The notes beneath the pieces are model-generated. The model did no database searches and was not told the origin of the DNA. It saw nothing but the letters and a program-made list of their open reading frames with translations. The position numbers and the translations under genes were made by a program. Below are positions 1 to 64,000 of a stretch of DNA of 64,000 nucleotides, in pieces. The DNA is from a virus. Its lineage: Duplodnaviria > Heunggongvirae > Uroviricota > Caudoviricetes. The DNA lies in IMG/VR virus record IMGVR_UViG_3300025009_000056. One strand, given 5' to 3'. How positions within the stretch are numbered: position 1 is the stretch's first letter; every line of letters begins with the position of its first letter.

Positions 1-1831
1 CTCTCGAAAAAGTATTGAATTCATCATCTGTAATAAAATACTCTTTCCCCTTTACCTTGATAATCGTTCCGGATGTACCCGATGCGTTTTCGAATTCCTT
101 TTGCAGTTTTCCGAGACCCATTCCGCGATAAGTCACCCTACCAGCCTCTAACTCCTCCTTGAAATCAGGAATATCCTTTATTGATGTAACGATTACTCCG
201 CCTTTTTCAAACTTCTTTTCACCAACAATGCCATCATAATCCTCCATTGTCAAAACACCTTTCGACTTAGAGATATTGATGGCATTCTCGGTTACAACAT
301 GTAAATCCATGTCTGTTTTAGCATCCTCTCTCGAATACTCGAGCATACGGATAAAAAGCGGAACATCTACTGTTACGGAATCAACTTTATCTAATCCCGA
401 ATTAGCTTTTTTTTTTAAGCAACCGCCATTTTCAAAATCATCATCAAAATATTTTTCATTTATTTTAATTCCATGTTTTTTGGCAATGTTTGGATAATGC
501 ATAAGGTCTCCCTTGTTTTCCGCAAACTCCATATATCCATCAGTAATATCAATCATTTCAGATGGTTCCATTTCCATCTCGCCACCAGACATTCCCCTGA
601 ATAAAACATCGTAAACTTTTTTATCAGATTCACCTACGTGGATATTTGAAATAACAAGACCAACGAGACTGTAGTCAGGTGCGTAAACTAAATCACCAAT
701 ATTAAATTCACCACCAACACTGCCACCATCCTCGTATGCATTTCTGAAATAAATATCCGGCTCAGATGTCACATTGTAAATATAATTTCCACATTTCACA
801 AGCAGTGCGTCTTTGCCATAATATTTTTGTTTCATTCCAATAATACTTCCGGTACGGCTAAAATTAGGAAATTCACTCAATCCATATTTATCGCAATCGG
901 AAGCAGGAATAGTTTTTACTGGATAGTTTTTACCACGCTCATAACTACCAACACTACCACCATCTTCAAACTTAATAGTTCCGGATAATTTACCCAAGAA
1001 TGTAACGACTTTCTCGATTTTAGAAGCCTCACCAGCGGTTGCCAGTTTGTCAATAGAAACCAGAATCTTTGTGATAATATTTTTCAGCTTATCAGTTGCG
1101 CTAATTACGGCCTTATTTTCAACCTCGCGGCCTTTATTATCCGTCACTTTCGGCACGTCTTTCTGAATGGTCACAAATACGTTGTCAACCTTTTCTTTCA
1201 CGATAGCTCTATCCTGACGGATTTCTTTACGCTGAATGGTTCGCTTGCCAACCTTAGCTGAGATAACATTGTAGTTCGCCTCTTCGAGAATGTTTTTCAC
1301 GTTACCCATTTCATCCGTAGGACGAACGGTTACGTTAATAGTCTTTTTATCAGCTGATTTTTTTACAACGATAACTTTCTTGGCCTCTGTTTTTTTAGGC
1401 TCCTCTTTTTTCGGTTCAACCTTTTTGACCTTTATTTCTACCTTTTTGGGTTCGGCTTTTTTCGGCTCCACCTTTTTTGGTTCAACTTTCTTGACCTTGA
1501 TTTGGACTTTTTTCGGCTCCACCTTTTTAGGCTCTTTTTTTTCCTTTTCGGCAACAGCTTTTTTACGCTCCTCAGCGGGTTTGCGTTCAACAACGGTTTT
1601 TCCAGCTACGGCAGCAGGGGATGTTTTCTCCACCAATGCATACATATGGTTAGCGATTTTCTCCTCAGCCTCCATCTGTACCTGAAGCTGCGCTAATCCA
1701 TCTTTTGATGTAATTGCGCTAAAATCTTTCGATACACGGGCTATCGCAGACTCAATATTCTTTTTTAATCCCTCATTCTTTACTTTATTCAGGTCTATCT
1801 TTTTTAAGATTGCCAGAGCTTTATTTTCCAT
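1..1831 (-). CDS. Large multidomain protein, N-terminal >610 aa (gene runs off left edge of window); Lys-rich KVEPKK tandem repeats and four [FY]E[DNK]GG motifs
   Basis: ATG = rc of 1829..1831; manual minus-strand translation MENKALAILKK... continues without stop to position 1 (frame check: rc of 2..61 reads IKVKGKEYFITDDEFNTFSR); absent from ORF track only because no stop inside window; contains IKFEDGG, YEDGG, FENGG, FEKGG. Confidence 0.55.
   Translation of the reverse strand, partial: MENKALAILKKIDLNKVKNEGLKKNIESAIARVSKDFSAITSKDGLAQLQVQMEAEEKIANHMYALVEKTSPAAVAGKTVVERKPAEERKKAVAEKEKKEPKKVEPKKVQIKVKKVEPKKVEPKKAEPKKVEIKVKKVEPKKEEPKKTEAKKVIVVKKSADKKTINVTVRPTDEMGNVKNILEEANYNVISAKVGKRTIQRKEIRQDRAIVKEKVDNVFVTIQKDVPKVTDNKGREVENKAVISATDKLKNIITKILVSIDKLATAGEASKIEKVVTFLGKLSGTIKFEDGGSVGSYERGKNYPVKTIPASDCDKYGLSEFPNFSRTGSIIGMKQKYYGKDALLVKCGNYIYNVTSEPDIYFRNAYEDGGSVGGEFNIGDLVYAPDYSLVGLVISNIHVGESDKKVYDVLFRGMSGGEMEMEPSEMIDITDGYMEFAENKGDLMHYPNIAKKHGIKINEKYFDDDFENGGCLKKKANSGLDKVDSVTVDVPLFIRMLEYSREDAKTDMDLHVVTENAINISKSKGVLTMEDYDGIVGEKKFEKGGVIVTSIKDIPDFKEELEAGRVTYRGMGLGKLQKEFENASGTSGTIIKVKGKEYFITDDEFNTFSR
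1380..1560 (-). repeat. Tandem ~30-bp coding repeats (KVEPKK/KVEIKV units) in partial giant gene
   Basis: Repeated '...ttttttcggctccacctttttnggntc' units on + strand; encodes KKVEPKKVEPKKAEPKKVEIKVKKVEPKKEEPKK. Confidence 0.6.
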
Positions 1832-1864
1832 TGTTATTTATTTTACGTTCTTATTTTTTATTTC

Positions 1865-1905
1865 AGACTACAAAGATAATGCATTGAAAATTGAAATGCA
1901 AGTGT
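1865..1905 (-). promoter_or_regulatory. Putative Bacteroidetes-type promoter (-7 box TATCTTTG) upstream of partial giant gene
   Basis: rc of 1871..1878 = TATCTTTG (TAnnTTTG), ~39 nt upstream of ATG 1831; CTTG ~20 nt further upstream. Confidence 0.4.
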
Positions 1906-1924
1906 TTTTTTAATTTATTGATTA

Positions 1925-4900
1925 TCAATCTCCCATTTCCATTTCTAACTCCAATAATTCAAGTTCCTGTTCCTGTCTTTCACGCTCCGAATTCATCAGT
2001 TCTAAAAGAGCCTTTTCCTCAGACGAAGCGCCTGTTTTGGTTTCTTTTTTAATTTCAGAAACATCCTTACGCTTACTTCTATCCGGAACATCTATCTGGT
2101 TGAACATTTCGAGCGCCAGTTCTAAATTAAAAAAATATCTTTTTAATTCCTCGCTACCTTGCTTGAGACCTCTATGTATAACATTTTTAACGCCAGCGAA
2201 CGAGAATAATTTACGCTCCAAATCCATGAGTATATCATCTGTTATAACAGAATCCTTGTGTTTGAAAAAGAAATCTGTAAAACCAGCGTTGTTAATCTGT
2301 TTTAACAGACCTCCATTATAATCCATCGTGCGTTTAAGCTCGGATAATTCCTCTAGAAATCTATCTGTGCTATTCCATATTGTCTCAATGAATTTCTGAT
2401 TGCCTTGCTTCATCGGATTAAGATGATATTCTGAAAACAAATCAGATAATTCCGTCAGCTTGTTTATAAATCTTTTACCAAGATAAGAAACATTGTTCTC
2501 CTTATCCGTTAAAACTATTTTATAATCACCATCTCTTTCAACAAATTCACCAATTGTAATAACATATTTTCCGATTGTTCCGTCACCAGCAATATAAATC
2601 AGATTGTTTTTATCACCGCCATACTCAATGTATTTTTTGGCAGCAATTAAAAAGCTGGGTATTTCCTTTTCGCTATATATGTAATTATTGCCAATAATCC
2701 AGACGGAAACATAATCCTCCTGTTTCACATGGTACTTGTCATAAACAATGTATTCAAGAGCCTCATACCCCTGTTGGTGTTCATCGAATCGGGTTATAGG
2801 AATAATATGATTGCTTTCCGTAGAAATCATAACATATCCTATTTTCGACTCCATATCTCTTACCTCAGACTCGGTTTTGCCCTCAATGTGTTGTGGTGAA
2901 AAATACTCTTTATAATTTTCAGGCCACTCATTTAAAATTTCACCACGCCAGCCTCTAATATCAGAAAAGTCACCAACGATTTTATACAGGTGTTTTATCT
3001 CATCCGGAATACTGAATTTCTGAGGATACTGCCTATCTATTTCACGTTGCATATTCTCACCTTGCTCAATAGCCATTTTCGTTATATTATCAACAGCGGT
3101 TTGCGCTTTCATTGCCGAAATATTCTTTTCCGCTTCCGCTGACTCTTTTTTCCCTTCATCAATAACATCTTTTCTCGCTTTTGATTGCAAATATTCGGTA
3201 TGCTTTCTTAATTGCTCCGGAGTCTCGATTCTTTTTTCTTTCACGTACTGTTTGCCAAGTTCCCCTATCTGACCCAAATAATGATACACCTGAATATACG
3301 CCATTTCTCTGCCGGAGTACATGGAAACGATTTTAACAATCCCGTCTTTAACATCACTCGTATTTGTCGGCGTTGGTAATTTCAGATAATCTATTACGGA
3401 TTCATCTTCTTTGAGCTGCAATGCGGAAACCACATCATCATAACGACCCGTCTCCGGATTTATCTTTTTCCAGATAAGAAATTTTATATTTTCATCTTGT
3501 TTGTATTTCTCAAACAATTCCTTTGCCTCGTTTTCTGAAAGTCCTAAAAATTCAGAGGCCGGAGTTCCATCATCATAGGTAATAAAAATACCATTTACGT
3601 TTTCATCCGCGCTCGTTTCGGTTTCCGTTATAGTTTCCGGTTCATCATCGGTTTCACGCACACCCTCTTTGTCAATAACCACAAGTCTCGCATTTGCTCC
3701 GGTTGTAGCATACAATGATTTATCTGTAAACGTACCCTCCGGTAATTTTTCAACATATGCACCCAAGCTATCAATCCACTCCCTGAATTCAACAGCTTTT
3801 CTATCACTGCCGGAGAAAATACCCTCGCCAACAATCGAAACAACTTTTCCGTTCGGCTTCAGTAATTCATATGCGTGTTTCAGGTGTTCAGCATCCATCC
3901 TGTTTGAGAACGGCGGGTTCATAATAATACGGTCGTATTTCTTTTCGTTATAATCCAAAAAGTCCGAGGCAACCAGATTGTACCCTTTTTCTTTTAATAT
4001 CTCAGCCAGCTCACCACTTATTTCGCAAACATCGGCCATAATTCCCGTTTTATCACGAATAGCATCGGCAATATTACCGTTTCCGGCACTCGGCTCAAGA
4101 AAACTCATTCCGGCTTTAACATCGGCCATATCGACCATTTTTTCAGCACCGGATTTCGGTGTCGGAAAGAAATCAAATCCCACTTTCTTACCAGCTAACT
4201 CGCGCTCCAACTGTTTTACCCTGCTGATTTTCTCTACACCACCGCGATATTGAACGAATTCACGCAATAAGGCTCTGAGCATTTCATCACTTTCCACTCC
4301 GAGAGAAACAAGCCGTTTGTGACTTTTCGCAAACTCTTTCAATCGTGATGTCTCCCAACTATCGGGAACTTTTTCAGCAAACTCCATGAAATCATCTAAC
4401 TCCTGCTTATTTTTTATCTTATAATATTCACCGCTACCTTTCAGGTATTTTTTGATTTTACCAGCAATATTTTTCAGTCCGGACTTATCCTCATTCTTAT
4501 TAACCGCATCCATCCATCTTTCTACATATACTTTAGGATAAAACAAATAATGCTCATCCACGTAATCAATAGCCTCTGGTGTTATCGGGTCGTATTTATG
4601 CTGTTCTTGCTCAGGGTAAGACTTATATTTACCCATTCTGAATTTATAAAAAGCATTGGTGACAATCTCGTTTAACTGTTCAATCTGTGCTTTCGTTCTT
4701 ACGTTATCAAGATATTTCGTTTCACCGGATTCTATCGCGTCAGCGATATTAATCATTGTTTTCGCAATAGACTTTTCAGTATTCAATTTCGATTCGGTAT
4801 TGCTTGCCATAGAAGCACGTCTGGCAGTGTTCGTCACCCTGTCTTTTGATAATTCATTATCAACGCGCTCTATTATACTTTCAGCATTCTGTCTAAGTTT

Positions 4901-7900
4901 ATCGGCTCTCTTTTCTTTTTTCTCCTCTTTTTTCTCTTGTACCTTTTCTACATTCGACACATCACCGTGTTTAACGGCAATAAATTTTTCAGCTTGCTCC
5001 CTTTCGGTAAACTGAAATCCGGCAATAGCACCCTCACGAGCATAACTCGAGTAATAACCACCAAGTTGCTTTGCGCGTTTATTCAATTCGGTGTACACAT
5101 CCTTATCAACTCGCTCCGATAACTTAACAACAAATAATGGCGTTCCCTTTTTTGTATGTTTCGTTTCGTAGATATTCATCTCCACGCCCTCAAGTTCGAC
5201 TTGCTTAACAACGGCTTTACTTTCTTCCTCGCGCTGCTGCTTTTCTTTTGTTTGTTGCGCAATCAGTTCGTCATACGCTGCCGACTGCTCCGGAGTCATA
5301 CCCTCTTTGCCTTTCACACGAATGAGTGTTTGGAAATCCTCAAGTGTTACAGGGTTTTCGATAGCTAACTTTGCTTTTTCAACATCAGCGATTCTTTTCG
5401 CGCGGGACTCTTTTATTTTTGCAGCATAATCATCCAGTGACTTTTGTGTTAATGATTCCACTTTATCTTTTACACCCTTAAACGGGTCGTCACCAAAATT
5501 CATAGTATATGAACCGAGTGCAAAGAAGTCTACGACATCAGTAACAATAGCCCTTATAGCCGCTTCTTTTTTCTCTGATTTATATCGGTACGCCATCATT
5601 CCACCAAGCAGCTTCAGTAACGCATCTTTTTTAAGCGGCTCTAATTCAGCTGTTAATTCGGACTGGCTTTCGAGTGCGCTGTAAAAAGCGGCTTTGAATT
5701 CATCTATTGTGATTTCACCATCGTATGTTCTTTTTACGATGTCCTTGTGTTTTGCTAATGTGTACTTTCCGGTCATTGGTATTTGATTTTTTTTATCCAA
5801 CTCTATCAATTCAATATTCAATACAGGATACAATCTTTGCATCTCGCTAAACTGAAAATGGTTTACCTTTTCAATGTTATCACCTACAACCAAATCAAGT
5901 CTTGATAATTTTTTTAAAGCTGGAGTTGAATTTACTCTTTTCAAAACTGCATCGTTTGGAATTATTATTTTAACAGTTTTTAGATTACTTTTTTCTAATT
6001 TATTATTTTCAGCCACCTTCTTTTCTTCTTTAATATCGTCTTTATTATCACTTTCCTCGACAAATCCATACGCAGTTGTTCTAATAACCTCTTTCACCAA
6101 ATCGCCAGATGAAATATCGTCATAATCCAACACAGTACCATCAATCGAAAGAACTCGTCCGTCAGCCCATTGGTCATAAACGTTGGTTATATTAAACCTT
6201 ACATTGCCAACGACTTTTAAGTTTTCAGAATCAATTTGCAACAACACGAATGTATCGCCAACTTTAACGTTTTCAATTTTTACAACTGGTATGTTTTCCC
6301 AGAACTCAATCTGCTTTTTTGTTCTGACAAGGTGTTGTTCCTCTTTACGAATCTCATTATTCAAACTTTCGGCTATCTGTTGTTTAAATTTATCATGCCA
6401 TATTCTCCTGTTTGTTTTTTTAAATCCGGCAAACTTAAATAAGCCGCGCTCCGTAACAAGGTAATCATCCACCTTATATCCGTAATCTTTTATCAATACC
6501 GGACTAATACCAAAACCCTGAATGATAAATTCACGAACATAGACATCCGTGTTATCAGGATTCATCATTTTCTCAATATACGACCGTTGTAATTCAACTT
6601 TTTTATTAATATCATCATCACTCATTGTTTCACTTTTTTCAGTAACGACCGTTTCAATGTTTTCGTTCAAAGCTGGAGCGGTCTGCTTATCATCAACTAT
6701 GTTTACTACATCATCTTTTACAACTGGCTCAACTTCCGACTCAACAACTACAGCGGCTTCAACAACCTCTGTTTTATCATCATCTTTAAAATCAATATAT
6801 TCATCCTGACGCTCTTTTGAAAACGCAACAAAATCACCTATCGACATACTGTTTTTAACAGACTCAAATAAAGCGTCAAACAAAACAGATATTTTTTCCA
6901 ACTCCGCACCCTGCGGGTAAGGCATTTTGTCGCCCCATTTAGCCCAATTATCCTTGTAAGAAACGAGATAATTATTAACACGTCCGGCCTTTTCGAGTTT
7001 TAATTGAATATAAGCCTCAAAAGCGCGAGCGGCAAGCTCTTGACTTCTCACCCAATATTCACTTTTAGCAACATGGTTTGAATCGTAATAATATTTTGAT
7101 GAATTATAATGCATATCCACATCAATATATTCAAGTCCAAATTTATATGCAATGTATCCAAAAAAGTTTACAGTGCTCTTACCATCAGCCATACTTCCAT
7201 TCCTATATCCACTATACTCCTTTTGTGCCACCTCTATTGCTTTTTCAGCTGTGTCAGCGTAAACTCCCTGATACTTAATGTCCGACTGAGCGTAATATCT
7301 CACCTTTTTAAAGAATCCACCATCACCCTTATTTATATAATCCATCAATGCTTTTGCGGAATTAGATACCCCCGCACTCTCATTGTATGACGTAAACACG
7401 CTGGTTATAAAACTATACGTTCCCCCATGTTGGTCTTTTTCAGCGACCATATTATCAAAATAATGGAACCATTCGTGAGCCACACTACCATCACCTCTGT
7501 TTTTCGAAAGGTTTATCGCTTTTACTGATGGGAAATATGTAGCCATGTGTCCACCAACGCCCATTGTGGCAAAGTTTATATCAAGTCCACCAAGACTATT
7601 AACCTTAGCCATATCAATGTTCAGTATTTCAGATAAATCAGTTAAAGCGCCAAGAAAATGCCTTACATGCGCTCTACTGAATTCATCATTAAGAGCTTTT
7701 CCAAAAATAACATTTTTGAAACCAAAATATTTTCGAATATTTTCTACAGAAACCTCCGGAGATTTAATACCGCCAGTTCTTTTTATGTACGCAAGCGGTA
7801 TTTTCGTGTTTATCTTTGGTGCATTCGCATCTTTATCGCCGCCTTTTCTTTCCGCTTTCTGTTCATCAGTCCACGACCAGTCATCCATGCGAATTTTATA

Positions 7901-10900
7901 TTTTTCCGGTATATTAGAACCATCCTTGATTTCAGTAATACTACTCGTAGAACTCGTTATACTGTTTGAGAACACTGACACTACCTCTTGCTTGAATTTA
8001 TCAAAAGAACCTTTAATATAAGGCGATAGCTTGTAATATAAATCCTTGTCTCTATTTTTCAACTCGTCGTATGAATTCAATTTGTTTATATCGGATATTA
8101 CCTTACTCGCTCTGTCTATATAATTATTCAAAGATGCAACACGTGTGTCAATCCAAGCATCCTGCTCCTCTTTAGTGAAGGCTGAATAACCAACTGCTTT
8201 TTTTCTATCTAAAGCAGCTGAATCAGACCTGTTTTTACAAAAGTTTTCAAATCTAACACCAAAAATACCTTTTAACTTCTCAGCCCTGCGCCAATCATCT
8301 GAAGACCAGCTGCGCTTTTTTTCCTGCTCCGACAAGTCACCTACAAACAGGTCTTTTCTATCAAGAAAACCCCTCAATGCATCATCTGTCTGTTCGTAAG
8401 AGTAACAATTATTAAGCACCTCTATCAACTTTTCAATTCCATTCACGTACACCTTTCTCGCATCAGCGCTATCAAATGGTCTCGCCGCCATTGCATCCCT
8501 ACATTTCACCTTCAGATAAGTTGCTCCGGATGAATAGCCTTTTTCCTTTTCGTCGGCGGGTACATATTCCTGCCACACTCTCGATTTTTCAACCATCTTA
8601 TAAGCTATCACACTATCCTCTTCCACCTCGTCGAGATTCTGTGATGACACAAGATTATAATTAACTTTATATTTCTTCGTGTATTTTACAATTTCTGTAT
8701 CCTTAAATTCTTTGCTTTCCTGAGATTTTATAAGACGCTGTTTTACCACCTCTCCTATCTTTTCCCGACCACCATCAACACCACCGCCGTCCTCAAATCT
8801 AATATCCGGATTATTCGGGTCAAAGTCACCATTGTTTTCAGTTGCGGACTTTATTTGGCTTGGTAAAAAAACGACAATTTCATCTCCATCCAATGATTGC
8901 ACTATTGCATCATGCCCTTTATTTTTAATAGCGTCGGTAATAGATTCGTACCTCGTCATATATCCCTCCGCATGATAATTCGCTTTAATACCCTCGTATT
9001 TTTCTATTGCCTCAATAATTGCATACAACTTAGCCTCGTTTTCAGGCAAACTCACATGCCATCTACCAAAATCATCAGTATCATCCCACTCGTGTATTTT
9101 TCCCTCACTATCTGTAAATGAAGCCTTTTTTGTTTTTGATTTCGCATAAGCAAATAAAATACTTGGCTTACCGCCATCGTAAGCGGTTTCAATAATAACG
9201 TCTTCATCATATTTTTTAAACAACTCCGGAAGTACACTTATGCCAACATAAGATATTTCGTATGAGTTATCAACTCTATTGTACTTACCTCGCTTCTCTA
9301 AAACTATCTCATTTGATATTTCCGGAAATTTATCAGCAATATTTTTCAGGAACACTACTGGCTCGTGATACATTGAAAATGTTCTAATTCCATTATATTC
9401 CGAAAGCGAACTCATGTCAAATGGGTTGTCGGTTTTCACATAAGCACTAATTATCCTATTTCCATAATAACCAGCCTCACCCCTTGCCGCCGATTGCCAA
9501 CTTGGGTCTGAGTTGAATGTAAAATAAAACCCTCTTCCGTAAAAGCCTCTATCATTAGCACTACCTATTTCGCTCGCACTAAACTGATGAAAATCACTAT
9601 TGGTTCCATGATAAACTACTATTGGGCGTAACTGCGCATCTATCATTTTACTATCACCAAACCATCGCCAGAAATTTTCAATCCCCGCAATTGTTTCATG
9701 AATTAATTTCCCAAGATTATTACGTGTCGGTCTTTCAACGCCATCAACCATAATAGTTTCCGGAATAACAGCGCCACCATCCTCAAACTGACTTTCTGCA
9801 TTCTGCATTTTTGACAATTCGGCAATCTTTTTCTCCTGTCTTTCTATCCTTTTCTTTAAATCATATGTTGAAGCAGCATAAGTTCTATCAAACCCAAGCT
9901 CTTTTAACCTATTCCGCATCCACGAACTATAAACACACTCCTTTCGTTCCTCGCTTATTTCTAAAACAGGCTCCATTTGCCTATTTTCATAATTAAACTC
10001 TTCTGATTCTTGCAAACACCACGCATCGCCCATTTTCCAAGTAATACGCCCTATATGTTCATCATCACCTCTTTCAATTTCCGGCTTTGGCATTTTATCA
10101 ACCAACGCTTTCGCCTCATCGAGTTTTCTATTTTCTTCCTCAATAATACTCAGTTGTAATTTTTGTTTAGCTAATGTTTTCAGCGCGGTAACGAGATTTG
10201 GGAAACTCTTCATCTGCTTTTTATCCAGATACCCTAATAAAACAGGAACAGACTCAGAGCTTGCGGTAATAATTTCACCATCTGCTTTTCTGATGTAAAA
10301 CTTATGCACAATCTGCCGTCCGGTTTCATCGCTTAATTCAGCATTACTCCAATCAGATTTTCTATAAGGAACCAATTCACCCTCCCAGTTGGGTCTCTCA
10401 TCCCACTCATAAGACCACAAGTAAGAAGTAAGCTGATTTCCATTTCGACCAATAATAGGCGGCTCGAATACTGTTTCCGAATAAGGCTTAAACCTACTAC
10501 TCGAACCAACAACCTTACTGAATTTCGCTGGCTTCAGTTCTCCACCATCCTCAAATTCAGGAATATCAACACTCAAATCATCGAGAACAATATCGTTAAT
10601 AATATCGAAATTGAATTCAGTGAATAAATCATCCTCCTGCATAAAATACGATTGCACACCTTTATCAACAGAACTCAATTCGTATGAGTATGACTTTATA
10701 ATTCCATCCACCCACTCAAAAACAAACCTTTTAAGCGTAACCGTATACAATTTACTATTGAAATCAAACAATACCGTTCGCGGGTCATTTTCCGGAAGCG
10801 TTATATCAAAATCGCTTATCATGAAAATGTTTTTCACATGCTCGACAACCTCTCTACGGAAATAATCTATTACAATATCCTCCGGAGTTGGTGCATCCGA

Positions 10901-11074
10901 CATAAAATATTCAAGCACGGTATAATCACCGTACTTATCAAATCGGTCGAATATCATATCGAGAATTTTATCCTCTATTTCTCTATCTTTGTAATCGAAC
11001 TTTGAATAAACAAGTCTGATTTCTCCGGTTTCCTCTATTCTTACCGGATATGCGATATATTTCATGAATTCCAT
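1925..11074 (-). CDS. Giant (3049 aa) multidomain polyvalent-type effector protein: H-Y-E ADP-ribosyltransferase module + HEWFH zincin peptidase + N6-adenine DNA MTase + coiled coils
   Basis: Uninterrupted 9.15-kb ORF; ATG at 11072..11074; motifs VVYHGT...GFYGRGFYFTFN (DT/PARP-like), AHEWFHYFD (HExxH), FLEPSAGNGN + NPPF (amino-MTase motifs I and IV); FEDGG x3. Confidence 0.8.
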   Translation of the reverse strand: MEFMKYIAYPVRIEETGEIRLVYSKFDYKDREIEDKILDMIFDRFDKYGDYTVLEYFMSDAPTPEDIVIDYFRREVVEHVKNIFMISDFDITLPENDPRTVLFDFNSKLYTVTLKRFVFEWVDGIIKSYSYELSSVDKGVQSYFMQEDDLFTEFNFDIINDIVLDDLSVDIPEFEDGGELKPAKFSKVVGSSSRFKPYSETVFEPPIIGRNGNQLTSYLWSYEWDERPNWEGELVPYRKSDWSNAELSDETGRQIVHKFYIRKADGEIITASSESVPVLLGYLDKKQMKSFPNLVTALKTLAKQKLQLSIIEEENRKLDEAKALVDKMPKPEIERGDDEHIGRITWKMGDAWCLQESEEFNYENRQMEPVLEISEERKECVYSSWMRNRLKELGFDRTYAASTYDLKKRIERQEKKIAELSKMQNAESQFEDGGAVIPETIMVDGVERPTRNNLGKLIHETIAGIENFWRWFGDSKMIDAQLRPIVVYHGTNSDFHQFSASEIGSANDRGFYGRGFYFTFNSDPSWQSAARGEAGYYGNRIISAYVKTDNPFDMSSLSEYNGIRTFSMYHEPVVFLKNIADKFPEISNEIVLEKRGKYNRVDNSYEISYVGISVLPELFKKYDEDVIIETAYDGGKPSILFAYAKSKTKKASFTDSEGKIHEWDDTDDFGRWHVSLPENEAKLYAIIEAIEKYEGIKANYHAEGYMTRYESITDAIKNKGHDAIVQSLDGDEIVVFLPSQIKSATENNGDFDPNNPDIRFEDGGGVDGGREKIGEVVKQRLIKSQESKEFKDTEIVKYTKKYKVNYNLVSSQNLDEVEEDSVIAYKMVEKSRVWQEYVPADEKEKGYSSGATYLKVKCRDAMAARPFDSADARKVYVNGIEKLIEVLNNCYSYEQTDDALRGFLDRKDLFVGDLSEQEKKRSWSSDDWRRAEKLKGIFGVRFENFCKNRSDSAALDRKKAVGYSAFTKEEQDAWIDTRVASLNNYIDRASKVISDINKLNSYDELKNRDKDLYYKLSPYIKGSFDKFKQEVVSVFSNSITSSTSSITEIKDGSNIPEKYKIRMDDWSWTDEQKAERKGGDKDANAPKINTKIPLAYIKRTGGIKSPEVSVENIRKYFGFKNVIFGKALNDEFSRAHVRHFLGALTDLSEILNIDMAKVNSLGGLDINFATMGVGGHMATYFPSVKAINLSKNRGDGSVAHEWFHYFDNMVAEKDQHGGTYSFITSVFTSYNESAGVSNSAKALMDYINKGDGGFFKKVRYYAQSDIKYQGVYADTAEKAIEVAQKEYSGYRNGSMADGKSTVNFFGYIAYKFGLEYIDVDMHYNSSKYYYDSNHVAKSEYWVRSQELAARAFEAYIQLKLEKAGRVNNYLVSYKDNWAKWGDKMPYPQGAELEKISVLFDALFESVKNSMSIGDFVAFSKERQDEYIDFKDDDKTEVVEAAVVVESEVEPVVKDDVVNIVDDKQTAPALNENIETVVTEKSETMSDDDINKKVELQRSYIEKMMNPDNTDVYVREFIIQGFGISPVLIKDYGYKVDDYLVTERGLFKFAGFKKTNRRIWHDKFKQQIAESLNNEIRKEEQHLVRTKKQIEFWENIPVVKIENVKVGDTFVLLQIDSENLKVVGNVRFNITNVYDQWADGRVLSIDGTVLDYDDISSGDLVKEVIRTTAYGFVEESDNKDDIKEEKKVAENNKLEKSNLKTVKIIIPNDAVLKRVNSTPALKKLSRLDLVVGDNIEKVNHFQFSEMQRLYPVLNIELIELDKKNQIPMTGKYTLAKHKDIVKRTYDGEITIDEFKAAFYSALESQSELTAELEPLKKDALLKLLGGMMAYRYKSEKKEAAIRAIVTDVVDFFALGSYTMNFGDDPFKGVKDKVESLTQKSLDDYAAKIKESRAKRIADVEKAKLAIENPVTLEDFQTLIRVKGKEGMTPEQSAAYDELIAQQTKEKQQREEESKAVVKQVELEGVEMNIYETKHTKKGTPLFVVKLSERVDKDVYTELNKRAKQLGGYYSSYAREGAIAGFQFTEREQAEKFIAVKHGDVSNVEKVQEKKEEKKEKRADKLRQNAESIIERVDNELSKDRVTNTARRASMASNTESKLNTEKSIAKTMINIADAIESGETKYLDNVRTKAQIEQLNEIVTNAFYKFRMGKYKSYPEQEQHKYDPITPEAIDYVDEHYLFYPKVYVERWMDAVNKNEDKSGLKNIAGKIKKYLKGSGEYYKIKNKQELDDFMEFAEKVPDSWETSRLKEFAKSHKRLVSLGVESDEMLRALLREFVQYRGGVEKISRVKQLERELAGKKVGFDFFPTPKSGAEKMVDMADVKAGMSFLEPSAGNGNIADAIRDKTGIMADVCEISGELAEILKEKGYNLVASDFLDYNEKKYDRIIMNPPFSNRMDAEHLKHAYELLKPNGKVVSIVGEGIFSGSDRKAVEFREWIDSLGAYVEKLPEGTFTDKSLYATTGANARLVVIDKEGVRETDDEPETITETETSADENVNGIFITYDDGTPASEFLGLSENEAKELFEKYKQDENIKFLIWKKINPETGRYDDVVSALQLKEDESVIDYLKLPTPTNTSDVKDGIVKIVSMYSGREMAYIQVYHYLGQIGELGKQYVKEKRIETPEQLRKHTEYLQSKARKDVIDEGKKESAEAEKNISAMKAQTAVDNITKMAIEQGENMQREIDRQYPQKFSIPDEIKHLYKIVGDFSDIRGWRGEILNEWPENYKEYFSPQHIEGKTESEVRDMESKIGYVMISTESNHIIPITRFDEHQQGYEALEYIVYDKYHVKQEDYVSVWIIGNNYIYSEKEIPSFLIAAKKYIEYGGDKNNLIYIAGDGTIGKYVITIGEFVERDGDYKIVLTDKENNVSYLGKRFINKLTELSDLFSEYHLNPMKQGNQKFIETIWNSTDRFLEELSELKRTMDYNGGLLKQINNAGFTDFFFKHKDSVITDDILMDLERKLFSFAGVKNVIHRGLKQGSEELKRYFFNLELALEMFNQIDVPDRSKRKDVSEIKKETKTGASSEEKALLELMNSERERQEQELELLELEMEMGD
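3850..4250 (-). other. gamma-class N6-adenine DNA methyltransferase domain within giant protein 1
   Basis: FFPTPKSGAEKMVDMA...FLEPSAGNGN (motif I) ... RIIMNPPFS (motif IV; NPPF = rc of 3908..3919). Confidence 0.7.
7200..7700 (-). other. Zincin-like metallopeptidase domain (HEWFH) within giant protein 1
   Basis: rc of 7463..7477 = CAC GAA TGG TTC CAT (HEWFH) preceded by GDGSVA; HExxH zinc-binding signature. Confidence 0.5.
9420..9640 (-). other. ADP-ribosyltransferase-like domain (diphtheria toxin/PARP H-Y-E class) within giant protein 1
   Basis: rc of 9604..9615 encodes YHGT (cf. DT 'SSYHGTKPGY', PARP 'LLWHGSR'); downstream GFYGRGFYFTFN resembles DT 'WKGFYSTDNKY' / PARP 'GYMFGKGIYFA'. Confidence 0.55.
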
Positions 11075-11128
11075 TTAAAAACTGTTTAATTTTTACGCCT
11101 GCAAATATACGATAATTTACGTCTGAAA

Positions 11129-14100
11129 TCAATTGTTTATTTTATCAAGGTATTCCTTTATCTTGTCTATATTTTCTTTTGATTTACTTATTTTATACCT
11201 GTAAACATAACCAGCATCGGAATATTCGTTAGTGAACGACACGCCTGTTTGTTTTAAAAGGTTTGTGATTTGCTCTTTATCATTAGAACCACTGGGGTTA
11301 AAAATAACAGCCACACCTATTCCGTATGTAGTTGGATAAACATTTATTGAGCTTCCGGAATGCCCACTTTTTACAAGAATATCCTTAAAGATGACAGAGA
11401 AATCTTTATATATTTTCTCCTTGTTTATTTTATCCGAAATCCAACTCGCGGTGATAAGACTTCTTGTTTTTGGCAGCCTTATACTCTTTAACGACACACC
11501 ATCTATCCATTGTCCATCAATAGACCATCCGAAAGTAATCTCGCTCGCTTTCGGCGATTCGAGTTCCACCTCGTTAGTATATTCATCGTAAACATTTACG
11601 CTAACACCAAAATAATCCTCTATTTCCTTCGCACTTTCGAATGGTTTTTCTGATTCAATTTTGCCACCTTTTTCTTTCTTGCTTACCAAATCAGGATAAT
11701 CAGCCAGAACTTCTACCGGAACAGGCTTACCATCAGCAATTGCTTGTTCAATCATTTTTTTATGTGAGCCGTATTTGTATTCGTCAAGCGTTGCCATATG
11801 CTTTTTAACATAAGCCATACCGTCAGCCTGAATAGCTCTCTTTCTCTCAGCGCTCCATCTTTCTGCTGCTGTCATTTCCCACGCCTCTTTTTTATCAATC
11901 GAATACGGAGCAAGATATTTATCCCGTGTCAACTCTCTATCAACACTATCTCCATGACCCCAGTTGGTTTCTTTATCTTTCACATACTTATCCACAGCAG
12001 CCGCTATCTGCTCCCTTGTAAAACCACCATTGTAATCTTTGGCATACAATCCTTGTTTGCCATAAAATTCAGACATGTAATCAATAAAGTCGTTTATCTC
12101 GCTTTGGGTAGGCTTTGCTTTACCCGAATTAGAAATCATTTCCTCACCATCACTCATTTCAACCTCCAGTAGTTCAAGCTCCGATTCCTGTCTTTCGCTT
12201 TCAGATGATAAAAGTTGCAGTAACGCCATTTCCTCAGCCTTTTTCTCTGCCAACTCTTTTTGCTTTGCTGACATTTTCTTACCAGCCTTTTCCTGTTGGG
12301 CAATAATACGGGCAGCATTCTTTTCGGCTAACAAACGCTCTTTTTCATCGAGTTCCGCTTTTTCATCAGCAATTCTTTTTTCCTCAGCCAATCTGTCTGC
12401 TTCCTCTTTATCTTTTCTTGCTTTTTCAGCTTTTAACTCCTCAGCTTTTTGACGTACTAAATCCTCTTTCAATTTTTTCTCAGCGGCTCGTTTGTTTTTC
12501 TCAGCCTCACGCTTATTGATAGCCTCTATCTGCTCACGTGACTCATCTTTTGCTCGTGTGATTTCTTTTTGCAAACGTTCTTTTTCAACATCAGCATCCT
12601 TCTGTAATTTTTTCTTCGTCTTACCTATCTCGGTGTTAACGAGTCCATCCGGAGAAATATCAATAGACTCAATGCTTTCACGATTAACCACCTTAACGGT
12701 CTCATCATTACAGTCGAAACAAGGATAATCTAAAATCTCTACAGGTATATCGTATCCCTCAATGTGAAGAGGCATAACCAATACAAATGGATTTTTTAAA
12801 CTACGGGCATCAGCAGCACTACCAACTGGCATGAATAATAATCCACGCTTGTTTGTTGAACCGGATATTTCAATCTTATCATATCCAAGTCGCTTCATGA
12901 ATGTAGTGGCTTTTATTAAATTCTCACTTGATACTTTAACAACCAATTCATCTATTTTAATCACAACACCAGCAACTCCGGCTTTCTGAACGATTCCAGA
13001 TTTATACATTGCGTTTGCAAATATCTCAAGACTGTTTACATTAATAATGTTTCTATTATTATTGTTCTGAGGAAGAACACCAATATACTCCGGATACCTT
13101 GTTTTATCAGAATCATTTCCGCTTTTAATTTCGCCACCATCGGGAATATCATATGTCTCAATGCAATCTTTGGTCAAACAGAAATTACCTTTTTTAGAGA
13201 CCTTACCGTTTATGAAAGCTAAAACATTTGCATTTGTTGCAGAGACACCATGCTCATCAAATCTTATAGCTTTCAGAATATCCCTCGCCACACTATCTTT
13301 CGTGGCCGCGAAATCGTCCATAATATTAATCAGGTTCTTATCTGATGGGTCGAGCTTATAGGAAAGCGGTCTAACATCTGATTTTTTCTTAAATTTTTCA
13401 GGGATAAATTCAAAAAGATTCAGGTTGCTTTCGGCAAATATTTCATAGAACAATGTTTCATCAGTCTTATCATATGCATACGTTATCCAATTATACATAT
13501 AATCGTCTTTCACCATTGTCTTTGAAAGTCCGGCTTTCTCCAATAGGTCGTAATATACTGACAGTTTTTCAGGTTGTTTTGATTTTATCACAACCTCAAT
13601 AATAAATTCAGCCAGTGTACCAACAACAGTGTTACTTGTATCTCCGTGCTGTACATTGAAGTATTTCTTATCTTTTGTCTCGTTATAATTGGAAAGAGCT
13701 TTTTCAAAACGCTCTAAAATTCCAGCCTCATATACGGGGTCTAAATATGGCTTTTCCTCTCCCGTATCGGAAACAGGCTGTTTAAACTCCGCTATTTCTT
13801 TTAGACATGCAATTTTAAATTCCTTAAGAGATTCTTCAGCTCCGGAAACATTACCATCCTTATACTGTTTTATTGCTTTTATCAATATTTTATTTGTAGG
13901 ATGGAAGTTCATATCTCTGAGACTTTCCGTAAGTTTTTCGAGCTTTCCTACTCCCCAAGACAAACTGGCTTTCGCGCCAGTGTTGAGCATGTCCATTGTT
14001 GGAAAATCTTCCTCATACTCCATTCCAAATTCATATCGGCCAACAGGATTTGAATCCTCCTTATCTTTGTTTTTATTCATTTGCTCATCTTTTATTTCAT

Positions 14101-17100
14101 TATTTTCGACACCAATATTTTGCTCCTCACTGATAACTGGAACAACTACCTCCTCTGTCAAAACAGGCTCAAATCTATTCGTGACATTTGCATTTGGATA
14201 TTTTTCAAGAATCCACTTTTTCAACTCACTCTCGATTGCACTAATTCCCGATTTTGCAACAGGAACTTTTTCTCCAACGATTGCGGAAATAACCTCTTGT
14301 CTTTTCTGTCTATTATGGTCTCCGGATAAATTATATATCAAATCCCCTATAGCCCGATAGTCTTTTCCGGCTTTCACGACCTGCTCGTCAACCATTTTCA
14401 CAAACGGATGTGGATACTCACCTTTCACAACATCACCATTCTCAAATTTATCTTTATATAGAATGGCTACATTTTTCAGAAAACCAAATCCATATTTCGA
14501 CTTAATGTAACTAATATCATCATCTATTACGTTGTCGTCAACCTGCGCAACATAAGAACCTCTGAAAATAATAAAATATTCACCGGATTTACTATGCTTA
14601 ACAATGCTGAAATACTCCTGAATTTCCAAATCCTCGAAATCTGATGAATTCCACCAATCACCCGTTATTTTATGAATCTGTGTTGAAAGCGGATTTCTAT
14701 CGGAGATAACAATTACTGTTGCGCTTTTCTGCACATCACCACCATTTTCAAATAATTCACCATTACTATAGTCTCTGCTTAACACTCCTATATTTCTGTC
14801 ATGCTCCGCCTCAAAAACAACATCTTCTACATATTGCGAACCCCATGAGGCTCCCAACTCCCAGTTACCCTCATCATCCATAAAATAATGACGGCCAAAA
14901 TAATAAACAGGGTTTTGTTTTTTCTCGAAAACAACTTTATTATTGTTTTCAAAATATATCGTTCTTTCTTTTTCCACATCCTCCCTCGTGAATGGAGTAT
15001 TAATATCTCTCACAGCACCACCGTCTTCGAACATGGTTATTCCGGCCATCTGTACCTGATTCTGGTCAAATAAACTCATACTGTTATCGTTTTCAATTGT
15101 ATCCTGAATAATATTACCCTCATTATTAAGCGTTTTGTCTATATTTTCACCAACAACATCACCTTTGTCAAATTTCCAGTATTCAGTCTTCAAGCTAATT
15201 CCAACTTTATTTTTGTAAATTGGATTTTTATCCACACGGAATTTATCGACATAATCAGAGCTATTAAAATCACTGATAAACAAATCAGCTTTTTCCGCTG
15301 ATTTCATATCAAGCACCCTTCTTGCTACGGAATTCTCTTGCATTTCTTTAAAAAGATTTCCCCAAAATGTATTAATCTTGCTTTTCCTATCATCCAACCT
15401 TCCACCATCCTCAAACGGCAAATCCAACGTGTTATCCCTAAACATTTGTTTGAGCTTATTCTTTTTCGCGTTCCAATTACTTATATCATATTCATCCCAC
15501 TCGCTCACTGGCTTGCTATAAAGGTAATTCGTCTCATCACCAACCGCTCCAAGAAGTCTATAAACACTATCCTGTGTTGGCACAACTCCACCATCTTCCA
15601 GAATTTCGCCGTTTGGTTTTATTGCGCCTTTCATTTTCTCATCAATTAAATTATTTTCCTTACTCGATTCAATCAAACAATCACAATCAATAGCTTTTCC
15701 GCCGCCATCCTGATTTATTTTCGACAACTCCTCGCAATGCATCTGTGCTGCTTTTCTGGTAATAACAATCTCAGCCTGCTCGATTTCTATCGGCTGTCCG
15801 GTTTCTTTCACCACCATTGGGATGCCGTCATTTGTATGCAGCTCTCCATTATACGCAGCGCCACCATCGGCTATACTGTTATCGTCCTGAAGTGTAATAT
15901 TGTTTACTGAATCGCCCTTTTCCATTTTGTTTGATTTATTGTTTACTAAATTCATTTCTGTGTCATTATTTTTTTCACCATCATTAATATCTACAACCGA
16001 GTCCTCTTTAATATCAAATATTACACTACCATAAGAACCGGAATCCGGATTTGCATCACCCTCTTTTACCGGAATATTTCTAACATCAATCCCCTCATAT
16101 CCCAACGCTTTCAGAATAATAGTTGCCGATGTATCCACGATATTTGTTCCGTCAGACGGCTGCTCTAATCTATTTTCCGCTTTCACTGAATTTTCAAGCA
16201 GCGATTTTATTATTTCATCTTTTTTCGCTGTCAACTCATTCTTAAATTCGGAAATAAAGTCACTGAATAAAGAGTATTCTTTTAATTTCGAAATCATTGA
16301 ATCCCAATCGGAATAAACCCTATCTGCGCTGACAATATTAGGAGTCTGACTTAATGCGTTTTTAATCCAGAAATAATCAGAACTGTTTGACGGCCTTAGC
16401 AAATTATACTGAGAGAAATCAACTGCTTTTACACTTTTCTCTCCGGTTAATCTATTTCCGCGTTGCATTGCTGGCTCAATGGATGAATAGAAATAATATC
16501 CGGTGAAAGGAACTGATGTGCCGCGCAGTGTACTACCAATACCCTCAGCCTTTTTATATAAATCACCACCGTGATAACCCAAGTTGTCAACAGAACCACC
16601 GTCCTCAAATTTTATATATTTGACAACGGATTTAAACTTATCGTATTCCCTTTGTTTAATCGGCTCGCTTATTCCAAAATTTTCTTTTAGGTATTCAGAC
16701 ATTTCACCAATGCCCATGTTTTTAATATCGTCAATAACCGTTTTGTATTCAGAATCACTCAACTCCCTAAAAACGATTACCGGAATAGTCTTTGCGCCTA
16801 AACTCTTTGCGGCCAGCGCCCGATGTCTTCCCTCTTGTGATTTACCGCCAATGGTTAAATATGGTATTTCAAATAAATCACCAGCTTTCATTAATTCAGC
16901 AATTTCTATTACATTATCATCGGAAACATACTGCATATTTTCACCAGTCGACAAGAAAAATCCTTTTGAAACATCATACATGTATTCATCCGGAGTCATT
17001 TCAACTATTTTTGCAGTCTTTGACTTTTCCGTAATAGCATAAAGTGGCATATCAAATTCGACATGCTTTCTTTTCGCATCATCGTAATCCCAGTTTATTT

Positions 17101-20100
17101 CAGTTGAAACATTGCCACCGTTCTCAAATCTAATATCCGGATTTTCGGCATTGAAAGTGGTGTTCGTTCCGTCTGCGAGTTTTATTTGGGTTGAATCAAA
17201 ACAACTTATAATAGCACCTCTATCCCAATGGTTGAATTTTATTCCATCGTAATTATTCCCTCTTAATATTTCAGAAACATCATCATTAAAATAATCGTTG
17301 TTTATTGATTTAACCTCACTTATCACATCACTTGGACTTTCACCCTCAACTATGAATAGTTTTCTTATATTTAAAAACACAGGTAAAATCGTTTTCCCAT
17401 ATTCTTTAAATTCATCTTTACTTATGGAAAAATAGAACCCTCTTCCCAACCACCCTATCAATTGCTTTTGCTTGTCAAACTCATATATTTTTGCTTTAGC
17501 CCTATTGTAAACCACCAATGGCTCTCCATTGGAATCTACAACTTTACTCGCGTTTTCTGGGTCGTTAATCCAGTCACCAAACCACGAAAGAAACTCTGGT
17601 GTGCGGACTAATTCATATTGCTCCGGAGTCAGGTTACTCGTTTTCCCGTTAGGTGCAACCATGCCACCATCCTCCATTTCAGCAACAGGGCAACCAACAA
17701 CAGCTTTTATACCATCGGTAAATTCAATAGTTCTAAAACTTTCCTCATTAAATTCACACGGTTCCACCTGACGAAATCTGTATGTGTTTTCTTTTTCGTC
17801 AACATCGGTTTTATATCCGTGTTTTTTCAACCACGCCTTAGCTTTCTTCAGTGTAAAATTGTCTTTTGAAAACAAAAGAGTTTGCACCTTTGTGCCAACC
17901 GGACATTCTACAAAACCACCCTGTTCAAATTTATCTTTGAGTGTGTTTTTAATTTCAGCTTCAGACGGAGCGGCAATAACTTTTCCGTCCGGTAATCTCA
18001 AATTCTGAAACCTGCTCGGATATTGATAAAAAGGGTTTCCATATTTCGAGAAATTAATAATTATCTGATTTGATAATGTAAACGAAATATCGGAGCCGTA
18101 GTTAAAATAAATGTCTTGGTCTTTTCTTTTTCCGGAGCTTTCAACATTCAATAAATCATCATTTGCACCGAGGAGTAAATCGGATAATTTGTCATACATC
18201 TTATTCTTGTAAGATGAAATATCCATCGTTGATTTTTCATCAGATATTTTCTCGATTAACTCATCAGTGTTTTCAAGCTGATATATATTGTGCGCACTAT
18301 TTTCATCCTTAACGAATGTAAACGGCCTGAGAGCATATCTGATTTCTCTATTTCTCTCGAAATTGTTTTTATCATTAACATTCAATGGGTAAAGAATGTC
18401 AACATTATTCGTACCCTTTCCAACAATCTCTTTCTGAAATTCAGAAATAATATTGTTATACATTCTTTTGTACGATTCTTTTATTTCTAAACGGAAAGCC
18501 TCAGCGACCTCATCTATTACGCGCTTTATTTTCGGGTTTATCTTTCCGGTTACTTCCTGAATTCGCTTTTCCTCTGTTACGCTTTTAGGCTCGCGTTTTA
18601 CAATGCGGCCTTTTATCAGCTTTAATTTCTCGGCTACCTTACGCCTTAATTCCGTATTTCTATCGGGAGTGTTATAATAGTCGTATATTTCCCTCTCGTA
18701 CTTATTCATTGCCTGAATATCCGACTTTTTTAATTTACCGCCCCAATGCAATTCATTTAGTATTGTGCTATTTCCATTGACGGGAGTTCCCTCTTTAAAT
18801 AGGAAGTCATGCAGGTTTTTATATTCCAGATTGTCACGGTGAATAATATCCCAAGCAAAGTCTGAAAAACCTTTTTTCACAACGAGACTGACTTTTTCGC
18901 TGAAAGCACGTTTCATTCTATCGTAATCAGCCTTAATAAGCGTGTCTTTTTCTACGTCAAAGTCTAGAAATTCATTTATTGCATTAACATACTCTTTTGG
19001 TGCTCGTTGTTGCATTGCTCCAATAACAACAGCCCTTTCGTCGGTGGAAATAACGCCACCGTCCTCAAATCTAATATCCGGATTTTCGGCATCAAAAGTT
19101 ACATTTGTTCCATCCGCGAGTTTTATTTGTTCCGGATAAAACGCCACGTATTGATTGTTTATCAATTCTTTTATCCCTCTTTCTCCGAATAGGTTAATCC
19201 AATAGTTTTTATCATCATCATTTAATGGCTCTATAAAATAACCATCATGGTTGTCTTTTATCAACTCATCCCTTAAGATTTCAGGACTCGTACTCGTCAT
19301 CGTCCATTGGCGAGCATTTACTGTTTTCGGGGTTTTTATAGACAAGAAACAATCAATTACCTTTGAACCTTTTTTCAACTCACTCTTTTCCGCCAAACTC
19401 CACTTATACCGCGTAAAATCCTCGGCTAAACTTTTATTATTTGTAAAATAAAAACCCATTTTACCCCAATCCGCACCAGTCTGCTTGGTTGCGTGTTTTA
19501 AAGAGAAAATAGTAAAATCTTTTACAGTTCCATGATAAACCACCAACGGCTCTCCATTGGAATCTACAACTTTACTCGCGTTTTGTGGGTCATTAATCCA
19601 ATCACCGAACCATGCTTTAAACTCGGGTGTACGGACTAATTCATATTGCTCCGGAGTCAGGTTGCTCGGTTTTCCATTGGGAGCCAGCAACACATCATCA
19701 TTCTTTTTACGCGAAATTTTAAAATCAACCAACGTGGGCTGTTTTCTTACAGGTCTCTTTTCTTTCGGCAAGTCATAATATTTCAATCCGAACTCCATCA
19801 GATTGGCATAAATAATTTCTTTTTGTTTCTGAAAATCCGACTCATTCTCATGTTCCGCTATCAACCCTTTTTCAATCGCATCGTAAATGACATTGGTTTT
19901 CATTTGCGGAATACCGTATTTTTTCGCAACCTCATCAATACCCATCTTGTCGGAAATGGAATATATCTTTTGTCTGAATTTAGCCAGATATTTTTCCGGA
20001 CTTTTTTTCACCACGATGCTTTTTCCAGAATCGCGTACAATATCTTTTTTACCCATAATGGATGCAACAACGCCACCGATAACACTGAGCGGAATAACAC

Positions 20101-20179
20101 TCTTTGATGAATCGACATTGATTGTATAGTTTTTCTTTCTCCCCTTTGGCTTACTATACGTGAATTTCAAACTACCCAT
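11129..20179 (-). CDS. Giant (~3016 aa) multidomain polyvalent-type effector protein: two tandem-related ART modules (second with His->Asn), ParB-like nuclease domain, coiled coils, many FEDGG motifs
   Basis: Uninterrupted 9.1-kb ORF; ORF track start 20257 is TTG (rc of caa) lying upstream of a predicted promoter; first ATG (MGSLKF...) at 20177..20179; motifs VVYHGTVKD, VVYNRAKAKIY, QEGRHRALAAKSLG. Confidence 0.75.
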   Translation of the reverse strand: MGSLKFTYSKPKGRKKNYTINVDSSKSVIPLSVIGGVVASIMGKKDIVRDSGKSIVVKKSPEKYLAKFRQKIYSISDKMGIDEVAKKYGIPQMKTNVIYDAIEKGLIAEHENESDFQKQKEIIYANLMEFGLKYYDLPKEKRPVRKQPTLVDFKISRKKNDDVLLAPNGKPSNLTPEQYELVRTPEFKAWFGDWINDPQNASKVVDSNGEPLVVYHGTVKDFTIFSLKHATKQTGADWGKMGFYFTNNKSLAEDFTRYKWSLAEKSELKKGSKVIDCFLSIKTPKTVNARQWTMTSTSPEILRDELIKDNHDGYFIEPLNDDDKNYWINLFGERGIKELINNQYVAFYPEQIKLADGTNVTFDAENPDIRFEDGGVISTDERAVVIGAMQQRAPKEYVNAINEFLDFDVEKDTLIKADYDRMKRAFSEKVSLVVKKGFSDFAWDIIHRDNLEYKNLHDFLFKEGTPVNGNSTILNELHWGGKLKKSDIQAMNKYEREIYDYYNTPDRNTELRRKVAEKLKLIKGRIVKREPKSVTEEKRIQEVTGKINPKIKRVIDEVAEAFRLEIKESYKRMYNNIISEFQKEIVGKGTNNVDILYPLNVNDKNNFERNREIRYALRPFTFVKDENSAHNIYQLENTDELIEKISDEKSTMDISSYKNKMYDKLSDLLLGANDDLLNVESSGKRKDQDIYFNYGSDISFTLSNQIIINFSKYGNPFYQYPSRFQNLRLPDGKVIAAPSEAEIKNTLKDKFEQGGFVECPVGTKVQTLLFSKDNFTLKKAKAWLKKHGYKTDVDEKENTYRFRQVEPCEFNEESFRTIEFTDGIKAVVGCPVAEMEDGGMVAPNGKTSNLTPEQYELVRTPEFLSWFGDWINDPENASKVVDSNGEPLVVYNRAKAKIYEFDKQKQLIGWLGRGFYFSISKDEFKEYGKTILPVFLNIRKLFIVEGESPSDVISEVKSINNDYFNDDVSEILRGNNYDGIKFNHWDRGAIISCFDSTQIKLADGTNTTFNAENPDIRFENGGNVSTEINWDYDDAKRKHVEFDMPLYAITEKSKTAKIVEMTPDEYMYDVSKGFFLSTGENMQYVSDDNVIEIAELMKAGDLFEIPYLTIGGKSQEGRHRALAAKSLGAKTIPVIVFRELSDSEYKTVIDDIKNMGIGEMSEYLKENFGISEPIKQREYDKFKSVVKYIKFEDGGSVDNLGYHGGDLYKKAEGIGSTLRGTSVPFTGYYFYSSIEPAMQRGNRLTGEKSVKAVDFSQYNLLRPSNSSDYFWIKNALSQTPNIVSADRVYSDWDSMISKLKEYSLFSDFISEFKNELTAKKDEIIKSLLENSVKAENRLEQPSDGTNIVDTSATIILKALGYEGIDVRNIPVKEGDANPDSGSYGSVIFDIKEDSVVDINDGEKNNDTEMNLVNNKSNKMEKGDSVNNITLQDDNSIADGGAAYNGELHTNDGIPMVVKETGQPIEIEQAEIVITRKAAQMHCEELSKINQDGGGKAIDCDCLIESSKENNLIDEKMKGAIKPNGEILEDGGVVPTQDSVYRLLGAVGDETNYLYSKPVSEWDEYDISNWNAKKNKLKQMFRDNTLDLPFEDGGRLDDRKSKINTFWGNLFKEMQENSVARRVLDMKSAEKADLFISDFNSSDYVDKFRVDKNPIYKNKVGISLKTEYWKFDKGDVVGENIDKTLNNEGNIIQDTIENDNSMSLFDQNQVQMAGITMFEDGGAVRDINTPFTREDVEKERTIYFENNNKVVFEKKQNPVYYFGRHYFMDDEGNWELGASWGSQYVEDVVFEAEHDRNIGVLSRDYSNGELFENGGDVQKSATVIVISDRNPLSTQIHKITGDWWNSSDFEDLEIQEYFSIVKHSKSGEYFIIFRGSYVAQVDDNVIDDDISYIKSKYGFGFLKNVAILYKDKFENGDVVKGEYPHPFVKMVDEQVVKAGKDYRAIGDLIYNLSGDHNRQKRQEVISAIVGEKVPVAKSGISAIESELKKWILEKYPNANVTNRFEPVLTEEVVVPVISEEQNIGVENNEIKDEQMNKNKDKEDSNPVGRYEFGMEYEEDFPTMDMLNTGAKASLSWGVGKLEKLTESLRDMNFHPTNKILIKAIKQYKDGNVSGAEESLKEFKIACLKEIAEFKQPVSDTGEEKPYLDPVYEAGILERFEKALSNYNETKDKKYFNVQHGDTSNTVVGTLAEFIIEVVIKSKQPEKLSVYYDLLEKAGLSKTMVKDDYMYNWITYAYDKTDETLFYEIFAESNLNLFEFIPEKFKKKSDVRPLSYKLDPSDKNLINIMDDFAATKDSVARDILKAIRFDEHGVSATNANVLAFINGKVSKKGNFCLTKDCIETYDIPDGGEIKSGNDSDKTRYPEYIGVLPQNNNNRNIINVNSLEIFANAMYKSGIVQKAGVAGVVIKIDELVVKVSSENLIKATTFMKRLGYDKIEISGSTNKRGLLFMPVGSAADARSLKNPFVLVMPLHIEGYDIPVEILDYPCFDCNDETVKVVNRESIESIDISPDGLVNTEIGKTKKKLQKDADVEKERLQKEITRAKDESREQIEAINKREAEKNKRAAEKKLKEDLVRQKAEELKAEKARKDKEEADRLAEEKRIADEKAELDEKERLLAEKNAARIIAQQEKAGKKMSAKQKELAEKKAEEMALLQLLSSESERQESELELLEVEMSDGEEMISNSGKAKPTQSEINDFIDYMSEFYGKQGLYAKDYNGGFTREQIAAAVDKYVKDKETNWGHGDSVDRELTRDKYLAPYSIDKKEAWEMTAAERWSAERKRAIQADGMAYVKKHMATLDEYKYGSHKKMIEQAIADGKPVPVEVLADYPDLVSKKEKGGKIESEKPFESAKEIEDYFGVSVNVYDEYTNEVELESPKASEITFGWSIDGQWIDGVSLKSIRLPKTRSLITASWISDKINKEKIYKDFSVIFKDILVKSGHSGSSINVYPTTYGIGVAVIFNPSGSNDKEQITNLLKQTGVSFTNEYSDAGYVYRYKISKSKENIDKIKEYLDKINN
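16700..16950 (-). other. ParB/sulfiredoxin-like nuclease domain within giant protein 2
   Basis: rc of 16801..16850 encodes GGKSQEGRHRALAAKSL (ParB N-domain GxxRxxA-type motif). Confidence 0.45.
17050..17600 (-). other. ART module B (paralogous duplicate, His replaced by Asn: VVYNRAKAKIY...GRGFYFSIS) ending in NPDIRFENGG
   Basis: rc of 17475..17520 encodes EPLVVYNRAKAKIYEF; >90% nt identity to module A over 17521..17650 vs 19541..19690. Confidence 0.5.
19000..19650 (-). other. ART module A (catalytic His intact: VVYHGT...GFYFTNN) ending in NPDIRFEDGG
   Basis: rc of ~19530..19550 encodes PLVVYHG; module begins ...TPEFKAWFGDW. Confidence 0.5.
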
Positions 20180-20204
20180 TATTTTCTTTTTTATTATAAG
20201 GAAT

Positions 20205-20245
20205 GTTGCAAAGATACGAAATAAAACAGCCCATGTCAAATTACG
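20205..20245 (-). promoter_or_regulatory. Putative Bacteroidetes-type promoter (-33 TTTG / -7 TATCTTTG) for giant protein 2
   Basis: rc of 20209..20216 = TATCTTTG; rc of 20237..20240 = TTTG, 20-nt spacing; ~29 nt upstream of ATG 20179. Confidence 0.5.
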
Positions 20246-20302
20246 TTTATTAATCAAACAGTAATTTTACACAGGCCGCTACTACACATTCGCTAAACGC
20301 AC

Positions 20303-21370
20303 TTATTCCTTTGCAAATACCTTATTTAACAGCATTGTTTTAAGTTGCTCCGGAGTAATATTTTCTTCTTTTAGGTCAGCAAACGCATCTTTCACCAAAA
20401 ATAGGTTTATTTTCGACTTAATCTTTGTTTCCTCATTTATGTAATTTACAGCTCCTTTCTCCTTATCTATATGCTTATGGCGAATAGACGAAATAGTGCT
20501 AGCAATGGATGCTCCCTGAAGGTTTTGTCCAGTAATAATACAGGTAGACCGCTCTCTCGCAAGCTCGCCCATCAACTCATTAACGGCTGACACCCTGTAT
20601 TTTTCCATCTTATCATCATCACACCCGACAAAACCCAACTCGGATAGCGAATTAAAAATAATATAACCCCAATCCTCCCAAACGTGTTTCTCGCTGTCAT
20701 TCAGAAAAAGCGTGTATTGTTCAAGCGTATAGTTGACGGCATCAACCTTCAACCTGTTGTCATTATAGGCTGAAAGAACCTTTGAGTTTTCTAAATCAAT
20801 TCGGGCTTTCTCCTCTTGTTTTTTCTTAATAAGATAATGTTTCCTGTATGAGTTTAAAACATTGCATACAAACTCTGGACGCAGCTTCCCGAACATATTA
20901 TAATCACTCGGCTTTAAATCCGGAATAGCATGTATCACAGCCATCTCGAAAGCATCACGCAAATCCCTCAATGAGAAATCTGGGTAGTGTTTCATTATTA
21001 ATTCAACAGTCCTTAATCCATCCTGTTCGTAATCCTCCTTACTCATCCTGTCTAAACCAAAATCGTTTATCAATTGTACTAATATCTGAGAAATATCACC
21101 CATTAATTCCTGCACTTTTTCCACCCGAACATCGTTAGACGAATTCTTATAACGATTAATATACATCTGAATATCGGCGTACTCAAATTTAGCCAACTGT
21201 ACGGGGGAGTATGAAATATCTATCTGCGGTGCATTATATTTCGTCGGGAGAAAACATGAATTTTGCGAACTTTGTGAAGTCGGATTGTATTTTGGTTTTA
21301 TCACTATCTTTGGTTTTCTCTCCGTTGATAATGGTTGTTTCTCCTGATTTTGCTGCGGCTGATTTTCCAT
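20303..21370 (-). CDS. Hypothetical protein (355 aa; low-complexity N-terminus; true start may be internal Met at 21166)
   Basis: ATG at 21368..21370 overlaps upstream gene by 137 nt; internal ATG (MYINRYK) at 21166 would remove overlap. Confidence 0.5.
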   Translation of the reverse strand: MENQPQQNQEKQPLSTERKPKIVIKPKYNPTSQSSQNSCFLPTKYNAPQIDISYSPVQLAKFEYADIQMYINRYKNSSNDVRVEKVQELMGDISQILVQLINDFGLDRMSKEDYEQDGLRTVELIMKHYPDFSLRDLRDAFEMAVIHAIPDLKPSDYNMFGKLRPEFVCNVLNSYRKHYLIKKKQEEKARIDLENSKVLSAYNDNRLKVDAVNYTLEQYTLFLNDSEKHVWEDWGYIIFNSLSELGFVGCDDDKMEKYRVSAVNELMGELARERSTCIITGQNLQGASIASTISSIRHKHIDKEKGAVNYINEETKIKSKINLFLVKDAFADLKEENITPEQLKTMLLNKVFAKE

Positions 21371-21986
21371 TTTTACTAGCTATTTCTTTTGTAGTTGCAA
21401 TTATTACATTCATTTTTCTCCTCATTTGAGCAACGGATTTCCCCGTTTTCTTGATATAATCAGGGAAGTTACCCCATATGTCATCACTGAGAATTATTCT
21501 CCATCCATCCAAAATACGTTGTTCGCTATTGTTAACAAGCCCCCCCAAATAATCAATAATATCACGCATGGCAATAAAATCCTGCTTATCCATGCCTTTT
21601 CGTATTGTCTCTGGCTTTACAAATACATCACGGTTGTGGTATTGTCGTATATAGAACTGCACGTATAAATCAACGCATTCACGATACAACCAATCTTTCT
21701 GAGACGAAATAATAAGCCCCTTAGAATTATTGTCTAGTTTTCTCAAGTATACATCAACAATACCATCTATCAACTCATTTTGCGACCTCGCGGTAATACA
21801 TTTCTCAGTAGCCCGCTCATCACCAATTCCGGCCATCTCCTTGTATGTTTCAAGGGTTTCAATGTTTTTTCGCCTTATGTCTTTTAGATAAACATAAAGG
21901 TCTTGTTTCGTGTTTTTACTTTTTCCTTTTTCGGGTTTCTGAGCTGGAGCGGCCAATCCGGAGCCGTCAACAAATAAGTCAGTCAT
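21234..21986 (-). CDS. Hypothetical protein (250 aa)
   Basis: ORF in tiled minus-strand array; no recognisable motif. Confidence 0.5.
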   Translation of the reverse strand: MTDLFVDGSGLAAPAQKPEKGKSKNTKQDLYVYLKDIRRKNIETLETYKEMAGIGDERATEKCITARSQNELIDGIVDVYLRKLDNNSKGLIISSQKDWLYRECVDLYVQFYIRQYHNRDVFVKPETIRKGMDKQDFIAMRDIIDYLGGLVNNSEQRILDGWRIILSDDIWGNFPDYIKKTGKSVAQMRRKMNVIIATTKEIASKNGKSAAAKSGETTIINGEKTKDSDKTKIQSDFTKFAKFMFSPDEI

Positions 21987-22206
21987 TATTTTTTTGGGTT
22001 TTTATAATGCGCTTTAATCTCTCTATTTCCTCCTGCTGGTCATTGTATAATTTAATTAATGTTTCAATCCGCATCTCTAAAACACGGACTTTCTTTATCA
22101 AATCAACATCGCTAACAGCTGGCTTACTATCTATATCGTTATTCATCATTTCCCATAAACTGTATTTTAATTTGCAAATATAGTCATTTTTTTCGGGTTT
22201 AAGCAA
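21979..22206 (-). CDS. Small coiled-coil hypothetical protein (75 aa)
   Basis: ORF tiling; heptad-like charged sequence. Confidence 0.4.
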   Translation of the reverse strand: MLKPEKNDYICKLKYSLWEMMNNDIDSKPAVSDVDLIKKVRVLEMRIETLIKLYNDQQEEIERLKRIIKTQKNND

Positions 22207-22256
22207 GTTTTGTTTATAACTTGTAAACTATTTGGGTCTTTTTTTGTAAAACAAAA

Positions 22257-22472
22257 TCAAGAACGGCACATTATCAACTTATCTATTTTCTCGCCACACT
22301 TAGGGCAATAGAATTCCATTCCTCTAAATCCGGATAGACACCGAACCGTGTCTATCCATTTTTCAACACACTCGTTTCTTTTACCACTCCAGCCACAACT
22401 ACATTCGATGTGTTTGTTTCTCGCCTTTTCGATATAATGATACTCTCTAAAAAACGACTCACTTGATTTCAT
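22257..22472 (-). CDS. Small Cys-rich zinc-ribbon protein (71 aa)
   Basis: CSCGWSGKRNEC...CPKCGEKIDK. Confidence 0.45.
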   Translation of the reverse strand: MKSSESFFREYHYIEKARNKHIECSCGWSGKRNECVEKWIDTVRCLSGFRGMEFYCPKCGEKIDKLIMCRS

Positions 22473-22672
22473 TATGCTTCTTTAATAAAATTAACAGAAA
22501 TACCCATCCAGTCAGCAAATTTCTTATCATCGTGAACTATTTCGTTAAAAAATATTTCACGTTCTTTTTCATATTTTTCCAAACAATGTATATGAAAGAC
22601 ATCTCCATCCGGAGCCGTTACCTCAGACAACTCTGATTCATCTATTTTCTTATTACAATGAAAACATTTCAT
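22472..22672 (-). CDS. Small Cys/His zinc-finger-like protein (66 aa)
   Basis: MKCFHCNKKID...HIHCLEKYEKE. Confidence 0.45.
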   Translation of the reverse strand: MKCFHCNKKIDESELSEVTAPDGDVFHIHCLEKYEKEREIFFNEIVHDDKKFADWMGISVNFIKEA

Positions 22673-22697
22673 AACTCATTTTACTATTGGTTAAATA

Positions 22698-23720
22698 TCA
22701 AAAGTCGTTTTCACCCTGCGGCTTAATCAGTGATAACGTTTTAGATATTCTGTCATTATTAGCCTCAGAATTCACGTTACCTTTATCATTATCCAAATAT
22801 TCGAATTCGGCATCCTCTTCGATTCCAGAGAATGATGCTTGGTCATACTTAATAGCCTTCGCTATATTAATTGCTGACTGCTGGTCAATAGAAAGCATCC
22901 CGTATTTACCCAATAGTAATTTCAATACGGTTTTCTTGCCCATATCTTTAAAATCAGTCACCCAGTTTCCCTCTCCCAGCCTGTAAGATTTTGAGTATTT
23001 TTTAGCATGTCGCTCAATCTCCATTGCCGACATATACATGTTTTTTTCAAATCCGGCTGTGAGCTTGAAGTATGCATAATACCCAACAATTTCACCTTTA
23101 CCCTCCGGCTCATACCGCATTTTCCACTGACTCTTATCTGTCAAAGAAAGCTCTTCCGTGAATGGATTATACGACACGAATTCATCTTTATAAACCTCCG
23201 TAACAATCAATTTGGCATATTGTCCGGTTCTCTCAGCTAGCTGCACGTAAGCTTTCCACATCAACTGAAGTTGCGCGGTGTGACTATGCGTCCCTGTCGG
23301 ATTTTTCTTTTTATACGGAACAATGGCAGCGTATCCCAAGTTTGGGTCAATGGATAAATTCATACTGGCCGCAATAACGGCAGCTGAAACTATACTCAGT
23401 GGCTCACAGTTTCTCAAACCGTTAGATTTACTTACAACGACTGAAAGGTTACTCATGAAAGAGTTTGCGTACTTATCCAACACCTCTGCAAAACGCCGCC
23501 GAACTTTATCATCACGCAATAAATCAGTAAATGTAAGTGGTTTTCGCTGAAGACCAACCTGCATTTTATCCTCACCACCACACTGAGCATCTGGAATTAC
23601 AGCAGCGTTTTCAACATCTACGTTTGTATCAACCGGATTTGATTCTGGCTGATTTTCGACAGATGCTTCTGGTTGCTGCTGTAACTCCGAATTTTCAGTA
23701 TTTTTTTTCTTTAATGCCAT
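22698..23720 (-). CDS. recT: RecT-family single-strand annealing protein (recombinase)
   Basis: FTDLLRDDKVRRRFAEVL..., SIVSAAVIAASMNLSIDPNLGYAAIVPY, AQLQLMWKAYVQLAERTGQYAKLIVTEVY - RecT/Red-beta core signatures. Confidence 0.8.
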   Translation of the reverse strand: MALKKKNTENSELQQQPEASVENQPESNPVDTNVDVENAAVIPDAQCGGEDKMQVGLQRKPLTFTDLLRDDKVRRRFAEVLDKYANSFMSNLSVVVSKSNGLRNCEPLSIVSAAVIAASMNLSIDPNLGYAAIVPYKKKNPTGTHSHTAQLQLMWKAYVQLAERTGQYAKLIVTEVYKDEFVSYNPFTEELSLTDKSQWKMRYEPEGKGEIVGYYAYFKLTAGFEKNMYMSAMEIERHAKKYSKSYRLGEGNWVTDFKDMGKKTVLKLLLGKYGMLSIDQQSAINIAKAIKYDQASFSGIEEDAEFEYLDNDKGNVNSEANNDRISKTLSLIKPQGENDF

Positions 23721-23735
23721 TTTTGTTTTTTGTAG

Positions 23736-24221
23736 TTAGTCCAGTTGCTCGATGCACTCATCAATATGAAAGCAGAACACCACTTCCTCTTTTGGATTTA
23801 TATCAAACACTAAACAGGTATCCTTGTCTATGTCGATATTCATTGATTTAAAAACAAGGCTGTTTTTCAGATTTGAACAAGCACTCTCAAACGATACCGA
23901 TTTAATGGTGCGAGTAAGCGCATTGCCGGAAACACCATATTTGAATATTCTCAATTCATTGGTAAATTGAGATGGATTATTGACAAACATACTTGTTTGT
24001 CCTATATTTATTTTTCCACCCGCAGCGAAATGCCTGCTTACCATGTTAATTGGCGTACATGCGTTGTTTGAAAAAAACGGATACACAACATCAATATCAA
24101 CATCGTCTGAATCAGGAGTCCACCTACCAAATGTGTCAAATAAAACGACTTGTTTTTTATCGGTTTCACTTTTATTTCTTATGCCATAAATCAGGCATGA
24201 AATTGATTCTATCTCACTCAT
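23736..24221 (-). CDS. Hypothetical protein (161 aa)
   Basis: ORF tiling. Confidence 0.45.
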   Translation of the reverse strand: MSEIESISCLIYGIRNKSETDKKQVVLFDTFGRWTPDSDDVDIDVVYPFFSNNACTPINMVSRHFAAGGKINIGQTSMFVNNPSQFTNELRIFKYGVSGNALTRTIKSVSFESACSNLKNSLVFKSMNIDIDKDTCLVFDINPKEEVVFCFHIDECIEQLD

Positions 24222-24255
24222 TGATTTACTGTTTTAAATCCGTTACTCAAAATGA

Positions 24256-24564
24256 TTACCACCTGTTTTTACTGCAATAAAGGAAATAGTAGTCATCGGC
24301 ATACTCTACCTCGTTTTGATTAATTTCGTTTAACTCATCCAGCATACAGAATGATTCAAAATCAACATCATCGGGGTCGCTAACAATCATTTCAGCGCAC
24401 TCTGATTCCGGAACCTCCCTCACCTCCTTAATATCATCAAGGCTATCACAGAGGTCATCCTTAAAAGCACCTGTAATAGCAAAGTTCGCCTCTTTAGCGG
24501 TTATGTAATCAATCTCGTCACCGTTATTATAGGTGATTTCAAAAAGTTTAATTTTGTTTTTCAT
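24256..24564 (-). CDS. Hypothetical acidic protein (~102 aa; ORF track extends to 24621)
   Basis: Internal Met (MKNKIKLFEITY) at 24564 avoids 53-nt overlap with next gene. Confidence 0.4.
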   Translation of the reverse strand: MKNKIKLFEITYNNGDEIDYITAKEANFAITGAFKDDLCDSLDDIKEVREVPESECAEMIVSDPDDVDFESFCMLDELNEINQNEVEYADDYYFLYCSKNRW

Positions 24565-24568
24565 GATT

Positions 24569-24823
24569 TTACTTGTTTTTTTGTTTGTTTTTTTTCCCGA
24601 TTCGATTTTCATCCAGCACACTTATTACTGTATGACGTTTTGTCATTTTATCACAGAAAACATAGGTGAAATCTCCGCTTTGCTTGTACTCAGCAACCAA
24701 GTATGTTCCCGTAAAATGCTCAAATGTCGTTCGCGTACCTAATAAAATTGGCAACGTCATGATTATTTTATCACTCTCGTCATCGCAAAGGATATACTCA
24801 AAAATGCACGTGGATTCAGTCAT
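24569..24823 (-). CDS. Hypothetical protein (84 aa)
   Basis: ORF tiling. Confidence 0.4.
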   Translation of the reverse strand: MTESTCIFEYILCDDESDKIIMTLPILLGTRTTFEHFTGTYLVAEYKQSGDFTYVFCDKMTKRHTVISVLDENRIGKKNKQKNK

Positions 24824-24825
24824 AT

Positions 24826-25149
24826 TTATTGTTTTTGTATTTCGAGAAACACTCCCTGTTCTTCAGCTGTCATTTTATCGAAATTCTTTTTCAGCATTAT
24901 AAATTGCTCACATGACAAAACTTGGTCTCCGTTGAAAATAGGCTCGTCAGTTGTCGTATCATAACCAACAATATCCGTCTGTGATTCACCCATGATTGGA
25001 TTTTTGTTTTCATCGTAAATCCTAACCGGAGTAAAGTTTCTCAGCATCTCACGACTAACGGTAATAGCGGCGCGTAAATCCTCTCTTGATTCAGCCTCAA
25101 ATTCCGTATTTAATTCAAAAACGACAGTTACTTTTTTCTTTTTTCCCAT
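24826..25149 (-). CDS. Hypothetical protein (107 aa)
   Basis: ORF tiling. Confidence 0.45.
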   Translation of the reverse strand: MGKKKKVTVVFELNTEFEAESREDLRAAITVSREMLRNFTPVRIYDENKNPIMGESQTDIVGYDTTTDEPIFNGDQVLSCEQFIMLKKNFDKMTAEEQGVFLEIQKQ

Positions 25150-25181
25150 TATAGTTTTTTGTTATTAGTAATAATCGCAGC

Positions 25182-25565
25182 CTATGTATTCTTTTTCAGC
25201 TCCGCCAATTTTTCATTTGCTTTTTCCAAGCTACTGTAAACAAATGTAGGCATACTCGGGTCTGGGTAATCATAAATAGTTTCACCGCAAACCGAGATAC
25301 GCTCTTCAATAACAAACTCGTGTTCAAAATTGAGTGAATGCGGTATTTTCTTTTTAAATATCCGGTAATATTCTTCGCCAAAATCAATAAAGACACCATC
25401 GCAAGTTGTATAATCCTCCTTATTAAATTCTTTTTCAAATTTAATAAAAAACCTCGCCCCATCCTGAATAGCTATAGCCCATTCCTGCATAGCCAAAGAC
25501 TCACTACTACCGCTTTTAAATTTCGCCAAGCAAGCATCCCAAAGCATTTGTTTTTTTTCGTTCAT
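25182..25565 (-). CDS. Hypothetical protein (127 aa)
   Basis: ORF tiling. Confidence 0.45.
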   Translation of the reverse strand: MNEKKQMLWDACLAKFKSGSSESLAMQEWAIAIQDGARFFIKFEKEFNKEDYTTCDGVFIDFGEEYYRIFKKKIPHSLNFEHEFVIEERISVCGETIYDYPDPSMPTFVYSSLEKANEKLAELKKNT

Positions 25566-25576
25566 GTTTTTTGTTT

Positions 25577-25756
25577 TTAAATTTTACGTTTTAGTTTCAA
25601 AATTTCAAGAGCCGCCTCCTGAATTTGTTCGATTTTTTCATCAGAATATTCGTCACGTCCCCAACAACCATCCGATAAAAATGTCAGCAATTTATTGTAG
25701 GCATTAGATAATAATTCTCTTGCCTTATCAAGTGTCTCATCAGCTTCAGTATGCAT
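25577..25756 (-). CDS. Small hypothetical protein (59 aa; below ORF-track cutoff)
   Basis: Manual translation rc 25756..25577: MHTEADETLDKARELLSNAYNKLLTFLSDGCWGRDEYSDEKIEQIQEAALEILKLKRKI*; fills 200-nt gap. Confidence 0.35.
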   Translation of the reverse strand: MHTEADETLDKARELLSNAYNKLLTFLSDGCWGRDEYSDEKIEQIQEAALEILKLKRKI

Positions 25757-25768
25757 ATTTTTTGTTTT

Positions 25769-27511
25769 TTAAAATTTAAAAAGACTATCAGGGTCAACGG
25801 CGCGGCTTTCCGGTTCTTTTTTCGGCTCCGGTTTTGGTTCCTCTGGTTTTATTTCCTCAGCGGGTTTTTCGTCATCGAAAATATTATCCATGCCGCTATC
25901 ATCAATACTCAAATCATCCTGAACGGCTTTGTCATAATCCTCTGGCGACTGGATAGCTTTACGACTTGTCTTCACAGTCTTTTCAGTTCCCACCTCTTTC
26001 GGCTCGCGTTTTTTAATATCAACAAATATTTTTTTCGCTTTTTCCTTGTTTTCAATTCCGGATTTGGTATCGACAATATCGCCATCCTCAATGTAAATAA
26101 TATTCGGGTCTTCATCCTCCATGTTTACATTGTCAACCTTAGCAATGATAAACTGAATATCATTATCAATACACCACTGATTAATAATCTTACGGTTATC
26201 CTCATCAAGCTTCTCACCATCATCATAGAATACAGCGCGAAGTTTCGGATTCATACTCATGCAGAGTTTAGTAGATATAATCCAGCTTTCAGCACCCGAC
26301 CAGTTTTTAGAAAATGTGCCATTGTAATACACCCCATCCTCGCGGAGTTCCAGACCGTCTACATTTATTTTGGCATCGAGAAGCATTTTCTTTTTCTTTT
26401 CACGCTTTTCCTCAATACTCTTAGTTTTGTCATCGTACTCTTTTTGCTTCTTATCACAATTCTCCTGCTTAAGAATAGCGTCACTGTATGCTTTTGCTTT
26501 TATATTCGTTTCTTCGCAGTTTGCGATTTTCTGCCGCACTTCGTCTTTTTTGGTGTAATCCGGTTCCGGTAAAATAGAAATTTCCGGCTTCAGGTCAAGC
26601 GGCTTTGTGAAATCATCAATCGACAATGAAATCACATTCGATATTTTAAGCAGATAATTTTTTTTCTGCGTGTAAATATCAGTGTGATACGGTTTGAATT
26701 CCACGAATTCATCTTGTCCCACTATCTTATTAGACGGAGCCATTACCCCACCATTCTGCAAAGCCTCATTGATAGACTCTATCTGCTGATTTAGATTACC
26801 AAGCATCTTAACAGCGTTATCTATTAACGACTGTCTGTCGCGCTGCTCATCATTGAATTCTTTAATAATCTCTAATTCTAGCTTTTGTCTATCCTCAAAA
26901 TCCTTTTTTGTCTTTTCGTTTTTAATATCAATTCGGTCACTCTCAGCATTTAATTCGGTAAGCGATACAGATTCTACTTTCTCCGGAATAACAATTTTAC
27001 CAAACTCTTTTACCTCACGACCAACATAGGTGCGCAATGTTTCAAGTTCGGCAATTTCCTTATCTATCTGAGTAAAATCAATCCCCGCGAATTTCATTAA
27101 AAAGGCCAATTGCTCCTCTGGTTTTTTAGACACAAAGGGCATTGGATTGAAACTGATTTCATTAACAAGGCTATCAAGAAATGCCTGTGGTTTTTCTTTC
27201 AATTCAAATCCATCTGACCGACGAACCTGAAACGTGGTTTGACTCCTGTTTTTAGAAAATATTCTACGAATAGTATAGTCTCCGATTTTACCGATTATCT
27301 CCAGCTTTTCTGCGCCATCATTAACAGCGTTAGCGGGAAGCGCGGATACACCCTTGAGTAAAATATCTATAGAGTCAAGCACTGATGTTTTACCCTGACC
27401 GTTTTTGCCTGCGATTTCTATCAATCCGTTTTCAGAAAACGACATCGACATCGCTTTAATTTTACGAAGTCCGGAGACTTGTAGGCCGATTATTTTTAAT
27501 TTGTCTTCCAT
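25769..27511 (-). CDS. SbcC/Rad50/RecF/SMC-family ATPase (580 aa) with central coiled coil
   Basis: Walker A GKNGQGKTSVLDSI; signature-like WSGAES; Walker B LRAVFYDDGEKLD; long charged coiled-coil middle. Confidence 0.6.
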   Translation of the reverse strand: MEDKLKIIGLQVSGLRKIKAMSMSFSENGLIEIAGKNGQGKTSVLDSIDILLKGVSALPANAVNDGAEKLEIIGKIGDYTIRRIFSKNRSQTTFQVRRSDGFELKEKPQAFLDSLVNEISFNPMPFVSKKPEEQLAFLMKFAGIDFTQIDKEIAELETLRTYVGREVKEFGKIVIPEKVESVSLTELNAESDRIDIKNEKTKKDFEDRQKLELEIIKEFNDEQRDRQSLIDNAVKMLGNLNQQIESINEALQNGGVMAPSNKIVGQDEFVEFKPYHTDIYTQKKNYLLKISNVISLSIDDFTKPLDLKPEISILPEPDYTKKDEVRQKIANCEETNIKAKAYSDAILKQENCDKKQKEYDDKTKSIEEKREKKKKMLLDAKINVDGLELREDGVYYNGTFSKNWSGAESWIISTKLCMSMNPKLRAVFYDDGEKLDEDNRKIINQWCIDNDIQFIIAKVDNVNMEDEDPNIIYIEDGDIVDTKSGIENKEKAKKIFVDIKKREPKEVGTEKTVKTSRKAIQSPEDYDKAVQDDLSIDDSGMDNIFDDEKPAEEIKPEEPKPEPKKEPESRAVDPDSLFKF

Positions 27512-27531
27512 TATTGTTTTTGGGTTTGTTT

Positions 27532-27669
27532 TTAGTTTTGGTTATATGGGTAATTACAATTCGGACAAACAGCACATCCGTTTTCGTTATTAACCAGACA
27601 ACATCCGCAATTTGGACAACTATCACCCTCGTCGCGAAGCATGTCGTATAAATCGTCTTTCTTTTCCAT
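27532..27669 (-). CDS. Small zinc-ribbon protein (45 aa; below ORF-track cutoff)
   Basis: Manual translation: MEKKDDLYDMLRDEGDSCPNCGCCLVNNENGCAVCPNCNYPYNQN*. Confidence 0.4.
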   Translation of the reverse strand: MEKKDDLYDMLRDEGDSCPNCGCCLVNNENGCAVCPNCNYPYNQN

Positions 27670-27684
27670 TTTTTTGGTTTTAAT

Positions 27685-28047
27685 TTATTTCAGCCAGATT
27701 CCGGCACTCTTTTTCTCACACTCTTTTGCAAACATATTAGCACTCGCCTCATCCTTGAAAAATTCAATATACTCACTGTTATCAGCGAATTTAAGAACTA
27801 CATATGGTTTGTAATATATCTTACCGTCAGCATCTAAATACTGGTAATCTGGTCTCCACGTATTTTTCATAGCAGCCTCAGCGGTATCGTAGTGATGGTC
27901 ACGATATTTAATCATGTAGAAATTACCCCACTTGTACTTTCCCCTCTTGTTAAATTCCGCCGGAACGAAATAAACTGTGGATTCCTGTTTAGCAACAACA
28001 CTTGCTTTTACAAGGAATTTTAGATTATAATTTGATGTCGTACTCAT
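27685..28047 (-). CDS. Hypothetical protein (120 aa)
   Basis: ORF tiling. Confidence 0.5.
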   Translation of the reverse strand: MSTTSNYNLKFLVKASVVAKQESTVYFVPAEFNKRGKYKWGNFYMIKYRDHHYDTAEAAMKNTWRPDYQYLDADGKIYYKPYVVLKFADNSEYIEFFKDEASANMFAKECEKKSAGIWLK

Positions 28048-28049
28048 GA

Positions 28050-28538
28050 TTATTCGTTTTCATCTTGATAATTACTATCAACATCACTATCGTTTTCAGC
28101 ATTTTTAGGTGCATCTTTTTCAATGAACATCGTATTGATACGCTCCTGTGGAGTCATCATTCTTTGTCGCACCAACATACCGTTCCCGTCGTAAACGCCA
28201 ATCATATCGAGATTGTCAAAACGATAATAATAAACCACACCGGAATCCTCGATTGCTTTTTCCGCAATAGTTATGGCGATTGTTTTAATTCTTTTTTCAA
28301 GAGACTTTTTTTGCTCCCGATAAGCCTTATTTATGTCTTTGAATTTATCATCCGCCTTTTGCATCTCCAATACCAAATCAGATAAATTATGTTCTCTTTC
28401 TACAATTTCATCATCAGTGAGCTTGCGCATAAAATCCTCTTTAGTTGTAATAACCGCATCTCTTTTTAGCTGATTAATACGCTCATTCTGGTCGTAAAGC
28501 TCTGCGTACATTGTTTTCGGAACGATTGTGTTTGCCAT
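28050..28538 (-). CDS. Hypothetical protein (162 aa)
   Basis: ORF tiling. Confidence 0.5.
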   Translation of the reverse strand: MANTIVPKTMYAELYDQNERINQLKRDAVITTKEDFMRKLTDDEIVEREHNLSDLVLEMQKADDKFKDINKAYREQKKSLEKRIKTIAITIAEKAIEDSGVVYYYRFDNLDMIGVYDGNGMLVRQRMMTPQERINTMFIEKDAPKNAENDSDVDSNYQDENE

Positions 28539-28592
28539 GTTTTTTTATTTTTGAGTTTTTGTTTTCTTGTTTTTTAGCTTGATTTTCACAAA

Positions 28593-29063
28593 TCAAGCTA
28601 TCATTTCTTTATATTCAGATTCGAACTGCCTTCCGGCGTATTCCGCCAACTCGCTATTTTTATAGCAGAGGCGCGAACCCGCAGCATTCGCAGCCGTAAC
28701 CCAGAAGTCGTAAGACGTAGCAGCGAACCCGAACGGCGAGGCATTGAAATACGGGTAGTATTTACGTTGTTCCTTATTATTCAAGTCGGCTACCCAAACA
28801 TCATTCAGCGCCTTTGCGATAATCTTTATTTTCTCATAAGCAATCGTATCCTTATCTAAATCAAGAGAAAAATACTTTTTATTAAAGTCCTCCTCCGTTG
28901 TACCGCATTCAATACAGGCATCTGCAAATGTTTTAACACGCAACATTACATTTGATTTACGCTCAATCACCTCACGGAGAGATTTGGCCTCGTCGTTTAG
29001 TTTTTTAGTTTCTTTTTCGATTTCAGCAATACGCTTTTCCGCTTGTTTTTCATTCATTTTCAT
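28593..29063 (-). CDS. Paralog-family protein A (156 aa; N-terminal coiled coil, CIECGTTE, conserved C-terminal PYF-ASPFGF...GSRLCY-SELAEYAG-QF)
   Basis: Clear paralogy with 49778..50257 and 58806..59294. Confidence 0.65.
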   Translation of the reverse strand: MKMNEKQAEKRIAEIEKETKKLNDEAKSLREVIERKSNVMLRVKTFADACIECGTTEEDFNKKYFSLDLDKDTIAYEKIKIIAKALNDVWVADLNNKEQRKYYPYFNASPFGFAATSYDFWVTAANAAGSRLCYKNSELAEYAGRQFESEYKEMIA

Positions 29064-29085
29064 AGCTTTATTTTTTGAGTTTTAG

Positions 29086-30087
29086 TTAAAATTTTATCTC
29101 ATCGTATTTCGCATACGCTGGAATTCCCAAAAGGCAAATTCCACCATCCAAAGAACTGTATATGTCGTAGCTCTTATACTTGTTTCTATTCTGAGCCATC
29201 TTTATTTGCGCCAATCTGGTTTGATACTGCTTCCGGCCAAATTCTATATACTCACTTTGCGCGAGACAGGCAAAAACCATATTATCGTATGGTGGTTCTT
29301 TTTCAATAGCTCCAAAATAGAAATCATAATCATCTGGGTCTTTTCCTACAGCAGCGGCAATAATATCAATATACATTGCGGACTGAATGTGATATTCCAT
29401 TTTGAAAGCCTGCGCCTCAAATCCATTCTTAATTGGAGATGCTGTAATAGATGTTTTCACATCAGCAATATAGGTCGTAATTTTAGAAACATAGTCCGGT
29501 CTGCACTTCAACAAAAGCCGTCTATTTTCCGGAATATTAGCAGCCTCTTTTATGTTCAGGATTTCTACCTTGAAGAACTTTTCGGGGTCTCCGGTTTCCT
29601 CCTGACCAAAATAAAATTTAGCACATGCAAGAAATGAGTACTCACAAATCCCGTTTGCACCATCAAAAATATGCATGTATGATTCTGATTCTTTCGCAAC
29701 CTCAAACATCGCTTTCGCGGTGTCCGTAATTTCTTTGGCTAAACATTTCTTTCCGGCTAATGCGGCCTCAGCCATAAATCTTTCCCGCGCAGTCTTATTG
29801 GCTTTATTCTGATAATTGCTATCTGGATACGGTTTCATATCCTCGTTCCAGATGGCATATTCCGTTTCTATCTTATTCGGCTCAAGAACGAGTGTGTGGA
29901 AATAATTTCCTAAAAGAGTGTCGCGTGTTTCAGTAAATTCCTCCGGATGCTCTTTTTTATACTGATATTGTTTCGGGGTTTTACAACCCTTAATATCTGA
30001 TGGAGATATAAAATCCTTTCGTTTTTTATATACATCAAACGGCTCCTCAAATACAGAGTGTAATGCGCTAAGTTCTTCGGGTTTCAT
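29086..30087 (-). CDS. PD-(D/E)xK exonuclease (YqaJ/lambda-Exo/RecB-nuclease-like), likely partner of RecT
   Basis: LLKCRPDYV (D), IADVKTS ([DE]xK), QSAMY (QxxxY) nuclease motifs. Confidence 0.65.
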   Translation of the reverse strand: MKPEELSALHSVFEEPFDVYKKRKDFISPSDIKGCKTPKQYQYKKEHPEEFTETRDTLLGNYFHTLVLEPNKIETEYAIWNEDMKPYPDSNYQNKANKTARERFMAEAALAGKKCLAKEITDTAKAMFEVAKESESYMHIFDGANGICEYSFLACAKFYFGQEETGDPEKFFKVEILNIKEAANIPENRRLLLKCRPDYVSKITTYIADVKTSITASPIKNGFEAQAFKMEYHIQSAMYIDIIAAAVGKDPDDYDFYFGAIEKEPPYDNMVFACLAQSEYIEFGRKQYQTRLAQIKMAQNRNKYKSYDIYSSLDGGICLLGIPAYAKYDEIKF

Positions 30088-30134
30088 GTGGCAAAGATAG
30101 TATTTTTATTAAAATGAAACAGGTGTGTCAAAAA

Positions 30135-30437
30135 TTATTTTGAAATATAAATTCCGTTAGCATGATTTTTTTGCAACCACTCAATAAAATCATTGATAAA
30201 TATATCCCTACTCACCAAATTGTCACAAACCTCAGTATAAGCAAGGTACTTAACATCCAACCAACTGCTAAAAATGTAATCTGTTTTTATTTCTTTTTTA
30301 CAATGATTGCTACAACCACCACAGCCGCAATCCTGAATATAGGCATCCTTGACATAAGGCTCGGAGTTTAATTTCTCCAACAGCCCCTCAGCCTCAAATC
30401 CACTTATCGAATCCTCTAATTCTATTACTACTTTCAT
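30135..30437 (-). CDS. Small Cys-rich protein (100 aa)
   Basis: DCGCGGCSNHCKKE cluster. Confidence 0.45.
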   Translation of the reverse strand: MKVVIELEDSISGFEAEGLLEKLNSEPYVKDAYIQDCGCGGCSNHCKKEIKTDYIFSSWLDVKYLAYTEVCDNLVSRDIFINDFIEWLQKNHANGIYISK

Positions 30438-30443
30438 ATCTAG

Positions 30444-30875
30444 CTATTTTAAGAAAAACAATAATGAAAAAACAATCAGTCCTATGATGTTTAAAATTGA
30501 AAAGAAAGCCACACTGCGATAATAATAACTCATCTCACTAAAAAAACTATAACCCTGAGACAGATATTTGCGCGGCAAAAAAGAAATCAATCTTATTGGC
30601 TGAAAAAACAGATTTACAAGAAAGAAAATAACAGGAAGTGTGTATCTGTTTAAAAGGTTGATTTTCTTATAGCTTCTTAAGACTAAATCCGATGGCGTAA
30701 AAACATTTATTCTATAGCCGTACAAAGTGCCATTACTCCATCTGAATTTAGAGACTTGCCACATATCAACAACTCCAGTAACGCAAATACTACCATGCTT
30801 GGTTTCCCCATTAATCTTCAAATATTTGACCGGATTACCCCACTTTGTCTTTTTAAAAAACTTAAACTTACTCAT
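30444..30875 (-). CDS. Hypothetical protein with C-terminal hydrophobic (TM) segment (143 aa)
   Basis: ORF tiling; LPVIFFLVNLFF..., FFSILNIIGLIVFSLLFFL hydrophobic stretches. Confidence 0.45.
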   Translation of the reverse strand: MSKFKFFKKTKWGNPVKYLKINGETKHGSICVTGVVDMWQVSKFRWSNGTLYGYRINVFTPSDLVLRSYKKINLLNRYTLPVIFFLVNLFFQPIRLISFLPRKYLSQGYSFFSEMSYYYRSVAFFSILNIIGLIVFSLLFFLK

Positions 30876-30886
30876 TTAAAATTGTT

Positions 30887-31234
30887 TTATCTTTCAAATT
30901 TATCGCATATTCCGGTTGCACTTACCGACGCAGATTCCACCTCAACATTAACAAACATCAATTGACAAAAATCTGGAGCGCCGTCGAAATACGAATCTCT
31001 CCAATGCTTGCAATTTCTGCAACAATCATTATTTACATATCGGTAATTATTATTTTCACGCATCCTATCCGCATACATATTGGCAAAAGTAATAGATGCC
31101 GGACGGGATGGATTTGTGAATCCATTTTTACTCAGCATGTTATCCATGAAATAAGCAATCTCGTCGCGGGTCATTCCCTTCGTTGCCTTTTTAATACTGT
31201 TTAAATATTTCTTTATTTCATCAGGTTCGCTCAT
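30887..31234 (-). CDS. Hypothetical Cys-containing protein (115 aa)
   Basis: ORF tiling; CCRNCKHW. Confidence 0.45.
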   Translation of the reverse strand: MSEPDEIKKYLNSIKKATKGMTRDEIAYFMDNMLSKNGFTNPSRPASITFANMYADRMRENNNYRYVNNDCCRNCKHWRDSYFDGAPDFCQLMFVNVEVESASVSATGICDKFER

Positions 31235-31257
31235 GCTTTTATTTTGTGTTTTTTTAA

Positions 31258-31488
31258 TTATTTTTCAGTCTGAACAAGTTTAGTTAACCCAATATTATCG
31301 GCAAATTTCTCAATAGAATGAGCCGCATCATTAGCACAATCAAGTATATACGATGCGTGTTGCCATATTATCGAACTAAGCTCTACAGCGCTTTTAGCAG
31401 ACATTATCTCACCAGAATTAATCAATGGCTCGCCATATAAATCTCTATATTCAAGCATCGCTTTTTTTATTTCATCAATTTTACTCAT
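31258..31488 (-). CDS. Hypothetical protein (~76 aa; ORF track extends to 31656 overlapping next gene)
   Basis: Internal Met MSKIDEIKK at 31488 abuts next gene stop at 31493. Confidence 0.35.
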   Translation of the reverse strand: MSKIDEIKKAMLEYRDLYGEPLINSGEIMSAKSAVELSSIIWQHASYILDCANDAAHSIEKFADNIGLTKLVQTEK

Positions 31489-31492
31489 GATT

Positions 31493-31834
31493 TTATTTTT
31501 TATTTTCCAATCCTTGTTCATAACCACCAAGCCAGCCAAGAAAAAATGTTTCAATATAAGATTTCGAAACACAGGTATTGATTCCGCCGCTATTTTCTTG
31601 GCTGAAATTAACAACCTGACACTCTCCAAATCCGGAATAATCATACAGTAATTCATAAAGCGTTATTGACGGCAGTCTCTTTTTTAGAAACCGTTTCTTA
31701 GGGTTGATTTCCATCTTTTTCAGGTAAAAATCACTATCTATTGCCCGAACCTCCTGAAGTAGTTTATTTAAGTCATCGTCCGAAACGCTTTTACACGATT
31801 CTAACTCGTGTTTTGCATAATAAGATGCCATCAT
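31493..31834 (-). CDS. Hypothetical protein (113 aa)
   Basis: ORF tiling. Confidence 0.45.
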   Translation of the reverse strand: MMASYYAKHELESCKSVSDDDLNKLLQEVRAIDSDFYLKKMEINPKKRFLKKRLPSITLYELLYDYSGFGECQVVNFSQENSGGINTCVSKSYIETFFLGWLGGYEQGLENKK

Positions 31835-31894
31835 TTTTGTATTTTTTTAAATTATTTTTCAGCATATCGCGTTTCACGATACCCCCCACTTTTT

Positions 31895-32197
31895 TCAAAC
31901 CACCCCCAACTCTTTCGACCTTATTTCCAAAAACAGTTCATCCATTATTTCATTGGCAATCAAATCTTTTATATCAATTGTCTCGATATTCATAACTGCC
32001 CCCTTTTTCTGCACAACCTTAACGGATTCTATCGTTATCCATTCCTCCGGATTCATTTGCGCCAAATCATCATCATGAATTATTTCCGTAACACCTATCG
32101 CTTCCACCGTGTCGCGTATTACTGTTTTAGATGCTTTATAACCGACTGAAAGAAGCCAGTTGTTTTTGTCCGCTTTTATTTCAAAAATTCCTATCAT
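31895..32197 (-). CDS. Hypothetical protein (100 aa)
   Basis: ORF tiling. Confidence 0.45.
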   Translation of the reverse strand: MIGIFEIKADKNNWLLSVGYKASKTVIRDTVEAIGVTEIIHDDDLAQMNPEEWITIESVKVVQKKGAVMNIETIDIKDLIANEIMDELFLEIRSKELGVV

Positions 32198-32200
32198 TAT

Positions 32201-32455
32201 TTATTGTATTTCGTCAATGAAACGTTTTTCGCCATTCTTTAAATTCAAGTTCACCTCATTTATTATTTCATCCGAAATAGGTGTCATCGCGTTCGTTTTA
32301 CCAGATATTTCGGAGAGTCTTTTCTTCTCCAACTCATCAAATTCGGTAGCTACGATTAACGACACGTCATATGATGGAATAAGCAAAAAGCAGCCGTTTT
32401 CCACGCACTTTTTCATCTCAGCAAATAACTCGTCTGATATTTTTACTGTTTTCAT
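32201..32455 (-). CDS. Hypothetical protein (84 aa)
   Basis: ORF tiling. Confidence 0.45.
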   Translation of the reverse strand: MKTVKISDELFAEMKKCVENGCFLLIPSYDVSLIVATEFDELEKKRLSEISGKTNAMTPISDEIINEVNLNLKNGEKRFIDEIQ

Positions 32456-32457
32456 TT

Positions 32458-32748
32458 TTATCTTCTCCCCATTAAAAAATATGGATAAAGAAGTAATGCT
32501 GATGCTAGCGCAGCCATACTGATTTTTTGTTTTTCACCCAATTTGGAATCCGGAAATTCCTTGGCTGGTTTTTTAATATCAACAGGTGCTCCGCAATTAC
32601 AGCAATTCACATCCGATTTATAAACATAGGAACCACAGTAATTACACCTAACCCGACCATTTAAAACAGTTAAAAGACCTGAGTTATTATACGGCTTTCC
32701 GGAACAAACATGTTCGTAAGCAGCCACTCTTTCGTTATAGGTTGTCAT
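32458..32748 (-). CDS. Zinc-ribbon protein with C-terminal TM segment (96 aa)
   Basis: CNYCGSYVYKSDVNCCNCGAP; hydrophobic C-terminus. Confidence 0.45.
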   Translation of the reverse strand: MTTYNERVAAYEHVCSGKPYNNSGLLTVLNGRVRCNYCGSYVYKSDVNCCNCGAPVDIKKPAKEFPDSKLGEKQKISMAALASALLLYPYFLMGRR

Positions 32749-32944
32749 TTGAGTTTTTTAAAGAATTCGAAATCATATCTTTTAAATCCGGATACTGCTC
32801 TACAGCCGAACCAATCAAACTCATTATTCCTATCGTGTAACCATTAATAAAAAGTTCAGGCTCTCCGAATTCCTCTTCCGCGCCCATCAAAACATATGTT
32901 TCGTATTTTTCATCAAGCACCTTTTTCAGTTCGTCGTTTTTCAT
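32735..32944 (-). CDS. Hypothetical protein (69 aa)
   Basis: ORF tiling. Confidence 0.4.
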   Translation of the reverse strand: MKNDELKKVLDEKYETYVLMGAEEEFGEPELFINGYTIGIMSLIGSAVEQYPDLKDMISNSLKNSNDNL

Positions 32945-32955
32945 TTTTGTGTTTT

Positions 32956-33288
32956 TTAATAAATTTCAGAAACATACGATTCGAAATAATCAAGAATAAA
33001 CATAACCATTATTCGCTGAATCGCAAGCTCTCTATTTTTCCTGTTAAACAAAAAGTGTTTGGCGTTTTTTTCCGCATAATCATTTGCCAATATCAGTAGT
33101 TCGCCTTTCATTAACGCCCCCTCTTTATGCTTTTCGTTTTCCTTTTCCATGAAAGCGAGAATGCAATCAATAGCGTCATTCCATCCTTTCATTTCAGCTC
33201 TCGATATATCACCCTCATGACCATTGGACGTGTTTTCAGGGTAGACCTTTTTAAAACCTCTTAATCGCATTCTATAACTTGTTCTCAT
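32956..33288 (-). CDS. Hypothetical protein (110 aa)
   Basis: ORF tiling. Confidence 0.45.
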   Translation of the reverse strand: MRTSYRMRLRGFKKVYPENTSNGHEGDISRAEMKGWNDAIDCILAFMEKENEKHKEGALMKGELLILANDYAEKNAKHFLFNRKNRELAIQRIMVMFILDYFESYVSEIY

Positions 33289-33494
33289 AATTTTTTACTT
33301 TTTCGTTTACATCCGGTTCCGTATTTGCAGACCAATTTACCATCTTTCGGAATAAGATTTTCAAATTTTCGATATTTACCACAGCATTCCGCTTTAATTT
33401 TCACCGCCAATTTTATTAGTATCTCGTTTTCAAATTCCTCAAACGGCTTTTTGTTTTGGAAGATTGCTCCGTATTTCATCAATGTTTCGACCAT
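33285..33494 (-). CDS. Small Cys-containing hypothetical protein (69 aa)
   Basis: ORF tiling; CCGKYRKF...CKYGTGCKRK. Confidence 0.4.
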   Translation of the reverse strand: MVETLMKYGAIFQNKKPFEEFENEILIKLAVKIKAECCGKYRKFENLIPKDGKLVCKYGTGCKRKSKKL

Positions 33495-33726
33495 GATATT
33501 TATTGTTTTTAAATTCGTTCAAATGTTTCATTTCATGCTCTTGAAAATCCGAAAACCAAGAAAGTGGATAAGCGTTGTATAAATAGTTTTCAAACTCCTG
33601 AGAATTGCCGTAAGAAACGTCATAAAAACCATCAGAACCACGTTTACCAACACGGCCATAACACCAAACGCATCCACATTTCACCCTCACAACCTCACCC
33701 ACCTTGAAAGAGTATTTTTTATTCAT
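33439..33726 (-). CDS. Hypothetical protein (~95 aa; ORF track start 33816, trimmed to internal Met MNKKYSF)
   Basis: Trimmed start abuts upstream gene 33719..34030. Confidence 0.35.
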   Translation of the reverse strand: MNKKYSFKVGEVVRVKCGCVWCYGRVGKRGSDGFYDVSYGNSQEFENYLYNAYPLSWFSDFQEHEMKHLNEFKNNKYHGRNIDEIRSNLPKQKAV

Positions 33727-34030
33727 CGTTTTTAATTTTTGGTTTAGGCTCAATCTGAATGAATTTATCCAACCAGCCGCTTTCAAAAAAAGCAGAGAAA
33801 GTCCACGTTTGCTCATCTATTGTATGATGCACTCTTATTTCTCCTGTATAATCCAACTCTTTAAATTCTCGTTTTTCGCTCCAGCTATCCTTGAAAAATA
33901 ATTTACCACTGGTTATTTTCAGCAAATCCATGTAGCAACCATAGCTTTTAGACTGCCATCGTTCACCGTTTCCTTTTATCTCATCAGGAAGCAACTCGTC
34001 ATCAATTTCGACATAATCAAACATTCCCAT
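33719..34030 (-). CDS. Hypothetical protein (103 aa)
   Basis: ORF tiling. Confidence 0.45.
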   Translation of the reverse strand: MGMFDYVEIDDELLPDEIKGNGERWQSKSYGCYMDLLKITSGKLFFKDSWSEKREFKELDYTGEIRVHHTIDEQTWTFSAFFESGWLDKFIQIEPKPKIKNDE

Positions 34031-34040
34031 ATCTCAATTT

Positions 34041-34571
34041 TTAATATTCCGGTTCATCAATAACTAAATTATTCAAACTTTTTTTCACAGAGAAAAAGCA
34101 ATCCACGAAAGCACAACAGGTATTAACCTCGCTATATGAATAATGCTTTATTTTTTTCATCGCGTAAATAGTAGATGTGTGGCCGCTATTTTTACCCATC
34201 AGGTATCCGGCTTTTCGCTTATTAATTCCAGATAGATATAATATGGTGAGAATTATGTGTCGCACATTCATGTACTGGCGGCTCACATCATATTTATTTT
34301 GTATTATCTCGAATAGCTTTTCGGGCGTAGGTAATTCGGGGAACCAATAGCCAGCATTATCAACAACTCCCTTTATGACGGCATCATGGATTATATCTGT
34401 ATTTTTCTCGGTACGAATACTGTTTTCAAACCGGATTGGGTTTTCGTAGACTGAATCAATGATAACATCCGATTTAAGATTACTCTTTACAATATCAATA
34501 AGCTTATCGTAATCTTTTTCCGCTACCGCTTTTTCTATTTCACTTAAATTCATATTATAAACCTTTTTCAA
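34041..34571 (-). CDS. Hypothetical protein with DnaA-C-terminal-like helix-turn-helix segment (176 aa)
   Basis: NVRHIILTILYLSGINKRKAGYLMGKNSGHTSTIYAMKKIK resembles DnaA domain IV (..R.IAMYL....S...IG..FG...HTTV..A..KI). Confidence 0.35.
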   Translation of the reverse strand: MKKVYNMNLSEIEKAVAEKDYDKLIDIVKSNLKSDVIIDSVYENPIRFENSIRTEKNTDIIHDAVIKGVVDNAGYWFPELPTPEKLFEIIQNKYDVSRQYMNVRHIILTILYLSGINKRKAGYLMGKNSGHTSTIYAMKKIKHYSYSEVNTCCAFVDCFFSVKKSLNNLVIDEPEY

Positions 34572-34818
34572 TTAATTGTTTGTGAATATTTGACCAGAAA
34601 TCGAATTCCGCATCATCGTCTCCGGTATCACTATGGTTCCAAAAGAAAGCTGACTGAAGAGAGCAGGATAAAGATTGACAGGGTTTATCATCTTGCCTCT
34701 CCGCTGTATTTTGAATTATATTTTCGTAAACATCGGGTTCGAGGTGTCCGTTTTGTAAACCCCAGTTGAACCATTGCCGTATAGTTGCAGGTTTGTTTTC
34801 ATCATCACTCATATTCAT
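34555..34818 (-). CDS. Hypothetical protein (87 aa)
   Basis: ORF tiling. Confidence 0.45.
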   Translation of the reverse strand: MNMSDDENKPATIRQWFNWGLQNGHLEPDVYENIIQNTAERQDDKPCQSLSCSLQSAFFWNHSDTGDDDAEFDFWSNIHKQLIEKGL

Positions 34819-35272
34819 TTTTTAATTTATAATCATAAAATTTACAGTCTTCGGAAAATTGTTTTCTTTTAGAATTAAGGTATCCAATAAATTCACGTCT
34901 CTCCTCCGGCTTTAAACGCCACTCTCCATTGCCGCCCATATACCACGAGCTGCCTCCGGTTTCGTAAACATCAAAAAGAACAAAGCCATCGACAACAAGC
35001 AGGAAATGACCAAACTGATTACCCGCATATGTGCCAATATCCTCATAATAGCTTATTAGCGCCGGAACGGTGTCGGTTCTAACCGGAGGGTAACTTTCGT
35101 CAGCATAATAACTGGTGTCCGTAGCGAAAAAATTAATACCAGCATCCTCACTAACCGTAATCGTTTTTGTGGTAGTTTTCTGTTTTAATATCCGTGTTTT
35201 GTTTTCATAAACCTGCCCGATGGCAATCTGGAAAATAAAAATCGTAGATAACAACAAAATTATTTTTTTCAT
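34805..35272 (-). CDS. Secreted hypothetical protein with N-terminal signal peptide (155 aa)
   Basis: MKKIILLLSTIFIFQIAIGQ signal-like N-terminus. Confidence 0.5.
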   Translation of the reverse strand: MKKIILLLSTIFIFQIAIGQVYENKTRILKQKTTTKTITVSEDAGINFFATDTSYYADESYPPVRTDTVPALISYYEDIGTYAGNQFGHFLLVVDGFVLFDVYETGGSSWYMGGNGEWRLKPEERREFIGYLNSKRKQFSEDCKFYDYKLKNEYE

Positions 35273-35434
35273 ACATTAAAGATTAAAATTACCGTCACAA
35301 ATGCAACGAGAAAAACAACAGAAATCCAGAATAATATTTTTTCAATATTTATTTGCACTCACAGGCATGTTGGTAAAAACATCATTGCCGCAACAATAAT
35401 AACAGCTATTATTATTCCGAGACAACTATTTTTT

Positions 35435-35689
35435 TCATGATGCACTTTTGGTTGATTCATTTTCAGGCTGATTGGGGTTATACATTGAAAAATTATCACA
35501 CTCACTACACATTTCGGTGGAACAAGACCTGCATTTAATAAAACCATCTATGAAGTCAACAACCAATTCGTCCCCATTATTGTAGTCGCGCTCACACCTT
35601 TTACAAACAAACACGTCTTTCAATAACGTAAAGTCGGTTTCCCTGCATGAGACATAACCACAGCTTTTACAAATTTTCACATCTGACAT
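35435..35689 (-). CDS. Cys-rich zinc-ribbon protein (84 aa)
   Basis: CKSCGYVSC...CKRCERD...CRSCSTEMCSEC. Confidence 0.45.
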   Translation of the reverse strand: MSDVKICKSCGYVSCRETDFTLLKDVFVCKRCERDYNNGDELVVDFIDGFIKCRSCSTEMCSECDNFSMYNPNQPENESTKSAS

Positions 35690-35694
35690 ACGCT

Positions 35695-36618
35695 TTATTC
35701 GTGTTTAGAATTATCACATCCGTCTATCAATGGAAAACGCACACTATTTCCAGTAATCAAAAGAAAATTACAAATATCATATCGGTGCTTAAAAACACCC
35801 TTAATAATTGGCAACATATCATTATAACTAAGATTGTATTTACTTTCTAAAAAGAAAATAAAATCCGGATAATTACATAAAAGATAAAACCTACCATGTA
35901 TTTGTTTGTATTCAAATAGCATTCTTTTGTTTTCATCGGCATAAAAAATAGATTGGGGATAATCCGAATTTGTAAAAGACTTTAAACAGTTTACGGTGTC
36001 ACGAACAAAATCCTCTGGCCTTATCGGAAGCGTATCGCTTATCGCAATATCAGATACAGGCTTTAAATTAGCCGACTCAATGCTAACGGCATCTAACTTA
36101 CCTAATTCCGGCTCCTCATCCACAAATCCGACATCACTCGGTTTATTAATACCCTTAGCGTGTAGCAATTCGAGGTTTTCCGGAGCAATAAAATATCGCT
36201 TGTATCTCTTTTTGGATACCTCGTTTTTCTCAAAAATGCCATCAACCGGAATAAGTAATTTGTGCCGGATAACATGAATAGCTGCCGACAACCTTGTGAT
36301 TTTCTTTTTCGAGAAAGACTCCATACTAGTAATAGAACCGCCTTTCAGTAGTATATTGAGAATGGTGTTCACCTGTGTTTCGTAATCATCGCCTTCAGCG
36401 GCATCGTGTCGCATTTTTTCATCCTGTGCCAAAACTGCGGTAGCATCAAAGAAATCGAATTTGAATGAAAATTTCTTAAACGTGTCATTAAGCCACTTTT
36501 CACCATCTTTCAGACATATCGAAACAGTATTGTCCGGCATGTCATCGGGAACACTCAGTGAAACGATTACTTTTCTCATGTTTTTTGGGTTTTTGGGGTT
36601 TGGTTTTTCAAGTTGCAA
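35695..36618 (-). CDS. Hypothetical protein (307 aa)
   Basis: ORF tiling. Confidence 0.5.
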   Translation of the reverse strand: MQLEKPNPKNPKNMRKVIVSLSVPDDMPDNTVSICLKDGEKWLNDTFKKFSFKFDFFDATAVLAQDEKMRHDAAEGDDYETQVNTILNILLKGGSITSMESFSKKKITRLSAAIHVIRHKLLIPVDGIFEKNEVSKKRYKRYFIAPENLELLHAKGINKPSDVGFVDEEPELGKLDAVSIESANLKPVSDIAISDTLPIRPEDFVRDTVNCLKSFTNSDYPQSIFYADENKRMLFEYKQIHGRFYLLCNYPDFIFFLESKYNLSYNDMLPIIKGVFKHRYDICNFLLITGNSVRFPLIDGCDNSKHE

Positions 36619-36659
36619 AACTACACAAAAAATCTACATGTTTTACATTCTTGTGTAAT

Positions 36660-37463
36660 TTATTTTATTTCTAAATTACTACACTTTGCACAAACACCAT
36701 TTAAGTGATTTGTCATTTGAAAACACTTCTCACAAAAGTCGAGTTCAAATTTAGGCTTTTGGTTAAAATCAAGAATCCGTTTTAGGTTCGTTTTTCTTTT
36801 TACCTCTGTAAATTCTTTCAGGCGCTCAATAAGCTCCAGTACTTTTTCTCTCGACGGCTCCGGTAAATGATTATTTCCGGAATCAGCTCCGATATTAATC
36901 GCTTTCGGCTTGCAGTCTTTTATCATTTGCACAAACTCATCCATATCAAAATCCATAATAGGCTCAATAGTCACCTCTTTTTCCGGACAGTCAATCAGAG
37001 AGAAATACACCGAGCGCTCTGTCGGCTTCGGAGAGTTAACCATGAATTCCGGATAATGCCTATTTGTTTCAAGCGTGGTGCAAAAAACATTATTTTTCAA
37101 ACCATCAAACTGACCATAGTATTCCAACATGCGCTTTGTGTTCTTTGTCTGGAAATAATATCTATTATTTGGATATTTTTCAACGTGTTTGATTATATTG
37201 GTTATAATTTCATCATGCACATTATCAGCAAACAGGTCGTTTTGTGAAACCATGAAAATCGTTTTATTTTCACCCCAATTCTTTAGCTGTTTAGCATCTA
37301 AAAAAGGCGCACCAGAATATTTTTTCGCTATATTCGGGTATCGGCTAAATCTTTTCGTACTACAATACGAACAATCGTGATAACACTTGCCACCAAGCGG
37401 GTTGCTTCGCACATCAACGAAGTCGTACATGTTGTCGTTTCCTTTTTTCTTACTCATTTTCAT
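36660..37463 (-). CDS. Putative radical-SAM-like protein (CX3CX2C motif near N-terminus; 267 aa)
   Basis: GGKCYHDCSYCSTKRF = CxxxCxxC [4Fe-4S]-binding-type motif; family not resolved. Confidence 0.35.
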   Translation of the reverse strand: MKMSKKKGNDNMYDFVDVRSNPLGGKCYHDCSYCSTKRFSRYPNIAKKYSGAPFLDAKQLKNWGENKTIFMVSQNDLFADNVHDEIITNIIKHVEKYPNNRYYFQTKNTKRMLEYYGQFDGLKNNVFCTTLETNRHYPEFMVNSPKPTERSVYFSLIDCPEKEVTIEPIMDFDMDEFVQMIKDCKPKAINIGADSGNNHLPEPSREKVLELIERLKEFTEVKRKTNLKRILDFNQKPKFELDFCEKCFQMTNHLNGVCAKCSNLEIK

Positions 37464-37978
37464 CCTATTTTAGTGATACAGGCGCTTTTCCATAGAGACA
37501 CGAATTTATCGCGTTTTTTATTTGCAATAATCCTCTCCTTATCCCTATCCATCACACCATCTTCGGAAACCATTATTTCAATCTTATTCCCGACCATCTT
37601 GATAACAAACCCCCATTTCCAATCACATATAGCCGTTCCGGTTCCTATCGCCTTTACGTTTTCTACCGCGACAACATTTTTCATCAATATTGTATGACCC
37701 TCGAATTCTACAAATTGTTCATCTGCGCAGTAGTCAATTTTTACGACAAAACTATCTCCACCGGAACATGTACAGCGGTCTATATTTCCGCCTCTTTCTT
37801 TTCCACAACGATTACAAATAAATCTTACTGATTTCGAGTCAGCCGAATTCAATTCACTCTGGTGAAAATTAACCATTGCGTCGATTACCCACTCCTTCAG
37901 GTAATCCATTTTTTCCATGTAGGCGAGTGTGTTTTCACTCATCTCATCCTCTAATATTACTTTTGCTCTGTTTCTCAT
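37460..37978 (-). CDS. Cys-containing hypothetical protein (~172 aa; ORF track start 38092 trimmed to Met at 37978)
   Basis: ICNRCGKERGGNIDRCTCSGGDSF; trimmed start removes ~100-nt overlap with macro gene. Confidence 0.4.
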   Translation of the reverse strand: MRNRAKVILEDEMSENTLAYMEKMDYLKEWVIDAMVNFHQSELNSADSKSVRFICNRCGKERGGNIDRCTCSGGDSFVVKIDYCADEQFVEFEGHTILMKNVVAVENVKAIGTGTAICDWKWGFVIKMVGNKIEIMVSEDGVMDRDKERIIANKKRDKFVSLWKSACITKIG

Positions 37979-37988
37979 TTTTGTTTTT

Positions 37989-38609
37989 TTAATATTGTAG
38001 GTTCCTGCATTCATCAGTATACAACAGTTGGTGTCTTTGCTGCGCCTCATCCCAATTTTTTGGAAAAGTATATTTTCCAAGCCAAACCTCACTAAATGCT
38101 TTTTTCATTTGTTTAGCGCACACATCGTAAGGAAGTTGACCAACACCAGTGCCAAGTCCACTAATTGTAACCGTATTAAACCGACTCTCACTTGTCAATA
38201 AATTAAATATAGCTTTCGATGCCAGATAAACATTGACTGTGTTTTTTAATATCATCGGAACACGCATGGTTGGTGCTGATATGCAAAAAGGTATTTGCTC
38301 AAAATCAGTTTCAATCAACTCAGCCTGTCCAACCAAAATTTCACCCAAATATTTTTCACGTATCCTTTTCTGAAGTTTATCCTGAATCTGCTTTCCTATT
38401 TTTCTCGTAATAAGCATATCTAATCCACCGTCCATGAATCCGAAAGAATTAGCCGGAGATACAACGCAATCAGTTTTCAAAGAAAAAAAATCCCCGCAAT
38501 AAATAGAAACATCATTACAGTCTTGGAATTGCAATTTCCATTGTTTACACATTTCTTTATTTCTATCTATTAGTTGGAATTTCATCAGGAGCAAATGTTT
38601 TATGTTCAT
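37989..38609 (-). CDS. Macro domain protein (ADP-ribose binding/ADP-ribosyl hydrolase-like)
   Basis: DVSIYCGDFFSLKTDCVVSPANSFGFMDGGLDMLI matches macro signature (..GDIt....DaIVNaAN..l..GGGvd.ai); start may be an internal Met (38552/38585). Confidence 0.6.
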   Translation of the reverse strand: MNIKHLLLMKFQLIDRNKEMCKQWKLQFQDCNDVSIYCGDFFSLKTDCVVSPANSFGFMDGGLDMLITRKIGKQIQDKLQKRIREKYLGEILVGQAELIETDFEQIPFCISAPTMRVPMILKNTVNVYLASKAIFNLLTSESRFNTVTISGLGTGVGQLPYDVCAKQMKKAFSEVWLGKYTFPKNWDEAQQRHQLLYTDECRNLQY

Positions 38610-38889
38610 TTAGATTCACCAACACACCAATCTGATAAAGATATAGTTCATAAACAGGCACACCACCATGTTCTAACCATTGGCAATATTCATCTTTAAA
38701 CCCTCTCAACTTGTATTCTTCTGGCTGAATATGTTTTTCAGCATTATTAAATTGTTCTGGTTTGTATCCTTTACAATATGTATACTCATCACCAATACTA
38801 TCTGATTCGGCTATTTGTTTTGTAATTAAGTACAGGAAATTTAATTCATTTCTGCCTTTACAAATTGTAATTATTTCGTCTATTTTCAT
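38563..38889 (-). CDS. Hypothetical protein (108 aa)
   Basis: ORF tiling. Confidence 0.45.
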   Translation of the reverse strand: MKIDEIITICKGRNELNFLYLITKQIAESDSIGDEYTYCKGYKPEQFNNAEKHIQPEEYKLRGFKDEYCQWLEHGGVPVYELYLYQIGVLVNLNEHKTFAPDEIPTNR

Positions 38890-38903
38890 TTTTGTCTTTT
38901 TAT

Positions 38904-39149
38904 TTAGTTTGTTCCGGCAACAATCTCTCTAACACCATCACTTATGTCGTTAAAAGATTTAAAAAACAAACTTATTTCATTCATCGTTTTCCAAAGTTTA
39001 TCTTTTCTCTCATCGGACATATAATCAAGCATATCCTCTCCAATTACGAAACGTCCCAGTTCGTCATAAACAGGCTTTTCTATCAACTCACATAATTCAA
39101 TTTGAAGCGATTTGAGTTTAGCTGCGTCATATTCACTCATTTTAGGCAT
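38904..39149 (-). CDS. Hypothetical protein (81 aa)
   Basis: ORF tiling. Confidence 0.45.
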   Translation of the reverse strand: MPKMSEYDAAKLKSLQIELCELIEKPVYDELGRFVIGEDMLDYMSDERKDKLWKTMNEISLFFKSFNDISDGVREIVAGTN

Positions 39150-39154
39150 AGTGT

Positions 39155-39466
39155 TTATTTTTCAAGTTTTAATTTAATTGACCATTTTTCAGGAATCCAA
39201 AGTCTTATTTTTTCAACCACAATAGCCGGATATAAATGCCATTTCTTTTTGCAAACTATAACATACCCATCGTCGTGATAGCCAAATCCATAAAATAAGC
39301 CATTAGTGTAATGATGCCAATCCTCGGGATGATTTTTATAATAAATCCCAAAACAGGAAAATCCAACTATTTCATCAATCCGGTTTTCAAGCTTACCTTT
39401 TTTGGGGATAATATTTACCCAAACTTTGTCGCCGGAGCGTAGATTAAAATCTTTAAATATACTCAT
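39155..39466 (-). CDS. Hypothetical protein (103 aa)
   Basis: ORF tiling. Confidence 0.45.
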   Translation of the reverse strand: MSIFKDFNLRSGDKVWVNIIPKKGKLENRIDEIVGFSCFGIYYKNHPEDWHHYTNGLFYGFGYHDDGYVIVCKKKWHLYPAIVVEKIRLWIPEKWSIKLKLEK

Positions 39467-39482
39467 TTTGTTTACAAATTTA

Positions 39483-39920
39483 TTATCGGTTTATTATTTG
39501 ATGCCATGCTTCAGTCGGAACGTGCTTTCTCTTTTCGATTTCCTCATGACATTTGTCGACGTAAGCAATTTTCTCTTTTATTCGCGGGTCATTAAGGTCA
39601 ACTTTTTCTTGAGGCAACTTTTTACCACCTAAAACAGAATCCGCTTTTTTAGATACCATACTCATCTCTTTCCAAGCAAGATTATCACAAATACCACTCA
39701 AGCATCTACGTTCAATTTTCTCACGATTTTCAATACACCAAATAAGGAAACGGAGCTGGTCAATATCGGTTTCCATGCTTCTCCTGAATGCTTCAGAGTC
39801 TCTATCTAAACCACCATAAACACTATGCAATTCATCAAAACAATGTGATGTTTTTATATCTCGTTTTGATTCAGCAAGCCTGTTTTTAAGCATCCGTTTA
39901 ACTGTTATTCTTTTTCCCAT
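39483..39920 (-). CDS. Hypothetical protein (145 aa)
   Basis: ORF tiling. Confidence 0.45.
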   Translation of the reverse strand: MGKRITVKRMLKNRLAESKRDIKTSHCFDELHSVYGGLDRDSEAFRRSMETDIDQLRFLIWCIENREKIERRCLSGICDNLAWKEMSMVSKKADSVLGGKKLPQEKVDLNDPRIKEKIAYVDKCHEEIEKRKHVPTEAWHQIINR

Positions 39921-39959
39921 GTAACAAATTTGTTAGTTACTTCTTAGTTACTTTCTTAG

Positions 39960-40478
39960 TTACTTATCACCCAAAGATAGCTCCAATGTAAGTTCGGTAA
40001 GTATTTTACCTAAAAGATTTTCACCCCAATTTTTAATATTTTGAATAGCCTCGCATTCAAAAAAACCTATTCCCCATATTGTATCATCAGGAGATGCCTC
40101 TACAATTTGAAAGCCTTTGTATTTTAATAATTGCTTTTTCAATTGCGGATTTTGATTAAACTTTTCCCTGAGTCCTTTTTTCACAAGTTCGTATTTAACC
40201 AAATCCCATTTCGCTAGATTAAAATTGCGCACCTCACGGCCTAATTCTTTTTGCCGTCTCGCAGATTGTGCCTGAAGTATTTTATTTGCAGTTTCTTGGT
40301 CGTTAAATGTCATTGCTTTCTGATGCATCATATACTGTTCTCCACAATTATACTTAACGCCATCAACCTCAAAATGAGATTCATGCCAATTGCTGAAAAC
40401 ACCATTCCAAAAGAACATGTATTTTACGCCGTTAAATGTTTTATTCATAAAATAATATTTAATGTATGTAAAATACAC
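39960..40478 (-). CDS. NADAR (YbiA-like, DUF1768) domain protein
   Basis: YMFFWNGVFSNWHESHF...NCGEQYMMHQKAMTFNDQETANKIL...ASPDDTIWGIGF - NADAR family hallmarks (FSNF-like, EQY..QK, SP.D.IWGiG). Confidence 0.6.
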   Translation of the reverse strand: MYFTYIKYYFMNKTFNGVKYMFFWNGVFSNWHESHFEVDGVKYNCGEQYMMHQKAMTFNDQETANKILQAQSARRQKELGREVRNFNLAKWDLVKYELVKKGLREKFNQNPQLKKQLLKYKGFQIVEASPDDTIWGIGFFECEAIQNIKNWGENLLGKILTELTLELSLGDK

Positions 40479-40510
40479 CCCAACCCAAAAATTGAATCGG
40501 GGTGTATTTA

Positions 40511-41992
40511 TTAAAGCTGAGAATTAATTCGCTGTCTGATTTCACTTAAACTTGTCTCTGTGACCAGTTTTCCATCCTCAAAAACAGTTTCCAGCTCCCC
40601 GTAATTTTCTACCTCTCTTGTCACTTGGTCTTCAAGATGTAATTTGTCGACATCGGAATACACATAAAGCAGACCCTTTGCTGATTTTTTAAATCCGGAA
40701 TCAGTTTTTGGATTTTTGAAAATATCCCGCGCTTCACCATTGACCTGCCCCCATGTAGCTTTCATCGCAAATCCAAATGTGTCGCGCGTAACATACTCGT
40801 AAGTGTACGAGCCTATTCCAAAAACAAGATTACTGGCAGAAAATCCTTTCACCTCAAGTTTTTCGAGTATCAGTTTTTGTCTTTCAAGCGTTATGGAATC
40901 GCCGTAAATAAGTCCGACTTTTGGATGTAAAACCTTATACCCCTTTTTGTTAATTTCTCCGCCAAAAATATCCCAAAGGATTTCATATGCACCTTTGCGC
41001 TGGCTTTCCGTAATAAGTGATTCAGGTGTTTCATCATCTCCGCAGATAATTTTCACAGGGTCTCCGCTGTCGGGACGAATAACAACTCTGCCATCTCTGG
41101 CGAGAATTTCATTTTTCAGCGCGGGAAGATATTCTGTCATAACTTTCCAAAAATCCCATGTGTCAGAAACAATACTAACGATACCATTGGGATATAACTC
41201 TGTAATAAGTCTTTTAAATGTATTAATTTCGCCCTCTTTTTCACCAAGGCTCATAACGCTATGCTCGGTAGCGGGAACACTACCACCAATAAGCTCTTTG
41301 TCGGAATCAGCGTTGTAATATTTCTCCAGAAAATCAATCGCTGGGATGGTATCGGTTCCGGTAAAAGACAATAAGTGTGCAGCACCACTCAGTAAAGCAT
41401 CCTCGTTTCCACTCATGCCCCTAAAGCTGAAATCATGCCCCTGCCACTGAATAAAAGATTTGTCATATCCTGTTTTCTCAGCATATTCCTCAAGTCTTTT
41501 GCGATATTGAAAAGCTGTGGTGGCACTCGTGATAGGCTTCCACATAATATTACTCATCAATGTCTCAAAATAATTAGTAAGCCAGAAAAACTTAGGCATG
41601 GTGTTCACAATGGTGAAAACCGGAACACCAATCGGAACCAAACGTCCCTCACTGATAGCCTTTATCCGAATAGGCAAATATCCTAAATCATGGAGTTCGG
41701 CAATATGCTCACACGGGATAGCATCAACACCAAGATAATTATCCATCCGGCGTTTATACTCGCGCAAAACCTGTTCTTTCGGCTTTTCAAAAAACCCCTT
41801 ATTCCACCTTTCAATCAGGTATTCTTTTACAAAATACTGAAGCCCGAAAAACACAACCTCATCTATTCCGGCAATACGGCTCTGTCTGGGTGTAAAGTTT
41901 GAGTAAACATACTCTGTTCCGGCGGGATACTGTCTGCGGTGGTCAGCTTTATACCCGTCGATTAGGCACATTGGATTGATGTCTGTAATCAT
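40511..41992 (-). CDS. Nicotinamide phosphoribosyltransferase-like protein (NAMPT/NadV family; candidate Namat of NARP1)
   Basis: 493 aa; N-terminal DGYKADHRRQYP (cf. NAMPT DSYK.THY.QYP); size and family fit. Confidence 0.7.
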   Translation of the reverse strand: MITDINPMCLIDGYKADHRRQYPAGTEYVYSNFTPRQSRIAGIDEVVFFGLQYFVKEYLIERWNKGFFEKPKEQVLREYKRRMDNYLGVDAIPCEHIAELHDLGYLPIRIKAISEGRLVPIGVPVFTIVNTMPKFFWLTNYFETLMSNIMWKPITSATTAFQYRKRLEEYAEKTGYDKSFIQWQGHDFSFRGMSGNEDALLSGAAHLLSFTGTDTIPAIDFLEKYYNADSDKELIGGSVPATEHSVMSLGEKEGEINTFKRLITELYPNGIVSIVSDTWDFWKVMTEYLPALKNEILARDGRVVIRPDSGDPVKIICGDDETPESLITESQRKGAYEILWDIFGGEINKKGYKVLHPKVGLIYGDSITLERQKLILEKLEVKGFSASNLVFGIGSYTYEYVTRDTFGFAMKATWGQVNGEARDIFKNPKTDSGFKKSAKGLLYVYSDVDKLHLEDQVTREVENYGELETVFEDGKLVTETSLSEIRQRINSQL

Positions 41993-42009
41993 TTTTTAGT
42001 TTTTAGTTG

Positions 42010-42864
42010 TTACAATTCTATTTTAAACTGCGTTACAAGTTCGTTCTTTACGTCTTTGAATGAGTTGGTGGTGTAAATCTTTTTGAAATACTGAGCCAAT
42101 TCATCAAAGCCTTTCGAGAATATCCCATGAGAAACGAAAAGGTAAATGTCTCCGGCATTTTTCTTCTTTAATTCTTTTGCGATACCTACAAAAGTTCCAC
42201 CACCATCACAAATATCGTCAACAATCATGCATGGCGCACCACCTAAATCATCGCAAAAAACCTCAAATCCGCTCAATTTTCCATTGCTTACATCTCGTTT
42301 TTTATCACACTTAACCAGTGATTTGAAATATGCAGCCTTTTCAAAAAGCTCGTTTGATTTTTTATTCGCTCCAGAATCAGGAGAAACTAATACTATCTTA
42401 TTGATAACACCGCGAATATCAGCTATTGCTCTTTCAACATAATTTTCGTTTGAAATATTTACGCAGCCATCAATAAGGGCTGGTGAAATACCAGAATGAG
42501 CATCAAGTACGAAAACGTTATCGAATTTCAATGAGTTAATCAGGTTAGCAAAAACCTTTAATGAAAACGATTCACCATTTACACACACCCTATCCTGTCT
42601 CGCGTATGGAATATATGGCATAACCAAATCGAATTTCTTAACACCCTTTCTTTTCAGTGCGTCATGTGCTAACAGAACCTCCATTAATTTATCACTATCG
42701 GTTATTCGATGAGTGATGACAACGGATTCAATTTCGTCATAATTAATATTGTTATTCAATTTGATATGAACCTCACCGCCATTAAACCGCATATTTTCAA
42801 ATTCGATTTCTGGCCGAAAGGCTACAGGGACAAACATGCTGTCTAAATTAATAGCTCTTTTCAT
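42010..42864 (-). CDS. Ribose-phosphate pyrophosphokinase-like protein (Prs family; candidate ADP-ribose pyrophosphokinase Adps of NARP1)
   Basis: MPYIPYARQDRV (Prs signature), LDAHSG, VSPDSGA, MIVDDICDGGGT (PRPP-binding). Confidence 0.75.
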   Translation of the reverse strand: MKRAINLDSMFVPVAFRPEIEFENMRFNGGEVHIKLNNNINYDEIESVVITHRITDSDKLMEVLLAHDALKRKGVKKFDLVMPYIPYARQDRVCVNGESFSLKVFANLINSLKFDNVFVLDAHSGISPALIDGCVNISNENYVERAIADIRGVINKIVLVSPDSGANKKSNELFEKAAYFKSLVKCDKKRDVSNGKLSGFEVFCDDLGGAPCMIVDDICDGGGTFVGIAKELKKKNAGDIYLFVSHGIFSKGFDELAQYFKKIYTTNSFKDVKNELVTQFKIEL

Positions 42865-42878
42865 TTTTTATTTTTTAG

Positions 42879-43238
42879 TTACCATTCAGTAATTACCTCG
42901 ACCGATGAAAAGCCCATTCCCGTCAACACATCGGCAAAATAACCACAAAGCGTGGGACACGATTCCGGTGATGCCTCTTCTATAATAACTACAATATTGT
43001 TATGGTCTTTTTTCAACCTTTCAGCATCAACACTGGCACTAATGCCGCCACCCCAATTAACAGGCTCATCAACATCTACTCCGAGCATTTTTATGAGTTC
43101 TTTGTTTAATTTCCGCTCACCGCTTCTTGTGCAATAATAAAATGAATCACAGATGGAGTTCAAATGACAGTTCATCATGTCGGCAAGAAATTCGTTTTTC
43201 TCACCTGCGGTAAATTCAAAATGTGCTTTTGTATTCAT
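42879..43238 (-). CDS. Hypothetical protein (119 aa)
   Basis: ORF tiling. Confidence 0.45.
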   Translation of the reverse strand: MNTKAHFEFTAGEKNEFLADMMNCHLNSICDSFYYCTRSGERKLNKELIKMLGVDVDEPVNWGGGISASVDAERLKKDHNNIVVIIEEASPESCPTLCGYFADVLTGMGFSSVEVITEW

Positions 43239-43480
43239 TATTCTTTTTCTTTTTTAAGATTATCGAGAGCATGTCCAGCGCCTCCGATTGCGGAATTTGA
43301 TTGTCTGGTCAATGCCTCTTTATTTTCCTTAATAAAAGACATGATGTCTTTTTTGTGTTCCGGCAGCAGGTCGCTCAGGTCGATGCTTTCCATTCTGTTC
43401 ACAAAGCGCAGCATTGATTTCGATAACACCGTGTATATCTGCGCTAATTTCTCGTTACTACTCTTTCTCTTCGGATGCAT
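43238..43480 (-). CDS. Hypothetical protein (80 aa)
   Basis: ORF tiling. Confidence 0.45.
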   Translation of the reverse strand: MHPKRKSSNEKLAQIYTVLSKSMLRFVNRMESIDLSDLLPEHKKDIMSFIKENKEALTRQSNSAIGGAGHALDNLKKEKE

Positions 43481-43562
43481 TATATTGTTTGTTTTTCGTT
43501 TGCAAAAATAGTTATTTTTTCGATTGGTTTTACAAGAATTCGCAATTTATACAAACTCTAAA

Positions 43563-43994
43563 TTATCGACCTTGTAATTGCCGGATTACGCTATCCACGT
43601 TTTCCTTAGTAATGCAAAGCCAAGTTTGAGGTGATGAATAATTAATATATTCAACTCTTGCGTAACGGAGTGCGTCTTTCATATTATCGAAATGATGATT
43701 GGTAACAAACATCCTCGCTCTTCTTCTTGCGCTTTTCACTTTCTTGTGTAGGAAATTACCAAACCTGCAATCAGAATTACCCCCCTCAGAAAACACAAGA
43801 CAGCCTTTTTTAAAAAAGACATAAATTCCTCGGTCTCCATTATGGATGAAAATTTTACAATCTTTAAATTTAGCTGAATAGGAAAAATCGCCGTTCCAAA
43901 AAACAATCCTACCCTTTTTTCTCCCTTGATAAACAGAGACGACTAAACACCCCAGCTTATCATAAACGTGTCTGTATATTTCTGTATTTTTCAT
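43563..43994 (-). CDS. Hypothetical protein (143 aa)
   Basis: ORF tiling. Confidence 0.45.
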   Translation of the reverse strand: MKNTEIYRHVYDKLGCLVVSVYQGRKKGRIVFWNGDFSYSAKFKDCKIFIHNGDRGIYVFFKKGCLVFSEGGNSDCRFGNFLHKKVKSARRRARMFVTNHHFDNMKDALRYARVEYINYSSPQTWLCITKENVDSVIRQLQGR

Positions 43995-44218
43995 GTGTAG
44001 ATAACTGAAACAAGGTTAACTTTTTGTTTAGCGTAATCGGATTTCCACCTATTCATAACGCTTTCGTGTTCTTCTTTTGTTTTTCCGTAATACAATTTCG
44101 ATGTAATCGTCCAAAAATCACCAACTTCTGCCCAGAAACTAACCTCGTAGCATTCCGAGTACTCCAAGTGCTGATTTTTCTTTATATCCAACTCCTCGAA
44201 TTTCATTATCTTTCCCAT
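43991..44218 (-). CDS. Hypothetical protein (75 aa)
   Basis: ORF tiling. Confidence 0.45.
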   Translation of the reverse strand: MGKIMKFEELDIKKNQHLEYSECYEVSFWAEVGDFWTITSKLYYGKTKEEHESVMNRWKSDYAKQKVNLVSVIYT

Positions 44219-44264
44219 AATTTATTTAGACTATTGTTTAAACTTCATCAACAGCATAAGCTAT

Positions 44265-44420
44265 TTAAGACTTTGGTATATAAATCCTGATAGGGATGTC
44301 ATTGGTTCCACCATCCTCCCACTTAATAATATAAAACTGCTCTCTTTCCGTATCATAGTAAACCACGTTGTCCCTATCGGGTATCATTCCCTCTGGTAAA
44401 TTTTCCATTTTCTTTTTCAT
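44265..44420 (-). CDS. Small hypothetical protein (51 aa; below ORF-track cutoff)
   Basis: Manual translation MKKKMENLPEGMIPDRDNVVYYDTEREQFYIIKWEDGGTNDIPIRIYIPKS*; fills 229-nt gap. Confidence 0.3.
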   Translation of the reverse strand: MKKKMENLPEGMIPDRDNVVYYDTEREQFYIIKWEDGGTNDIPIRIYIPKS

Positions 44421-44447
44421 ATTAATCCTGTTTTTATTTACTGAACG

Positions 44448-44741
44448 TTATGCGAGTCTATCCACAACCAGCGATACAAACTTATTCACCCCAATCCGGT
44501 AAACAAGATTTACAGCTAACTGCTCGAGTAAGTCAATAGGCAAATAGCCCTGCTTTGCGCTAACGCTAAATTTCTCCAGCGTATCCATCGCGTCAGCTTT
44601 AGTCTTTCCAAATTCGAAAACCTTTTCACCATCCTTGAGTCCGGTTACAAGGACAGAGAATTCTAGATTTTCAAAGCACACGGAGTACCCCTTTTTACTA
44701 AGGTACTCCATGTTTTCTTTCAGTTTATCAGCTGTATCCAT
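44448..44741 (-). CDS. Hypothetical protein (97 aa)
   Basis: ORF tiling. Confidence 0.45.
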   Translation of the reverse strand: MDTADKLKENMEYLSKKGYSVCFENLEFSVLVTGLKDGEKVFEFGKTKADAMDTLEKFSVSAKQGYLPIDLLEQLAVNLVYRIGVNKFVSLVVDRLA

Positions 44742-45811
44742 TAAATTTCTGTTTCAATCACCTTTGTTTCGATTCTTTTGATTTTGTATTGCACTCCATC
44801 AATTGAACAAAGAATGCTTTTCGCCACCACCTCTTTAAACGAATCAGAACATCCTTTTAGGAGTAAAATATAATCATCAATACTCTCAAAGGTGAAAGAT
44901 TGTTTGGCTGAAACAATACTTGCTTCTGCATGAACTATACTATCTTCAGACTTCTGTTTCACAGGCGCATTATTGGTATGAGCGGATACATTTTCCTTTG
45001 GTTTAACCTCACCTCCAACTGGGACGCGCGGAGCGCTCTGCGTGTCTCCGGCAAGATATTTATCTACCAACACAAAGGCATTCTGTAAAACACTCATGAT
45101 TGCAGACACATTTTTATTATCATCCATTTTTCTTGTTTTCGACAGAGCGATGACAAAATCTTTATCAATGAATGCATTTTTGAATTTCTTTTTACCGGAA
45201 GCATATCTCTCGCAAATAAATTTTTCATTTTTCTTTTTCAGATAATTAACGGCGCTCATGCCAGCCGTATCGTTATATCCGAGAATAGAGAAAACATGCT
45301 TTGTGTTGTAGAGGGCAAGTTTTCGCTCTCCATCGACAAATACGGCGATATTGCCATATTTGCCAGCGCTAATCTGTCTGATTTCTGTCTTTTTCATTTG
45401 TTTTGTGTTTAGTTTTATTTTTTGTTTTTCTTTGACCTCATCCCTGTATGTATACGCTGAATTTATCAACACCATCTGACTCATCTTTTCAAAAACACCA
45501 GCAAACCATGTTTCTATTTCTGCGTATCCGTCCGGATTCAGTTTTTTGAGATTGCCGATTAAATCCAGCACGAAAAACCTATCACCAAAATACAGGCAAC
45601 GCTTAACTTTTTCAATTGATTTCACTGTAAGCGGGATAAGGTCGTGGTCGTGTTTGTAATTGAGATAGACCTTGAAGCTTTCTTTGGTTGATAACCCCAG
45701 AATTTTACACACATCAAGGGTGCAGTAAATTGCTTTTTTCTCATAATAGTCAGCAATCACCCTTAACGAATTTCCTTTGTAGCTGAATTTTTCGAGTTTT
45801 TTATTTTCCAT
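44741..45811 (-). CDS. Bro-N/KilA-N-like DNA-binding domain protein (anti-repressor-like; two N-terminal repeats)
   Basis: MENKKLEKFSYKGNSLRVIADYYEKKAIYCTLDVCKILGLS and second copy QISAGKYGNIAVFVDGERKLALYNTKHVFSILGYNDTAG resemble Bro-N. Confidence 0.4.
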   Translation of the reverse strand: MENKKLEKFSYKGNSLRVIADYYEKKAIYCTLDVCKILGLSTKESFKVYLNYKHDHDLIPLTVKSIEKVKRCLYFGDRFFVLDLIGNLKKLNPDGYAEIETWFAGVFEKMSQMVLINSAYTYRDEVKEKQKIKLNTKQMKKTEIRQISAGKYGNIAVFVDGERKLALYNTKHVFSILGYNDTAGMSAVNYLKKKNEKFICERYASGKKKFKNAFIDKDFVIALSKTRKMDDNKNVSAIMSVLQNAFVLVDKYLAGDTQSAPRVPVGGEVKPKENVSAHTNNAPVKQKSEDSIVHAEASIVSAKQSFTFESIDDYILLLKGCSDSFKEVVAKSILCSIDGVQYKIKRIETKVIETEI

Positions 45812-45816
45812 TGTTT

Positions 45817-46299
45817 TTAGATTTGTTCCTCTCTTATTATCCTCCGGATTTCACTGAGCGCGATGGGTGCTTTTCTAACATCCGCGCATACATTAAAATA
45901 CCGTTTGTCGTTTATTGTTTTTTCATGAACGTGTCCATGAATATTAACCTTACCATGCAACTCGTCTGGATGTATCGGGAAATGTGTAAACCAAAACTCA
46001 TCGTGTTTTTTACACCCCATCACCTTATTCACGCACCTCAATAACTCTGGAACATGCTGTGGAAAATCATGATTCCCGAGAATTACATTTATTATTCCTT
46101 TCAACCTTTTTAGCGTGGTGTAATCACCTTTTTCCATCGTAATATCACCAAAAAGATAAACAGTGTCTTTCTTTGTTATCAGGTTGTTCCAACTGGAGAC
46201 GATTAACTCATCCATCTCCTCTGCGCAACTGAAACCCCTCGCTATTGCGATGTTATTATGTCCAAAATGCGGGTCTGAAAAAGCGTATATCTGACTCAT
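45817..46299 (-). CDS. Calcineurin-like metallophosphoesterase
   Basis: SDPHFGH, FGDITMEKG, LGNHDF, HGHVH phosphoesterase motifs. Confidence 0.7.
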   Translation of the reverse strand: MSQIYAFSDPHFGHNNIAIARGFSCAEEMDELIVSSWNNLITKKDTVYLFGDITMEKGDYTTLKRLKGIINVILGNHDFPQHVPELLRCVNKVMGCKKHDEFWFTHFPIHPDELHGKVNIHGHVHEKTINDKRYFNVCADVRKAPIALSEIRRIIREEQI

Positions 46300-46478
46300 T
46301 TTTGTTTTTTATTATTGGGTGAAATAGAACCTATTGCGGCAATCAGTAAAATAATTGTTCCTAAAACAAGTATTAATAAACAAGAGGCTACAAACCTCAT
46401 ATCCTTTCCTTTATTATAAATAATATCTCTGAGAACAATAGCGATAAATATCCCGATAAAAAGCATTATTATCTCCAT
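46296..46478 (-). CDS. Small two-TM membrane protein (60 aa; holin-like topology)
   Basis: MEIIMLFIGIFIAIVL...CLLILVLGTIILLIAAIG. Confidence 0.4.
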   Translation of the reverse strand: MEIIMLFIGIFIAIVLRDIIYNKGKDMRFVASCLLILVLGTIILLIAAIGSISPNNKKQK

Positions 46479-46492
46479 AACCTGTTTTTATC

Positions 46493-46729
46493 TTAATTCT
46501 CGTTTGATTTTTTACCAAAACAATATAAACTATCTTTGGTTACATTCACCACGAATGGGTCTCCATCATTTGTGTAAAACACCATGTAATTCATTCCGGA
46601 CACATTATAATTAAGCGTAAAAACATTCTTACCAATTGTGCCGTTTGTAATCTGTTCCCCACCGCCATTACAAGATGTGAAAATGATGGCTGTAAACAAC
46701 ACGAATAATTTTAAAATCAGATTTTTCAT
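46493..46729 (-). CDS. Small lipoprotein (78 aa)
   Basis: MKNLILKLFVLFTAIIFTSC lipobox-like signal. Confidence 0.45.
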   Translation of the reverse strand: MKNLILKLFVLFTAIIFTSCNGGGEQITNGTIGKNVFTLNYNVSGMNYMVFYTNDGDPFVVNVTKDSLYCFGKKSNEN

Positions 46730-46740
46730 GGTTTCAGGTT

Positions 46741-47187
46741 TTAAAGTTGCTTTTTTGTTGGCGGGTTGTAATTATCCTGTAAAAATAGAGAAAATGTGAC
46801 ATCACTTTTATACTCAGGATTCGAACAACACCAGTGGCTCCACACCCCCATCCAAGAGTTTTCAATAATATAAGCCTTTTTATCCTGTGGAACCTGTTCT
46901 AAATCAGACTTAGTATTCGATGTATTCTGATTAGCGTAGAGGTCAATCTGCGGCAGTCCAGTTGGTATTATATTGACTGGCGTACACTGATTTAATTTTT
47001 TCACATCTTTTTTTATTTCACCATTTAAAAAAAGTAAAAATATAAAGATAACGCTTATTCCGAAACTTACCGCAAGACCAATACAGTACAGATTCATTGG
47101 AAAACAGATAACGCCTAAACCAATCAGTGTACGCACTAACACTGCACAAATCAGCCATCCTGTGAAAATCGAAATCAAATATTTCAT
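46741..47187 (-). CDS. Multi-TM membrane protein (148 aa)
   Basis: Hydrophobic N-terminal half. Confidence 0.45.
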   Translation of the reverse strand: MKYLISIFTGWLICAVLVRTLIGLGVICFPMNLYCIGLAVSFGISVIFIFLLFLNGEIKKDVKKLNQCTPVNIIPTGLPQIDLYANQNTSNTKSDLEQVPQDKKAYIIENSWMGVWSHWCCSNPEYKSDVTFSLFLQDNYNPPTKKQL

Positions 47188-47205
47188 GTTTTTGTTTTTA
47201 AGTTT

Positions 47206-47901
47206 TTAATTTTCTGTTTCCGGAAACTGTAATTCGTATTTGTGTAGCATTTTCTCATAGTTAATGTTTGCCTCACAGTATTTCAGCACATCGGACTTAT
47301 ATACATGAAACACCCCCAGATGTTTTCCTGTAACAAATCTTACGGTAATTATCCCTAAATCTCTTTCTTGTCCAACAAAATAACCAAGCTCGTAACCAGA
47401 ATCAGTTTCAATAATAATTTTATCACCGCTATTATATGTTCTCATTTTGCACTTTTTTATACAACCAACCACCTTGCACTTTCTCCAATAATATAAATTC
47501 ACCCTATCTTTGTTCCGGTTTGTCAAATTGGGGTACGGATTGTAGTTTTTCACTTTAAGCGTTTCTACATATTCTTGAGCGCAGTCCTTACACAACTCCC
47601 TGTATCCGCCGCATACAAAATCAAATTCCTCATTTTTCTTTAACTCCCCACATTTTACACAATACCTTTTAGTATCGCGTCTTTTTTCGTAATCAAAAAA
47701 CTCATACGGGTCGATTTTTATAGCATCCGGAACACAAACGTTAATACCGACAACAACAGGATTATATATTTCACACATCTTCAGAACATCGTCCTCGACT
47801 GTATTGAGAACATAATTTCTTTCGGAATATTTTGTAATATCAGATAGTGCGTCTTTTTTCGCGGACACTATATCAAACCCCTTAAATCTCCATCCTTTCA
47901 T
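47206..47901 (-). CDS. Cys-rich hypothetical protein (231 aa)
   Basis: CVKCGELKKNEEFDFVCGGYRELCKDC...CKVVGCIKKCK. Confidence 0.5.
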   Translation of the reverse strand: MKGWRFKGFDIVSAKKDALSDITKYSERNYVLNTVEDDVLKMCEIYNPVVVGINVCVPDAIKIDPYEFFDYEKRRDTKRYCVKCGELKKNEEFDFVCGGYRELCKDCAQEYVETLKVKNYNPYPNLTNRNKDRVNLYYWRKCKVVGCIKKCKMRTYNSGDKIIIETDSGYELGYFVGQERDLGIITVRFVTGKHLGVFHVYKSDVLKYCEANINYEKMLHKYELQFPETEN

Positions 47902-48125
47902 AATGTGCTATTTACCAAGATTAATCCGATTGGATTAACCGAAACACCCCCAATTTTCATTTCAACAGGAATAGTAACTGACTTTTTTCGCCAATCAATT
48001 TCATTTCCTTTTGTTCCGATATATTGGTCTTTTATTTTCATAAGTTTTTCTGTTGGAATGCAACCCAGAAATATGTGAGATAACATCTCGTTATCACTCA
48101 TTAAATCTTTTACTTCTATTTTCAT
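47898..48125 (-). CDS. Hypothetical protein (75 aa)
   Basis: ORF tiling. Confidence 0.45.
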   Translation of the reverse strand: MKIEVKDLMSDNEMLSHIFLGCIPTEKLMKIKDQYIGTKGNEIDWRKKSVTIPVEMKIGGVSVNPIGLILVNSTL

Positions 48126-48187
48126 TGTCTTGAGTTTTTAAATTAATACTAATAAAGTCCAGCGATAAAGCAGAATGTTCTTTTGGG

Positions 48188-48424
48188 TTATTTAAAATCA
48201 ATCATTTCCTGAATTTTCTCACGGGTAATAAGGTGTGGCGGTATGTCGTGGATGCACCCCAGATAAGCAGAACTTATCAGAATTTCATCCACACCAAGTG
48301 TGTCGTTACCACAGATGAAAATACACAAATTCATAACCCTCATCAAATCGGCATTATCATCAACACCCTCGCTTATAAAAAACACCCATGTGAGTATTTC
48401 CGGAGTTTTATAAATTTTAGTCAT
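48188..48424 (-). CDS. Hypothetical protein (~78 aa; ORF track start 48493 trimmed to MTKIYK Met because conserved promoter box lies at 48448..48455)
   Basis: rc of 48448..48455 = TACATTTG inside the longer ORF. Confidence 0.35.
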   Translation of the reverse strand: MTKIYKTPEILTWVFFISEGVDDNADLMRVMNLCIFICGNDTLGVDEILISSAYLGCIHDIPPHLITREKIQEMIDFK

Positions 48425-48439
48425 AGTTCTTTTCGTTTT

Positions 48440-48480
48440 GGGTTTCAGATGCAAATGTACGAAAACATTTTTAACATCCG
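48440..48480 (-). promoter_or_regulatory. Putative promoter, conserved cgTACATTTG -7 box
   Basis: Same TTTTcgTACATTTG element as at 51046..51053 and 61026..61033, ~25 nt upstream of ATG 48424. Confidence 0.35.
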
Positions 48481-48513
48481 CAAACAATAACACTTGATTA
48501 ACAATTTACCCAA

Positions 48514-48855
48514 TTACTCAAATTTGTCCAGCGATAAAACCGGATATTTCTTCAGGTCATCAACGGTAATAGTCCGCGTTGTCAAATACATCTCACTCAC
48601 CAATTCCCGCAGTTCATTGCCGACAATAATCGCAGCGGGACGCTTTTTGCCTTTCTCCACCAGCTTTTTGATTTTATCAACGGTAATCTTTTTTGCTCCA
48701 GACAAATCCACCTCGCTCAGATTTTCATTTTTAACCGTCAATAGGTCACGGCAGTATCCGAAAATAACATCGGATTTCGTTTTACCGCATTTGGCAACAT
48801 ACCCGATTCCCAAATTGGGATTTTTTAAATTGGTAACGAGAGAATGTTTTTTCAT
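48514..48855 (-). CDS. Hypothetical protein (113 aa)
   Basis: ORF tiling. Confidence 0.45.
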   Translation of the reverse strand: MKKHSLVTNLKNPNLGIGYVAKCGKTKSDVIFGYCRDLLTVKNENLSEVDLSGAKKITVDKIKKLVEKGKKRPAAIIVGNELRELVSEMYLTTRTITVDDLKKYPVLSLDKFE

Positions 48856-48857
48856 TC

Positions 48858-49679
48858 CTATTGATTTTTACCGCAACAATTTTTATATTTCTTTCCGGAG
48901 CCACATTCACAGATGTCATTCCTTTGTTGCCTCGGCTTTGGTTCCTCTTTTGATTCTGGGGGCTTTACGGCCACAGGTTCCGGTTTCTTCTCCGGCTGAC
49001 CAAAGACCTCATATACTCCCGTGATTTTATCAATCTTATACACGCAGTTTTCATCAACCTTTAAAAAGCACCAATCATCTGTACTTATTTCATCTGGATT
49101 TCCACGGTGGCATTCCACAATCAAATCTCCGGTTAGCAGGTTATACACCTTACCGCTCTGAAAAGCGATATTGTGGTCAATATAGATAGAATTGTAATTA
49201 TCGTTTTCAAGAACAACCTCTCCATTATCATCAATAACAACGTTTCGGGTATCCTTGCAACAAACTTGAATAAAATTGGATTTCTCGGAAAATTGACCAC
49301 CAAATCCGCGTTCATGAAACAATGCCTCGGACTTTTTCTCACCCCACTTGTAAATGCATCCATAACTGGAATCTTTTTCAAAAAGAATGAAAACGCCACG
49401 ACCAAGATTTTGAATTTTGGCGGCAGAGTGAACAAGCGTACCGTCCTCTTTGTAAAAAGAGCGATAATCACGATTTATGCAGTCGTAAAATCCGTCACAG
49501 AATATAATTTCGCCAAATTCAAACGGAATATTTTTCCACGGAACACCGTCAAATCCGTCCTTATTTTCAATACCGTACTGTATGCGCTTCTGTTTTTTTT
49601 GTACCGAATCCATATAGGCAAACATGGAACCCATAAAAGCACGAGGGTCTGCACCGAACATATTGAGATAGTCTTTCAT
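48858..49679 (-). CDS. Hypothetical protein with C-terminal SEC-C zinc-binding motif (273 aa)
   Basis: C-terminus ICECGSGKKYKNCCGKNQ (SecA-C-like CxCxSGKKYKxCCG). Confidence 0.5.
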   Translation of the reverse strand: MKDYLNMFGADPRAFMGSMFAYMDSVQKKQKRIQYGIENKDGFDGVPWKNIPFEFGEIIFCDGFYDCINRDYRSFYKEDGTLVHSAAKIQNLGRGVFILFEKDSSYGCIYKWGEKKSEALFHERGFGGQFSEKSNFIQVCCKDTRNVVIDDNGEVVLENDNYNSIYIDHNIAFQSGKVYNLLTGDLIVECHRGNPDEISTDDWCFLKVDENCVYKIDKITGVYEVFGQPEKKPEPVAVKPPESKEEPKPRQQRNDICECGSGKKYKNCCGKNQ

Positions 49680-49726
49680 TGCTGTTATGTTTGTTATCTA
49701 CGTTTTTAAATTTGCTGATTTTTAAA

Positions 49727-49766
49727 AAACACAACCCACTTTTCATAAACATAACTCAAAGTGGGT
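49727..49766 (-). terminator. Putative rho-independent terminator downstream of paralog B
   Basis: 12-bp inverted repeat ACAACCCACTTT / AAAGTGGGTTGT; on minus strand followed by GUUUUUUAAAAAU. Confidence 0.35.
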
Positions 49767-49777
49767 TGTGAGAAAAA

Positions 49778-50257
49778 TTACATTATGAATTTTTTATAAA
49801 TTTCAGCGAACTGTTTTCCTGCATATTCCGCCAGTTCGCTGGTTCTATAACAGAGGCGCGAACCCGCACGCGTATTCGCAAACCAGAAGCCGTAAAACGC
49901 AGCACCGAACCCGAACGGCGAGGCAGCGAAGTAGGGGTAATATTTACGTTGGTCTTTATTATCCCAGTCGGGTATCCAACCCTCATTTAACGCCTGAGCG
50001 ACTATTTTGGCTTTTTCATAAAAAATGTTATCCTCACTAATACCAATATACGACTTGAACTTTTTGTTGAATTCGTCCTCGGTAGTACCGCACTCAATAC
50101 AGGCATCGGCAAATGTCTTTACCCTTTTTGTAACATCGCTCTCGGCATCAATAATTTCACGGAGTTTAGCTGATTCATTATTGAGCTTTTCAGACTCTTT
50201 AGTAATCTCAGTAAGACGCTTTTGTGCATTTAATACACTTTCTTTGTTCGGTTTCAT
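49778..50257 (-). CDS. Paralog-family protein B (159 aa)
   Basis: VKTFADACIECGTTE...DWDNKDQRKYYPYFAASPFGF...GSRLCYRTSELAEYAGKQF. Confidence 0.65.
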   Translation of the reverse strand: MKPNKESVLNAQKRLTEITKESEKLNNESAKLREIIDAESDVTKRVKTFADACIECGTTEDEFNKKFKSYIGISEDNIFYEKAKIVAQALNEGWIPDWDNKDQRKYYPYFAASPFGFGAAFYGFWFANTRAGSRLCYRTSELAEYAGKQFAEIYKKFIM

Positions 50258-50289
50258 ATTTTTAGTTTTTGATTTGTTTCAACTTTTAA

Positions 50290-51012
50290 TTACAACACCC
50301 TAACACATTGAATAACATTATCACCATCCAGACCCGTGCTGATAACCTCCGAAATAGTAACAGTCAAATCCTTACCCCTTGTCTTCTGAGCCTTTCCGTT
50401 TATAACAGGCATTAAATATGGATACATACCTCCTACGAATTTAACACCACTGAATACACGCACGGATATATTACCAAATACCGCGTCTGACAAGCATTCA
50501 GTATAGTTGTCATTTGCATTAAATCCATTTGTACGAAAACTCAATGTAATAGTATCGCCAACAGAAAGGAGTGTGGCTGAATCAACCAAGTCTTTTTTCT
50601 GTTGTTCAATGGAGTCAATGTAAGCAATATACTGGGGGTGGTTTTTAATATACTCCGATGTTGCTCCATTATAGTTACTAGCACTCCAAACGCAATACTG
50701 AAAATCCTTATCCATAATTTCATCAACCATGCGGCCAGCATACTTACCTCCCCAAAAATAATTTTCCGGAAGACCAGTTTTCTCCTGACGGTCAAACGAA
50801 CTCGATTTCCCCCTCAGCGAATCATCAATCTCAATACTTGGATACAACTCCTTAACCTTATCAATATCCATTGAGATGTTTTTGATATAATAAAAGCTAT
50901 GATTCACACCCACCTGATGATGCTTTCCGTAGGCATCAGTCTTATATTCTGGATTCGACTCATAATCCCAAAGGGTGTAGTATTGTGTTGCAAATCCGAT
51001 TAACTTTTTCAT
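50290..51012 (-). CDS. Hypothetical protein (240 aa), first gene of operon driven by conserved promoter
   Basis: ATG at 51010..51012; ORF tiling. Confidence 0.55.
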   Translation of the reverse strand: MKKLIGFATQYYTLWDYESNPEYKTDAYGKHHQVGVNHSFYYIKNISMDIDKVKELYPSIEIDDSLRGKSSSFDRQEKTGLPENYFWGGKYAGRMVDEIMDKDFQYCVWSASNYNGATSEYIKNHPQYIAYIDSIEQQKKDLVDSATLLSVGDTITLSFRTNGFNANDNYTECLSDAVFGNISVRVFSGVKFVGGMYPYLMPVINGKAQKTRGKDLTVTISEVISTGLDGDNVIQCVRVL

Positions 51013-51039
51013 GGCTTTCAGGTTTAGTTCGAAAGATTA

Positions 51040-51080
51040 ACGACACAAATGTACGAAGAAAAAACACAGGTTTAGAACAT
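51040..51080 (-). promoter_or_regulatory. Putative promoter, conserved TTTTcgTACATTTG -7 box
   Basis: rc of 51046..51053 = TACATTTG (TAnnTTTG), 34 nt upstream of ATG 51012; block 51044..51092 homologous to 61024..61072. Confidence 0.45.
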
Positions 51081-51329
51081 TTAACTCTTATTTAAGAATT
51101 CAAAGGTTAACCTCTTTTAACATTCACTCGCAAATCGGCCTATAATCACGCCCTCATACATCCCAGCTTGACATATAGGTTTTTAGATTATTTATTCAGG
51201 GAATTGCACAATCCATTAACAAAACACTATACACCTGACTTACTGCAATATAGTCAAAAATAAGCCGATTTTTCGGGGAACTTTCACTCCGATACGGGGA
51301 ATTGAATTGCAAATATACGAAATTCCCCA

Positions 51330-51472
51330 CATAAAAAGCGTTTCTATTTTACTTTTTGGCACTTTTTACCCCGATTTGTAAAATAGGATGCATTTTTAGC
51401 ACCCAAATACAACATGAAAAACACCCACTATTTTACTTTTTGACCATTTTTGGTCAATTTGTAAAATAGAAC
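51330..51472. repeat. Intergenic repeat region 1: two ~43-bp units bounded by 9-bp inverted repeat CTATTTTAC...GTAAAATAG (51344..51386, 51428..51469)
   Basis: Unit 2 is near-palindromic (CTATTTTACTTTTTGACCA-TTTT-TGGTCAATTTGTAAAATAG); 51330..51410 homologous to 61136..61215. Confidence 0.6.
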
Positions 51473-51486
51473 GACTTATTTACATA

Positions 51487-51512
51487 AAAAAACCGGACGA
51501 ATCCGGTTTCTC
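51487..51512 (-). terminator. Rho-independent terminator (bidirectional hairpin) after gene 51529..51723
   Basis: AAAAAACCGGAcgaaTCCGGTTTCTCTTTTTT: 7-bp GC-rich stem with U-tracts on both strands. Confidence 0.5.
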
Positions 51513-51528
51513 TTTTTTCAATTTTTGT

Positions 51529-51723
51529 CTAGTCATTCTTTTCGAGGAATTCAACTGCCTGCACAATACCTCTCCGGTTTTTGTGTGTCGGCCAAATCTT
51601 TTCATCAAAGAATTTCAGCTTTTCTTTCCACCAAGCGCCTACACTCTCATTGATTTCCTCTGTCTTGTGGTTTTGCGTAAGCCATTGCGCAAAACGGAAC
51701 GATTTTACATCTTCTTTTCTCAT
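51529..51723 (-). CDS. Small hypothetical protein (64 aa)
   Basis: ORF followed immediately by terminator. Confidence 0.45.
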   Translation of the reverse strand: MRKEDVKSFRFAQWLTQNHKTEEINESVGAWWKEKLKFFDEKIWPTHKNRRGIVQAVEFLEKND

Positions 51724-51747
51724 ACTCGCTTTTTTAAATTAAATTTT

Positions 51748-51815
51748 GCCTGCTGACAGGACTCGAACCCGCAAAATAAGTAGCTAACTTGTGTTATCAA
51801 TTTCACCACAGCAGA
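51748..51815 (-). pseudogene. Truncated tRNA-like element (68 nt: 7-bp acceptor stem, D-arm, canonical T-arm GCGGGTTCGAGTCCTGT, but anticodon/variable region ~5-6 nt too short)
   Basis: rc: TCTGCTGTGGTGAAATTGATAACACAAGTTAGCTACTTATTTTGCGGGTTCGAGTCCTGTCAGCAGGC; acceptor pairs 1-7/66-72; anticodon arm folds only as 4-bp stem with 5-nt loop. Confidence 0.3.
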
Positions 51816-51842
51816 ACCGTTCAAACGTTACACGGAATATTT

Positions 51843-52823
51843 TTAATTAGCTGGATTCAGCATAAACATATTACCAGAACTTCCACTTGTAATATAGGTA
51901 GGTACTTTTGCTCCACCAGATTTCCAAGCCTCAATCCATTCAAGCTGAATAATGGCCGGATTTGACGAGATGGATAACCCTTTAATTCGCAAAGCCTCTG
52001 ATTCACCTTTAGCCTGTTCAATAGCAATATCCTTATTGATTTTTGCCTGAGTGAGCTTTTCCCCCTGCTGCCTTGTAACCTCCTCAAGTCTCTTTGTTTC
52101 TTTTTCGGCCAATTGAATATTATTGATTGCGGTTTCGTATTTATCATTATAATAAACCTCTCGCAAATCAATATTGTCAATAAGAATGTGATACATCGCC
52201 ACATCTTTAGTCATTCGCATTTTAACTTTCTGTTGAATTTCATCCCTCTTTGTTGAATACGCCTCAAGGGGAGTATACTCGGAGATAACAACAGCCATTG
52301 CCGATTTCAACTTTGTACGAATAACATTTTCCTCCAGCCATAAATAGCGACCCGATGAACCACCGTCATTTTCGGAAACATTCTGATAAATCCACGCGGC
52401 TTCAGCTGGGTCAATTCGCCACGATGACGAAACGTCAAAACCCATCTTAATGCCGTCTTTAGTAGGAGTCCAAATTGCATCATCGCTAACTTTTTGTCCC
52501 TCTTTGGCGACTTTGGCGCAAGTATAAACCCAAACAGTTTTATCCATGCGATATACATTATTCCACCACCAGACAAAATTCCATGTACCACTCTGTAATT
52601 CGGCATCTTTCACTCCGCTCGGTGTGACAACGACACCAACCTCCTGTGCTCCGATTTTCACAATAGTGCTTGAAATCAGCAATACAATCAGAGATGTAAT
52701 AATAAGAGGTTTTGCGCCCTTAATAGGTGGTTTGTTTTTTTGTTTTGCTGCCGCATTGTTCACGAGCAGAAAAATTCCGGCAGCAATGCCGCAAATCGAA
52801 ATAAGAATCAAAATTGCAATCAT
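51843..52823 (-). CDS. SPFH/band-7 (prohibitin/HflK/C-like) membrane protein
   Basis: N-terminal TM segment; PHB-like core and C-terminal coiled coil ...AIEQAKGESEALRIKG...NPAIIQLEWIEAWKSGG. Confidence 0.5.
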   Translation of the reverse strand: MIAILILISICGIAAGIFLLVNNAAAKQKNKPPIKGAKPLIITSLIVLLISSTIVKIGAQEVGVVVTPSGVKDAELQSGTWNFVWWWNNVYRMDKTVWVYTCAKVAKEGQKVSDDAIWTPTKDGIKMGFDVSSSWRIDPAEAAWIYQNVSENDGGSSGRYLWLEENVIRTKLKSAMAVVISEYTPLEAYSTKRDEIQQKVKMRMTKDVAMYHILIDNIDLREVYYNDKYETAINNIQLAEKETKRLEEVTRQQGEKLTQAKINKDIAIEQAKGESEALRIKGLSISSNPAIIQLEWIEAWKSGGAKVPTYITSGSSGNMFMLNPAN

Positions 52824-52858
52824 TTTTCTTTTTTGTTTTTAGTTGTTTGTTTTTCGTT

Positions 52859-53209
52859 TTATTTTTCACCCCAGTTGACAGGCAGTAATTTCGAAAGAAA
52901 CTCTCTTATTTTCTGGAGCATTGTTTTCTTTTTTTCAACAGGTCTATAATTATCTAATACCGATTGCGCCTTATTGCTTTCGGATTGCCATGAATCAAAG
53001 ACTCCAATGTGATGTGATATTAATGGCAGCTTTGTTGGAATAAGTTTTTTGCGTTTTGGTTTTATCCGGTAATTAAAACCATTTGCGCAATGCTTACATC
53101 TTTTTGCATCTCTAACACTGAGTAATGGGCAGTTTAAACACTTTTTAAGTTTTTCACCAGACACAGCAATGTAAAATGCATCTAATCGCTCAATATAACC
53201 ACGCTTCAT
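52859..53209 (-). CDS. Cys-containing hypothetical protein (116 aa)
   Basis: CLNCPLL...CKHCANG. Confidence 0.45.
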   Translation of the reverse strand: MKRGYIERLDAFYIAVSGEKLKKCLNCPLLSVRDAKRCKHCANGFNYRIKPKRKKLIPTKLPLISHHIGVFDSWQSESNKAQSVLDNYRPVEKKKTMLQKIREFLSKLLPVNWGEK

Positions 53210-53210
53210 A

Positions 53211-53708
53211 TTATTTTCTATTTAAAATTTCCACAACTTTCTCAGCACATATTCTCGTTAATCCATAACCGATGTCAATGCAATCCGGATGGTCGCTATT
53301 GCCGGATGTTTGTACGAAATTATCCATCTGGCTCGGCAGCATATCGGTGCAATCGTCGATTATGCAATAATTCTCCACCTCATCCTTGTGTTCATTCAGG
53401 TATTGTTGAATTTCAAACCCCCTATCAACCTCGTCGTAGTATTCACACACTCCGGTTTCAACCACATCAACCTCATATGGTGTAACATTAATCACTTCTC
53501 CGGCTAATCCGCGATGTTTCCACATTGCTTGCATAACATCCAGCCCATCCGCTTTCCATGTTGAACTAATAACAATTTTGGCTCCGGTTTGCTCGATAAC
53601 ATACCGCAAATTATCCTCAAAATGCCTATGAAACAAACCGCCGAATTCATCACGGTCTACCGGAATCACATTCAATACGCCGTCAATGTCTAAAAATATT
53701 ATTTTCAT
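53211..53708 (-). CDS. HAD-superfamily phosphatase (possibly deoxyribonucleotidase-like)
   Basis: MKIIFLDIDGVLN (DxDx[TV] motif I), ...VISSTWK (motif II-like). Confidence 0.55.
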   Translation of the reverse strand: MKIIFLDIDGVLNVIPVDRDEFGGLFHRHFEDNLRYVIEQTGAKIVISSTWKADGLDVMQAMWKHRGLAGEVINVTPYEVDVVETGVCEYYDEVDRGFEIQQYLNEHKDEVENYCIIDDCTDMLPSQMDNFVQTSGNSDHPDCIDIGYGLTRICAEKVVEILNRK

Positions 53709-54032
53709 TTACTCCTCAATTTTTAAAGATGAAATATACTCGGTTCTACTGCGGGAATATTTACCATCATAAAAAACAGCTATTATCTTTCCGGATACTC
53801 CGCAATACTCTATTAATTTCTTTTTCGCCGCTTTCATTAAGTTCTTTTCATCCGAATCTTTTATGTGACCAAAAGCTATGTTTTCATTTTCAAGGTTTGA
53901 AAAAACTCTATCATCCAACGCAAAAGTTCCAGACTCAACATCGTCCATATCCAACATACTGTTTACGCTCCAAAACGTCGCATAAAAATGTTCTGACTGA
54001 TTACTGAATTTTGTGATATTTATCGCTTTCAT
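53709..54032 (-). CDS. Hypothetical protein (107 aa)
   Basis: ORF tiling. Confidence 0.45.
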   Translation of the reverse strand: MKAINITKFSNQSEHFYATFWSVNSMLDMDDVESGTFALDDRVFSNLENENIAFGHIKDSDEKNLMKAAKKKLIEYCGVSGKIIAVFYDGKYSRSRTEYISSLKIEE

Positions 54033-54042
54033 TCTTGTTTTA

Positions 54043-54300
54043 TCAGCAATTCTTTTTCATAAAATCATTAATCGTATCAGTAACCGAACCGGAGATAGAT
54101 AATGATAAAGCACACTCTCCTTTTTTATCAGCTATCTTGTGGATATTACCGCACACTTTTTCCAACATGCTTTTGAGTTGCGATTCTGTAATATGGAAAA
54201 CCTTCTCGTTTTCATACTTATCAGCATCTCCAATCAATTTGGATATAGTCATATCCTGAATCGCATTATTCCATCCAAAATTAGCTTTTTCTTTTTTCAT
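54043..54300 (-). CDS. Hypothetical protein (85 aa)
   Basis: ORF tiling. Confidence 0.45.
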   Translation of the reverse strand: MKKEKANFGWNNAIQDMTISKLIGDADKYENEKVFHITESQLKSMLEKVCGNIHKIADKKGECALSLSISGSVTDTINDFMKKNC

Positions 54301-54322
54301 CTTTACTTGTTTTTAAATAAAA

Positions 54323-54649
54323 TCAGATAGCAAGGACGGAATCAGCAAAAGTCTTATCAATTGGCAACGTATCACTTTTTACATTCACCTCTTTAAGATA
54401 TTTACAAATACCACCGAGTCCACGCCACACAGTGTAATAAACTGTGTCAAAATGTTCCAAAACTTTTTCATCAATTCGTTCTGTCACAAAATTTATAGCA
54501 CTTTCACTCGATTTAAAATGGTGCTTTTTACCATAAGGAATATAAATAGAGTGTCTTTCTACATTGTAAGCCTCTCTACCGTACTCAGGGTAATGCCTGT
54601 TTTTATTAAAACAAACCTCTATTTTAAATTTTTCATCTTTTGCTTCCAT
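54323..54649 (-). CDS. Hypothetical protein (108 aa)
   Basis: ORF tiling. Confidence 0.45.
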   Translation of the reverse strand: MEAKDEKFKIEVCFNKNRHYPEYGREAYNVERHSIYIPYGKKHHFKSSESAINFVTERIDEKVLEHFDTVYYTVWRGLGGICKYLKEVNVKSDTLPIDKTFADSVLAI

Positions 54650-54668
54650 GATTTCATTTTTTAATTTG

Positions 54669-54743
54669 TGGTTCCGGAGGGACTTGAACCCCCGACCCTC
54701 TGCTTATGAGGCAGACGCTCTATACCAACTGAGCTACGGAACC
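54669..54743 (-). tRNA. tRNA-Met (anticodon CAU; elongator-type; could be tRNA-Ile2 if lysidinylated)
   Basis: rc: GGTTCCGTAGCTCAGTTGGTATAGAGCGTCTGCCTCATAAGCAGAGGGTCGGGGGTTCAAGTCCCTCCGGAACCA; full cloverleaf, anticodon loop CTCATAA. Confidence 0.85.
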
Positions 54744-54776
54744 AATTATTTTCAAAACTACTGCGTCTGCCAAACG

Positions 54777-55091
54777 TTATTTTAAACACTTTTTAAGCGC
54801 GGGTATGCATTTTTTCATTCTACAAAACTCACAATCCTTTCTACCACAATCACGTTCACCCTCGTCACTATTACGGCAGGCAAGAGGATAATTTATCTCT
54901 ATCAGATAAAGCGCCTCTCTCAATAATTTTTCAGGAACAAGAACCGATTCCAATGGCTTTATTTCGAAATTAACATATCCTGAATGCGTCAAATCATCAT
55001 TTAAACAATACAAGAGAGAACCCTCATCCGATTCATCATCATCGAAAGTTGATTCTATATCCAATATGTATTTTCCGCGTACCTTTTTCAT
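54777..55091 (-). CDS. Hypothetical protein (104 aa)
   Basis: ORF tiling. Confidence 0.45.
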   Translation of the reverse strand: MKKVRGKYILDIESTFDDDESDEGSLLYCLNDDLTHSGYVNFEIKPLESVLVPEKLLREALYLIEINYPLACRNSDEGERDCGRKDCEFCRMKKCIPALKKCLK

Positions 55092-55465
55092 AAAGACTCT
55101 TGTTTTTTAATACTGATTTGTGCTTTCCGAATGATGTCTTTTTCATTTACGCCTAAGTATTTATATGAAGAATTATAACCGCCTGTTGGCTTACTGAAAT
55201 CTTTTGTGGTAGATTCAACACCTATCACCCACCTATTATCAATCGCCGTTGATGTTATTCCGTTGAAGCGAATGTTTTTTACAACACCGAAATAATCTTT
55301 ACCGTTACCTCTCCACCATTCGGTAAAAATTACCTTATCGCCTTTTTTGAACGGGCAATATTTTTTTATGATTGCCTCCTCCATTTTTGAAAGTGCAACT
55401 TCTTCTTTTGCAATATCAGCTTGTTTGCTATGGAAGTCGATAATTTCCTGTTCTAATTTTTTCAT
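55088..55465 (-). CDS. Hypothetical protein (125 aa)
   Basis: ORF tiling. Confidence 0.45.
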   Translation of the reverse strand: MKKLEQEIIDFHSKQADIAKEEVALSKMEEAIIKKYCPFKKGDKVIFTEWWRGNGKDYFGVVKNIRFNGITSTAIDNRWVIGVESTTKDFSKPTGGYNSSYKYLGVNEKDIIRKAQISIKKQESL

Positions 55466-55693
55466 TTAATACCCCCTTTTTACAAAACGAACAATCGCAG
55501 ATGCAAATGATTGCATATTTTTGTAGAATTTATCTTTATCATTGTTCAAATCTATTCTCTGATACAGCGGTCTTTCTTTTTCACTTCCGCTTCTGTAAAT
55601 GAAACTGAAATTATGATTTTCATAAATCACTCCTCTTTTAAGATTGGCTTCTACCTCTTGAATTTCCGATTTTTTTACTGTTACATTTTTCAT
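55466..55693 (-). CDS. Hypothetical protein (75 aa)
   Basis: ORF tiling. Confidence 0.45.
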   Translation of the reverse strand: MKNVTVKKSEIQEVEANLKRGVIYENHNFSFIYRSGSEKERPLYQRIDLNNDKDKFYKNMQSFASAIVRFVKRGY

Positions 55694-56013
55694 AAAGACT
55701 CTTGTTTTTTAAGGGTAAGCATTTCACTGAATTCATTAATGTTAGTCGGCAATTTTTCGTAAACACGCTCTCCGTTTCTCAGGGCGTAAAAACGCTGGTC
55801 TTCCGTATCATTAAAAACATACACGTAAAGTTTCCCCCAGTTTTCACCAACACCAACATATCTACGAACTTGTATCCGGTCAATCGGGACACCAAGAATT
55901 TCGCTTGCTCTTTTAGTAAACACTTCGTCGCTTACTCTCCAAGCGGCATGGTATTCTACTTTCGCCAATTCTTTTGCCTTTTCATATTCGATTTCGTTAT
56001 CACTTTTTGTCAT
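55690..56013 (-). CDS. Hypothetical protein (107 aa)
   Basis: ORF tiling. Confidence 0.45.
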   Translation of the reverse strand: MTKSDNEIEYEKAKELAKVEYHAAWRVSDEVFTKRASEILGVPIDRIQVRRYVGVGENWGKLYVYVFNDTEDQRFYALRNGERVYEKLPTNINEFSEMLTLKKQESL

Positions 56014-56606
56014 AGACTTGTTTTTGAGTTTTCAACATTGCGTTCATTCAGTATGTGCATGTATTTTACGGCAACCTTTTGGGCATACTCATAGGTGTTC
56101 CACTTTGTGCCACCGGATTCATCAACCACATCTATTTCACAGATTTTCGCATAGTAGTGTTTGCCTCCAAACCATTTGTCGATTTTAATATCGGCTTCAG
56201 TGTATTGGTAATTTCCGGATATTTCCTCAATCTCATACTTCTCATCCGGCTTAATAGAGAAATAACCACCATTTTTATTAATAACCAGCTTTAGACCATC
56301 GAGTACATCTTTTAATTGATTGCCTAAAACAGAGCCTTGTAAAAGTTTGAGATTAGCCAACATGGGTTCCCGCTCACTAATCTCGTCAATCATTCCACAA
56401 CCAATTCCAGCGACTCCGGTTAACATAGAATGATTATGTCCTATAAAAGTTCTGTTGTTTTTAATCTCGTTCTCGGCAACAGTAAACTTATTATTTAGCT
56501 CAGTCATGTACAATTTGTAATCATCAATATCCCGAATAAACAGGCAATCTGAATACTTAAGCCAGTAACCCTTTTGTTCGACTTTCACATTATATCTTTT
56601 AAGCAT
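56010..56606 (-). CDS. Hypothetical protein (198 aa)
   Basis: ORF tiling. Confidence 0.5.
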   Translation of the reverse strand: MLKRYNVKVEQKGYWLKYSDCLFIRDIDDYKLYMTELNNKFTVAENEIKNNRTFIGHNHSMLTGVAGIGCGMIDEISEREPMLANLKLLQGSVLGNQLKDVLDGLKLVINKNGGYFSIKPDEKYEIEEISGNYQYTEADIKIDKWFGGKHYYAKICEIDVVDESGGTKWNTYEYAQKVAVKYMHILNERNVENSKTSL

Positions 56607-56627
56607 CTGCTTTGAGTTTAAGAGTGA

Positions 56628-56828
56628 TTAACAAGAGCCTAACTTACGGAGTAATTCACCACACTCCCTTTTTGTATCCTCCCAGTTTTTGCGTTCGATG
56701 TCGCCTAAATCTTTTTGGGATAATTTATCGTTTGCCACATACCAGTAATTATTCACAGCCTCAAGGACTAAGCTTACCTCATTCTCGTTTAATGTTTCCA
56801 TATTACGATTCTTTTTCAAATTCAACAA
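56628..56828 (-). CDS. Hypothetical protein (66 aa)
   Basis: ORF tiling. Confidence 0.4.
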   Translation of the reverse strand: MLNLKKNRNMETLNENEVSLVLEAVNNYWYVANDKLSQKDLGDIERKNWEDTKRECGELLRKLGSC

Positions 56829-57057
56829 ATCCGTTATTTTTCAGTTCACGACAATATGTTTTTATAATTATTCCGGCTCCGGCGAGTTCTCCAACCGAAA
56901 CATCAATGTCGTTAATAAACATGTCATATACCAAAGTTTTTACTAATTCAGGGAAATTACGCCCAGAGTTATATACAAACTCGTAAAACTTCCTGTGTCC
57001 CGTTTTATCAGCAACCTGATAAATCGCGTCGAGTAATTGTTGCTGTGTATAATTCAT
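56803..57057 (-). CDS. Hypothetical protein (84 aa)
   Basis: ORF tiling. Confidence 0.4.
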   Translation of the reverse strand: MNYTQQQLLDAIYQVADKTGHRKFYEFVYNSGRNFPELVKTLVYDMFINDIDVSVGELAGAGIIIKTYCRELKNNGFVEFEKES

Positions 57058-57062
57058 GTGGG

Positions 57063-57509
57063 TTATTTTTTAGGTTCTACACAAACATTATTTAATTTCA
57101 TTGAGTCAATCACTAATCCGAGTTCGCAAATCAGAGCCTTATTTCTTTCGTATGCGCTCGAGTGGTGATTAGCAACATCGGTAACGAGATATGGGGAGTA
57201 GATAATACTCCCAGCAATACCGTAAACCTCATTCCAAAAAGTTGCATCTTTATTTTTTGCGTTTGCCTCTGGATTTCCGTTTACAAAACCATGTTTATGT
57301 AATGCATGGTGAATCATCTCATAAACAAACCTACGCCATTCATCAAGTCCATTGTAATGAGTTTCCTTACTATGCTTTTCTCTCGAAAAAACGAGGTTCG
57401 CGTAAAACAACACAAAATCATCCTTACACGTTTGCGATATACCATCAGCAGCAGCAATTATTTGCCGCGTTGCGTAAAACATCTTTGGGGTTTCGGGTTT
57501 CTTTTTCAT
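57063..57509 (-). CDS. Hypothetical protein (148 aa)
   Basis: ORF tiling. Confidence 0.45.
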   Translation of the reverse strand: MKKKPETPKMFYATRQIIAAADGISQTCKDDFVLFYANLVFSREKHSKETHYNGLDEWRRFVYEMIHHALHKHGFVNGNPEANAKNKDATFWNEVYGIAGSIIYSPYLVTDVANHHSSAYERNKALICELGLVIDSMKLNNVCVEPKK

Positions 57510-57559
57510 GATGCAAAGATAAACAATTATAATGACGTGAAATAATCTTTAACTGTATT

Positions 57560-57862
57560 TTACAACTTTTCCTTATTTTTCCGCATTATCCTATTTCGCT
57601 CTTTATCTAAAGATAACCGAAATCCTTGTCGCCTTAGAATAAAATTAAAAAGCAAATAAAAGCAAAACAGAGTCATTACAACAACACCAACAAAAGATGT
57701 TGGCACGTGATTTTTAGCAATAAAATAAGAAACAAAATAAACCATTGCGCAATCCATTATGCACAGAAACGCAATTCCTGCATAATGCCAAGCTTTTGCA
57801 ATTCGCAACTTGTCTTTGAGAGAGAATATTATTTTCATATTATTTTTTTTTGGGTTTAACAA
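57560..57862 (-). CDS. Membrane protein (100 aa, 2 TM)
   Basis: Hydrophobic segments AGIAFLCIMDCAMVYFVSYFI, VGVVVMTLFCFYLLFNFIL. Confidence 0.45.
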   Translation of the reverse strand: MLNPKKNNMKIIFSLKDKLRIAKAWHYAGIAFLCIMDCAMVYFVSYFIAKNHVPTSFVGVVVMTLFCFYLLFNFILRRQGFRLSLDKERNRIMRKNKEKL

Positions 57863-58149
57863 ATTTTACTCATTGACGGATACGGAATTGGTAAATATTT
57901 CCACGCAACAATATCAACTATTTTCTCATCCATAAGGCTGTACGATTGCTTAACCCACCACACAGGATTAGCTTTTGGTATAATATTCCCAATAACATCA
58001 ATTCTTGCGTAAAAAGCAGTATAAACATCTCCGTAAATATCCGTGATAATGAACGGGTCTTCATGCCGCCAACAATCAGCGCTTAATTCAGGTGGTGTTT
58101 CCGGAGAAAACCATCCATTAGACAGTTTTATCAATTTTTGTTTTTTCAT
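57856..58149 (-). CDS. Hypothetical protein (97 aa)
   Basis: ORF tiling. Confidence 0.45.
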   Translation of the reverse strand: MKKQKLIKLSNGWFSPETPPELSADCWRHEDPFIITDIYGDVYTAFYARIDVIGNIIPKANPVWWVKQSYSLMDEKIVDIVAWKYLPIPYPSMSKIC

Positions 58150-58154
58150 ATCTT

Positions 58155-58508
58155 TTATAGGTTTTCACGAATCCAATTTTTCACCTCATTATAATTACTC
58201 CCAACCAAATCCTGATTACTAAACGGCGTATTCCTGTAATTCTGCATCAGGTTATAGAACTCCTCCGATTCGAGCGCTTTAGCTTTTTGCTCTTTTTTAT
58301 CCAGCTTATCTTGCAATAGGTGTTCGTGTATTGAAAGCATTGCAGCTACGACAAAACTAACCCCAGAGACAAATCCGCAGGCTAGCATGACAATAATATC
58401 ATTCTGTATGAGTGATACTGCAAAACCAAAAACGAAAGCAATTGCCATACCTGCGCAAAATCTTCCCCAAATCTGTGCATCCTTGATTTCTTTCTTAATC
58501 TTTTTCAT
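58155..58508 (-). CDS. Membrane protein (117 aa, 2 TM)
   Basis: GMAIAFVFGFAVSLI..., MLACGFVSGVSFVVAAML. Confidence 0.45.
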   Translation of the reverse strand: MKKIKKEIKDAQIWGRFCAGMAIAFVFGFAVSLIQNDIIVMLACGFVSGVSFVVAAMLSIHEHLLQDKLDKKEQKAKALESEEFYNLMQNYRNTPFSNQDLVGSNYNEVKNWIRENL

Positions 58509-58565
58509 ATTTTTTTGTTTTTTTGGTTATTCCTCTGATTTGCGAATATTGCTTTTTTATTTTGG

Positions 58566-58778
58566 CTAATCCCTATTAGCATCATAATAAAATTCATTCG
58601 GGTTAATAGTTTTCATAGCTTCGTGTGTTTTTTTATCTTCTCCTTTTTTAGAAATAGATAGCATTATTATTTTTGCATACCATTGGCTACGAAAGTGTTC
58701 AAGGTTTTCAGCCTCTCTTGCTACCTCGCCCATGTTTGTACCTAAATAAACTCTTGTTGCGTTTTCTGTTAGTGCCAT
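58566..58778 (-). CDS. Hypothetical protein (70 aa)
   Basis: ORF tiling. Confidence 0.4.
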   Translation of the reverse strand: MALTENATRVYLGTNMGEVAREAENLEHFRSQWYAKIIMLSISKKGEDKKTHEAMKTINPNEFYYDANRD

Positions 58779-58805
58779 TTTGTTTTTTATTTTCGAATTA
58801 AAAAA

Positions 58806-59294
58806 TTACATAATAAACGCCTCGTAAATTTCAACGAACTGCTTTCTACTGTATTCCGCCAGTTCGCTGGTTCTATAACAGAGGCGCGAACCCGCAGTCG
58901 TAGCCGTACTCCAGCGGCCGTAATGCGTACCAGCGAACCCGAACGGCGAGGCATTGAAGTATGGATACCACTTGCGCTGGTCTTTATTATCCCAATCCGG
59001 TGTCCAACCCTCATTAAAAGCCTTAATAAGAATAATGAGTTTCTGATACGCAATTGCATCGGGTGTCAATCCGAGTTTTGAATATTTTTTATCAAACTCC
59101 ACCTCCGTTGTGCCACATTCAATACAGGCATCGGCGAATGTCTTAACCCTGTCGGTAATATCACCCTTAGAATTAAGAATTACCCGAAGCTCTTCGGCTT
59201 CTTTTTGAATTTTAGCGAGACGCTTTTGCGCCTGTTCCCTACTTGTTGTTTTCATGTTGTTATTTGTTGAATTCATAATCAGATTTAATTCCAA
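58806..59294 (-). CDS. Paralog-family protein C (162 aa)
   Basis: VKTFADACIECGTTE...DWDNKDQRKWYPYFNASPFGF...GSRLCYRTSELAEYSRKQF. Confidence 0.65.
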   Translation of the reverse strand: MELNLIMNSTNNNMKTTSREQAQKRLAKIQKEAEELRVILNSKGDITDRVKTFADACIECGTTEVEFDKKYSKLGLTPDAIAYQKLIILIKAFNEGWTPDWDNKDQRKWYPYFNASPFGFAGTHYGRWSTATTAGSRLCYRTSELAEYSRKQFVEIYEAFIM

Positions 59295-59643
59295 CGAGAC
59301 TATTTACTGCCGCAAGCAGTCTAATAACGTCACCCGTATTGAGTTTTGCGTATTTGGCAAGTTCTCCGGCAAAAACAGCCTCTTCCTCCGTGCGAAATGA
59401 CCATGTAGGAGTCAGCTTATTTGAGTAAGTATCATACTTGTGGTCAACAGTAATTTCCGGACGAACATCTTTAGACCACACCAGTAGATTAGCCCTGACA
59501 GCAATTCGTTTACCAAAAGGAACACCGTACTCCTCCATTATCTTGAAAGCTTTTTTGTGCGCTTTCTGACCATCAGTTTCTACCTCGTTATTTTCAATTT
59601 TGTTTTCCATCGCGTTTTTTATTTTTGGGTTTTTAATTAGCAA
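59260..59643 (-). CDS. Hypothetical protein (127 aa)
   Basis: ORF tiling. Confidence 0.45.
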   Translation of the reverse strand: MLIKNPKIKNAMENKIENNEVETDGQKAHKKAFKIMEEYGVPFGKRIAVRANLLVWSKDVRPEITVDHKYDTYSNKLTPTWSFRTEEEAVFAGELAKYAKLNTGDVIRLLAAVNSLVGIKSDYEFNK

Positions 59644-60233
59644 TTTTTACTTTGAGCGTACATCATGGCTTTATTCTTAGCCTCTGTTATAGCAATAAAG
59701 TTTTCTTGTTTACCTCCCTTGTCTGGATGATGAATCATACATAATTCACGGTATCTCGAATTTACTTCCTCTTTCGTAGCTGTAGGCTCAAGGTCAAGCA
59801 ATGCAAAAGAACTGGTAGGGATTGCCATTCCAGCAAGCATTGACAAAAGTAAATCCCCATACCAATCATAAAAACTAAACTCCCGCTCCTCAAATCTACG
59901 GTATTCCTCCCGCCTTTCTTGCGCCCGTTGCCTCTTTTCTCTTTGTGCCTGCATTTCTTCAGGGAAAATATTTTCTCGCAGTTTCGCTATTACGGTTGCG
60001 TAGAAATAATTCCAAAGTTTTTCAGGAAGCTGCCCCATCGTTTTATTATTTACAGCATCCCATTTCATCCGGATTGCATTAATGGCATTATTATAACCCT
60101 TAAATGACTTAGTGGAATTCCCGACTTCAAGCAATGCTGTAAAATCCGCTGTCAGGTCAATCACAAATTCATTGTGGCTAAAATTTACACCCTTGTCAAG
60201 ATTATATTTCTTAACGTATTCCGCAGTTTTCAT
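59637..60233 (-). CDS. J-domain (DnaJ-like) protein, J domain at C-terminus
   Basis: LDLEPTATKEEVNSRYRELCMIHHPDKGGKQENFIAITEAKNKAM - HPD motif and flanking helices. Confidence 0.55.
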   Translation of the reverse strand: MKTAEYVKKYNLDKGVNFSHNEFVIDLTADFTALLEVGNSTKSFKGYNNAINAIRMKWDAVNNKTMGQLPEKLWNYFYATVIAKLRENIFPEEMQAQREKRQRAQERREEYRRFEEREFSFYDWYGDLLLSMLAGMAIPTSSFALLDLEPTATKEEVNSRYRELCMIHHPDKGGKQENFIAITEAKNKAMMYAQSKNC

Positions 60234-60244
60234 TTTATCAGTTT

Positions 60245-60499
60245 TTAATCGTTAGTTGTACAAATTACAAATCCATTTTTAAGTAAGATAACACCATCCC
60301 GAATCTCATTCCAATACGTCTCAGCTGACGGGAGTTCGTCATTATGAGTATCCCAATAAGAATATGTGGGTTTGTTCGCCAGTATTGTATCAATATTAAT
60401 GAGTGCAATTTCACAGGCAGCATCATAATTAACTGCCAGCGGGACAAACTGTGATACGAATTTTCTCGCTGATTCGACTTTTTCTTTTTCAGATTTCAT
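60245..60499 (-). CDS. Hypothetical protein (84 aa)
   Basis: ORF tiling. Confidence 0.45.
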   Translation of the reverse strand: MKSEKEKVESARKFVSQFVPLAVNYDAACEIALINIDTILANKPTYSYWDTHNDELPSAETYWNEIRDGVILLKNGFVICTTND

Positions 60500-60732
60500 C
60501 AGTTTTCAGATTTATCATTACTCATTTCCTCAAGCTCATCAAAATAAGATTTCATGGTAGACCACCAGTCACAACTTCCAAGATGCCAGTGACACCACCT
60601 CCCAACCAATTCGGAGTTAGATAGGCGGTTTATTTCCTCATCAAAAGAGGGGTCAAGACCGTTTTTCGCCCCAATTTCTTTTCTCACGGAACTAAGTATT
60701 CCGATTCCCTGCAACTTTTCAACATTATTCAT
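60499..60732 (-). CDS. Hypothetical protein (77 aa)
   Basis: ORF tiling. Confidence 0.45.
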   Translation of the reverse strand: MNNVEKLQGIGILSSVRKEIGAKNGLDPSFDEEINRLSNSELVGRWCHWHLGSCDWWSTMKSYFDELEEMSNDKSEN

Positions 60733-60749
60733 AATTTTGAGTTTTTAGG

Positions 60750-61001
60750 TTATTGTTTTGAGAGAGCCAATTTAGCCTCAACAAGAGCAAGCCTCATAGC
60801 ATCAAGCTCTCGGTAGAAATCAGAATACATTTCATAAGTGATAACCATATCACCCGTCTTGATATAAAAGCCAAGTTTGCCGGAATATTTCAATTTCATA
60901 TCAAATTTTGTTTGCTGATTTTGAATAATAACACCGCCGCCAGAATCACGTTCATCACGCAAGACTAAGCCACCTATCAAATTAAATGTTTTTGTTGCCA
61001 T
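60750..61001 (-). CDS. Hypothetical protein (~83 aa; ORF track start 61028 is a TTG inside the promoter -7 box; ATG MATKTF at 60999..61001)
   Basis: rc of 61026..61028 = TTG, part of TACATTTG. Confidence 0.45.
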   Translation of the reverse strand: MATKTFNLIGGLVLRDERDSGGGVIIQNQQTKFDMKLKYSGKLGFYIKTGDMVITYEMYSDFYRELDAMRLALVEAKLALSKQ

Positions 61002-61019
61002 GTTTTTAATTTTTGGTTT

Positions 61020-61060
61020 CGGAGACAAATGTACGAAGAAAAAACACTGGTTTGATATAT
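61020..61060 (-). promoter_or_regulatory. Putative promoter, conserved TTTTcgTACATTTG -7 box
   Basis: rc of 61026..61033 = TACATTTG, ~25 nt upstream of ATG 61001; block homologous to 51044..51092. Confidence 0.45.
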
Positions 61061-61135
61061 TTAACTTCCTCGTAACACTTTTGTCAGTTTTAGGCTACCG
61101 AATTTATTCCAGATGCAAATATAAGGATTTTCCCA

Positions 61136-61447
61136 GACAAAAAGCGTTTCTATTTTACTTTTTGGCACTTTTTATCCTGATTTGTAAAATAGAATGCATT
61201 TTTCAGCATCTAAATCCGGCATAAAAAAAGACCCGCTATTTTACTTTTTGGCTCTTTTTACCCTGTTTTGTAAAATAGAATACATTTTCAATCCATCAGC
61301 AAGCTTTAAAATCATGTTTCTATTTTACTTTTTGGCACTTTTTACCCCGATTTGTAAAACAGGATGCATTTTCAGCATCTAAATCCGGCATGAAAAAGAC
61401 CCGCTATTTTACTTTTTGGCACTTTTTACCCTAATTTGTAAAATAGA
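61136..61447. repeat. Intergenic repeat region 2: four ~43-bp units bounded by 9-bp inverted repeat CTATTTTAC...GTAAAATAG (61150..61192, 61236..61278, 61320..61362, 61404..61446), arranged as two ~170-bp super-units each containing a GATGC-loop-GCATC hairpin
   Basis: Direct reading; unit cores CTATTTTACTTTTTGGCACTTTTTACCC--ATTTGTAAAATAG; last unit overlaps the stop of gene 61431..62330. Confidence 0.65.
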
Positions 61448-62330
61448 AATACTTTTTCCCTGTATCCAGATGTTTTTGTTCACCGAGATAGTGATTCATT
61501 CGGTTATAGTTGTATTTTGCGATAGGCGCGTCATCGTATTGCCAGTTCACTATAAAATAATGCCTATTATCGTAATCAATCTCAGCTTTAAGTAGCTTAT
61601 ACTCCTGCCTTTTACACGTGTATTGATACTCGTCTATCAACTCCCTACATCTACTCTCGTATTCAGGAAGCACAAAGAAGCAGTCGGTAAGATAATACAG
61701 AAATCCATCTCCCAGCTCACGCGCGATAGACAGCGCAATATTATATACCGTATCAACCACATCAAGTCTCACTACAGATGTGTCCGAATGCTTTGTTTCA
61801 CATACATCTTTTTCACCGTCGAAAATAGTAATATTTCCACGCTTACTCAGACAGCCGATAGCGGCGTTTCGCGCATCCTTATATTCAGACTGTTTTTTAA
61901 ATCCGGCATTATACACTTTTTCATCTATTGCACCCAGATTGTATAGTGTATTGAAATAACAGGCATTAATATCCAGCCCAACTATATCAACTGGATTGCC
62001 TTTTTTCATCAAATCGACTAATGCATCCTCGTTGTAAAAAACTGTTTTGGAATTCATTCTCGCATTGTCTGTATTCATTGGAACATACAAACCGCGCTCC
62101 ACTCGTTTACGCACACACTTATCAACCAGATATATTATATGCACACCGTCAAGACGGCTTTCAATATTGGTTAAAATTGTCTGCGTTTTATATGCACCGG
62201 ATAAAAGAGGCTCGATTACAACACTTGATGTGTATTCAGTTGCTTTATATGGAATTTTAAGGCGGTGGTACATATCCACCAGCCGCTTATATTTTTCAAT
62301 CTGTACCTCTGAATAAGTTTTCTCGGACAT
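61431..62330 (-). CDS. Hypothetical protein (299 aa)
   Basis: ORF tiling; stop TAG at 61431..61433 lies inside repeat unit 4. Confidence 0.5.
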   Translation of the reverse strand: MSEKTYSEVQIEKYKRLVDMYHRLKIPYKATEYTSSVVIEPLLSGAYKTQTILTNIESRLDGVHIIYLVDKCVRKRVERGLYVPMNTDNARMNSKTVFYNEDALVDLMKKGNPVDIVGLDINACYFNTLYNLGAIDEKVYNAGFKKQSEYKDARNAAIGCLSKRGNITIFDGEKDVCETKHSDTSVVRLDVVDTVYNIALSIARELGDGFLYYLTDCFFVLPEYESRCRELIDEYQYTCKRQEYKLLKAEIDYDNRHYFIVNWQYDDAPIAKYNYNRMNHYLGEQKHLDTGKKYFYFTN

Positions 62331-62331
62331 G

Positions 62332-63006
62332 TTAGATATTAACCTCTTGCATGTATTTATTCAAAACATCAACAAATGGCTTTGCTTCCTCTGGAGAATA
62401 TTTATCATTCTTATCCGGATTGTCTAAATTCTGAGATGCTATATAAGCCTGAGCCTCATCCATGAACACCGTCTCATGGTATTTCTTTTCATCTAGAAAA
62501 TCCATAAGCCCATTCCACGACTCGCCGCTCTGCCCCCTCAACAGCTCATCCATATCACAACGATACTCTTTATCAGTACAATACAGACCATGAGCTATTT
62601 CATGTTTCATTGATTCGGCATCACCTTTCAAACAGGCTATAAGGTAGCAGCTATCAGCAAGACTTCCGCATTCCAACATTTCAACTATTCCCCTGTAAAT
62701 AGAATGTAATTCTCGGTCATATTTATTGCTAATAATAAATTTTGATTCATCATCACGCATAAGATTCCAATATGTATTCAAAGGGAAGTTGTATCCAATA
62801 AAATCGTCCGGATACGAGAATTTATTTCCATGTTGCTTTGCGTACCATTCAATGTAATCGAGAATATCAAAACTCTTTCTGTAAAAATCCAGATTATCGC
62901 TTTCGTAATATTCCTGACACCGCAGACAAGTCATTGCCATATCGTAAGCATCTTCGAATTCCACCAAAAATATTTTAGGTGTTAAGCGCCGGATATTCCA
63001 TTCCAT
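62332..63006 (-). CDS. Hypothetical protein with HExxH motif (possible Zn-metallopeptidase; 224 aa)
   Basis: ESMKHEIAHGLYCTD. Confidence 0.35.
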   Translation of the reverse strand: MEWNIRRLTPKIFLVEFEDAYDMAMTCLRCQEYYESDNLDFYRKSFDILDYIEWYAKQHGNKFSYPDDFIGYNFPLNTYWNLMRDDESKFIISNKYDRELHSIYRGIVEMLECGSLADSCYLIACLKGDAESMKHEIAHGLYCTDKEYRCDMDELLRGQSGESWNGLMDFLDEKKYHETVFMDEAQAYIASQNLDNPDKNDKYSPEEAKPFVDVLNKYMQEVNI

Positions 63007-63011
63007 GATTT

Positions 63012-63242
63012 TTAGTTTTTGGTTTCTTTCAATAAAGACTTAATATTTTTCAGCTCCCTGTATGTGAGAGAGCCGACCCGCTTAAATATTTCCTCACCGG
63101 ACTTCACTACATCCGACTGATTAACACAGCCCATGTTTTTGGCAATTATCCCAATAAATATTGTTTCAAGACTCGTTACCCGCTGTTTATCAATAGGGGA
63201 TAACTGACTCCTTTTGCTTTCACTACTCAATTTACCACGCAT
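63012..63242 (-). CDS. Hypothetical protein (76 aa)
   Basis: ORF tiling. Confidence 0.45.
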   Translation of the reverse strand: MRGKLSSESKRSQLSPIDKQRVTSLETIFIGIIAKNMGCVNQSDVVKSGEEIFKRVGSLTYRELKNIKSLLKETKN

Positions 63243-63253
63243 ATTAATGGGTT

Positions 63254-63943
63254 TTATTTATTCAGGTTTTTCAATGCTGCGAAATATTCTTTTTTCGTTA
63301 TCAACTTTTTTTCGAATTGTTTTTCCAAAGACCGGATACTGGCCTTTTTTATAGCGAGCCGCTCCCGTGACTTAGCTTTTTCTTTTTCAGAGGAAACCTT
63401 TAGCTTTGCTGTTGATTTTATCTTTTGTTGCTTTGTTTTTTCTTTTTCGAGTTTTACCTCCTCTTTCAGCTTTTTTGTTTTTTCCCTATCGGCTTTTAAT
63501 TGCAGTTCGAGTTTTTTCAATTCGTCCTGCTGTTGCTCACGGGACTCTTTAAGTTCAGCCAACAAATCTTCCTCTGATACGATTTCCGCTACCGGAATAT
63601 TTTCACGCTCCGGAATAATGTCTTCAGGCAAACCAGAAATAGACGAATACGTTTCTTTATCCATCAGCAACCGGAAAACAACCGTAATAGAATTACCCTT
63701 GCTTAATTTTTCGGTTTCAATGTCATCAAGAATAACGCGGACTCCGGAATACTGCGACTTCTTGTTTTTCTTGACATTGAATTTATCTTTCAACCCTTTC
63801 CAGATAGAGGAAACAGCCATTGCGCTCTCTCCGGAAAAAACGGAGTTTATACCATTGTAACCGCCGACCACTCCGGCTCCATCGAAATCAACTTTATCAC
63901 CCCACTCTGGGTGAAAGAATTTAGATGTGAGTAAATCATTCAT
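63254..63943 (-). CDS. Coiled-coil charged protein (229 aa; frame stays open upstream to window end, so may be the C-terminal part of a longer protein)
   Basis: Lys/Glu-rich coiled-coil C-terminus; upstream in-frame codons VKNIVYAYGDFSWWEFDGI have no stop before position 64000. Confidence 0.45.
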   Translation of the reverse strand: MNDLLTSKFFHPEWGDKVDFDGAGVVGGYNGINSVFSGESAMAVSSIWKGLKDKFNVKKNKKSQYSGVRVILDDIETEKLSKGNSITVVFRLLMDKETYSSISGLPEDIIPERENIPVAEIVSEEDLLAELKESREQQQDELKKLELQLKADREKTKKLKEEVKLEKEKTKQQKIKSTAKLKVSSEKEKAKSRERLAIKKASIRSLEKQFEKKLITKKEYFAALKNLNK

Positions 63944-64000
63944 TATGCCGTCGAATTCCCACCAAGAAAAGTCACCGTATGCATAAACGATATTTTTTAC

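Follow-up and report, generated by a model that had tools for sequence, protein, structure and literature searches.

Three giant genes of a probable Bacteroidota phage encode polyvalent proteins whose modules meet at a recurrent FEDGG-type motif

The window analysed here, a stretch of 64,000 nucleotides, carries three minus-strand genes, A, B and C, each with its own promoter, whose products are best explained as polyvalent effectors of the kind that Iyer et al. (2017, PMC5512222) described. A short junction motif, [FYML]-E-x-G-G, is present in 16 copies in their products and in none elsewhere in the 64-kb window. With 0.12 copies expected and never more than 2 in any of 2000 shuffles, its recurrence in A, B and C is not due to chance. 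The motif stands where one shuffled module gives way to the next, and it is confined to this phage clade. Across the 16 sites the codons vary synonymously (GAG/GAA, GAT/GAC, GGT/GGC/GGA), the amino acid at position 3 is variable, and identical DNA is nowhere longer than a few bases. Since synonymous codons differ among the sites, selection acts on the peptide, and a DNA-level repeat or recombination signal was rejected on this ground as the main explanation. The junction motif, the most distinctive feature of these genes, was absent from the earlier note on this DNA.

All three ORFs are present where the earlier note had placed them (1925-11074 for A, 11129-20179 or 20257 for B, and a start at 1831 for C), and the features located in them are collected in Table 1. 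From an alternative TTG start gene B would span 11129..20257; the ATG at 20179 is the likely start because the promoter element TAtcTTTG at 20209-20216 falls inside the TTG-started extension. Each gene has its own predicted promoter of the Bacteroidetes type, and a scan for sigma-70 promoters and terminators returned matches at chance level. The timing of expression is not deducible from host-type promoters ahead of A, B and C. The N-terminal 1814 aa of B comprise nine modules and nine junction motifs, followed by a C-terminal part of 1202 aa without the motif. Gene A opens with three modules, each closed by a motif, and continues as a motif-free part of 2285 aa, in which a zincin unit is followed by an F116/H66-like block carrying a methyltransferase. 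In gene C, a Lys-rich region at the N-terminus is followed by small modules parted by four motifs. In terms of domains, A holds an ADP-ribosyltransferase (ART), a zincin with LPD1 and the methyltransferase, and B combines two ARTs and a ParB/Srx module with at least eight further modules; the orphan modules measure 60-380 aa, and most modules in A, B and C are unmatched by Pfam. The N-terminal module of A is devoid of Cys. ORF C has no recognisable domain. The earlier note likened this third gene to the other two, and that likeness holds only through the junction motif and a single module that C has in common with relatives.

Table 1. Coordinates of genes, promoter elements, domains and junction motifs in the window.
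Feature	Position	Strand	Remarks
Gene A	1925..11074	(-)	3049 aa
Gene B	11129..20179	(-)	3016 aa, start taken as ATG 20179
Gene C, 5' part only	1..1831	(-)	ATG 1831, at least 610 aa, runs off window edge
A promoter, -7 element TATATTTG, context CGTATATTTGCA	11102..11109	(-)	35 nt upstream of A ATG
B promoter, -7 element TATCTTTG, context CGTATCTTTGCA	20209..20216	(-)	37 nt upstream of B ATG
C promoter, -7 element TATCTTTG	1871..1878	(-)	47 nt upstream of C ATG
A ART-PolyVal (aa 467-761)	8792..9676	(-)	carries ~115-aa insert
A zincin unit (aa 765-1530)	6485..8782	(-)	Pfam LPD1 over aa 1336-1408
HEWFH zinc-binding motif (A aa 1200-1204)	7463..7477	(-)	within zincin unit
A block homologous to giant virion protein of Pseudomonas phages F116/H66 (aa 1766-2575)	3350..5779	(-)	
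A methyltransferase core (~aa 2295-2480)	3635..4192	(-)	EPSAGNG (motif I), then NPPF (motif IV)
B ART-PolyVal copy 1 (aa 185-372)	19064..19627	(-)	H, Y and D all present
B ART-PolyVal copy 2 (aa 861-1019)	17123..17599	(-)	Asn for catalytic His (VVYNRA)
B ParB/sulfiredoxin-fold module (aa 1023-1195)	16595..17113	(-)	invariant QEGRHR motif
B charged helical (coiled-coil or single-helix) stretch (aa 2517-2684)	12128..12631	(-)	ends ELELLEVEM
FEDGG (A aa 174)	10541..10555	(-)	
FEDGG (A aa 430)	9773..9787	(-)	
FEDGG then GVDGG (A aa 760)	8783..8797	(-)	immediately ahead of zincin unit
FEDGG (B aa 371)	19055..19069	(-)	
FEQGG (B aa 751)	17915..17929	(-)	
MEDGG (B aa 835)	17663..17677	(-)	
FENGG (B aa 1018)	17114..17128	(-)	
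FEDGG (B aa 1191)	16595..16609	(-)	
LEDGG (B aa 1527)	15587..15601	(-)	
FEDGG (B aa 1589)	15401..15415	(-)	
FEDGG (B aa 1717)	15017..15031	(-)	
FENGG (B aa 1810)	14738..14752	(-)	
FEDGG (C aa 288)	956..970	(-)	
YEDGG (C aa 366)	722..736	(-)	
FENGG (C aa 466)	422..436	(-)	
FEKGG (C aa 541)	197..211	(-)	

The genes of the window all lie on one strand, and PHROG matches to RecT, exonuclease and NAMPT indicate a phage context; A, B and C come after a long same-strand run with RecT, exonuclease, SbcC-like, NAMPT and Prs genes. No head, portal, prohead-protease or packaging gene was found within the 64 kb. The source phage is probably large, with a host among the Bacteroidota. Near-identical DNA was absent from 50,697 phage records, and an exact 46-mer from the left end of the window matched no viral or metagenome contig. 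An IMG/VR search with protein C returned one short fragment as its sole match, and the sole public contig bearing B (17.5 kb) falls inside the window. PDB sequence searches with full-length A and B gave no matches. Residues 1192-1920 of B had just 3 homologue matches among 5.8 billion proteins, and the modules of this region are therefore without an alignment. The ELELLE(L/V)EM element common to A and B was absent from 160 relatives.

Among the domains predicted earlier, the ARTs are borne out by Pfam ART-PolyVal, which matches A once (479-751, 8e-15) and B twice (1e-32), with scores of 56 and 114 bits against a Pfam cut-off of 31.2; bounds from a family HMM are A 467-761, B 185-372 and B 861-1019. 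The triad of the ART-PolyVal/Tox-ART-HYD2 family is H in strand 1, Y in strand 2 and D in strand 5 (Iyer et al. 2017, PMC5512222), and it reads YHGT...GFYF...GHDA in A and YHGT...GFYF...NHDG in copy 1 of B, so that the former label of H-Y-E class must be corrected to H-Y-D. Copy 2 of B departs from this triad, with Asn at the His position in VVYNRA and with Y and D retained; it has probably lost its activity or changed it. The missing catalytic His of this second ART shows that some modules may not be active enzymes. A third candidate ART in B (aa 1196-1420, 'LGYHGG...GYYFYSS') was rejected by the family HMM. The ParB-like domain of B likewise stands, as a module with the ParB/sulfiredoxin fold in the predicted structure and a conserved (D/E)G.HR motif; Pfam ParB_N reached 12.7 bits on it against a cut-off of 26.3 and matched 0 of 47 family members. 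The long coiled coils noted for both proteins hold for B, with its charged helical stretch of ~165 aa (2517-2684), and not for A, in which a crude composition filter indicated only a short C-terminal one.

The HEWFH zincin of A, a predicted peptidase, was also confirmed as a domain of the gluzincin type (lethal factor, PPEP, MtfA), with an anthrax-lethal-factor-like zincin fold in the predicted structure, a conserved metal-ligand motif, and an LPD1 score of 69 bits against the Pfam cut-off of 27. Residues H436, E437 and H440 are invariant in the zincin family, and E582 and E589 (YW..E..AR..E), either of which is a candidate for the downstream Glu ligand, are shared by all of 16 sequences and reach at least 90% conservation in a set of 38. 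The unit exists as a stand-alone gene of about 700-800 aa in related phages and Bacteroidota genomes. At least 10 homologues are extended at the N-terminus and have the junction motif exactly at the N-boundary of the unit, and one stand-alone homologue starts MKKRNKKLATGGEV, the motif coming after a 7-residue leader. L008 and L009, the closest relatives, have a motif-free stand-alone zincin gene flanked by two giant genes, each bearing 11-26 motifs; these giant genes display tandem motif copies (EKGGYMAKGG) and ~25 mutually unrelated modules of 60-130 aa. The unit is also multi-copy in chromosomes of Marinilabiliales and other Bacteroidota, always after a gene for a 1315-aa Strawberry-notch-like helicase and with no motif-rich protein nearby, so that its ancestral role is not junction processing. 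Distant LPD1-zincin proteins, for example those of 2810 aa encoded at the most distant zincin loci, show a motif density at chance level.

The methyltransferase of A reads FLEPSAGNGN ... IIMNPPFS, with motif I N-terminal to motif IV, which is the gamma/TaqI-like order among (D/N)PP(Y/F) amino-methyltransferases. The earlier assignment is supported by this order, by PHROG 'DNA methyltransferase' families matching A down to 9e-201, and by MJ0882 as the best PDB match, aligned over both motifs with E = 0.0017; Pfam MTS falls just under its cut-off (21.4 bits, cut-off 23). The enzyme would act on DNA, as we infer from the PHROG names and the H66 annotation alone. H66 gp60 and A 1772-2469, a region that includes the methyltransferase, share about 40% identity. 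The assignment of A and B to the polyvalent proteins also stands, with three matches to Pfam ART-PolyVal and one to LPD1, families defined on that class, whose proteins are linked to packaging or transfer genes (Iyer et al. 2017, PMC5512222). Proteins of this class join from two to 15 or more different effector-type domains, and the domain counts of A and B fall in this range. The zincin, methyltransferase and ParB modules of A and B are among the commonest polyvalent domain types, and up to 12 ART copies as well as zincin or methyltransferase fusions are known from the same study; the domain combination, formerly called unusual, is thus typical of the class.

In relatives, a generalised motif was used, consisting of an aromatic residue or Met, x-x-G-G-x and an aliphatic residue. 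It can be observed that 122 related giant proteins contain 1147 copies versus 112 +/- 12 expected, with a median spacing of 159 aa, and that 11 of the 122 end 3-6 residues past a motif. The ends of non-ART BLAST segments fall within 10 aa of a motif in 54-57% of cases, compared with 11% for random positions. Modules of A and C reappear in relatives in other proteins and at other positions, and domain content is extremely diverse among 2460 relatives; metagenomes commonly yield relatives in which two or three giant ART genes stand in tandem. The ParB module outside the clade is accompanied by the motif in only 1 of 40 large proteins, and the motif as an intrinsic part of the modules was rejected on this basis. 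Its interpretation as a general trait of ART-bearing giant phage proteins was rejected by three motif-poor giants, crAss-like cr85_1, Bacteroides phage BF1-TP2 gp68 and H66 gp60, from which the junction motif is absent (a count of 3 in the 3787 aa of H66 gp60 equals chance level). The giant relatives are not internal repeat proteins either, as a 2093-aa protein of L008 gave no self-BLAST matches. Literature searches on the motif strings and on phage polyprotein processing found nothing relevant.

The model that we consider somewhat probable as a whole is that of packaged polyvalent effector polyproteins cut at their junctions. Here, A, B and C would each be a chain of independently folding cassettes, traded between proteins among related phages. 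The giant proteins would be made late and loaded into the capsid, and a site-specific protease, for which the zincin inside A is the best candidate, would cut at the junctions, in the capsid or after injection. From two or three giant precursors, ~20 separate effectors would thus be released, along with two large proteins free of the motif: the zincin-methyltransferase part of A (2285 aa) and the C-terminal part of B (1202 aa). Regarding the individual steps, packaging of A, B and C in the virion is likely, to judge from distant, partial homologues. Cleavage at the junction motif is a real possibility, somewhat short of probable, and the zincin as the junction protease is a tentative and doubtful assignment. 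It is also rather unlikely that this Bacteroidota phage clade delivers its injected arsenal as true polyproteins, with dozens of unrelated small effectors linked by the aromatic-x-x-G-G-x-aliphatic site and freed by a dedicated lethal-factor-like zincin whose gene would lie between the giant genes or inside one of them.

The low AF2 confidence at Asp-Gly-Gly of the motif and the first residues that follow, with Phe-Glu in the confident block just past the last helix, also suits a mere conserved flexible hinge, with giants that work uncut as beads on a string. The aromatic residue would then cap the preceding domain, GG, a classic flexible element, would flex, and the aliphatic residue would open the next domain, for example in a protein threaded unfolded through the tail. 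N4 vRNAP is packaged at full length (Iyer et al. 2017, PMC5512222), and phi24B gp47 has been discussed as one very large ejection protein. However, a consensus of 5-7 residues that is kept regardless of the flanking fold over hundreds of junctions is rare for hinges. Moreover, the motif is kept at protein termini and behind the 7-residue leader, it exists in tandem (EKGGYMAKGG and FEDGGGVDGG), and other clades join the same modules without it; an uncut hinge is regarded as rather unlikely. Modules are traded, with the motif as breakpoint, among proteins like A, B and C in different phages; this and the extreme domain diversity of the relatives would also fit a motif that is chiefly a recombination junction for in-frame module swaps, its role at the protein level being secondary or absent. 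Short motifs at the cassette borders of polymorphic toxins, VENN and PxxxxDPxGL, offer a parallel. This explanation is improbable in view of the synonymous codon variation, with selection visibly on the peptide, and of homologous recombination needing more than 15 nt; furthermore, it is compatible with cleavage and not an exclusive alternative to it.

A different objection concerns the cargo itself. The recombination and metabolic genes that precede A, B and C on the same strand, the host-type promoter ahead of each gene and the absence of head genes from the window would agree with intracellular takeover or anti-defence factories, or with structural proteins of the tail or surface. Against this, the sole experimentally examined homologues, H66 gp60 and phi24B gp47, are virion proteins, and the Pfam families were defined on packaging- or transfer-linked proteins. 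At the end of the late region, the giant genes of L008 are followed by peptidoglycan hydrolases and that of H66 by a lysis cassette, and profile searches of A, B and C detected no tail-fibre-like or receptor-binding domains. A role other than virion cargo is accordingly judged fairly unlikely.

Iyer, Burroughs, Anand, de Souza and Aravind (2017, PMC5512222) predicted that polyvalent proteins are delivered with the DNA and that the metallopeptidases embedded in them split them into single effectors. The words 'linker' and 'glycine' are absent from their text, and the idea is hard to test because no junction or cleavage-site consensus was defined. A clade-wide junction consensus, here FEDGG, turns it into a concrete hypothesis on termini in virion proteomes, on residues and on the zincin. 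Should cleavage occur at the junctions, the motif would parse thousands of uncharacterised metagenomic giants into modules of 60-380 aa, mostly new to Pfam, that would form a catalogue of candidate takeover and anti-defence proteins of Bacteroidota phages; many of the small modules match known anti-defence proteins in size. Zincin-released polyproteins, if real, would give polyvalent proteins their first defined cleavage code and would amount to a polyprotein expression strategy of a dsDNA phage at the scale of RNA viruses. If the motif is only a hinge, it is a clear example of cassette shuffling and otherwise ordinary.

Compared with known systems, A and B resemble the proteins that Iyer et al. 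(2017) called polyvalent, as giant polypeptides mixing ART (Tox-ART-HYD2 type), zincin, adenine methyltransferase, ParB-like and 'LPD' domains, and B as one protein with several ARTs. They differ from them by the defined motif at essentially every junction and by the zincin of A, which is LPD1-associated and lethal-factor-like and not of the MPTase-PolyVal family. H66 gp60 ('PLxRFG domain-containing', 3787 aa), 'verified by mass spectrometry as part of the virion', and gp47 of the Stx phage phi24B (2811 aa), detected in virions by the same technique and sharing LPD1 with A, are single giant genes in phages of Proteobacteria, whereas three occur here, in a phage probably of Bacteroidota. DarB and Alt are capsid-packaged enzymes, injected to shield phage DNA or re-programme the host; in T4, the prohead protease trims both Alt and the internal proteins. 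The earlier likening to these two was not sustained. DarB of P1 is a dyad of a methyltransferase and an SF2 (SNF2-like) helicase, with LPD36 N-terminal and the helicase C-terminal, whereas A gave no match to LPD36, SNF2 or helicase even at E up to 5, its methyltransferase being of the type of phage F116/H66. T4 Alt is an R-S-E ART of the Alt/VIP2 clade, in contrast to the H-Y-D ARTs of A and B.

Viral polyproteins cut at GG provide a parallel to the proposed cleavage at the junctions, namely those processed by the adenovirus protease at (M/I/L)XGG-X, ASFV pp220 and pp62 cut by pS273R, and those of the coronavirus PLpro at LXGG. They are long precursors of structural or core cargo with short GG sites, cut partly inside the particle. 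Their proteases are cysteine enzymes, of clan CE or papain-like, whereas A, B, C and the other window ORFs examined gave no significant match to an adenain/PLpro-like cysteine protease (Peptidase_C98, E = 0.048, not significant); moreover, the hydrophobic residue is at P4 in these polyproteins and would be at P5 of the putative site here. In polymorphic toxins, VENN in CdiA and DPxGL in Rhs mark exchangeable cassettes, the latter being an autoproteolysis site as well. These junctions differ from the FEDGG type in sequence and in delivery route, and CdiA and Rhs have one junction, ahead of a single C-terminal toxin, in comparison with up to 26 per protein here.

The junction motif, a FEDGG-type peptide written [FYML]-E-[DNQK]-G-G, occurs 16 times in the products of the three neighbouring giant genes A, B and C, compared with 0.12 expected and a maximum of 2 in 2000 shuffles, and was found nowhere outside them in the six-frame translation of the 64 kb. 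It divides A into pieces of 178, 256, 330 and 2285 aa, B into pieces of 375, 380, 84, 183, 173, 336, 62, 128, 93 and 1202 aa, and the visible part of C into pieces of 292, 78, 100, 75 and at least 65 aa, with each recognised domain occupying one piece and the motif at its end. A generalised form, [FYMLWI]-x-x-G-G-x-[IVLMFT], was scored in 122 related giant proteins, in which 1147 copies were counted against 112 +/- 12 in shuffles, with a median spacing of 159 aa; nearly half of the GG dipeptides in these proteins belong to it. Between 54 and 57% of BLAST segment ends fell within 10 aa of a motif, compared with 11% of random positions, which also held without ART matches. Moreover, modules of A and C reappear in other proteins and positions among relatives, bordered by the motif: residues 174-426 of A, for instance, make up the C-terminal module of a 2295-aa protein encoded by a 205-kb contig, directly after NPDIRFEEGG. 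In at least 10 LPD1-zincin homologues with N-terminal extensions, KFENGGEIEK lies ~458 aa upstream of HExxH, exactly at the N-boundary where A has FEDGG. The motif is retained at protein ends, 11 of the 122 proteins stopping 3-6 residues after it, and one stand-alone zincin starts MKKRNKKLATGGEV. It also occurs doubled, as FEDGGGVDGG in A and EKGGYMAKGG in relatives. In two AlphaFold models, confidence is low for Asp-Gly-Gly and the next 5-8 residues, and the Phe-Glu ahead of them belongs to a confident block, just past the last helix. There is hardly any doubt that the motif truly marks junctions.

The three consecutive giant ORFs reported in the earlier note were all recovered in place. Every long ORF of the window reads on the minus strand, and the GC content stays near 37% over its whole length. 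A, B and C are separate transcription units, since each is preceded by its own Bacteroidetes-type promoter element (context upstream of A and B: CGTAnnTTTGCA). Because this element falls within the TTG extension of B, ATG 20179 is the likely start. A recurring element of the same -7 type, TTCGTAnnTTTG, was located 30-47 nt before several ATG start codons, and TAnnTTTG was counted 52 times on the coding strand vs 32 on the other. From this recurrence, the phage most likely infects a member of Bacteroidota, which agrees with a homologue in a Bacteroidetes MAG and with the taxonomy of the zincin unit's chromosomal relatives.

A search with B returned 2460 relatives, the best 120 of which are metagenomic proteins of 1.7-5 thousand aa, each pairing ART-PolyVal with a varying domain set. 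The partners include NUDIX, GNAT, eukaryotic-type topoisomerase I, zeta toxin, PAPS reductase, ParB, N6-methyltransferase and beta-clamp domains. Giant genes in tandem are again observed on long contigs, with products of 2295, 2221 and 442 aa on the 205-kb contig and of 1794, 1117, 424 and 1302 aa on a 142-kb contig. A, B and these relatives fall into the class termed "polyvalent proteins" by Iyer et al. 2017, to which A and B add new members; C, in which no domain was recognisable in Pfam, PHROGs or NCBIfam, is placed there by context alone. The domain combination, previously regarded as unusual, is typical of the class, since polyvalent proteins with multi-copy ARTs, zincins, methyltransferases and ParB domains have already been described (Iyer et al. 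2017, PMC5512222), and capsid packaging and metallopeptidase processing were predicted for them in the same paper. Packaging in virions is probable, direct evidence being limited to two partial homologues: H66 gp60, annotated as a virion part "verified by mass spectrometry", and phi24B gp47, a 2811-aa LPD1 protein found in virions by proteomics and regarded by the same source as a candidate ejection protein.

Near the N-terminus of C (aa ~97-147, window 1391-1543), a 66-nt tandem repeat of 2.3 copies generates a lysine-rich KKVEPKK-type array. In B, a hydrophobic stretch near the N-terminus, VIPLSVIGGVVASIMG (aa 28-43, window 20051-20098), follows a basic segment and may be membrane-inserting or signal-like, as in some ejection proteins. 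A stretch 50% identical between A (aa 3000-3049, window 1925-2074) and B (aa 2638-2679, window 12143-12268) ends SE(R/S)ERQE(Q/S)ELELLE(L/V)EM, at the extreme C-terminus of A and internally in B. The ELELLE(L/V)EM-type element was absent from 160 related proteins, and the stretch may represent a phage-specific association or targeting signal, or recent exchange.

Above the curated Pfam thresholds, A matches ART-PolyVal once and also LPD1, and B has two ART-PolyVal matches. The limits of these three ART copies come from a family HMM trained on 150 ART segments taken from relatives, and the same HMM rejected a suspected extra ART at B 1196-1420. The ARTs noted earlier are thus upheld; their assignment to an H-Y-E class is not, the family triad being H-Y-D (Iyer et al. 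2017, PMC5512222). All three triad residues are present in the A ART and in B copy 1. In B copy 2, Asn replaces the catalytic His (VVYNRA vs consensus VVYHGT) and the remainder of the domain is well conserved; this copy could be a pseudo-enzyme, or else serve as a binding module that is NAD-independent. The methyltransferase of A carries motif I (EPSAGNG) N-terminal to NPPF, matches PHROG "DNA methyltransferase" families (down to 9e-201) and MJ0882 in the PDB (0.0017, the alignment spanning both motifs), scores slightly below threshold with Pfam MTS, and sits in an 800-aa block that shares ~40% identity with the giant protein encoded by Pseudomonas phages F116/H66. Neither helicase nor LPD36 was found in A by profile search, so that the enzyme, whose earlier recognition as a methyltransferase is supported, is not a DarB-type dyad. 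Long coiled coils had likewise been ascribed to both proteins: B has a charged helical stretch of ~165 aa, but A, judged by a crude filter, only a short one. Residues 2293-2421 of B (window 12917-13303) weakly match PHROG 6615 "DNA polymerase" (2e-5), Pfam DNA polymerase III beta-clamp domains (PF00712/PF02767) occur in some relatives, and B may contain a clamp-like module here.

Coordinates of the giant genes, promoter elements, ART domains and other genes
Feature	Position	Strand	Details
ORF A	1925..11074	minus	3049 aa
ORF B	11129..20257 from TTG, or 11129..20179 from first ATG	minus	3016 aa from ATG
Gene C	starts ATG 1831, leaves window at left end	minus	at least 610 aa
Bacteroidetes-type -7 promoter element TAnnTTTG	35-47 nt upstream of ATG of A, B and C	minus
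Promoter-like element TTCGTAnnTTTG	61033, 51053, 48459, 20216, 11109 and others	minus
A ART	aa 467-761		family HMM; interrupted by ~115-aa insert
B ART copy 1	aa 185-372		family HMM
B ART copy 2	aa 861-1019, window 17123-17599	minus	family HMM
RecT-like annealase	22698-23720	minus	recombination cluster just upstream of giant genes
SbcC/Rad50-like ATPase, AAA_23 protein	25769-27511	minus	recombination cluster
Exonuclease VIII-like (also called lambda-Exo-like) nuclease	29086-30087	minus	recombination cluster
Radical-SAM/DUF5131 protein	36660-37463	minus	upstream of recombination cluster
Nicotinamide phosphoribosyltransferase (NAMPT)	40511-41992	minus	PHROG 448, 4e-209
Ribose-phosphate pyrophosphokinase (Prs)	42010-42864	minus	1e-83
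SPFH/Band 7 protein	51843-52823	minus	upstream of recombination cluster

The rest of the window holds recombination and metabolic genes, with no head genes found among them. The recombination cluster spans 22698-30087 on the minus strand, and the related 205-kb contig likewise has DUF5131 shortly upstream of its giant genes. The adjacent NAMPT and Prs genes are a predicted NAD+ salvage pair, and one phage thereby combines three or more NAD+-consuming ART domains with NAD+ synthesis genes; equally, the pair could counter NAD-depleting host defences.

The zincin peptidase recognised earlier in A is retained, its nearest solved folds being site-specific endopeptidases and its fold relatives sequence-specific ones. 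The zincin unit (aa 765-1530, LPD1 included) contains no junction motifs. Its closest viral relatives are on two IMG/VR contigs, L008 (84 kb) and L009 (65 kb). On each, the zincin gene stands alone between two giant genes with 11-17 and 23-26 motifs; in L008 these are followed by glucosaminidase and lytic transglycosylase genes. The window order matches: motif-rich B, A with three motif-bounded modules and then the fused zincin, and motif-rich C. The giant ORFs of these contigs (L008 5883-18806, L009 3822-17432) carry 11-26 motifs of a variant, (K)[MYF]A[KDE]GG, often doubled as EKGGYMAKGG, which set apart ~25 modules of 60-130 aa with no relation to one another. The 2093-aa and 1634-aa proteins of these contigs had no Pfam match. 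Zincin/LPD1 homologues of 670-780 aa and ~29% identity were also observed in Bacteroidota genome contigs (L089-L132, e.g. L099 5682-11938) of Marinilabiliales, Flavobacteriales and Bacteroidales, often in several copies on short repeat-like contigs. There, the unit always directly follows a Strawberry-notch-like helicase ORF; in the longer loci the zincin gene starts inside the last codons of a conserved ~1300-aa ORF, and the one such ORF scanned, of 1315 aa in L099, is a Strawberry-notch-like SF2 helicase (AAA_34 + Helicase_C_4). This locus looks like a multi-copy mobile element, and neither junction motifs nor motif-rich genes were found near it. The motif was not enriched in more distant LPD1-zincin giants.

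Several readings of the motif were discarded. It is not a DNA repeat, as codons vary synonymously across the 16 sites; for the same reason a role as recombination junction, compatible with cleaved and with intact proteins, is rejected as the primary constraint. Nor does the motif belong to a domain, flanking a ParB-type module in 1 of 40 large proteins outside the clade, and it is not general to ART giants, being at chance level in those of crAss-like phages, Bacteroides phage BF1-TP2 and H66. The remaining ORFs of the window also have it at chance level (0.47 per 1000 aa). An internal-repeat core was rejected from a 2093-aa relative with 26 motifs and no self-similarity. Compared with the published description, a defined junction consensus, its restriction to one phage clade and the conserved position that a lethal-factor-like zincin occupies among motif-rich genes are new; a search of the available literature found nothing on the motif, and neither "linker" nor "glycine" appears in the text of Iyer et al. 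2017 (PMC5512222).

The consensus turns the old prediction of polyvalent-protein processing into a specific experiment. It also provides a means of parsing giant metagenomic proteins into single candidate effectors, most without a Pfam match. The motif is short, strictly placed, specific to one clade and independent of the folds on either side, as would be expected of a site recognised by a trans-acting factor; this favors proteolytic processing. Site-specific proteolysis at the motifs would make polyvalent proteins true polyproteins, and we consider such cleavage a tentative reading, somewhat short of an even chance. Its main rival, a conserved hinge in proteins that remain intact, appears rather unlikely. 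For cleavage, the zincin would be the obvious candidate protease, an assignment that is itself doubtful, and a prohead protease encoded beyond the window would be an equally reasonable one. Precedents exist in T4 gp21 and phiKZ gp175, which trim packaged proteins at short sites.

Follow-up and report, generated by a model that had tools for sequence, protein, structure and literature searches.

A Gly-Gly connector between the modules of giant polyvalent phage proteins as a candidate cleavage site

Giant proteins of the locus

The 64,000-nt stretch of phage DNA examined in this study (the window; IMG/VR record IMGVR_UViG_3300025009_000056) carries the genes of three giant proteins, g1 to g3, located on a 194-kb contig with phage-type neighbours including RecT, an exonuclease and NAMPT (Table 1). 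No structural genes and no prohead protease gene were found within the 64-kb window. For g2, the start assigned by the gene call is likely the true one. The full-length g3 protein comprises 1000 aa, of which the N-terminal 610 aa lie inside the window and include four copies of the connector described below, while the part outside contains FEDGG at aa 786, FSNGG at aa 874 and an LPD11 domain.

Judged by their domain content, g1, g2 and g3 are polyvalent proteins: they are very large multi-domain phage proteins (3049, 3042 and 1000 aa, respectively), and they carry the hallmark ART-PolyVal domains, LPD domains and a zincin-like metallopeptidase. Pfam E-values were 1e-32 (g2) and 8e-15 for ART-PolyVal and 3.5e-19 for LPD1, and LPD11 was also matched. 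The zincin motif reported for g1 in an earlier note on this DNA was found, and the surrounding HEWFHYFD region is homologous to a region in giant proteins of Stx phages. The g2 module ending at aa 1217 has a GRHR motif and a weak Pfam match, and is possibly ParB-like.

Table 1. Giant proteins, domains and connector copies in the window.
Feature	Position	Strand	Protein position	Remarks
g2 (giant protein 2)	11129..20257	-		3042 aa from TTG start
g2, gene call	ATG at 20179			3016 aa
g1 (giant protein 1)	1925..11074	-		3049 aa
g3 (giant protein 3)	1..1831	-		starts at 1831, continues past left window edge
ART-PolyVal domain 1 of g2	19094..19564	-	aa 232-388	Pfam
ART module 2 of g2	17138..17662	-	aa ~866-1040	AF2 pLDDT >90
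ART-PolyVal domain of g1	8822..9640	-	aa 479-751	Pfam
g1 module	9785..10540	-	aa 179-430	homologous to free-standing ORF, Dolichospermum phage Dfl-JY45
g1 zincin active-site motif HEWFH(YFD)	7463..7477	-	aa 1200	
LPD1 domain of g1	6851..7069	-	aa 1336-1408	Pfam
g3 module	734..955	-	aa 293-366	core is a free-standing small phage protein
g3 module	209..421	-	aa 471-541	helical domain, pLDDT 86-97
FEDGGVI	19049..19069	-	g2 aa 397	end of ART module 1
FEQGGFV (KFEQGG)	17909..17929	-	g2 aa 777	missing from the earlier note
MEDGGMV	17657..17677	-	g2 aa 861	ART module 2 begins directly after (MVAPNGK...)
FENGGNV	17108..17128	-	g2 aa 1044	end of ART module 2; onset of low-pLDDT segment in AF2 model 1
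FEDGGSV	16589..16609	-	g2 aa 1217	end of possibly ParB-like module
LEDGGVV	15581..15601	-	g2 aa 1553	
FEDGGRL	15395..15415	-	g2 aa 1615	
FEDGGAV	15011..15031	-	g2 aa 1743	
FENGGDV	14732..14752	-	g2 aa 1836	last good g2 copy
PDGGEIK	13124..13144	-	g2 aa 2372	degenerate (YDIPDGG), without aromatic; status doubtful
FEDGGEL	10535..10555	-	g1 aa 174	
FEDGGAV	9767..9787	-	g1 aa 430	
FEDGGGV	8777..8797	-	g1 aa 760	end of g1 ART module
FEDGGSV	950..970	-	g3 aa 288	
YEDGGSV	716..736	-	g3 aa 366	Y366 aligns with C-terminal residue of PF672P1_00014
FENGGCL	416..436	-	g3 aa 466	
FEKGGVI	191..211	-	g3 aa 541	exact match to pLDDT dip q261-269, AF2 model 2

A recurrent motif and its wider family

The earlier note had described a recurring [FY]E[DN]GG peptide with about 19 copies in the three giant proteins. 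The motif is real, and all 16 copies listed there were found in the reading frames of the three large minus-strand ORFs, within ~40 bases of where they had been placed; the total was a slight overcount because two of the items (YDIPDGG and KKEKGG) are degenerate, and the window contains 16-17 copies with relaxed forms included, all of them in g1-g3. As the same note had stated, the three ART modules end in ...QIK.A....NPDIRFE[DN]GG. The strict motif occurs 12 times in ~6,700 residues compared to an expectation of 0.025 (2000 shuffles, maximum 2), and E[DNK]GG occurs 16 times compared to 0.58. In this phage the motif extends to Phi-E-[DN]-G-G-x-[VIL], with Glu following the aromatic position in 16 of 17 copies. 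In the other 97 ORFs of the window (14,163 aa), the general pattern was matched four times versus 2.1 expected, and the E-[DN] form was absent. A lone WEDGG is located at 44321. All nine g2 copies fall within the N-terminal 60% of the protein, while the three g1 copies fall within the first 25% and are followed by 2285 connector-free aa comprising the zincin, LPD1 and methyltransferase region.

A search of related giant proteins for the same motif, as suggested in the earlier note, revealed a wider family. Compared across these proteins, the FEDGG string is this phage's form of an eight-residue connector, K-[FYM]-x-x-G-G-x-[IVL], with 956 copies in 119 related giant proteins versus ~54 in shuffles, a median spacing of 185 aa and as many as 9-22 copies per protein. 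Phe, Tyr or Met occupies position -3 in 47% of 2407 GG dipeptides. The aromatic residue, the GG and the aliphatic residue are conserved across the family, while the two variable positions are lineage-specific (E-D/N in this phage, A-K or A-D in others); in 796 non-ART copies from the homologues, the residue after the aromatic is Ala in 25%, Glu in 23% and Lys in 18%. This flavour is homogeneous within a genome, with a within-protein concordance of 0.22/0.23 compared to 0.17/0.13 after permutation. The connector is conserved among proteins whose flanking sequences have diverged beyond recognition. Its codons vary synonymously at nearly every position, so that its conservation, and the selection on it, act at the level of the protein. 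Tandem double connectors 6-10 aa apart, with no domain in between, were also observed.

The connector was not present in the C-terminal 'carrier' halves of the giant proteins, which are multi-domain, or in homologous giant proteins of cultured phages and gut-bacterial elements. It is clade-specific, and the clade consists of large uncultivated phages that seem to be mostly environmental or aquatic. In eight of the 119 homologues, the full motif lies 2-6 residues from the C-terminus (Poisson p=0.004), and a free-standing 442-aa ART protein likewise ends within this distance of it (...IRFEKGGKL*).

Connectors delimit modules

The proposal that the motif sits at module boundaries was borne out by BLAST alignment ends, by the termini of free-standing homologues and by two AlphaFold models. 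Between 39 and 47% of alignment ends fell within 10 aa of a motif, compared to 9% for random positions, and this excess persisted when ART alignments were removed. Four modules also occur as free-standing small phage proteins, whose natural C-terminus corresponds to the connector aromatic and whose N-termini lie 6-12 residues after the GG. The core of g3 aa 293-366 occurs on its own, as a protein of 61-63 aa, in Parabacteroides phage PF672P1 (PF672P1_00014, 61 aa) and LoVEphage, that of g3 aa 471-541 is a very common free-standing phage protein of 63-108 aa, and the Dfl-JY45 homologue of g1 aa 179-430 is a 351-aa ORF. Both AF2 models place the motifs within or at the borders of stretches of pLDDT <50 adjoining domains of pLDDT >85, in agreement with the expectation that they occupy linkers and not domain cores. 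At the level of sequence comparison, then, the connector delimits units that are shuffled in evolution, and the models show it in unstructured linkers, not in the folded cores. Each giant protein is a chain of small modules that fold independently and are joined by Phe-Glu-Asp-Gly-Gly-x-Val. When 140 giant proteins were cut at the motif, 1118 domain-sized segments were obtained, which fell into 359 families, 254 of them singletons.

A candidate cleavage site

Iyer, Burroughs, Anand, de Souza and Aravind described polyvalent proteins from phages and conjugative elements in 2017 (PMC5512222); they proposed that embedded metallopeptidases process such proteins into functional units, and named neither a cleavage site nor a linker motif. 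The g1-g3 proteins resemble the polyvalent proteins of that work in being giant and multi-domain and in their ART-PolyVal, LPD1, LPD11, zincin and methyltransferase regions; however, the connector occurs in a subset only and is lacking in cultured-phage and gut-bacterial members with homologous ART domains. We propose that the connector is recognized by a protease, which would free the cargo modules, a reading to which we give an even chance; it is the first concrete candidate cleavage site for polyvalent proteins. The connector joins cargo modules that fold independently, in the N-terminal portions of giant proteins that are probably packaged in the virion. Under this proposal, a sequence-specific endopeptidase would read it and cut at or beside it, the scissile bond likely lying in the stretch from the aromatic residue to the position that follows GG. 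Up to ~9 small effectors would thereby be set free from each giant protein, inside the capsid or once injected.

Cleavage is favoured because of the enrichment of the motif, its position at module boundaries, the linker structure and the termini of free-standing homologues, together with the synonymous codon variation, the lineage flavour, the tandem doubles with no domain between them and the absence of the motif from neighbouring genes and C-terminal halves. In addition, processing has been proposed in the literature, and mass spectrometry shows phi24B gp47, which is homologous to the g1 zincin-LPD1 region, to be abundant in virions. Counting against it are the C-terminal motifs, the negative protease search (no peptidase family among the precomputed Pfam domains of 120 motif-rich homologues and no peptidase in 10 further window proteins scanned), the motif-free zincins of Stx phages and the report, cited in PMC5512222, that some packaged giant proteins of other phages, such as the N4 vRNAP, are unprocessed.

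Several known systems offer partial parallels. MARTX toxins carry effector arrays that are released by an internal cysteine protease cutting inter-domain linkers after Leu. The likeness lies in one giant delivered chain with independent effector domains, unstructured linkers and a conserved determinant; however, the determinant here is aromatic-x-x-G-G-x-aliphatic and not Leu, and delivery would be by virion instead of secretion. No MARTX-type cysteine protease domain was found in Pfam and PHROG scans of g1-g3, in which many modules are unannotated, or among the precomputed Pfam domains of the homologues. Papain-like proteases of eukaryotic viruses cut at GG sites (potyvirus HC-Pro, YxVG/G; coronavirus PLpro, LxGG/; adenovirus protease, (M/I/L)xGG/x; slash, scissile bond), in which a hydrophobic residue likewise precedes Gly-Gly by three to four positions and which recur between polyprotein units, but the resemblance is of sites only, without homology, and no papain-like protease was identified here. 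The cassette borders of polymorphic toxins (VENN in CdiA, DPxGL in Rhs) are also short conserved peptides that demarcate highly variable exchangeable modules; each such protein has one copy, ahead of its only C-terminal toxin, whereas up to 9-22 connector copies punctuate one protein here.

Two Gly-Gly systems were considered and rejected. The double-glycine leader recognized by C39 peptidases is single and N-terminal, 15-30 aa long, with conserved hydrophobic positions upstream of GG, whereas the copies here are internal and multiple, with nothing conserved upstream of -1. Ubiquitin-like processing at a C-terminal GG does not apply because the modules upstream of GG (ART, possibly ParB-like, helical bundle and LPD11 among the 359 clusters) are mutually unrelated and share no common beta-grasp domain.

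Alternative explanations

The serious rival to cleavage is an uncleaved docking or hinge motif, acting either as a C-terminal module tag that binds a common partner (the capsid interior, the portal or ejection machinery, or a chaperone) or as a small beta-turn joint, D/N-G being a classic type I' turn, that would allow the modular chain to pass through the tail. A motif 2-6 residues from a C-terminus, as in the eight homologues and the free-standing ART protein, would be pointless as a cleavage site and natural as a binding tag; tandem doubles could work by avidity, the motif lies within flexible segments, and the negative protease search fits as well. However, a generic hinge needs no sequence conservation and should occur in the C-terminal halves as well, yet no copy is found between their domains. 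The free-standing homologues work without the tag. No candidate docking partner was found; a gene pair encoding an AAA protein and a 505-aa protein is absent from this window. This pair adjoins two related giant proteins. On balance, we regard docking or a hinge as possible but rather unlikely.

The earlier note had suggested cutting after Glu (FE/DGG) by a prohead protease of the T4 gp21 or phiKZ type, or by the g1 zincin. Glu-specific prohead proteases are known, with recurrent short sites in head-packaged proteins (L/I-x-E/ in T4, S/A/G-x-E/ in phiKZ); Glu is likewise present in nearly all copies of this phage, and the HEWFH...D motif of the g1 zincin is intact. However, these sites have an invariant Glu at P1, and the family-wide composition of this position shows that Glu is not conserved, so cutting of this type does not fit. 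The residue before the aromatic, the would-be P3, is R, K, E, I, P, M, L, Q, A or D in the 17 copies, with L/I in 2/17 and S/A/G in 1/17, and the window lacks a prohead protease gene. As for the zincin, gp35 of Stx2 phage 86 has the same signature (HEWFHSLDN) and zero motifs, and an HExxH of that type is missing in most motif-rich homologues, which makes the g1 zincin a less likely cognate protease. Cleavage after Glu by either enzyme is highly improbable. There is also very little likelihood that the motif is chiefly a joint of evolutionary origin, in which a conserved border of a DNA or peptide cassette, like the borders of polymorphic toxin cassettes, travels along when recombination swaps modules and has no biochemical role of its own. 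The coincidence of alignment ends with the motif, the extreme diversity of modules and the uniform flavour within a genome would suit such a joint, but identical DNA runs extend only ~8-11 nt because synonymous codons vary, which is too short for homologous recombination, and amino-acid conservation persists where the flanks have diverged beyond recognition.

Implications

Polyvalent proteins represent a large reservoir of phage counter-defence enzymes, and their processing has been predicted since 2017 without any defined site. The clade-wide connector provides a concrete sequence for mutation, for proteomics searches and as protease bait, and it is useful for parsing giant proteins whether or not they are cleaved. 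Several segment families correspond to small phage ORFs of unknown function that are abundant as free-standing proteins, which links these ORFs to virion-delivered arsenals. A broader reading, which we hold tentatively and as somewhat less probable than even, is that a clade of large environmental phages delivers true polyproteins, packaged in the virion, in which up to ~9-20 small unrelated anti-host effectors are fused and then released by a dedicated Gly-Gly-directed protease reading K-[FYM]-x-x-G-G-x-[IVL]. If true, bacterial viruses would have their own counterpart to the polyprotein processing of RNA viruses, and the connector would serve as a sequence ruler that divides thousands of giant metagenomic proteins into functional units.

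Giant proteins and their recurring connector

The recurring FEDGG-type peptide of the three giant proteins g1, g2 and g3, hereafter the connector, is a short, conserved linear motif located in disordered linkers between independently functional units, and it is under protein-level selection with a lineage-specific flavour. The giant proteins are encoded by consecutive minus-strand genes in the order g2, g1, g3 (see table). Their Pfam matches (two ART-PolyVal domains in g2, another in g1 together with LPD1, and LPD11 in g3), to which PHROGs adds a large methyltransferase region in g1, mark all three as "polyvalent proteins" as Iyer et al. (2017; PMC5512222) use the term. Those authors proposed that embedded zincins process polyvalent proteins into units, and did not name the cleavage site. 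Complete g3 and a public gene call for g2 were obtained through an exact-protein match to a 194-kb metagenomic contig (ENA ERZ28564009, scaffold_178); in this call, g2 starts at the ATG at 20179, 26 codons downstream of the TTG, and encodes 3016 aa beginning with MGSLKF.

All copies listed in the earlier note are present and in frame, each within approximately 40 bases of its reported position. Two of the listed items, PDGG and KEKGG, are degenerate, and a good copy, KFEQGG at 17909..17929, had been missed. The strict motif occurs 12 times in 6,701 residues compared to 0.025 expected (never more than 2 times in 2000 shuffles), the count for E[DNK]GG is 16 compared to 0.58 expected, and the portion of g3 beyond the window adds two further copies. 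The full motif is longer than first described, Phi-E-[DN]-G-G-x-[VIL], and 15 of the 17 good copies in this phage carry E-D or E-N. In the remaining 97 window ORFs (14,163 aa), the general pattern is at chance level (4 copies versus 2.1 expected) and the E-[DN] form was not found. One WEDGG (...FYIIKWEDGGTNDIPIR), isolated and in frame, is found at 44321 on the minus strand, away from the giant proteins and in a stretch that no ORF of at least 85 aa covers. The codons of 16 copies approximate overall gene usage (GAG/GAA 10:6, GAT/GAC 8:4, three Gly codons); since synonymous codons vary at the motif, conservation acts on the protein rather than the DNA, and a DNA-level signal is ruled out.

The connector is restricted to the cargo part of the giant proteins, being limited to the N-terminal 25% of g1, 60% of g2 and 79% of g3, with zero copies in their multi-domain C-terminal parts. 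Acidic Leu/Glu-rich stretches occur at the C-terminus of g1 (1925..~2020, minus strand; ...ERERQEQELELLELEMEMGD up to the stop), at g2 aa ~2690-2710 (~12130..12190; ...ESERQESELELLEVEMSDGEE) and at the very end of three homologues, P0027, P0045 and P0063 (...ELALAMELELALIELELELE), and may serve the carrier part as a signal for packaging or ejection. Near its N-terminus, g3 contains a Lys/Pro/Glu/Val-rich tandem repeat, KKVEPKKVEPKKAEPKKVEIKVKKVEPKKEEPKK (aa ~85-150; ~1380..1580, minus strand), whose match to "serine protease Do" is spurious and due to low complexity.

Positions of the giant proteins and other features
Feature	Position	Strand	Remarks
g2	11129..20257	-	3042 aa as mechanical ORF from TTG at 20257
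g1	1925..11074	-	3049 aa
g3	start 1831, continues past left window edge	-	1000 aa when complete
Helical module, g3 aa 471-541	209..421	-	very abundant free-standing phage family, 63-108 aa, without annotation
RecT-like annealing protein	22698..23720	-	
SMC/AAA_23-like protein	25769..27511	-	580 aa
Exonuclease VIII-like protein	29086..30087	-	
Radical SAM/DUF5131 protein	36660..37463	-	
Nicotinamide phosphoribosyltransferase	40511..41992	-	PHROG E=4e-209
Ribose-phosphate pyrophosphokinase	42010..42864	-	PHROG E=1e-83
SPFH/Band 7 protein	51843..52823	-	
AAA+/~505-aa pair, contigs L005 and L006	L005 19278-22163; L006 5631-8625		identity 38% and 30%

Genomic surroundings

The window has a GC content of 37%, almost all of its genes lie on a single strand, and no close cultured phage was identified by megablast or tblastn. 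No structural genes occur in the 44 kb on the right-hand side of the giant proteins, a stretch that resembles an early or replication region. Two NAD+ salvage enzymes, nicotinamide phosphoribosyltransferase and ribose-phosphate pyrophosphokinase, co-occur in this phage with the three NAD+-consuming ADP-ribosyltransferase modules of the giant proteins.

The connector across the family

The motif also recurs in other metagenomic giant proteins, where the earlier note had proposed to look for it. A database search with g2 returned 2460 relatives, of which the best 119 non-identical proteins (1.7-5 kaa, all with ART-PolyVal, the set having been chosen via this domain) were analysed. These 119 contain 89 copies of Phi-E-[DN]-GG compared to approximately 4 expected, and F, Y or M stands at position -3 in 47% of their 2407 GG dipeptides, with V, I or L enriched two residues downstream. 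The broader pattern [FYMLW]xxGGx[VILM] was found 956 times versus approximately 54 in shuffles and is absent from only 11 of the 119; the median spacing of 185 aa equals domain size. The 796 copies outside ART modules share the consensus K-[FYM]-[AEK]-[KDN]-G-G-x-[IVL], with no conservation upstream of position -1. Relatives of g3 carry the same connector in other flavours (MAKGG, FAKGG, YADGG), with up to 14 copies per protein and tandem pairs 6-10 residues apart. Concordance at the two variable positions within proteins was 0.22/0.23 compared to 0.17/0.13 after permutation (permutation maximum 0.19/0.15), and the phage of the window is an extreme case of this within-protein likeness.

Not all polyvalent proteins carry the connector, as shown by giant proteins at the level of shuffle expectation. 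These include the ART giants (0-2 copies) of Bacteroides phage BF1-TP2 (gp68), Pseudomonas F116, Bacillus Dartukuta, Pseudoalteromonas Y7, Shewanella Y11, Tunturi_5 and crAss-like cr85, among which the only ART tails that could be located, those of Y7 and Y11, read ...DDIRYSQS and lack GG. Stx2 phage 86 and the majority of 80 loci from bacterial genome assemblies are at this level too. Among the 80 loci, bins such as gut Bacteroidales, Akkermansia and Treponema have 0-0.5 copies per 1000 aa, while the closest matches, in bins of Ignavibacteria, Phycisphaerales, Sediminibacterium and Flavobacteriales, have 2.3-4.9. In two related contigs, the connector is found in the giant proteins only and not in their neighbours. 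A MoxR-like AAA+ ATPase (448/469 aa) followed by a ~505-511 aa protein adjoins connector-rich giants in two contigs that are unrelated to each other; this pair was rejected as a connector partner, being absent from the window and without functional annotation.

Module boundaries and free-standing homologues

The earlier claim that the motif sits at module boundaries is borne out by alignment ends, AlphaFold linkers and the termini of free-standing homologues. When 122 proteins were compared with one another by BLAST, 47% of the alignments start, and 39% end, within 10 residues of a connector, compared to 8.5% for random positions; with all ART-touching alignments removed, the values are 39% and 47% versus 9%. 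Mapping onto AlphaFold models, also proposed earlier, placed the motifs in or bordering low-pLDDT segments in both models built (g2 aa 770-1235 and g3 aa 280-560), where the low confidence of several modules is due to their shallow alignments. In the g2 model, based on a 35-sequence alignment, pLDDT exceeds 90 in the ART core, and three of the four connectors (query residues 8-14, 92-98, 275-281 and 448-454) lie within segments of pLDDT < 50 (1-31, 275-289, 447-466); the second directly follows low-confidence residues 49-91 and borders the ART core on its N-terminal side. Coil is predicted for the conserved ART tail, ...LADGTNTTFxxxNPDIRF. In the g3 model, pLDDT reaches 97 within two confident domains, q21-85 and q201-260, and the connectors (q9-15, 87-93, 187-193, 262-268) fall in low-confidence stretches (1-15, 86-172, 175-199, 261-269), the last confidence dip being exactly the connector. 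Across 1036 instances, hydrophobic content drops immediately before and after the motif.

Several modules also exist as independent phage proteins. Parabacteroides phage PF672P1 and LoVEphage encode the equivalent of g3 residues 303-366 as a stand-alone ORF of 61-63 aa, and the end of PF672P1_00014, ...SEPEIYFNIAY, aligns residue by residue with ...SEPDIYFRNAY of g3, where EDGG follows. The LPD11 module (g3 803-873) has its counterpart in an 85-aa ORF of Aeromonas phage Aeh1, the final residue of which aligns with F874 of FSNGG. For g1 aa 191-428 the counterpart is in Dolichospermum phage Dfl-JY45, where a free-standing ORF of 351 aa matches from its residue 2. For g3 aa 476-536, the best 120 of 756 relatives are all free-standing (63-108 aa), none contains the motif, and their N-termini project to g3 476-480, 6-10 residues past GG470. 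Because the termini of free-standing homologues map there, the aromatic residue is the natural module end and "xxGGx[VIL]" plus a few residues is the extra connector. The family of g3 aa 471-541, with 756 database matches, includes one 148-member cluster and has the consensus DKITVDVPLFIRLLEYAREDAKTDMDLH.VTEN. Foldseek searches with the small modules matched only uncharacterised phage proteins.

When 140 proteins were cut at the connector, 1118 segments of at least 40 aa resulted, forming 359 clusters (254 singletons). One mini-module of ~60 aa, "G.x.E.EH ... IAxDHLxExPxYY", occurs in 17 of 138 homologues (P0004, P0022, P0031, P0040, P0084 and others), often as the first module and always flanked by connectors, and is probably Pfam DUF5661. 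It is ruled out as a universal reader of the connector by its absence from g1-g3.

Possible roles of the connector

Connector-bearing giant proteins are probably packaged in virions, as indicated indirectly by phi24B gp47, a homologue of the zincin-LPD1 region of g1 that is abundant in virions. The specific proteases put forward in the earlier note find little support. A T4- or phiKZ-type protease that cleaves after Glu does not fit the family, where Glu shares the position with two other common residues, and the motif copies do not follow the P3 rules of these enzymes. Nor can the g1 zincin (HEWFHYFD) be linked to the motif, unless its specificity has changed, because a zincin of the same type (HEWFHSLDN in gp35 of Stx2 phage 86) occurs in Stx-phage giants with zero connectors.

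Our preferred reading, given an even chance, is that the connector is the recognition site of an endopeptidase, whose cut would release the modules. The main alternative, in which the connector stays uncleaved as a docking or hinge motif, is less likely. It gains from the full motif lying 2-6 residues from the C-terminus in 8 of 119 homologues (Poisson p=0.004) and in one free-standing ART protein, a location more in keeping with a binding tag than with a cleavage site, and from the lack of any protease beside the giants or elsewhere in the window, as judged from 20 window proteins scanned with Pfam and PHROG. Two points favour cleavage over a simple hinge: a hinge has no need of eight conserved positions, and it should recur between the C-terminal domains, where the connector is absent. 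Recurrent motifs between units are usually cleavage determinants, for example in MARTX toxins and, at Gly-Gly sites, in viral polyproteins, and this usual meaning likewise argues for cleavage, as do the free-standing homologues, which show that modules work as free proteins, and the lineage-specific flavour, which suggests co-evolution with a reader.

No published account of the connector was found in PMC5512222 or by full-text search with motif strings and polyvalent-protein domain names.

Follow-up and report, generated by a model that had tools for sequence, protein, structure and literature searches.

The 64-kb stretch of DNA analysed here (the window) belongs to a large uncultivated groundwater phage whose genome spans 196 kb or more and carries a NARP1 operon. 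Adps and Namat form its core, a NADAR gene adjoins them and a macro-domain gene lies a few genes off, and this arrangement is a variant of NARP1 rather than a new type of system. NADAR probably feeds extra ADP-ribose to NARP1, and the macro protein may do so as well. NARP1, NADAR-NadV neighbourhoods and NARP1-AP, in which a macro phosphatase joins NARP1, have already been published; the principal lead of the locus is its NADAR, as a so far uncharacterised accessory enzyme of NARP1. The features concerned are the following:

42010..42864, minus strand: Adps, predicted ADP-ribose diphosphokinase of the Prs family, first enzyme of NARP1 (Pfam, PHROG, TIGR01251)
40511..41992, minus strand: Namat, predicted nicotinamide ADP-ribose transferase of the NAMPT family, second enzyme of NARP1 (Pfam, crystal-chain comparison)
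39960..40448, minus strand: NADAR, predicted YbiA-type ADP-ribosyl N-glycosidase, probable NARP1 accessory (Pfam, TIGR02464, PDB matches)
39483-39920, 39155-39466, 38904-39149 and 38563-38889, minus strand: four small ORFs between NADAR and macro
37989..38585, minus strand: stand-alone macro protein of the Ymx7/Macro_2 type, possible ADP-ribose-1''-phosphate phosphatase or ADP-ribosyl hydrolase
37460..38050, minus strand: Cys-rich ORF of about 196 aa (gene call from identical contigs)
36660..37463, minus strand: radical-SAM-like DUF5131 ('gp37') protein with a C-terminal CxxC...CxxC extension (Pfam)
19094..19564, minus strand: ART-PolyVal module (aa 232-388; Pfam 1.1e-32) of a 3042-aa polyvalent protein (11129-20257)
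8822..9640, minus strand: ART-PolyVal module (aa 479-751; Pfam 8.3e-15) of a 3049-aa polyvalent protein (1925-11074)

A first-pass annotation had assigned five genes between 36660 and 42864 to the radical-SAM, macro, NADAR, NAMPT and Prs families, and Pfam searches found all five domain families at these positions, in agreement with PHROGs and NCBIfam. Its further view of the block as a single co-directional island did not hold up. Every one of the window's 93 ORFs is on the minus strand, so the shared direction is uninformative, and promoter and terminator scans of the window gave scores equal to those of shuffled controls. The island as a whole appears to be lineage-specific and not a conserved unit, because the closest relatives of the Namat gene, including those of loci L009 and L010 (80% and 76% identical), have no NADAR, macro or radical-SAM gene within 10 kb.

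The Adps and Namat core

Judged by sequence, the Adps/Namat pair is a bona fide NARP1 operon and agrees with that assignment on every point that could be tested in this way, which bears out the earlier suggestion of an NAD+-regenerating anti-defence pathway in the block. Adps matches Pribosyltran_N (3.8e-15), Pribosyl_synth and Pribosyltran in Pfam, PHROG 619 (1.3e-83) and TIGR01251 (145.5 bits; cut-off 113). The motif DDICDGG[G/R]TF is common to this protein and 17 NARP1-linked Adps, whereas E. coli Prs reads DDMIDTGGT. Homologues of Adps occur in 1578 phage records.

Namat, separated by 17 nt from the upstream Adps, matches NAPRTase (1.5e-39) and NAMPT_N (6e-12). It scores 612 bits against the crystal chains 9w5x/9w5w of SPbetaL1 Namat (E 8e-183, 58% identity), whereas human and Xanthomonas NAMPT reach just 235-239 bits. 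Each of the 20 NAD+-contact residues is conserved, 18 of them identically and two as A362S and F392Y, and the same holds for the clamp residues R40, F392(Y), Y396, T398, R399 and D400. The clamp-helix motif, GSYTYEYVTRD, matches the published Namat signature GSX-phi-X-phi-X-phi-TRD (PMC12774641). Adps was found in 72/80 and 38/41 Namat-seeded loci, and the adjacency of the two genes is that of a conserved operon; in the NARP1 literature, Namat adjoins 97% of Adps-clade genes.

With NARP1 as described (Osterman et al., bioRxiv 10.1101/2024.02.11.579819; PMC12774641), the locus shares an Adps gene followed by an adjacent, co-directional Namat gene, the conserved contact and clamp residues and the lack of a nearby Nmnat, neither Nmnat nor Nudix having been found in the remainder of the window. 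It differs in its uncultivated groundwater host phage and in its Adps, which shares just 27-44% identity with the listed Adps homologues of cultured phages. The chemistry is established for the family, and the two proteins would be expected to follow it.

NADAR beside the NARP1 core

The starts of the NADAR and macro genes were set by gene calls on identical contigs together with the N-termini of homologues; NADAR likely begins with the ATG at 40448 (162 aa), the other possible start being a GTG at 40478, and macro likely begins at 38585 (198 aa). The NADAR reading frame (39960-40478) matches Pfam NADAR (2.9e-45) and TIGR02464 (146.9 bits; cut-off 73.7), and the PDB entries that match it best are those of E. 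coli YbiA and 8bau, the latter annotated as no more than a 'NADAR domain-containing protein'. The active-site comparison proposed in the first-pass annotation revealed a YbiA-type site: EQYMMHQKA, with Glu37 and Lys44, and VEAS are invariant across 35 viral NADARs, as is the Glu of the last strand, and the catalytic residues of the enzyme are intact. AdfN and the DarG1 antitoxin (PMC11257639, PMC11543638, PMC11125620) have the same fold and catalytic Glu and Lys (E36/K43 in AdfN). The last-strand residue, however, is His in T4 gp30.3/AdfN and Asp in DarG1, and these genes are found in the T4 early region and the DarT operon, respectively, instead of a NARP1 operon.

In the window, NADAR lies directly downstream of Namat. 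Its link to NARP1 is real, since Namat lies within 10 kb in 26/45 NADAR-seeded viral loci, though it is rare overall, NADAR being present in 0/41 and 1-2/80 Namat-seeded loci. The NADAR-seeded loci with Namat comprise 21 distinct architectures, usually in the order Adps-Adpp-NADAR-Namat. Of the 21 loci holding all three genes, 19 have NADAR flanked by Adps and Namat, and Adpp is also present in 22 of the 26 loci with NADAR and Namat; L064 (8410-12061) is an example of a tight four-gene operon, while L113 independently shows the window's gene order, Adps-Namat-NADAR.

The earlier statement that macro, NADAR and NARP1 together are an undescribed arrangement was thus too strong, as the combination recurs in IMG/VR contigs with Adpp as the macro protein (the 22/26 loci above). 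Nor is either pairing new: macro with NARP1 has been published as NARP1-AP, and NADAR in phage neighbourhoods with NadV and NadM was described in 2022 by Iyer, Burroughs, Aravind and co-workers (PMC9503650), who also found macro and NADAR together in large phages and predicted that both process soluble ADPr derivatives. That study predates NARP1, takes NadV as a PRPP-dependent NAMPT and does not define the Adps-Adpp-NADAR-Namat operon.

NADAR clearly also works independently, because in cultured phages it is sited elsewhere: in D479 and BF it adjoins RNA-repair genes, and in Kayvirus A5W it lies far from NARP1. To our knowledge, there is no soluble ADPR-adduct substrate for NADAR. The NADARs tested so far act on guanine-ADP-ribose in DNA (PMC11125620, PMC11257639).

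The macro protein and the neighbouring genes

The macro reading frame (37989-38609) matches Macro (1.4e-10) and Macro_2 (8e-08) in Pfam, and its structure model is confident, with the fold of the yeast Ymx7-type ADP-ribose-1''-phosphatase. DarG, the comparison suggested at first, ranks second or third among the structural matches; the best is an ADP-ribose-1''-monophosphatase. A link of this protein to NARP1 is plausible but unproven. As in NARP1-AP (NARP1 plus Adpp; bioRxiv 10.64898/2026.01.28.702374), a macro protein (PF01661/PF14519) with phosphatase-like structure lies in the co-directional stretch of NARP1. Adpp, however, is Poa1p-like and lies in the operon or within two genes, whereas the Ymx7/Macro_2-like protein of the window lies six genes and 1.9 kb downstream of Namat, four ORFs away from NADAR, and falls outside the two-gene distance criterion of that study. 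By a rough estimate, one random gene would lie within six genes of the trio with a chance of ~5% in a phage of ~300 genes, which is suggestive only. Close homologues (60-70% identity) are not NARP1-linked, being found in unrelated contexts in 4/4 contigs examined, and an HMM of the window-type macro gave 0 matches in 166 NARP1/NADAR loci. Identity with Adpp itself was rejected (BLASTP E 0.56; hhalign probability 0.1%), homology not reaching beyond the shared fold.

Four of the five families act on NAD+ or ADP-ribose, as had been proposed for all of them; Radical SAM/DUF5131 is not such a family. The gene (Radical_SAM 6e-10, DUF5131 4.5e-09; motif C27-x3-C31-x2-C34) has 1882 homologues of ~226 aa, whose source records call them DUF5131, 'protein gp37' or 'DNA repair photolyase'. 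None of the three homologue neighbourhoods examined holds an NAD/ADPR gene, the neighbours being RecT, DNA methylase or terminase, and we judge the gene to lie outside the NAD/ADPR system. The four small ORFs described between the listed genes do lie between NADAR and macro, but a fifth, Cys-rich ORF (37460-38050) lies between macro and the radical-SAM gene, overlapping the 3' end of the former, while its stop overlaps the start of the latter by 4 nt. The four occur on near-identical contigs only, with no match in Pfam, PHROG or NCBIfam and no tblastn/blastp homologue in ~170 related loci; the fifth has no family match in the same three collections and is probably outside the NAD system. We do not count the DUF5131 gene, these five ORFs or the distant ART-PolyVal modules as demonstrable members of the system.

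Proposed pathway and alternative readings

We consider it fairly probable that the NARP1 core works with NADAR as a feeder and possibly with the macro protein as a phosphatase. Host immune NADases would cleave NAD+ to ADP-ribose and nicotinamide, Adps would convert ADP-ribose with ATP to ADPR-pyrophosphate, and Namat would combine the latter with nicotinamide to NAD+. NADAR, the most likely feeder, would act as an N-glycosidase freeing ADP-ribose from N-linked adducts, and this ADP-ribose would enter NARP1; the adducts may be the guanine-ADP-ribose that DarT1-type toxins place on DNA, or a different NAD+-derived product with an N-linkage. More tentatively, the macro protein may stand in for Adpp, turning ADPR-1''-phosphate from aRES-type RES NADases into ADPR, and would then do so via a non-orthologous macro family.

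Adpp and RyDEP are precedents for feeder enzymes beside NARP1. RyDEP, in mycobacteriophage DyoEdafos (bioRxiv 10.64898/2026.05.28.727677), shares the glycosidase concept, in which an ADPR-derived molecule yields linear ADPR that NARP1 turns into NAD+. Its RyR domain and NADAR have unrelated folds, and it cuts an O-glycosidic ribose-ribose bond, whereas NADAR would cut an N-glycosidic one; for NADAR, we infer the coupling to NARP1.

It is possible, though on balance doubtful, that Adps and Namat alone are the functional unit and that NADAR and macro are independent erasers without metabolic coupling to it, such as an AdfN-like orphan antitoxin against DarT1 and an AdfM-like hydrolase against DarT2 or ARTs, brought together by the clustering of anti-defence genes in phage accessory regions. 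Every NADAR type tested in the literature removes guanine-ADP-ribose from DNA, phage NADARs neutralise DarTG1 and phage macro proteins DarTG2, and DarG is among the top structural matches of the macro model. Both families also occur in many non-NARP1 contexts, and neither gene accompanies the nearest relatives of the Namat. Yet clustering hardly explains NADAR between Adps and Namat in 19/21 loci or tight operons such as L064, and the NADAR of the window carries Glu, as in the YbiA type, where DarG1 has Asp and T4 AdfN has His.

A self-directed cycle, in which macro and NADAR would erase or limit the marks of the phage's own injected ART-PolyVal proteins while NARP1 restores the spent NAD+ from released ADPR and nicotinamide, seems improbable to us. 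The chemistry would close the loop, the window holds two ART-PolyVal modules, and a weak ART-PolyVal gene lies 2 kb from one of the macro homologues (that of L102). Both giant proteins do carry ADP-ribosyltransferase modules, as first described, the 3049-aa protein having in addition LPD1 (3.5e-19) and a weak methyltransferase match. The modules, however, lie more than 16 kb from the block, downstream and not upstream by direction of transcription, and the proposed 'write and erase' link is conjecture. Moreover, ART-PolyVal is absent from the top 25 Pfam families inside NARP1/NADAR operons, and NARP1 is widespread in phages with no reported dependence on phage ARTs.

Ordinary nucleotide metabolism, in which a true PRPP synthetase and a true NAMPT would yield NMN for an Nmnat encoded beyond the window, as in a NARP2-like or host-derived salvage route, is very unlikely. 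In its favour, the generic family thresholds for Prs and NAMPT are passed by the two proteins, the window covers only 64 kb of the genome, and residual in vitro activity with PRPP is reported for Namat in the literature. Against it, the adenine clamp specific to Namat is complete, the match to Namat far exceeds that to NAMPT (612 versus ~235 bits), Nmnat and Nudix were not found in the window, the literature knows no phage with NARP1 and NARP2 together and places Adps-linked Namat in a separate clade, and the best Prs matches of Adps are phage families, not cellular Prs.

Gene layout of the window

The window belongs to a phage contig from a groundwater metagenome. Proteins identical to its own are encoded on contigs as long as 195,945 bp, indicating a genome of at least 196 kb. 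Within the 64-kb window, which has a GC content of about 37% and a coding density of 93%, the minus strand carries all 93 tiling ORFs (50 aa or longer). Since the entire window is co-directional, the shared orientation of the genes at 36660-42864, pointed out by the first-pass annotation, is uninformative and was dropped as evidence for an operon. Promoter and terminator scans of the region 35.5-46.5 kb were also uninformative, because their counts were the same as those of shuffled controls. A megablast search for close DNA relatives with the region 36-44 kb gave no match among 50,697 phage records. Pfam supports each of the five domain assignments originally proposed for the block, and PHROGs and NCBIfam concur.

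Features of the window (coordinates, strand, assignment)
1925-11074 and 11129-20257, minus: two adjacent giant polyvalent ORFs, each about 3,040 aa long and with one ART-PolyVal module
36660-37463, minus: Radical_SAM/DUF5131 (Pfam, 40 and 36.6 bits, both above the cut-offs; C27, C31 and C34 form CX3CX2C)
37460-38050, minus: Cys-rich ORF without assigned family, between the macro and radical-SAM genes
37989-38609, minus: Macro/Macro_2 (Pfam; likely start 38585)
39960-40478, minus: NADAR (Pfam, 2.9e-45; likely start 40448)
40511-41992, minus: NAPRTase and NAMPT_N, Namat (Pfam)
42010-42864, minus: Prs domains, Adps (Pfam, NCBIfam)
51748-51815 and 54668-54743, minus: tRNA-Ala(AGC) and tRNA-Met(CAT)

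The domain calls themselves proved correct, with the amendments that the NADAR and macro genes probably start at 40448 and 38585, respectively, and that a fifth small ORF (37460-38050) has to be added to the four counted at first. None of the five small ORFs had a match in Pfam, PHROGs or NCBIfam, or a homologue in about 170 fetched viral loci. Both giant ORFs do carry the ART-PolyVal modules ascribed to them, the first (1925-11074) also showing LPD1 and a weak methyltransferase match. They had been placed upstream of the block; with respect to transcription they lie 16 kb downstream of it, and over this distance nothing was found that ties their modules to the NARP1, NADAR and macro genes.

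The product of the radical-SAM gene belongs to the DUF5131/‘gp37’ family, matching PF04055/PF07505 and carrying the CX3CX2C motif. It had been counted as part of the NAD+/ADP-ribose island; in three of three homologue contexts its neighbours were RecT, a methylase or a terminase and none was an NAD/ADPR gene, leaving no basis for placing it in such a system. No homologue was found at the 41 loci of the closest Namat relatives, among them L009 (80% identical) and L010 (76%), and an IMG/VR scan for close relatives seeded by the radical-SAM protein found none. Compared with its homologues of about 226 aa, the protein has some 40 additional residues and ends in a CxxC...CxxC tail. The 4-nt overlap between its start and the stop of the Cys-rich ORF suggests that the two are translationally coupled.

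The Adps-Namat pair

NAD+ depletion is among the commonest bacterial antiviral strategies. The phage system NARP1 (Osterman et al., bioRxiv 10.1101/2024.02.11.579819) consists of a Prs-family ADPR diphosphokinase, Adps, adjoining a NAMPT-family nicotinamide ADPR-transferase, Namat, and occurs in 4.3% of sequenced phages. Its chemistry is established: ADPR and ATP give ADPR-PP, which together with nicotinamide gives NAD+.

On the basis of its clamp motif, bit scores, NAD+ contacts, the adjacency of Adps and the lack of Nmnat or Nudix in the window, we assign the pair at 40511-42864 to NARP1 with high confidence. What separates Namat from PRPP-dependent NAMPT is a selectivity clamp made up of the Arg40 loop and a helix of the form GSX-phi-X-phi-X-phi-TRD with aromatic X residues (PMC12774641, 2026). 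The clamp helix of the window protein reads GSYTYEYVTRD, in agreement with this signature, and the clamp-loop Arg40 of SPbetaL1 Namat corresponds to R39. All 20 NAD+ contacts of the SPbetaL1 Namat structure are kept, 18 of them identical and the others conservative (A362S and F392Y). The protein scores 612 bits against this structure (9w5x/9w5w) and 491 against 9ke8, but just 235-239 bits with the NAMPTs of human and Xanthomonas; by bit score it is thus nearer to the characterised Namats than to NAMPT of the PRPP-dependent kind.

Adps lies on the same strand and ends 17 nt ahead of Namat. It matches the phage family PHROG 619 at 281 bits (1.3e-83); among PDB entries, the top-scoring cellular Prs reaches 84 bits. 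Residues 214-224 form the motif DDICDGG[G/R]TF, common to the window Adps and 17 other NARP1-linked Adps sequences; at this position, the ribose-5-phosphate loop, E. coli Prs has DDMIDTGGT, and the difference is a possible discriminator between Adps and Prs.

A NARP2 reading was rejected, the remaining 80 ORFs of the 64-kb window, itself part of a genome of at least 196 kb, having yielded no Nmnat (CTP_transf_like) or Nudix; NARP3, a PnuC/NadR pair, is absent from the window as well. At the level of sequence, the NARP1 pair is complete. By analogy with the family, it would convert ADPR, ATP and nicotinamide to NAD+ via ADPR-PP, with a putative role in counter-defence. Taken alone, the window is one more, rather divergent, environmental example of NARP1.

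NADAR and macro genes in NARP1 loci

The NADAR encoded directly 3' of Namat is intact in its predicted catalytic residues, E37 and K44 (numbering of the 162-aa protein), whose counterparts in the anti-DarT1 NADAR AdfN are E36 and K43. The active-site comparison suggested at first pass bore this out, the catalytic Glu and Lys being kept with respect to 8bau and YbiA, and the motifs EQYMMHQKA and VEAS are invariant across 35 viral NADAR homologues. Aligned to 8bau and YbiA, the protein has Glu (VEAS) as its last-strand residue, as is characteristic of the YbiA family, whereas T4 gp30.3/AdfN carry His and DarG1/BC4488 Asp at this site (PMC11125620). The AdfN/DarG1 type, defined by His or Asp in the last strand together with linkage to DarT1 or to an early region like that of T4, is ruled out by this Glu. 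The match to Phage_Y01A in Pfam remained below threshold.

In the extended system NARP1-AP, the Poa1p-like macro phosphatase Adpp turns ADPR-1''-phosphate, the product of the RES-domain NADase aRES, into ADPR for NARP1 (bioRxiv 10.64898/2026.01.28.702374). We recovered Adpp homologues from Vibrio phage Achelous (Adps-‘phosphatase’-Namat) and 13 from IMG/VR. The window macro protein is not an Adpp orthologue (BLASTP E 0.56, hhalign probability 0.1%, no match to the Adpp HMM) and, judged from these comparisons, is unrelated to Adpp beyond the fold. NARP1-AP calls for a macro protein (PF14519, PF01661 or PF20016) no more than two genes away from NARP1; the window gene agrees in its Pfam assignment but not in distance, being the sixth gene downstream of Namat (1.9 kb). 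It belongs to a family of 5998 stand-alone proteins of about 198 aa; the best-scoring 120, from phages and bacteria, share 59-77% identity with it. In four of four contigs examined, homologues with 64-70% identity had unrelated neighbourhoods, and an IMG/VR scan for close relatives seeded by the window macro found none. Its modelled fold is similar to that of the ADP-ribose-1''-monophosphatase Ymx7, and a non-orthologous displacement, with the window macro acting as an Adpp-like phosphatase, is plausible at the level of the fold. The DarG2/AdfM type (thymidine-ADPr DNA hydrolase) is defined by a DarG-like macro fold with a catalytic Asn/Lys pair, which in T. aquaticus DarG is N22/K80; an identity with AdfM was dropped, as the PhiPA3 match is gene 271, whereas AdfM has been published as gp108. 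A link between macro and ART proteins was hinted at by a single locus, L102 (10001-13061), where a macro homologue with 70% identity is separated by 2 kb from the gene of a small protein that weakly matches ART-PolyVal.

IMG/VR was sampled in three ways, and the loci were scored with HMMs made from alignments of the present analysis.

Genes accompanying Namat in three IMG/VR samples (loci; Adps; Adpp-type macro; NADAR; window-type macro)
Closest Namat relatives: 41; 38; 2; 0; 0
Profile-seeded Namat: 80; 72; 13 (16%); 1-2; 0
NADAR-seeded with Namat within 10 kb: 26 of 45; 21; 22; 26; 0

The Adpp frequency of 16% in the profile-seeded sample (n=80) agrees with the 15% given in the literature. 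Among the 26 loci found through NADAR that have Namat, there are 21 distinct architectures, and 22 of these loci also carry Adpp. Where Adps, NADAR and Namat are all present, NADAR is located between the other two in 19 of 21 loci, the typical layout being a compact Adps-Adpp-NADAR-Namat operon (L062:8160-12073, L064:8410-12061, L071:1872-5545). This arrangement, with its Poa1p-like macro, was seen in these three and 19 further IMG/VR loci, all on uncultivated viral contigs, and no description of the four-gene form was found in the searchable literature. Locus L113 independently shows the window's order, Adps-Namat-NADAR. The five-family island proposed at first is not a conserved unit. The trio of macro, NADAR and NARP1, described at first as non-standard, is recurrent in nature, though with canonical Adpp rather than the window macro. 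Further proteins encoded between Adps and Namat in the NADAR-containing loci (L055-L092) are DUF1937/DUF4406/DUF7768 (6), Thg1 (4), nucleoside 2-deoxyribosyltransferase-like (2), one Nudix and one cytidylyltransferase-like protein.

Possible feeders of NARP1

NADAR may be supposed to feed NARP1, releasing free ADPR from N-linked adducts for Adps and Namat, with Adpp and the RyR-domain glycosidase RyDEP (bioRxiv 10.64898/2026.05.28.727677) as published precedents; the macro protein is possibly a second, less certain feeder, which would turn ADPR-1''-phosphate into ADPR. The main rival explanation takes NADAR and macro as independent erasers of nucleic-acid ADP-ribosylation that are merely clustered with counter-defence genes. 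Every NADAR type tested removes ADP-ribose from guanine in DNA, and phage NADARs are able to neutralise DarTG1 (PMC11125620, PMC11257639); a comparative study of 2022 found NADAR in the gene neighbourhoods of NadV/NadM and predicted that its substrates are soluble ADPr compounds (PMC9503650). In the searchable literature, a single paper names both NADAR and NARP1, and there NADAR appears solely as AdfN. The low counts in the Namat-seeded samples, together with the recurrence between Adps and Namat, mark NADAR as a companion of NARP1 that is rare but genuinely recurrent. It also has NARP1-independent roles, since it sits elsewhere in all cultured phages inspected (Kayvirus A5W, phAPEC8, Bacillus WH1, Vibrio D479 and Serratia BF), and a DNA search of cultured phages with the Adpp-NADAR segment of L064 returned NADAR fragments only. 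The T4-like jumbo phages D479 (L183) and BF (L184) have NADAR in the vicinity of genes for RNA ligase and polynucleotide kinase, as would fit a distinct role of NADAR associated with RNA repair.

Already known are NARP1, its combination with a macro phosphatase, and NADAR-NadV neighbourhoods. New are the divergent environmental member described here, the embedding of NADAR in NARP1(-AP) operons of many uncultivated phages and, as a candidate, the window macro as a non-orthologous NARP1 partner. Going further, we tentatively propose, as a reading more doubtful than probable, that NADAR is a third class of NARP1 feeder after Adpp and RyDEP, namely a hydrolase of N-glycosidic ADPR adducts, and that the operons are multi-input NAD+ recycling modules. 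The adduct might be guanine-ADPr of the DarT1 type on phage DNA, or else an immune product or signal that is soluble, N-linked and derived from NAD+. If the feeder reading is true, both Adps-Adpp-NADAR-Namat and the window's NARP1-NADAR with its Ymx7-type macro would be such modules, and there would be an unrecognised class of host defence that locks ADPR away as N-linked adducts. NARP1 was discovered recently, and its accessories Adpp and RyDEP show which non-canonical NAD+ breakdown products hosts make; the substrate of NADAR, if it is a genuine accessory, would indicate another host tactic and the phage answer to it. Should a Ymx7-type macro be able to replace Adpp, phages would have NARP1-AP-like capacity that Adpp-based searches miss. 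The findings are directly testable.

Two further genes were also noted near NARP1. A HAD_SAK_2 phosphatase (53211-53708, minus strand; Pfam 7.8e-24) is encoded 10 kb upstream of Adps; homologues with 53-56% identity lie directly upstream of NADAR inside NARP1 operons (L078:9274-9768, L079:9501-9989), and 16 fetched loci have one no further than 10 kb from NARP1 or NADAR, so that this enzyme may be a further phosphatase associated with NARP1. A small calcineurin-like metallophosphoesterase (45817-46299, minus strand) is located 3 kb upstream of Adps and has homologues in eight NARP1 loci, in one of them immediately upstream of Adps (L030:6799-7353).
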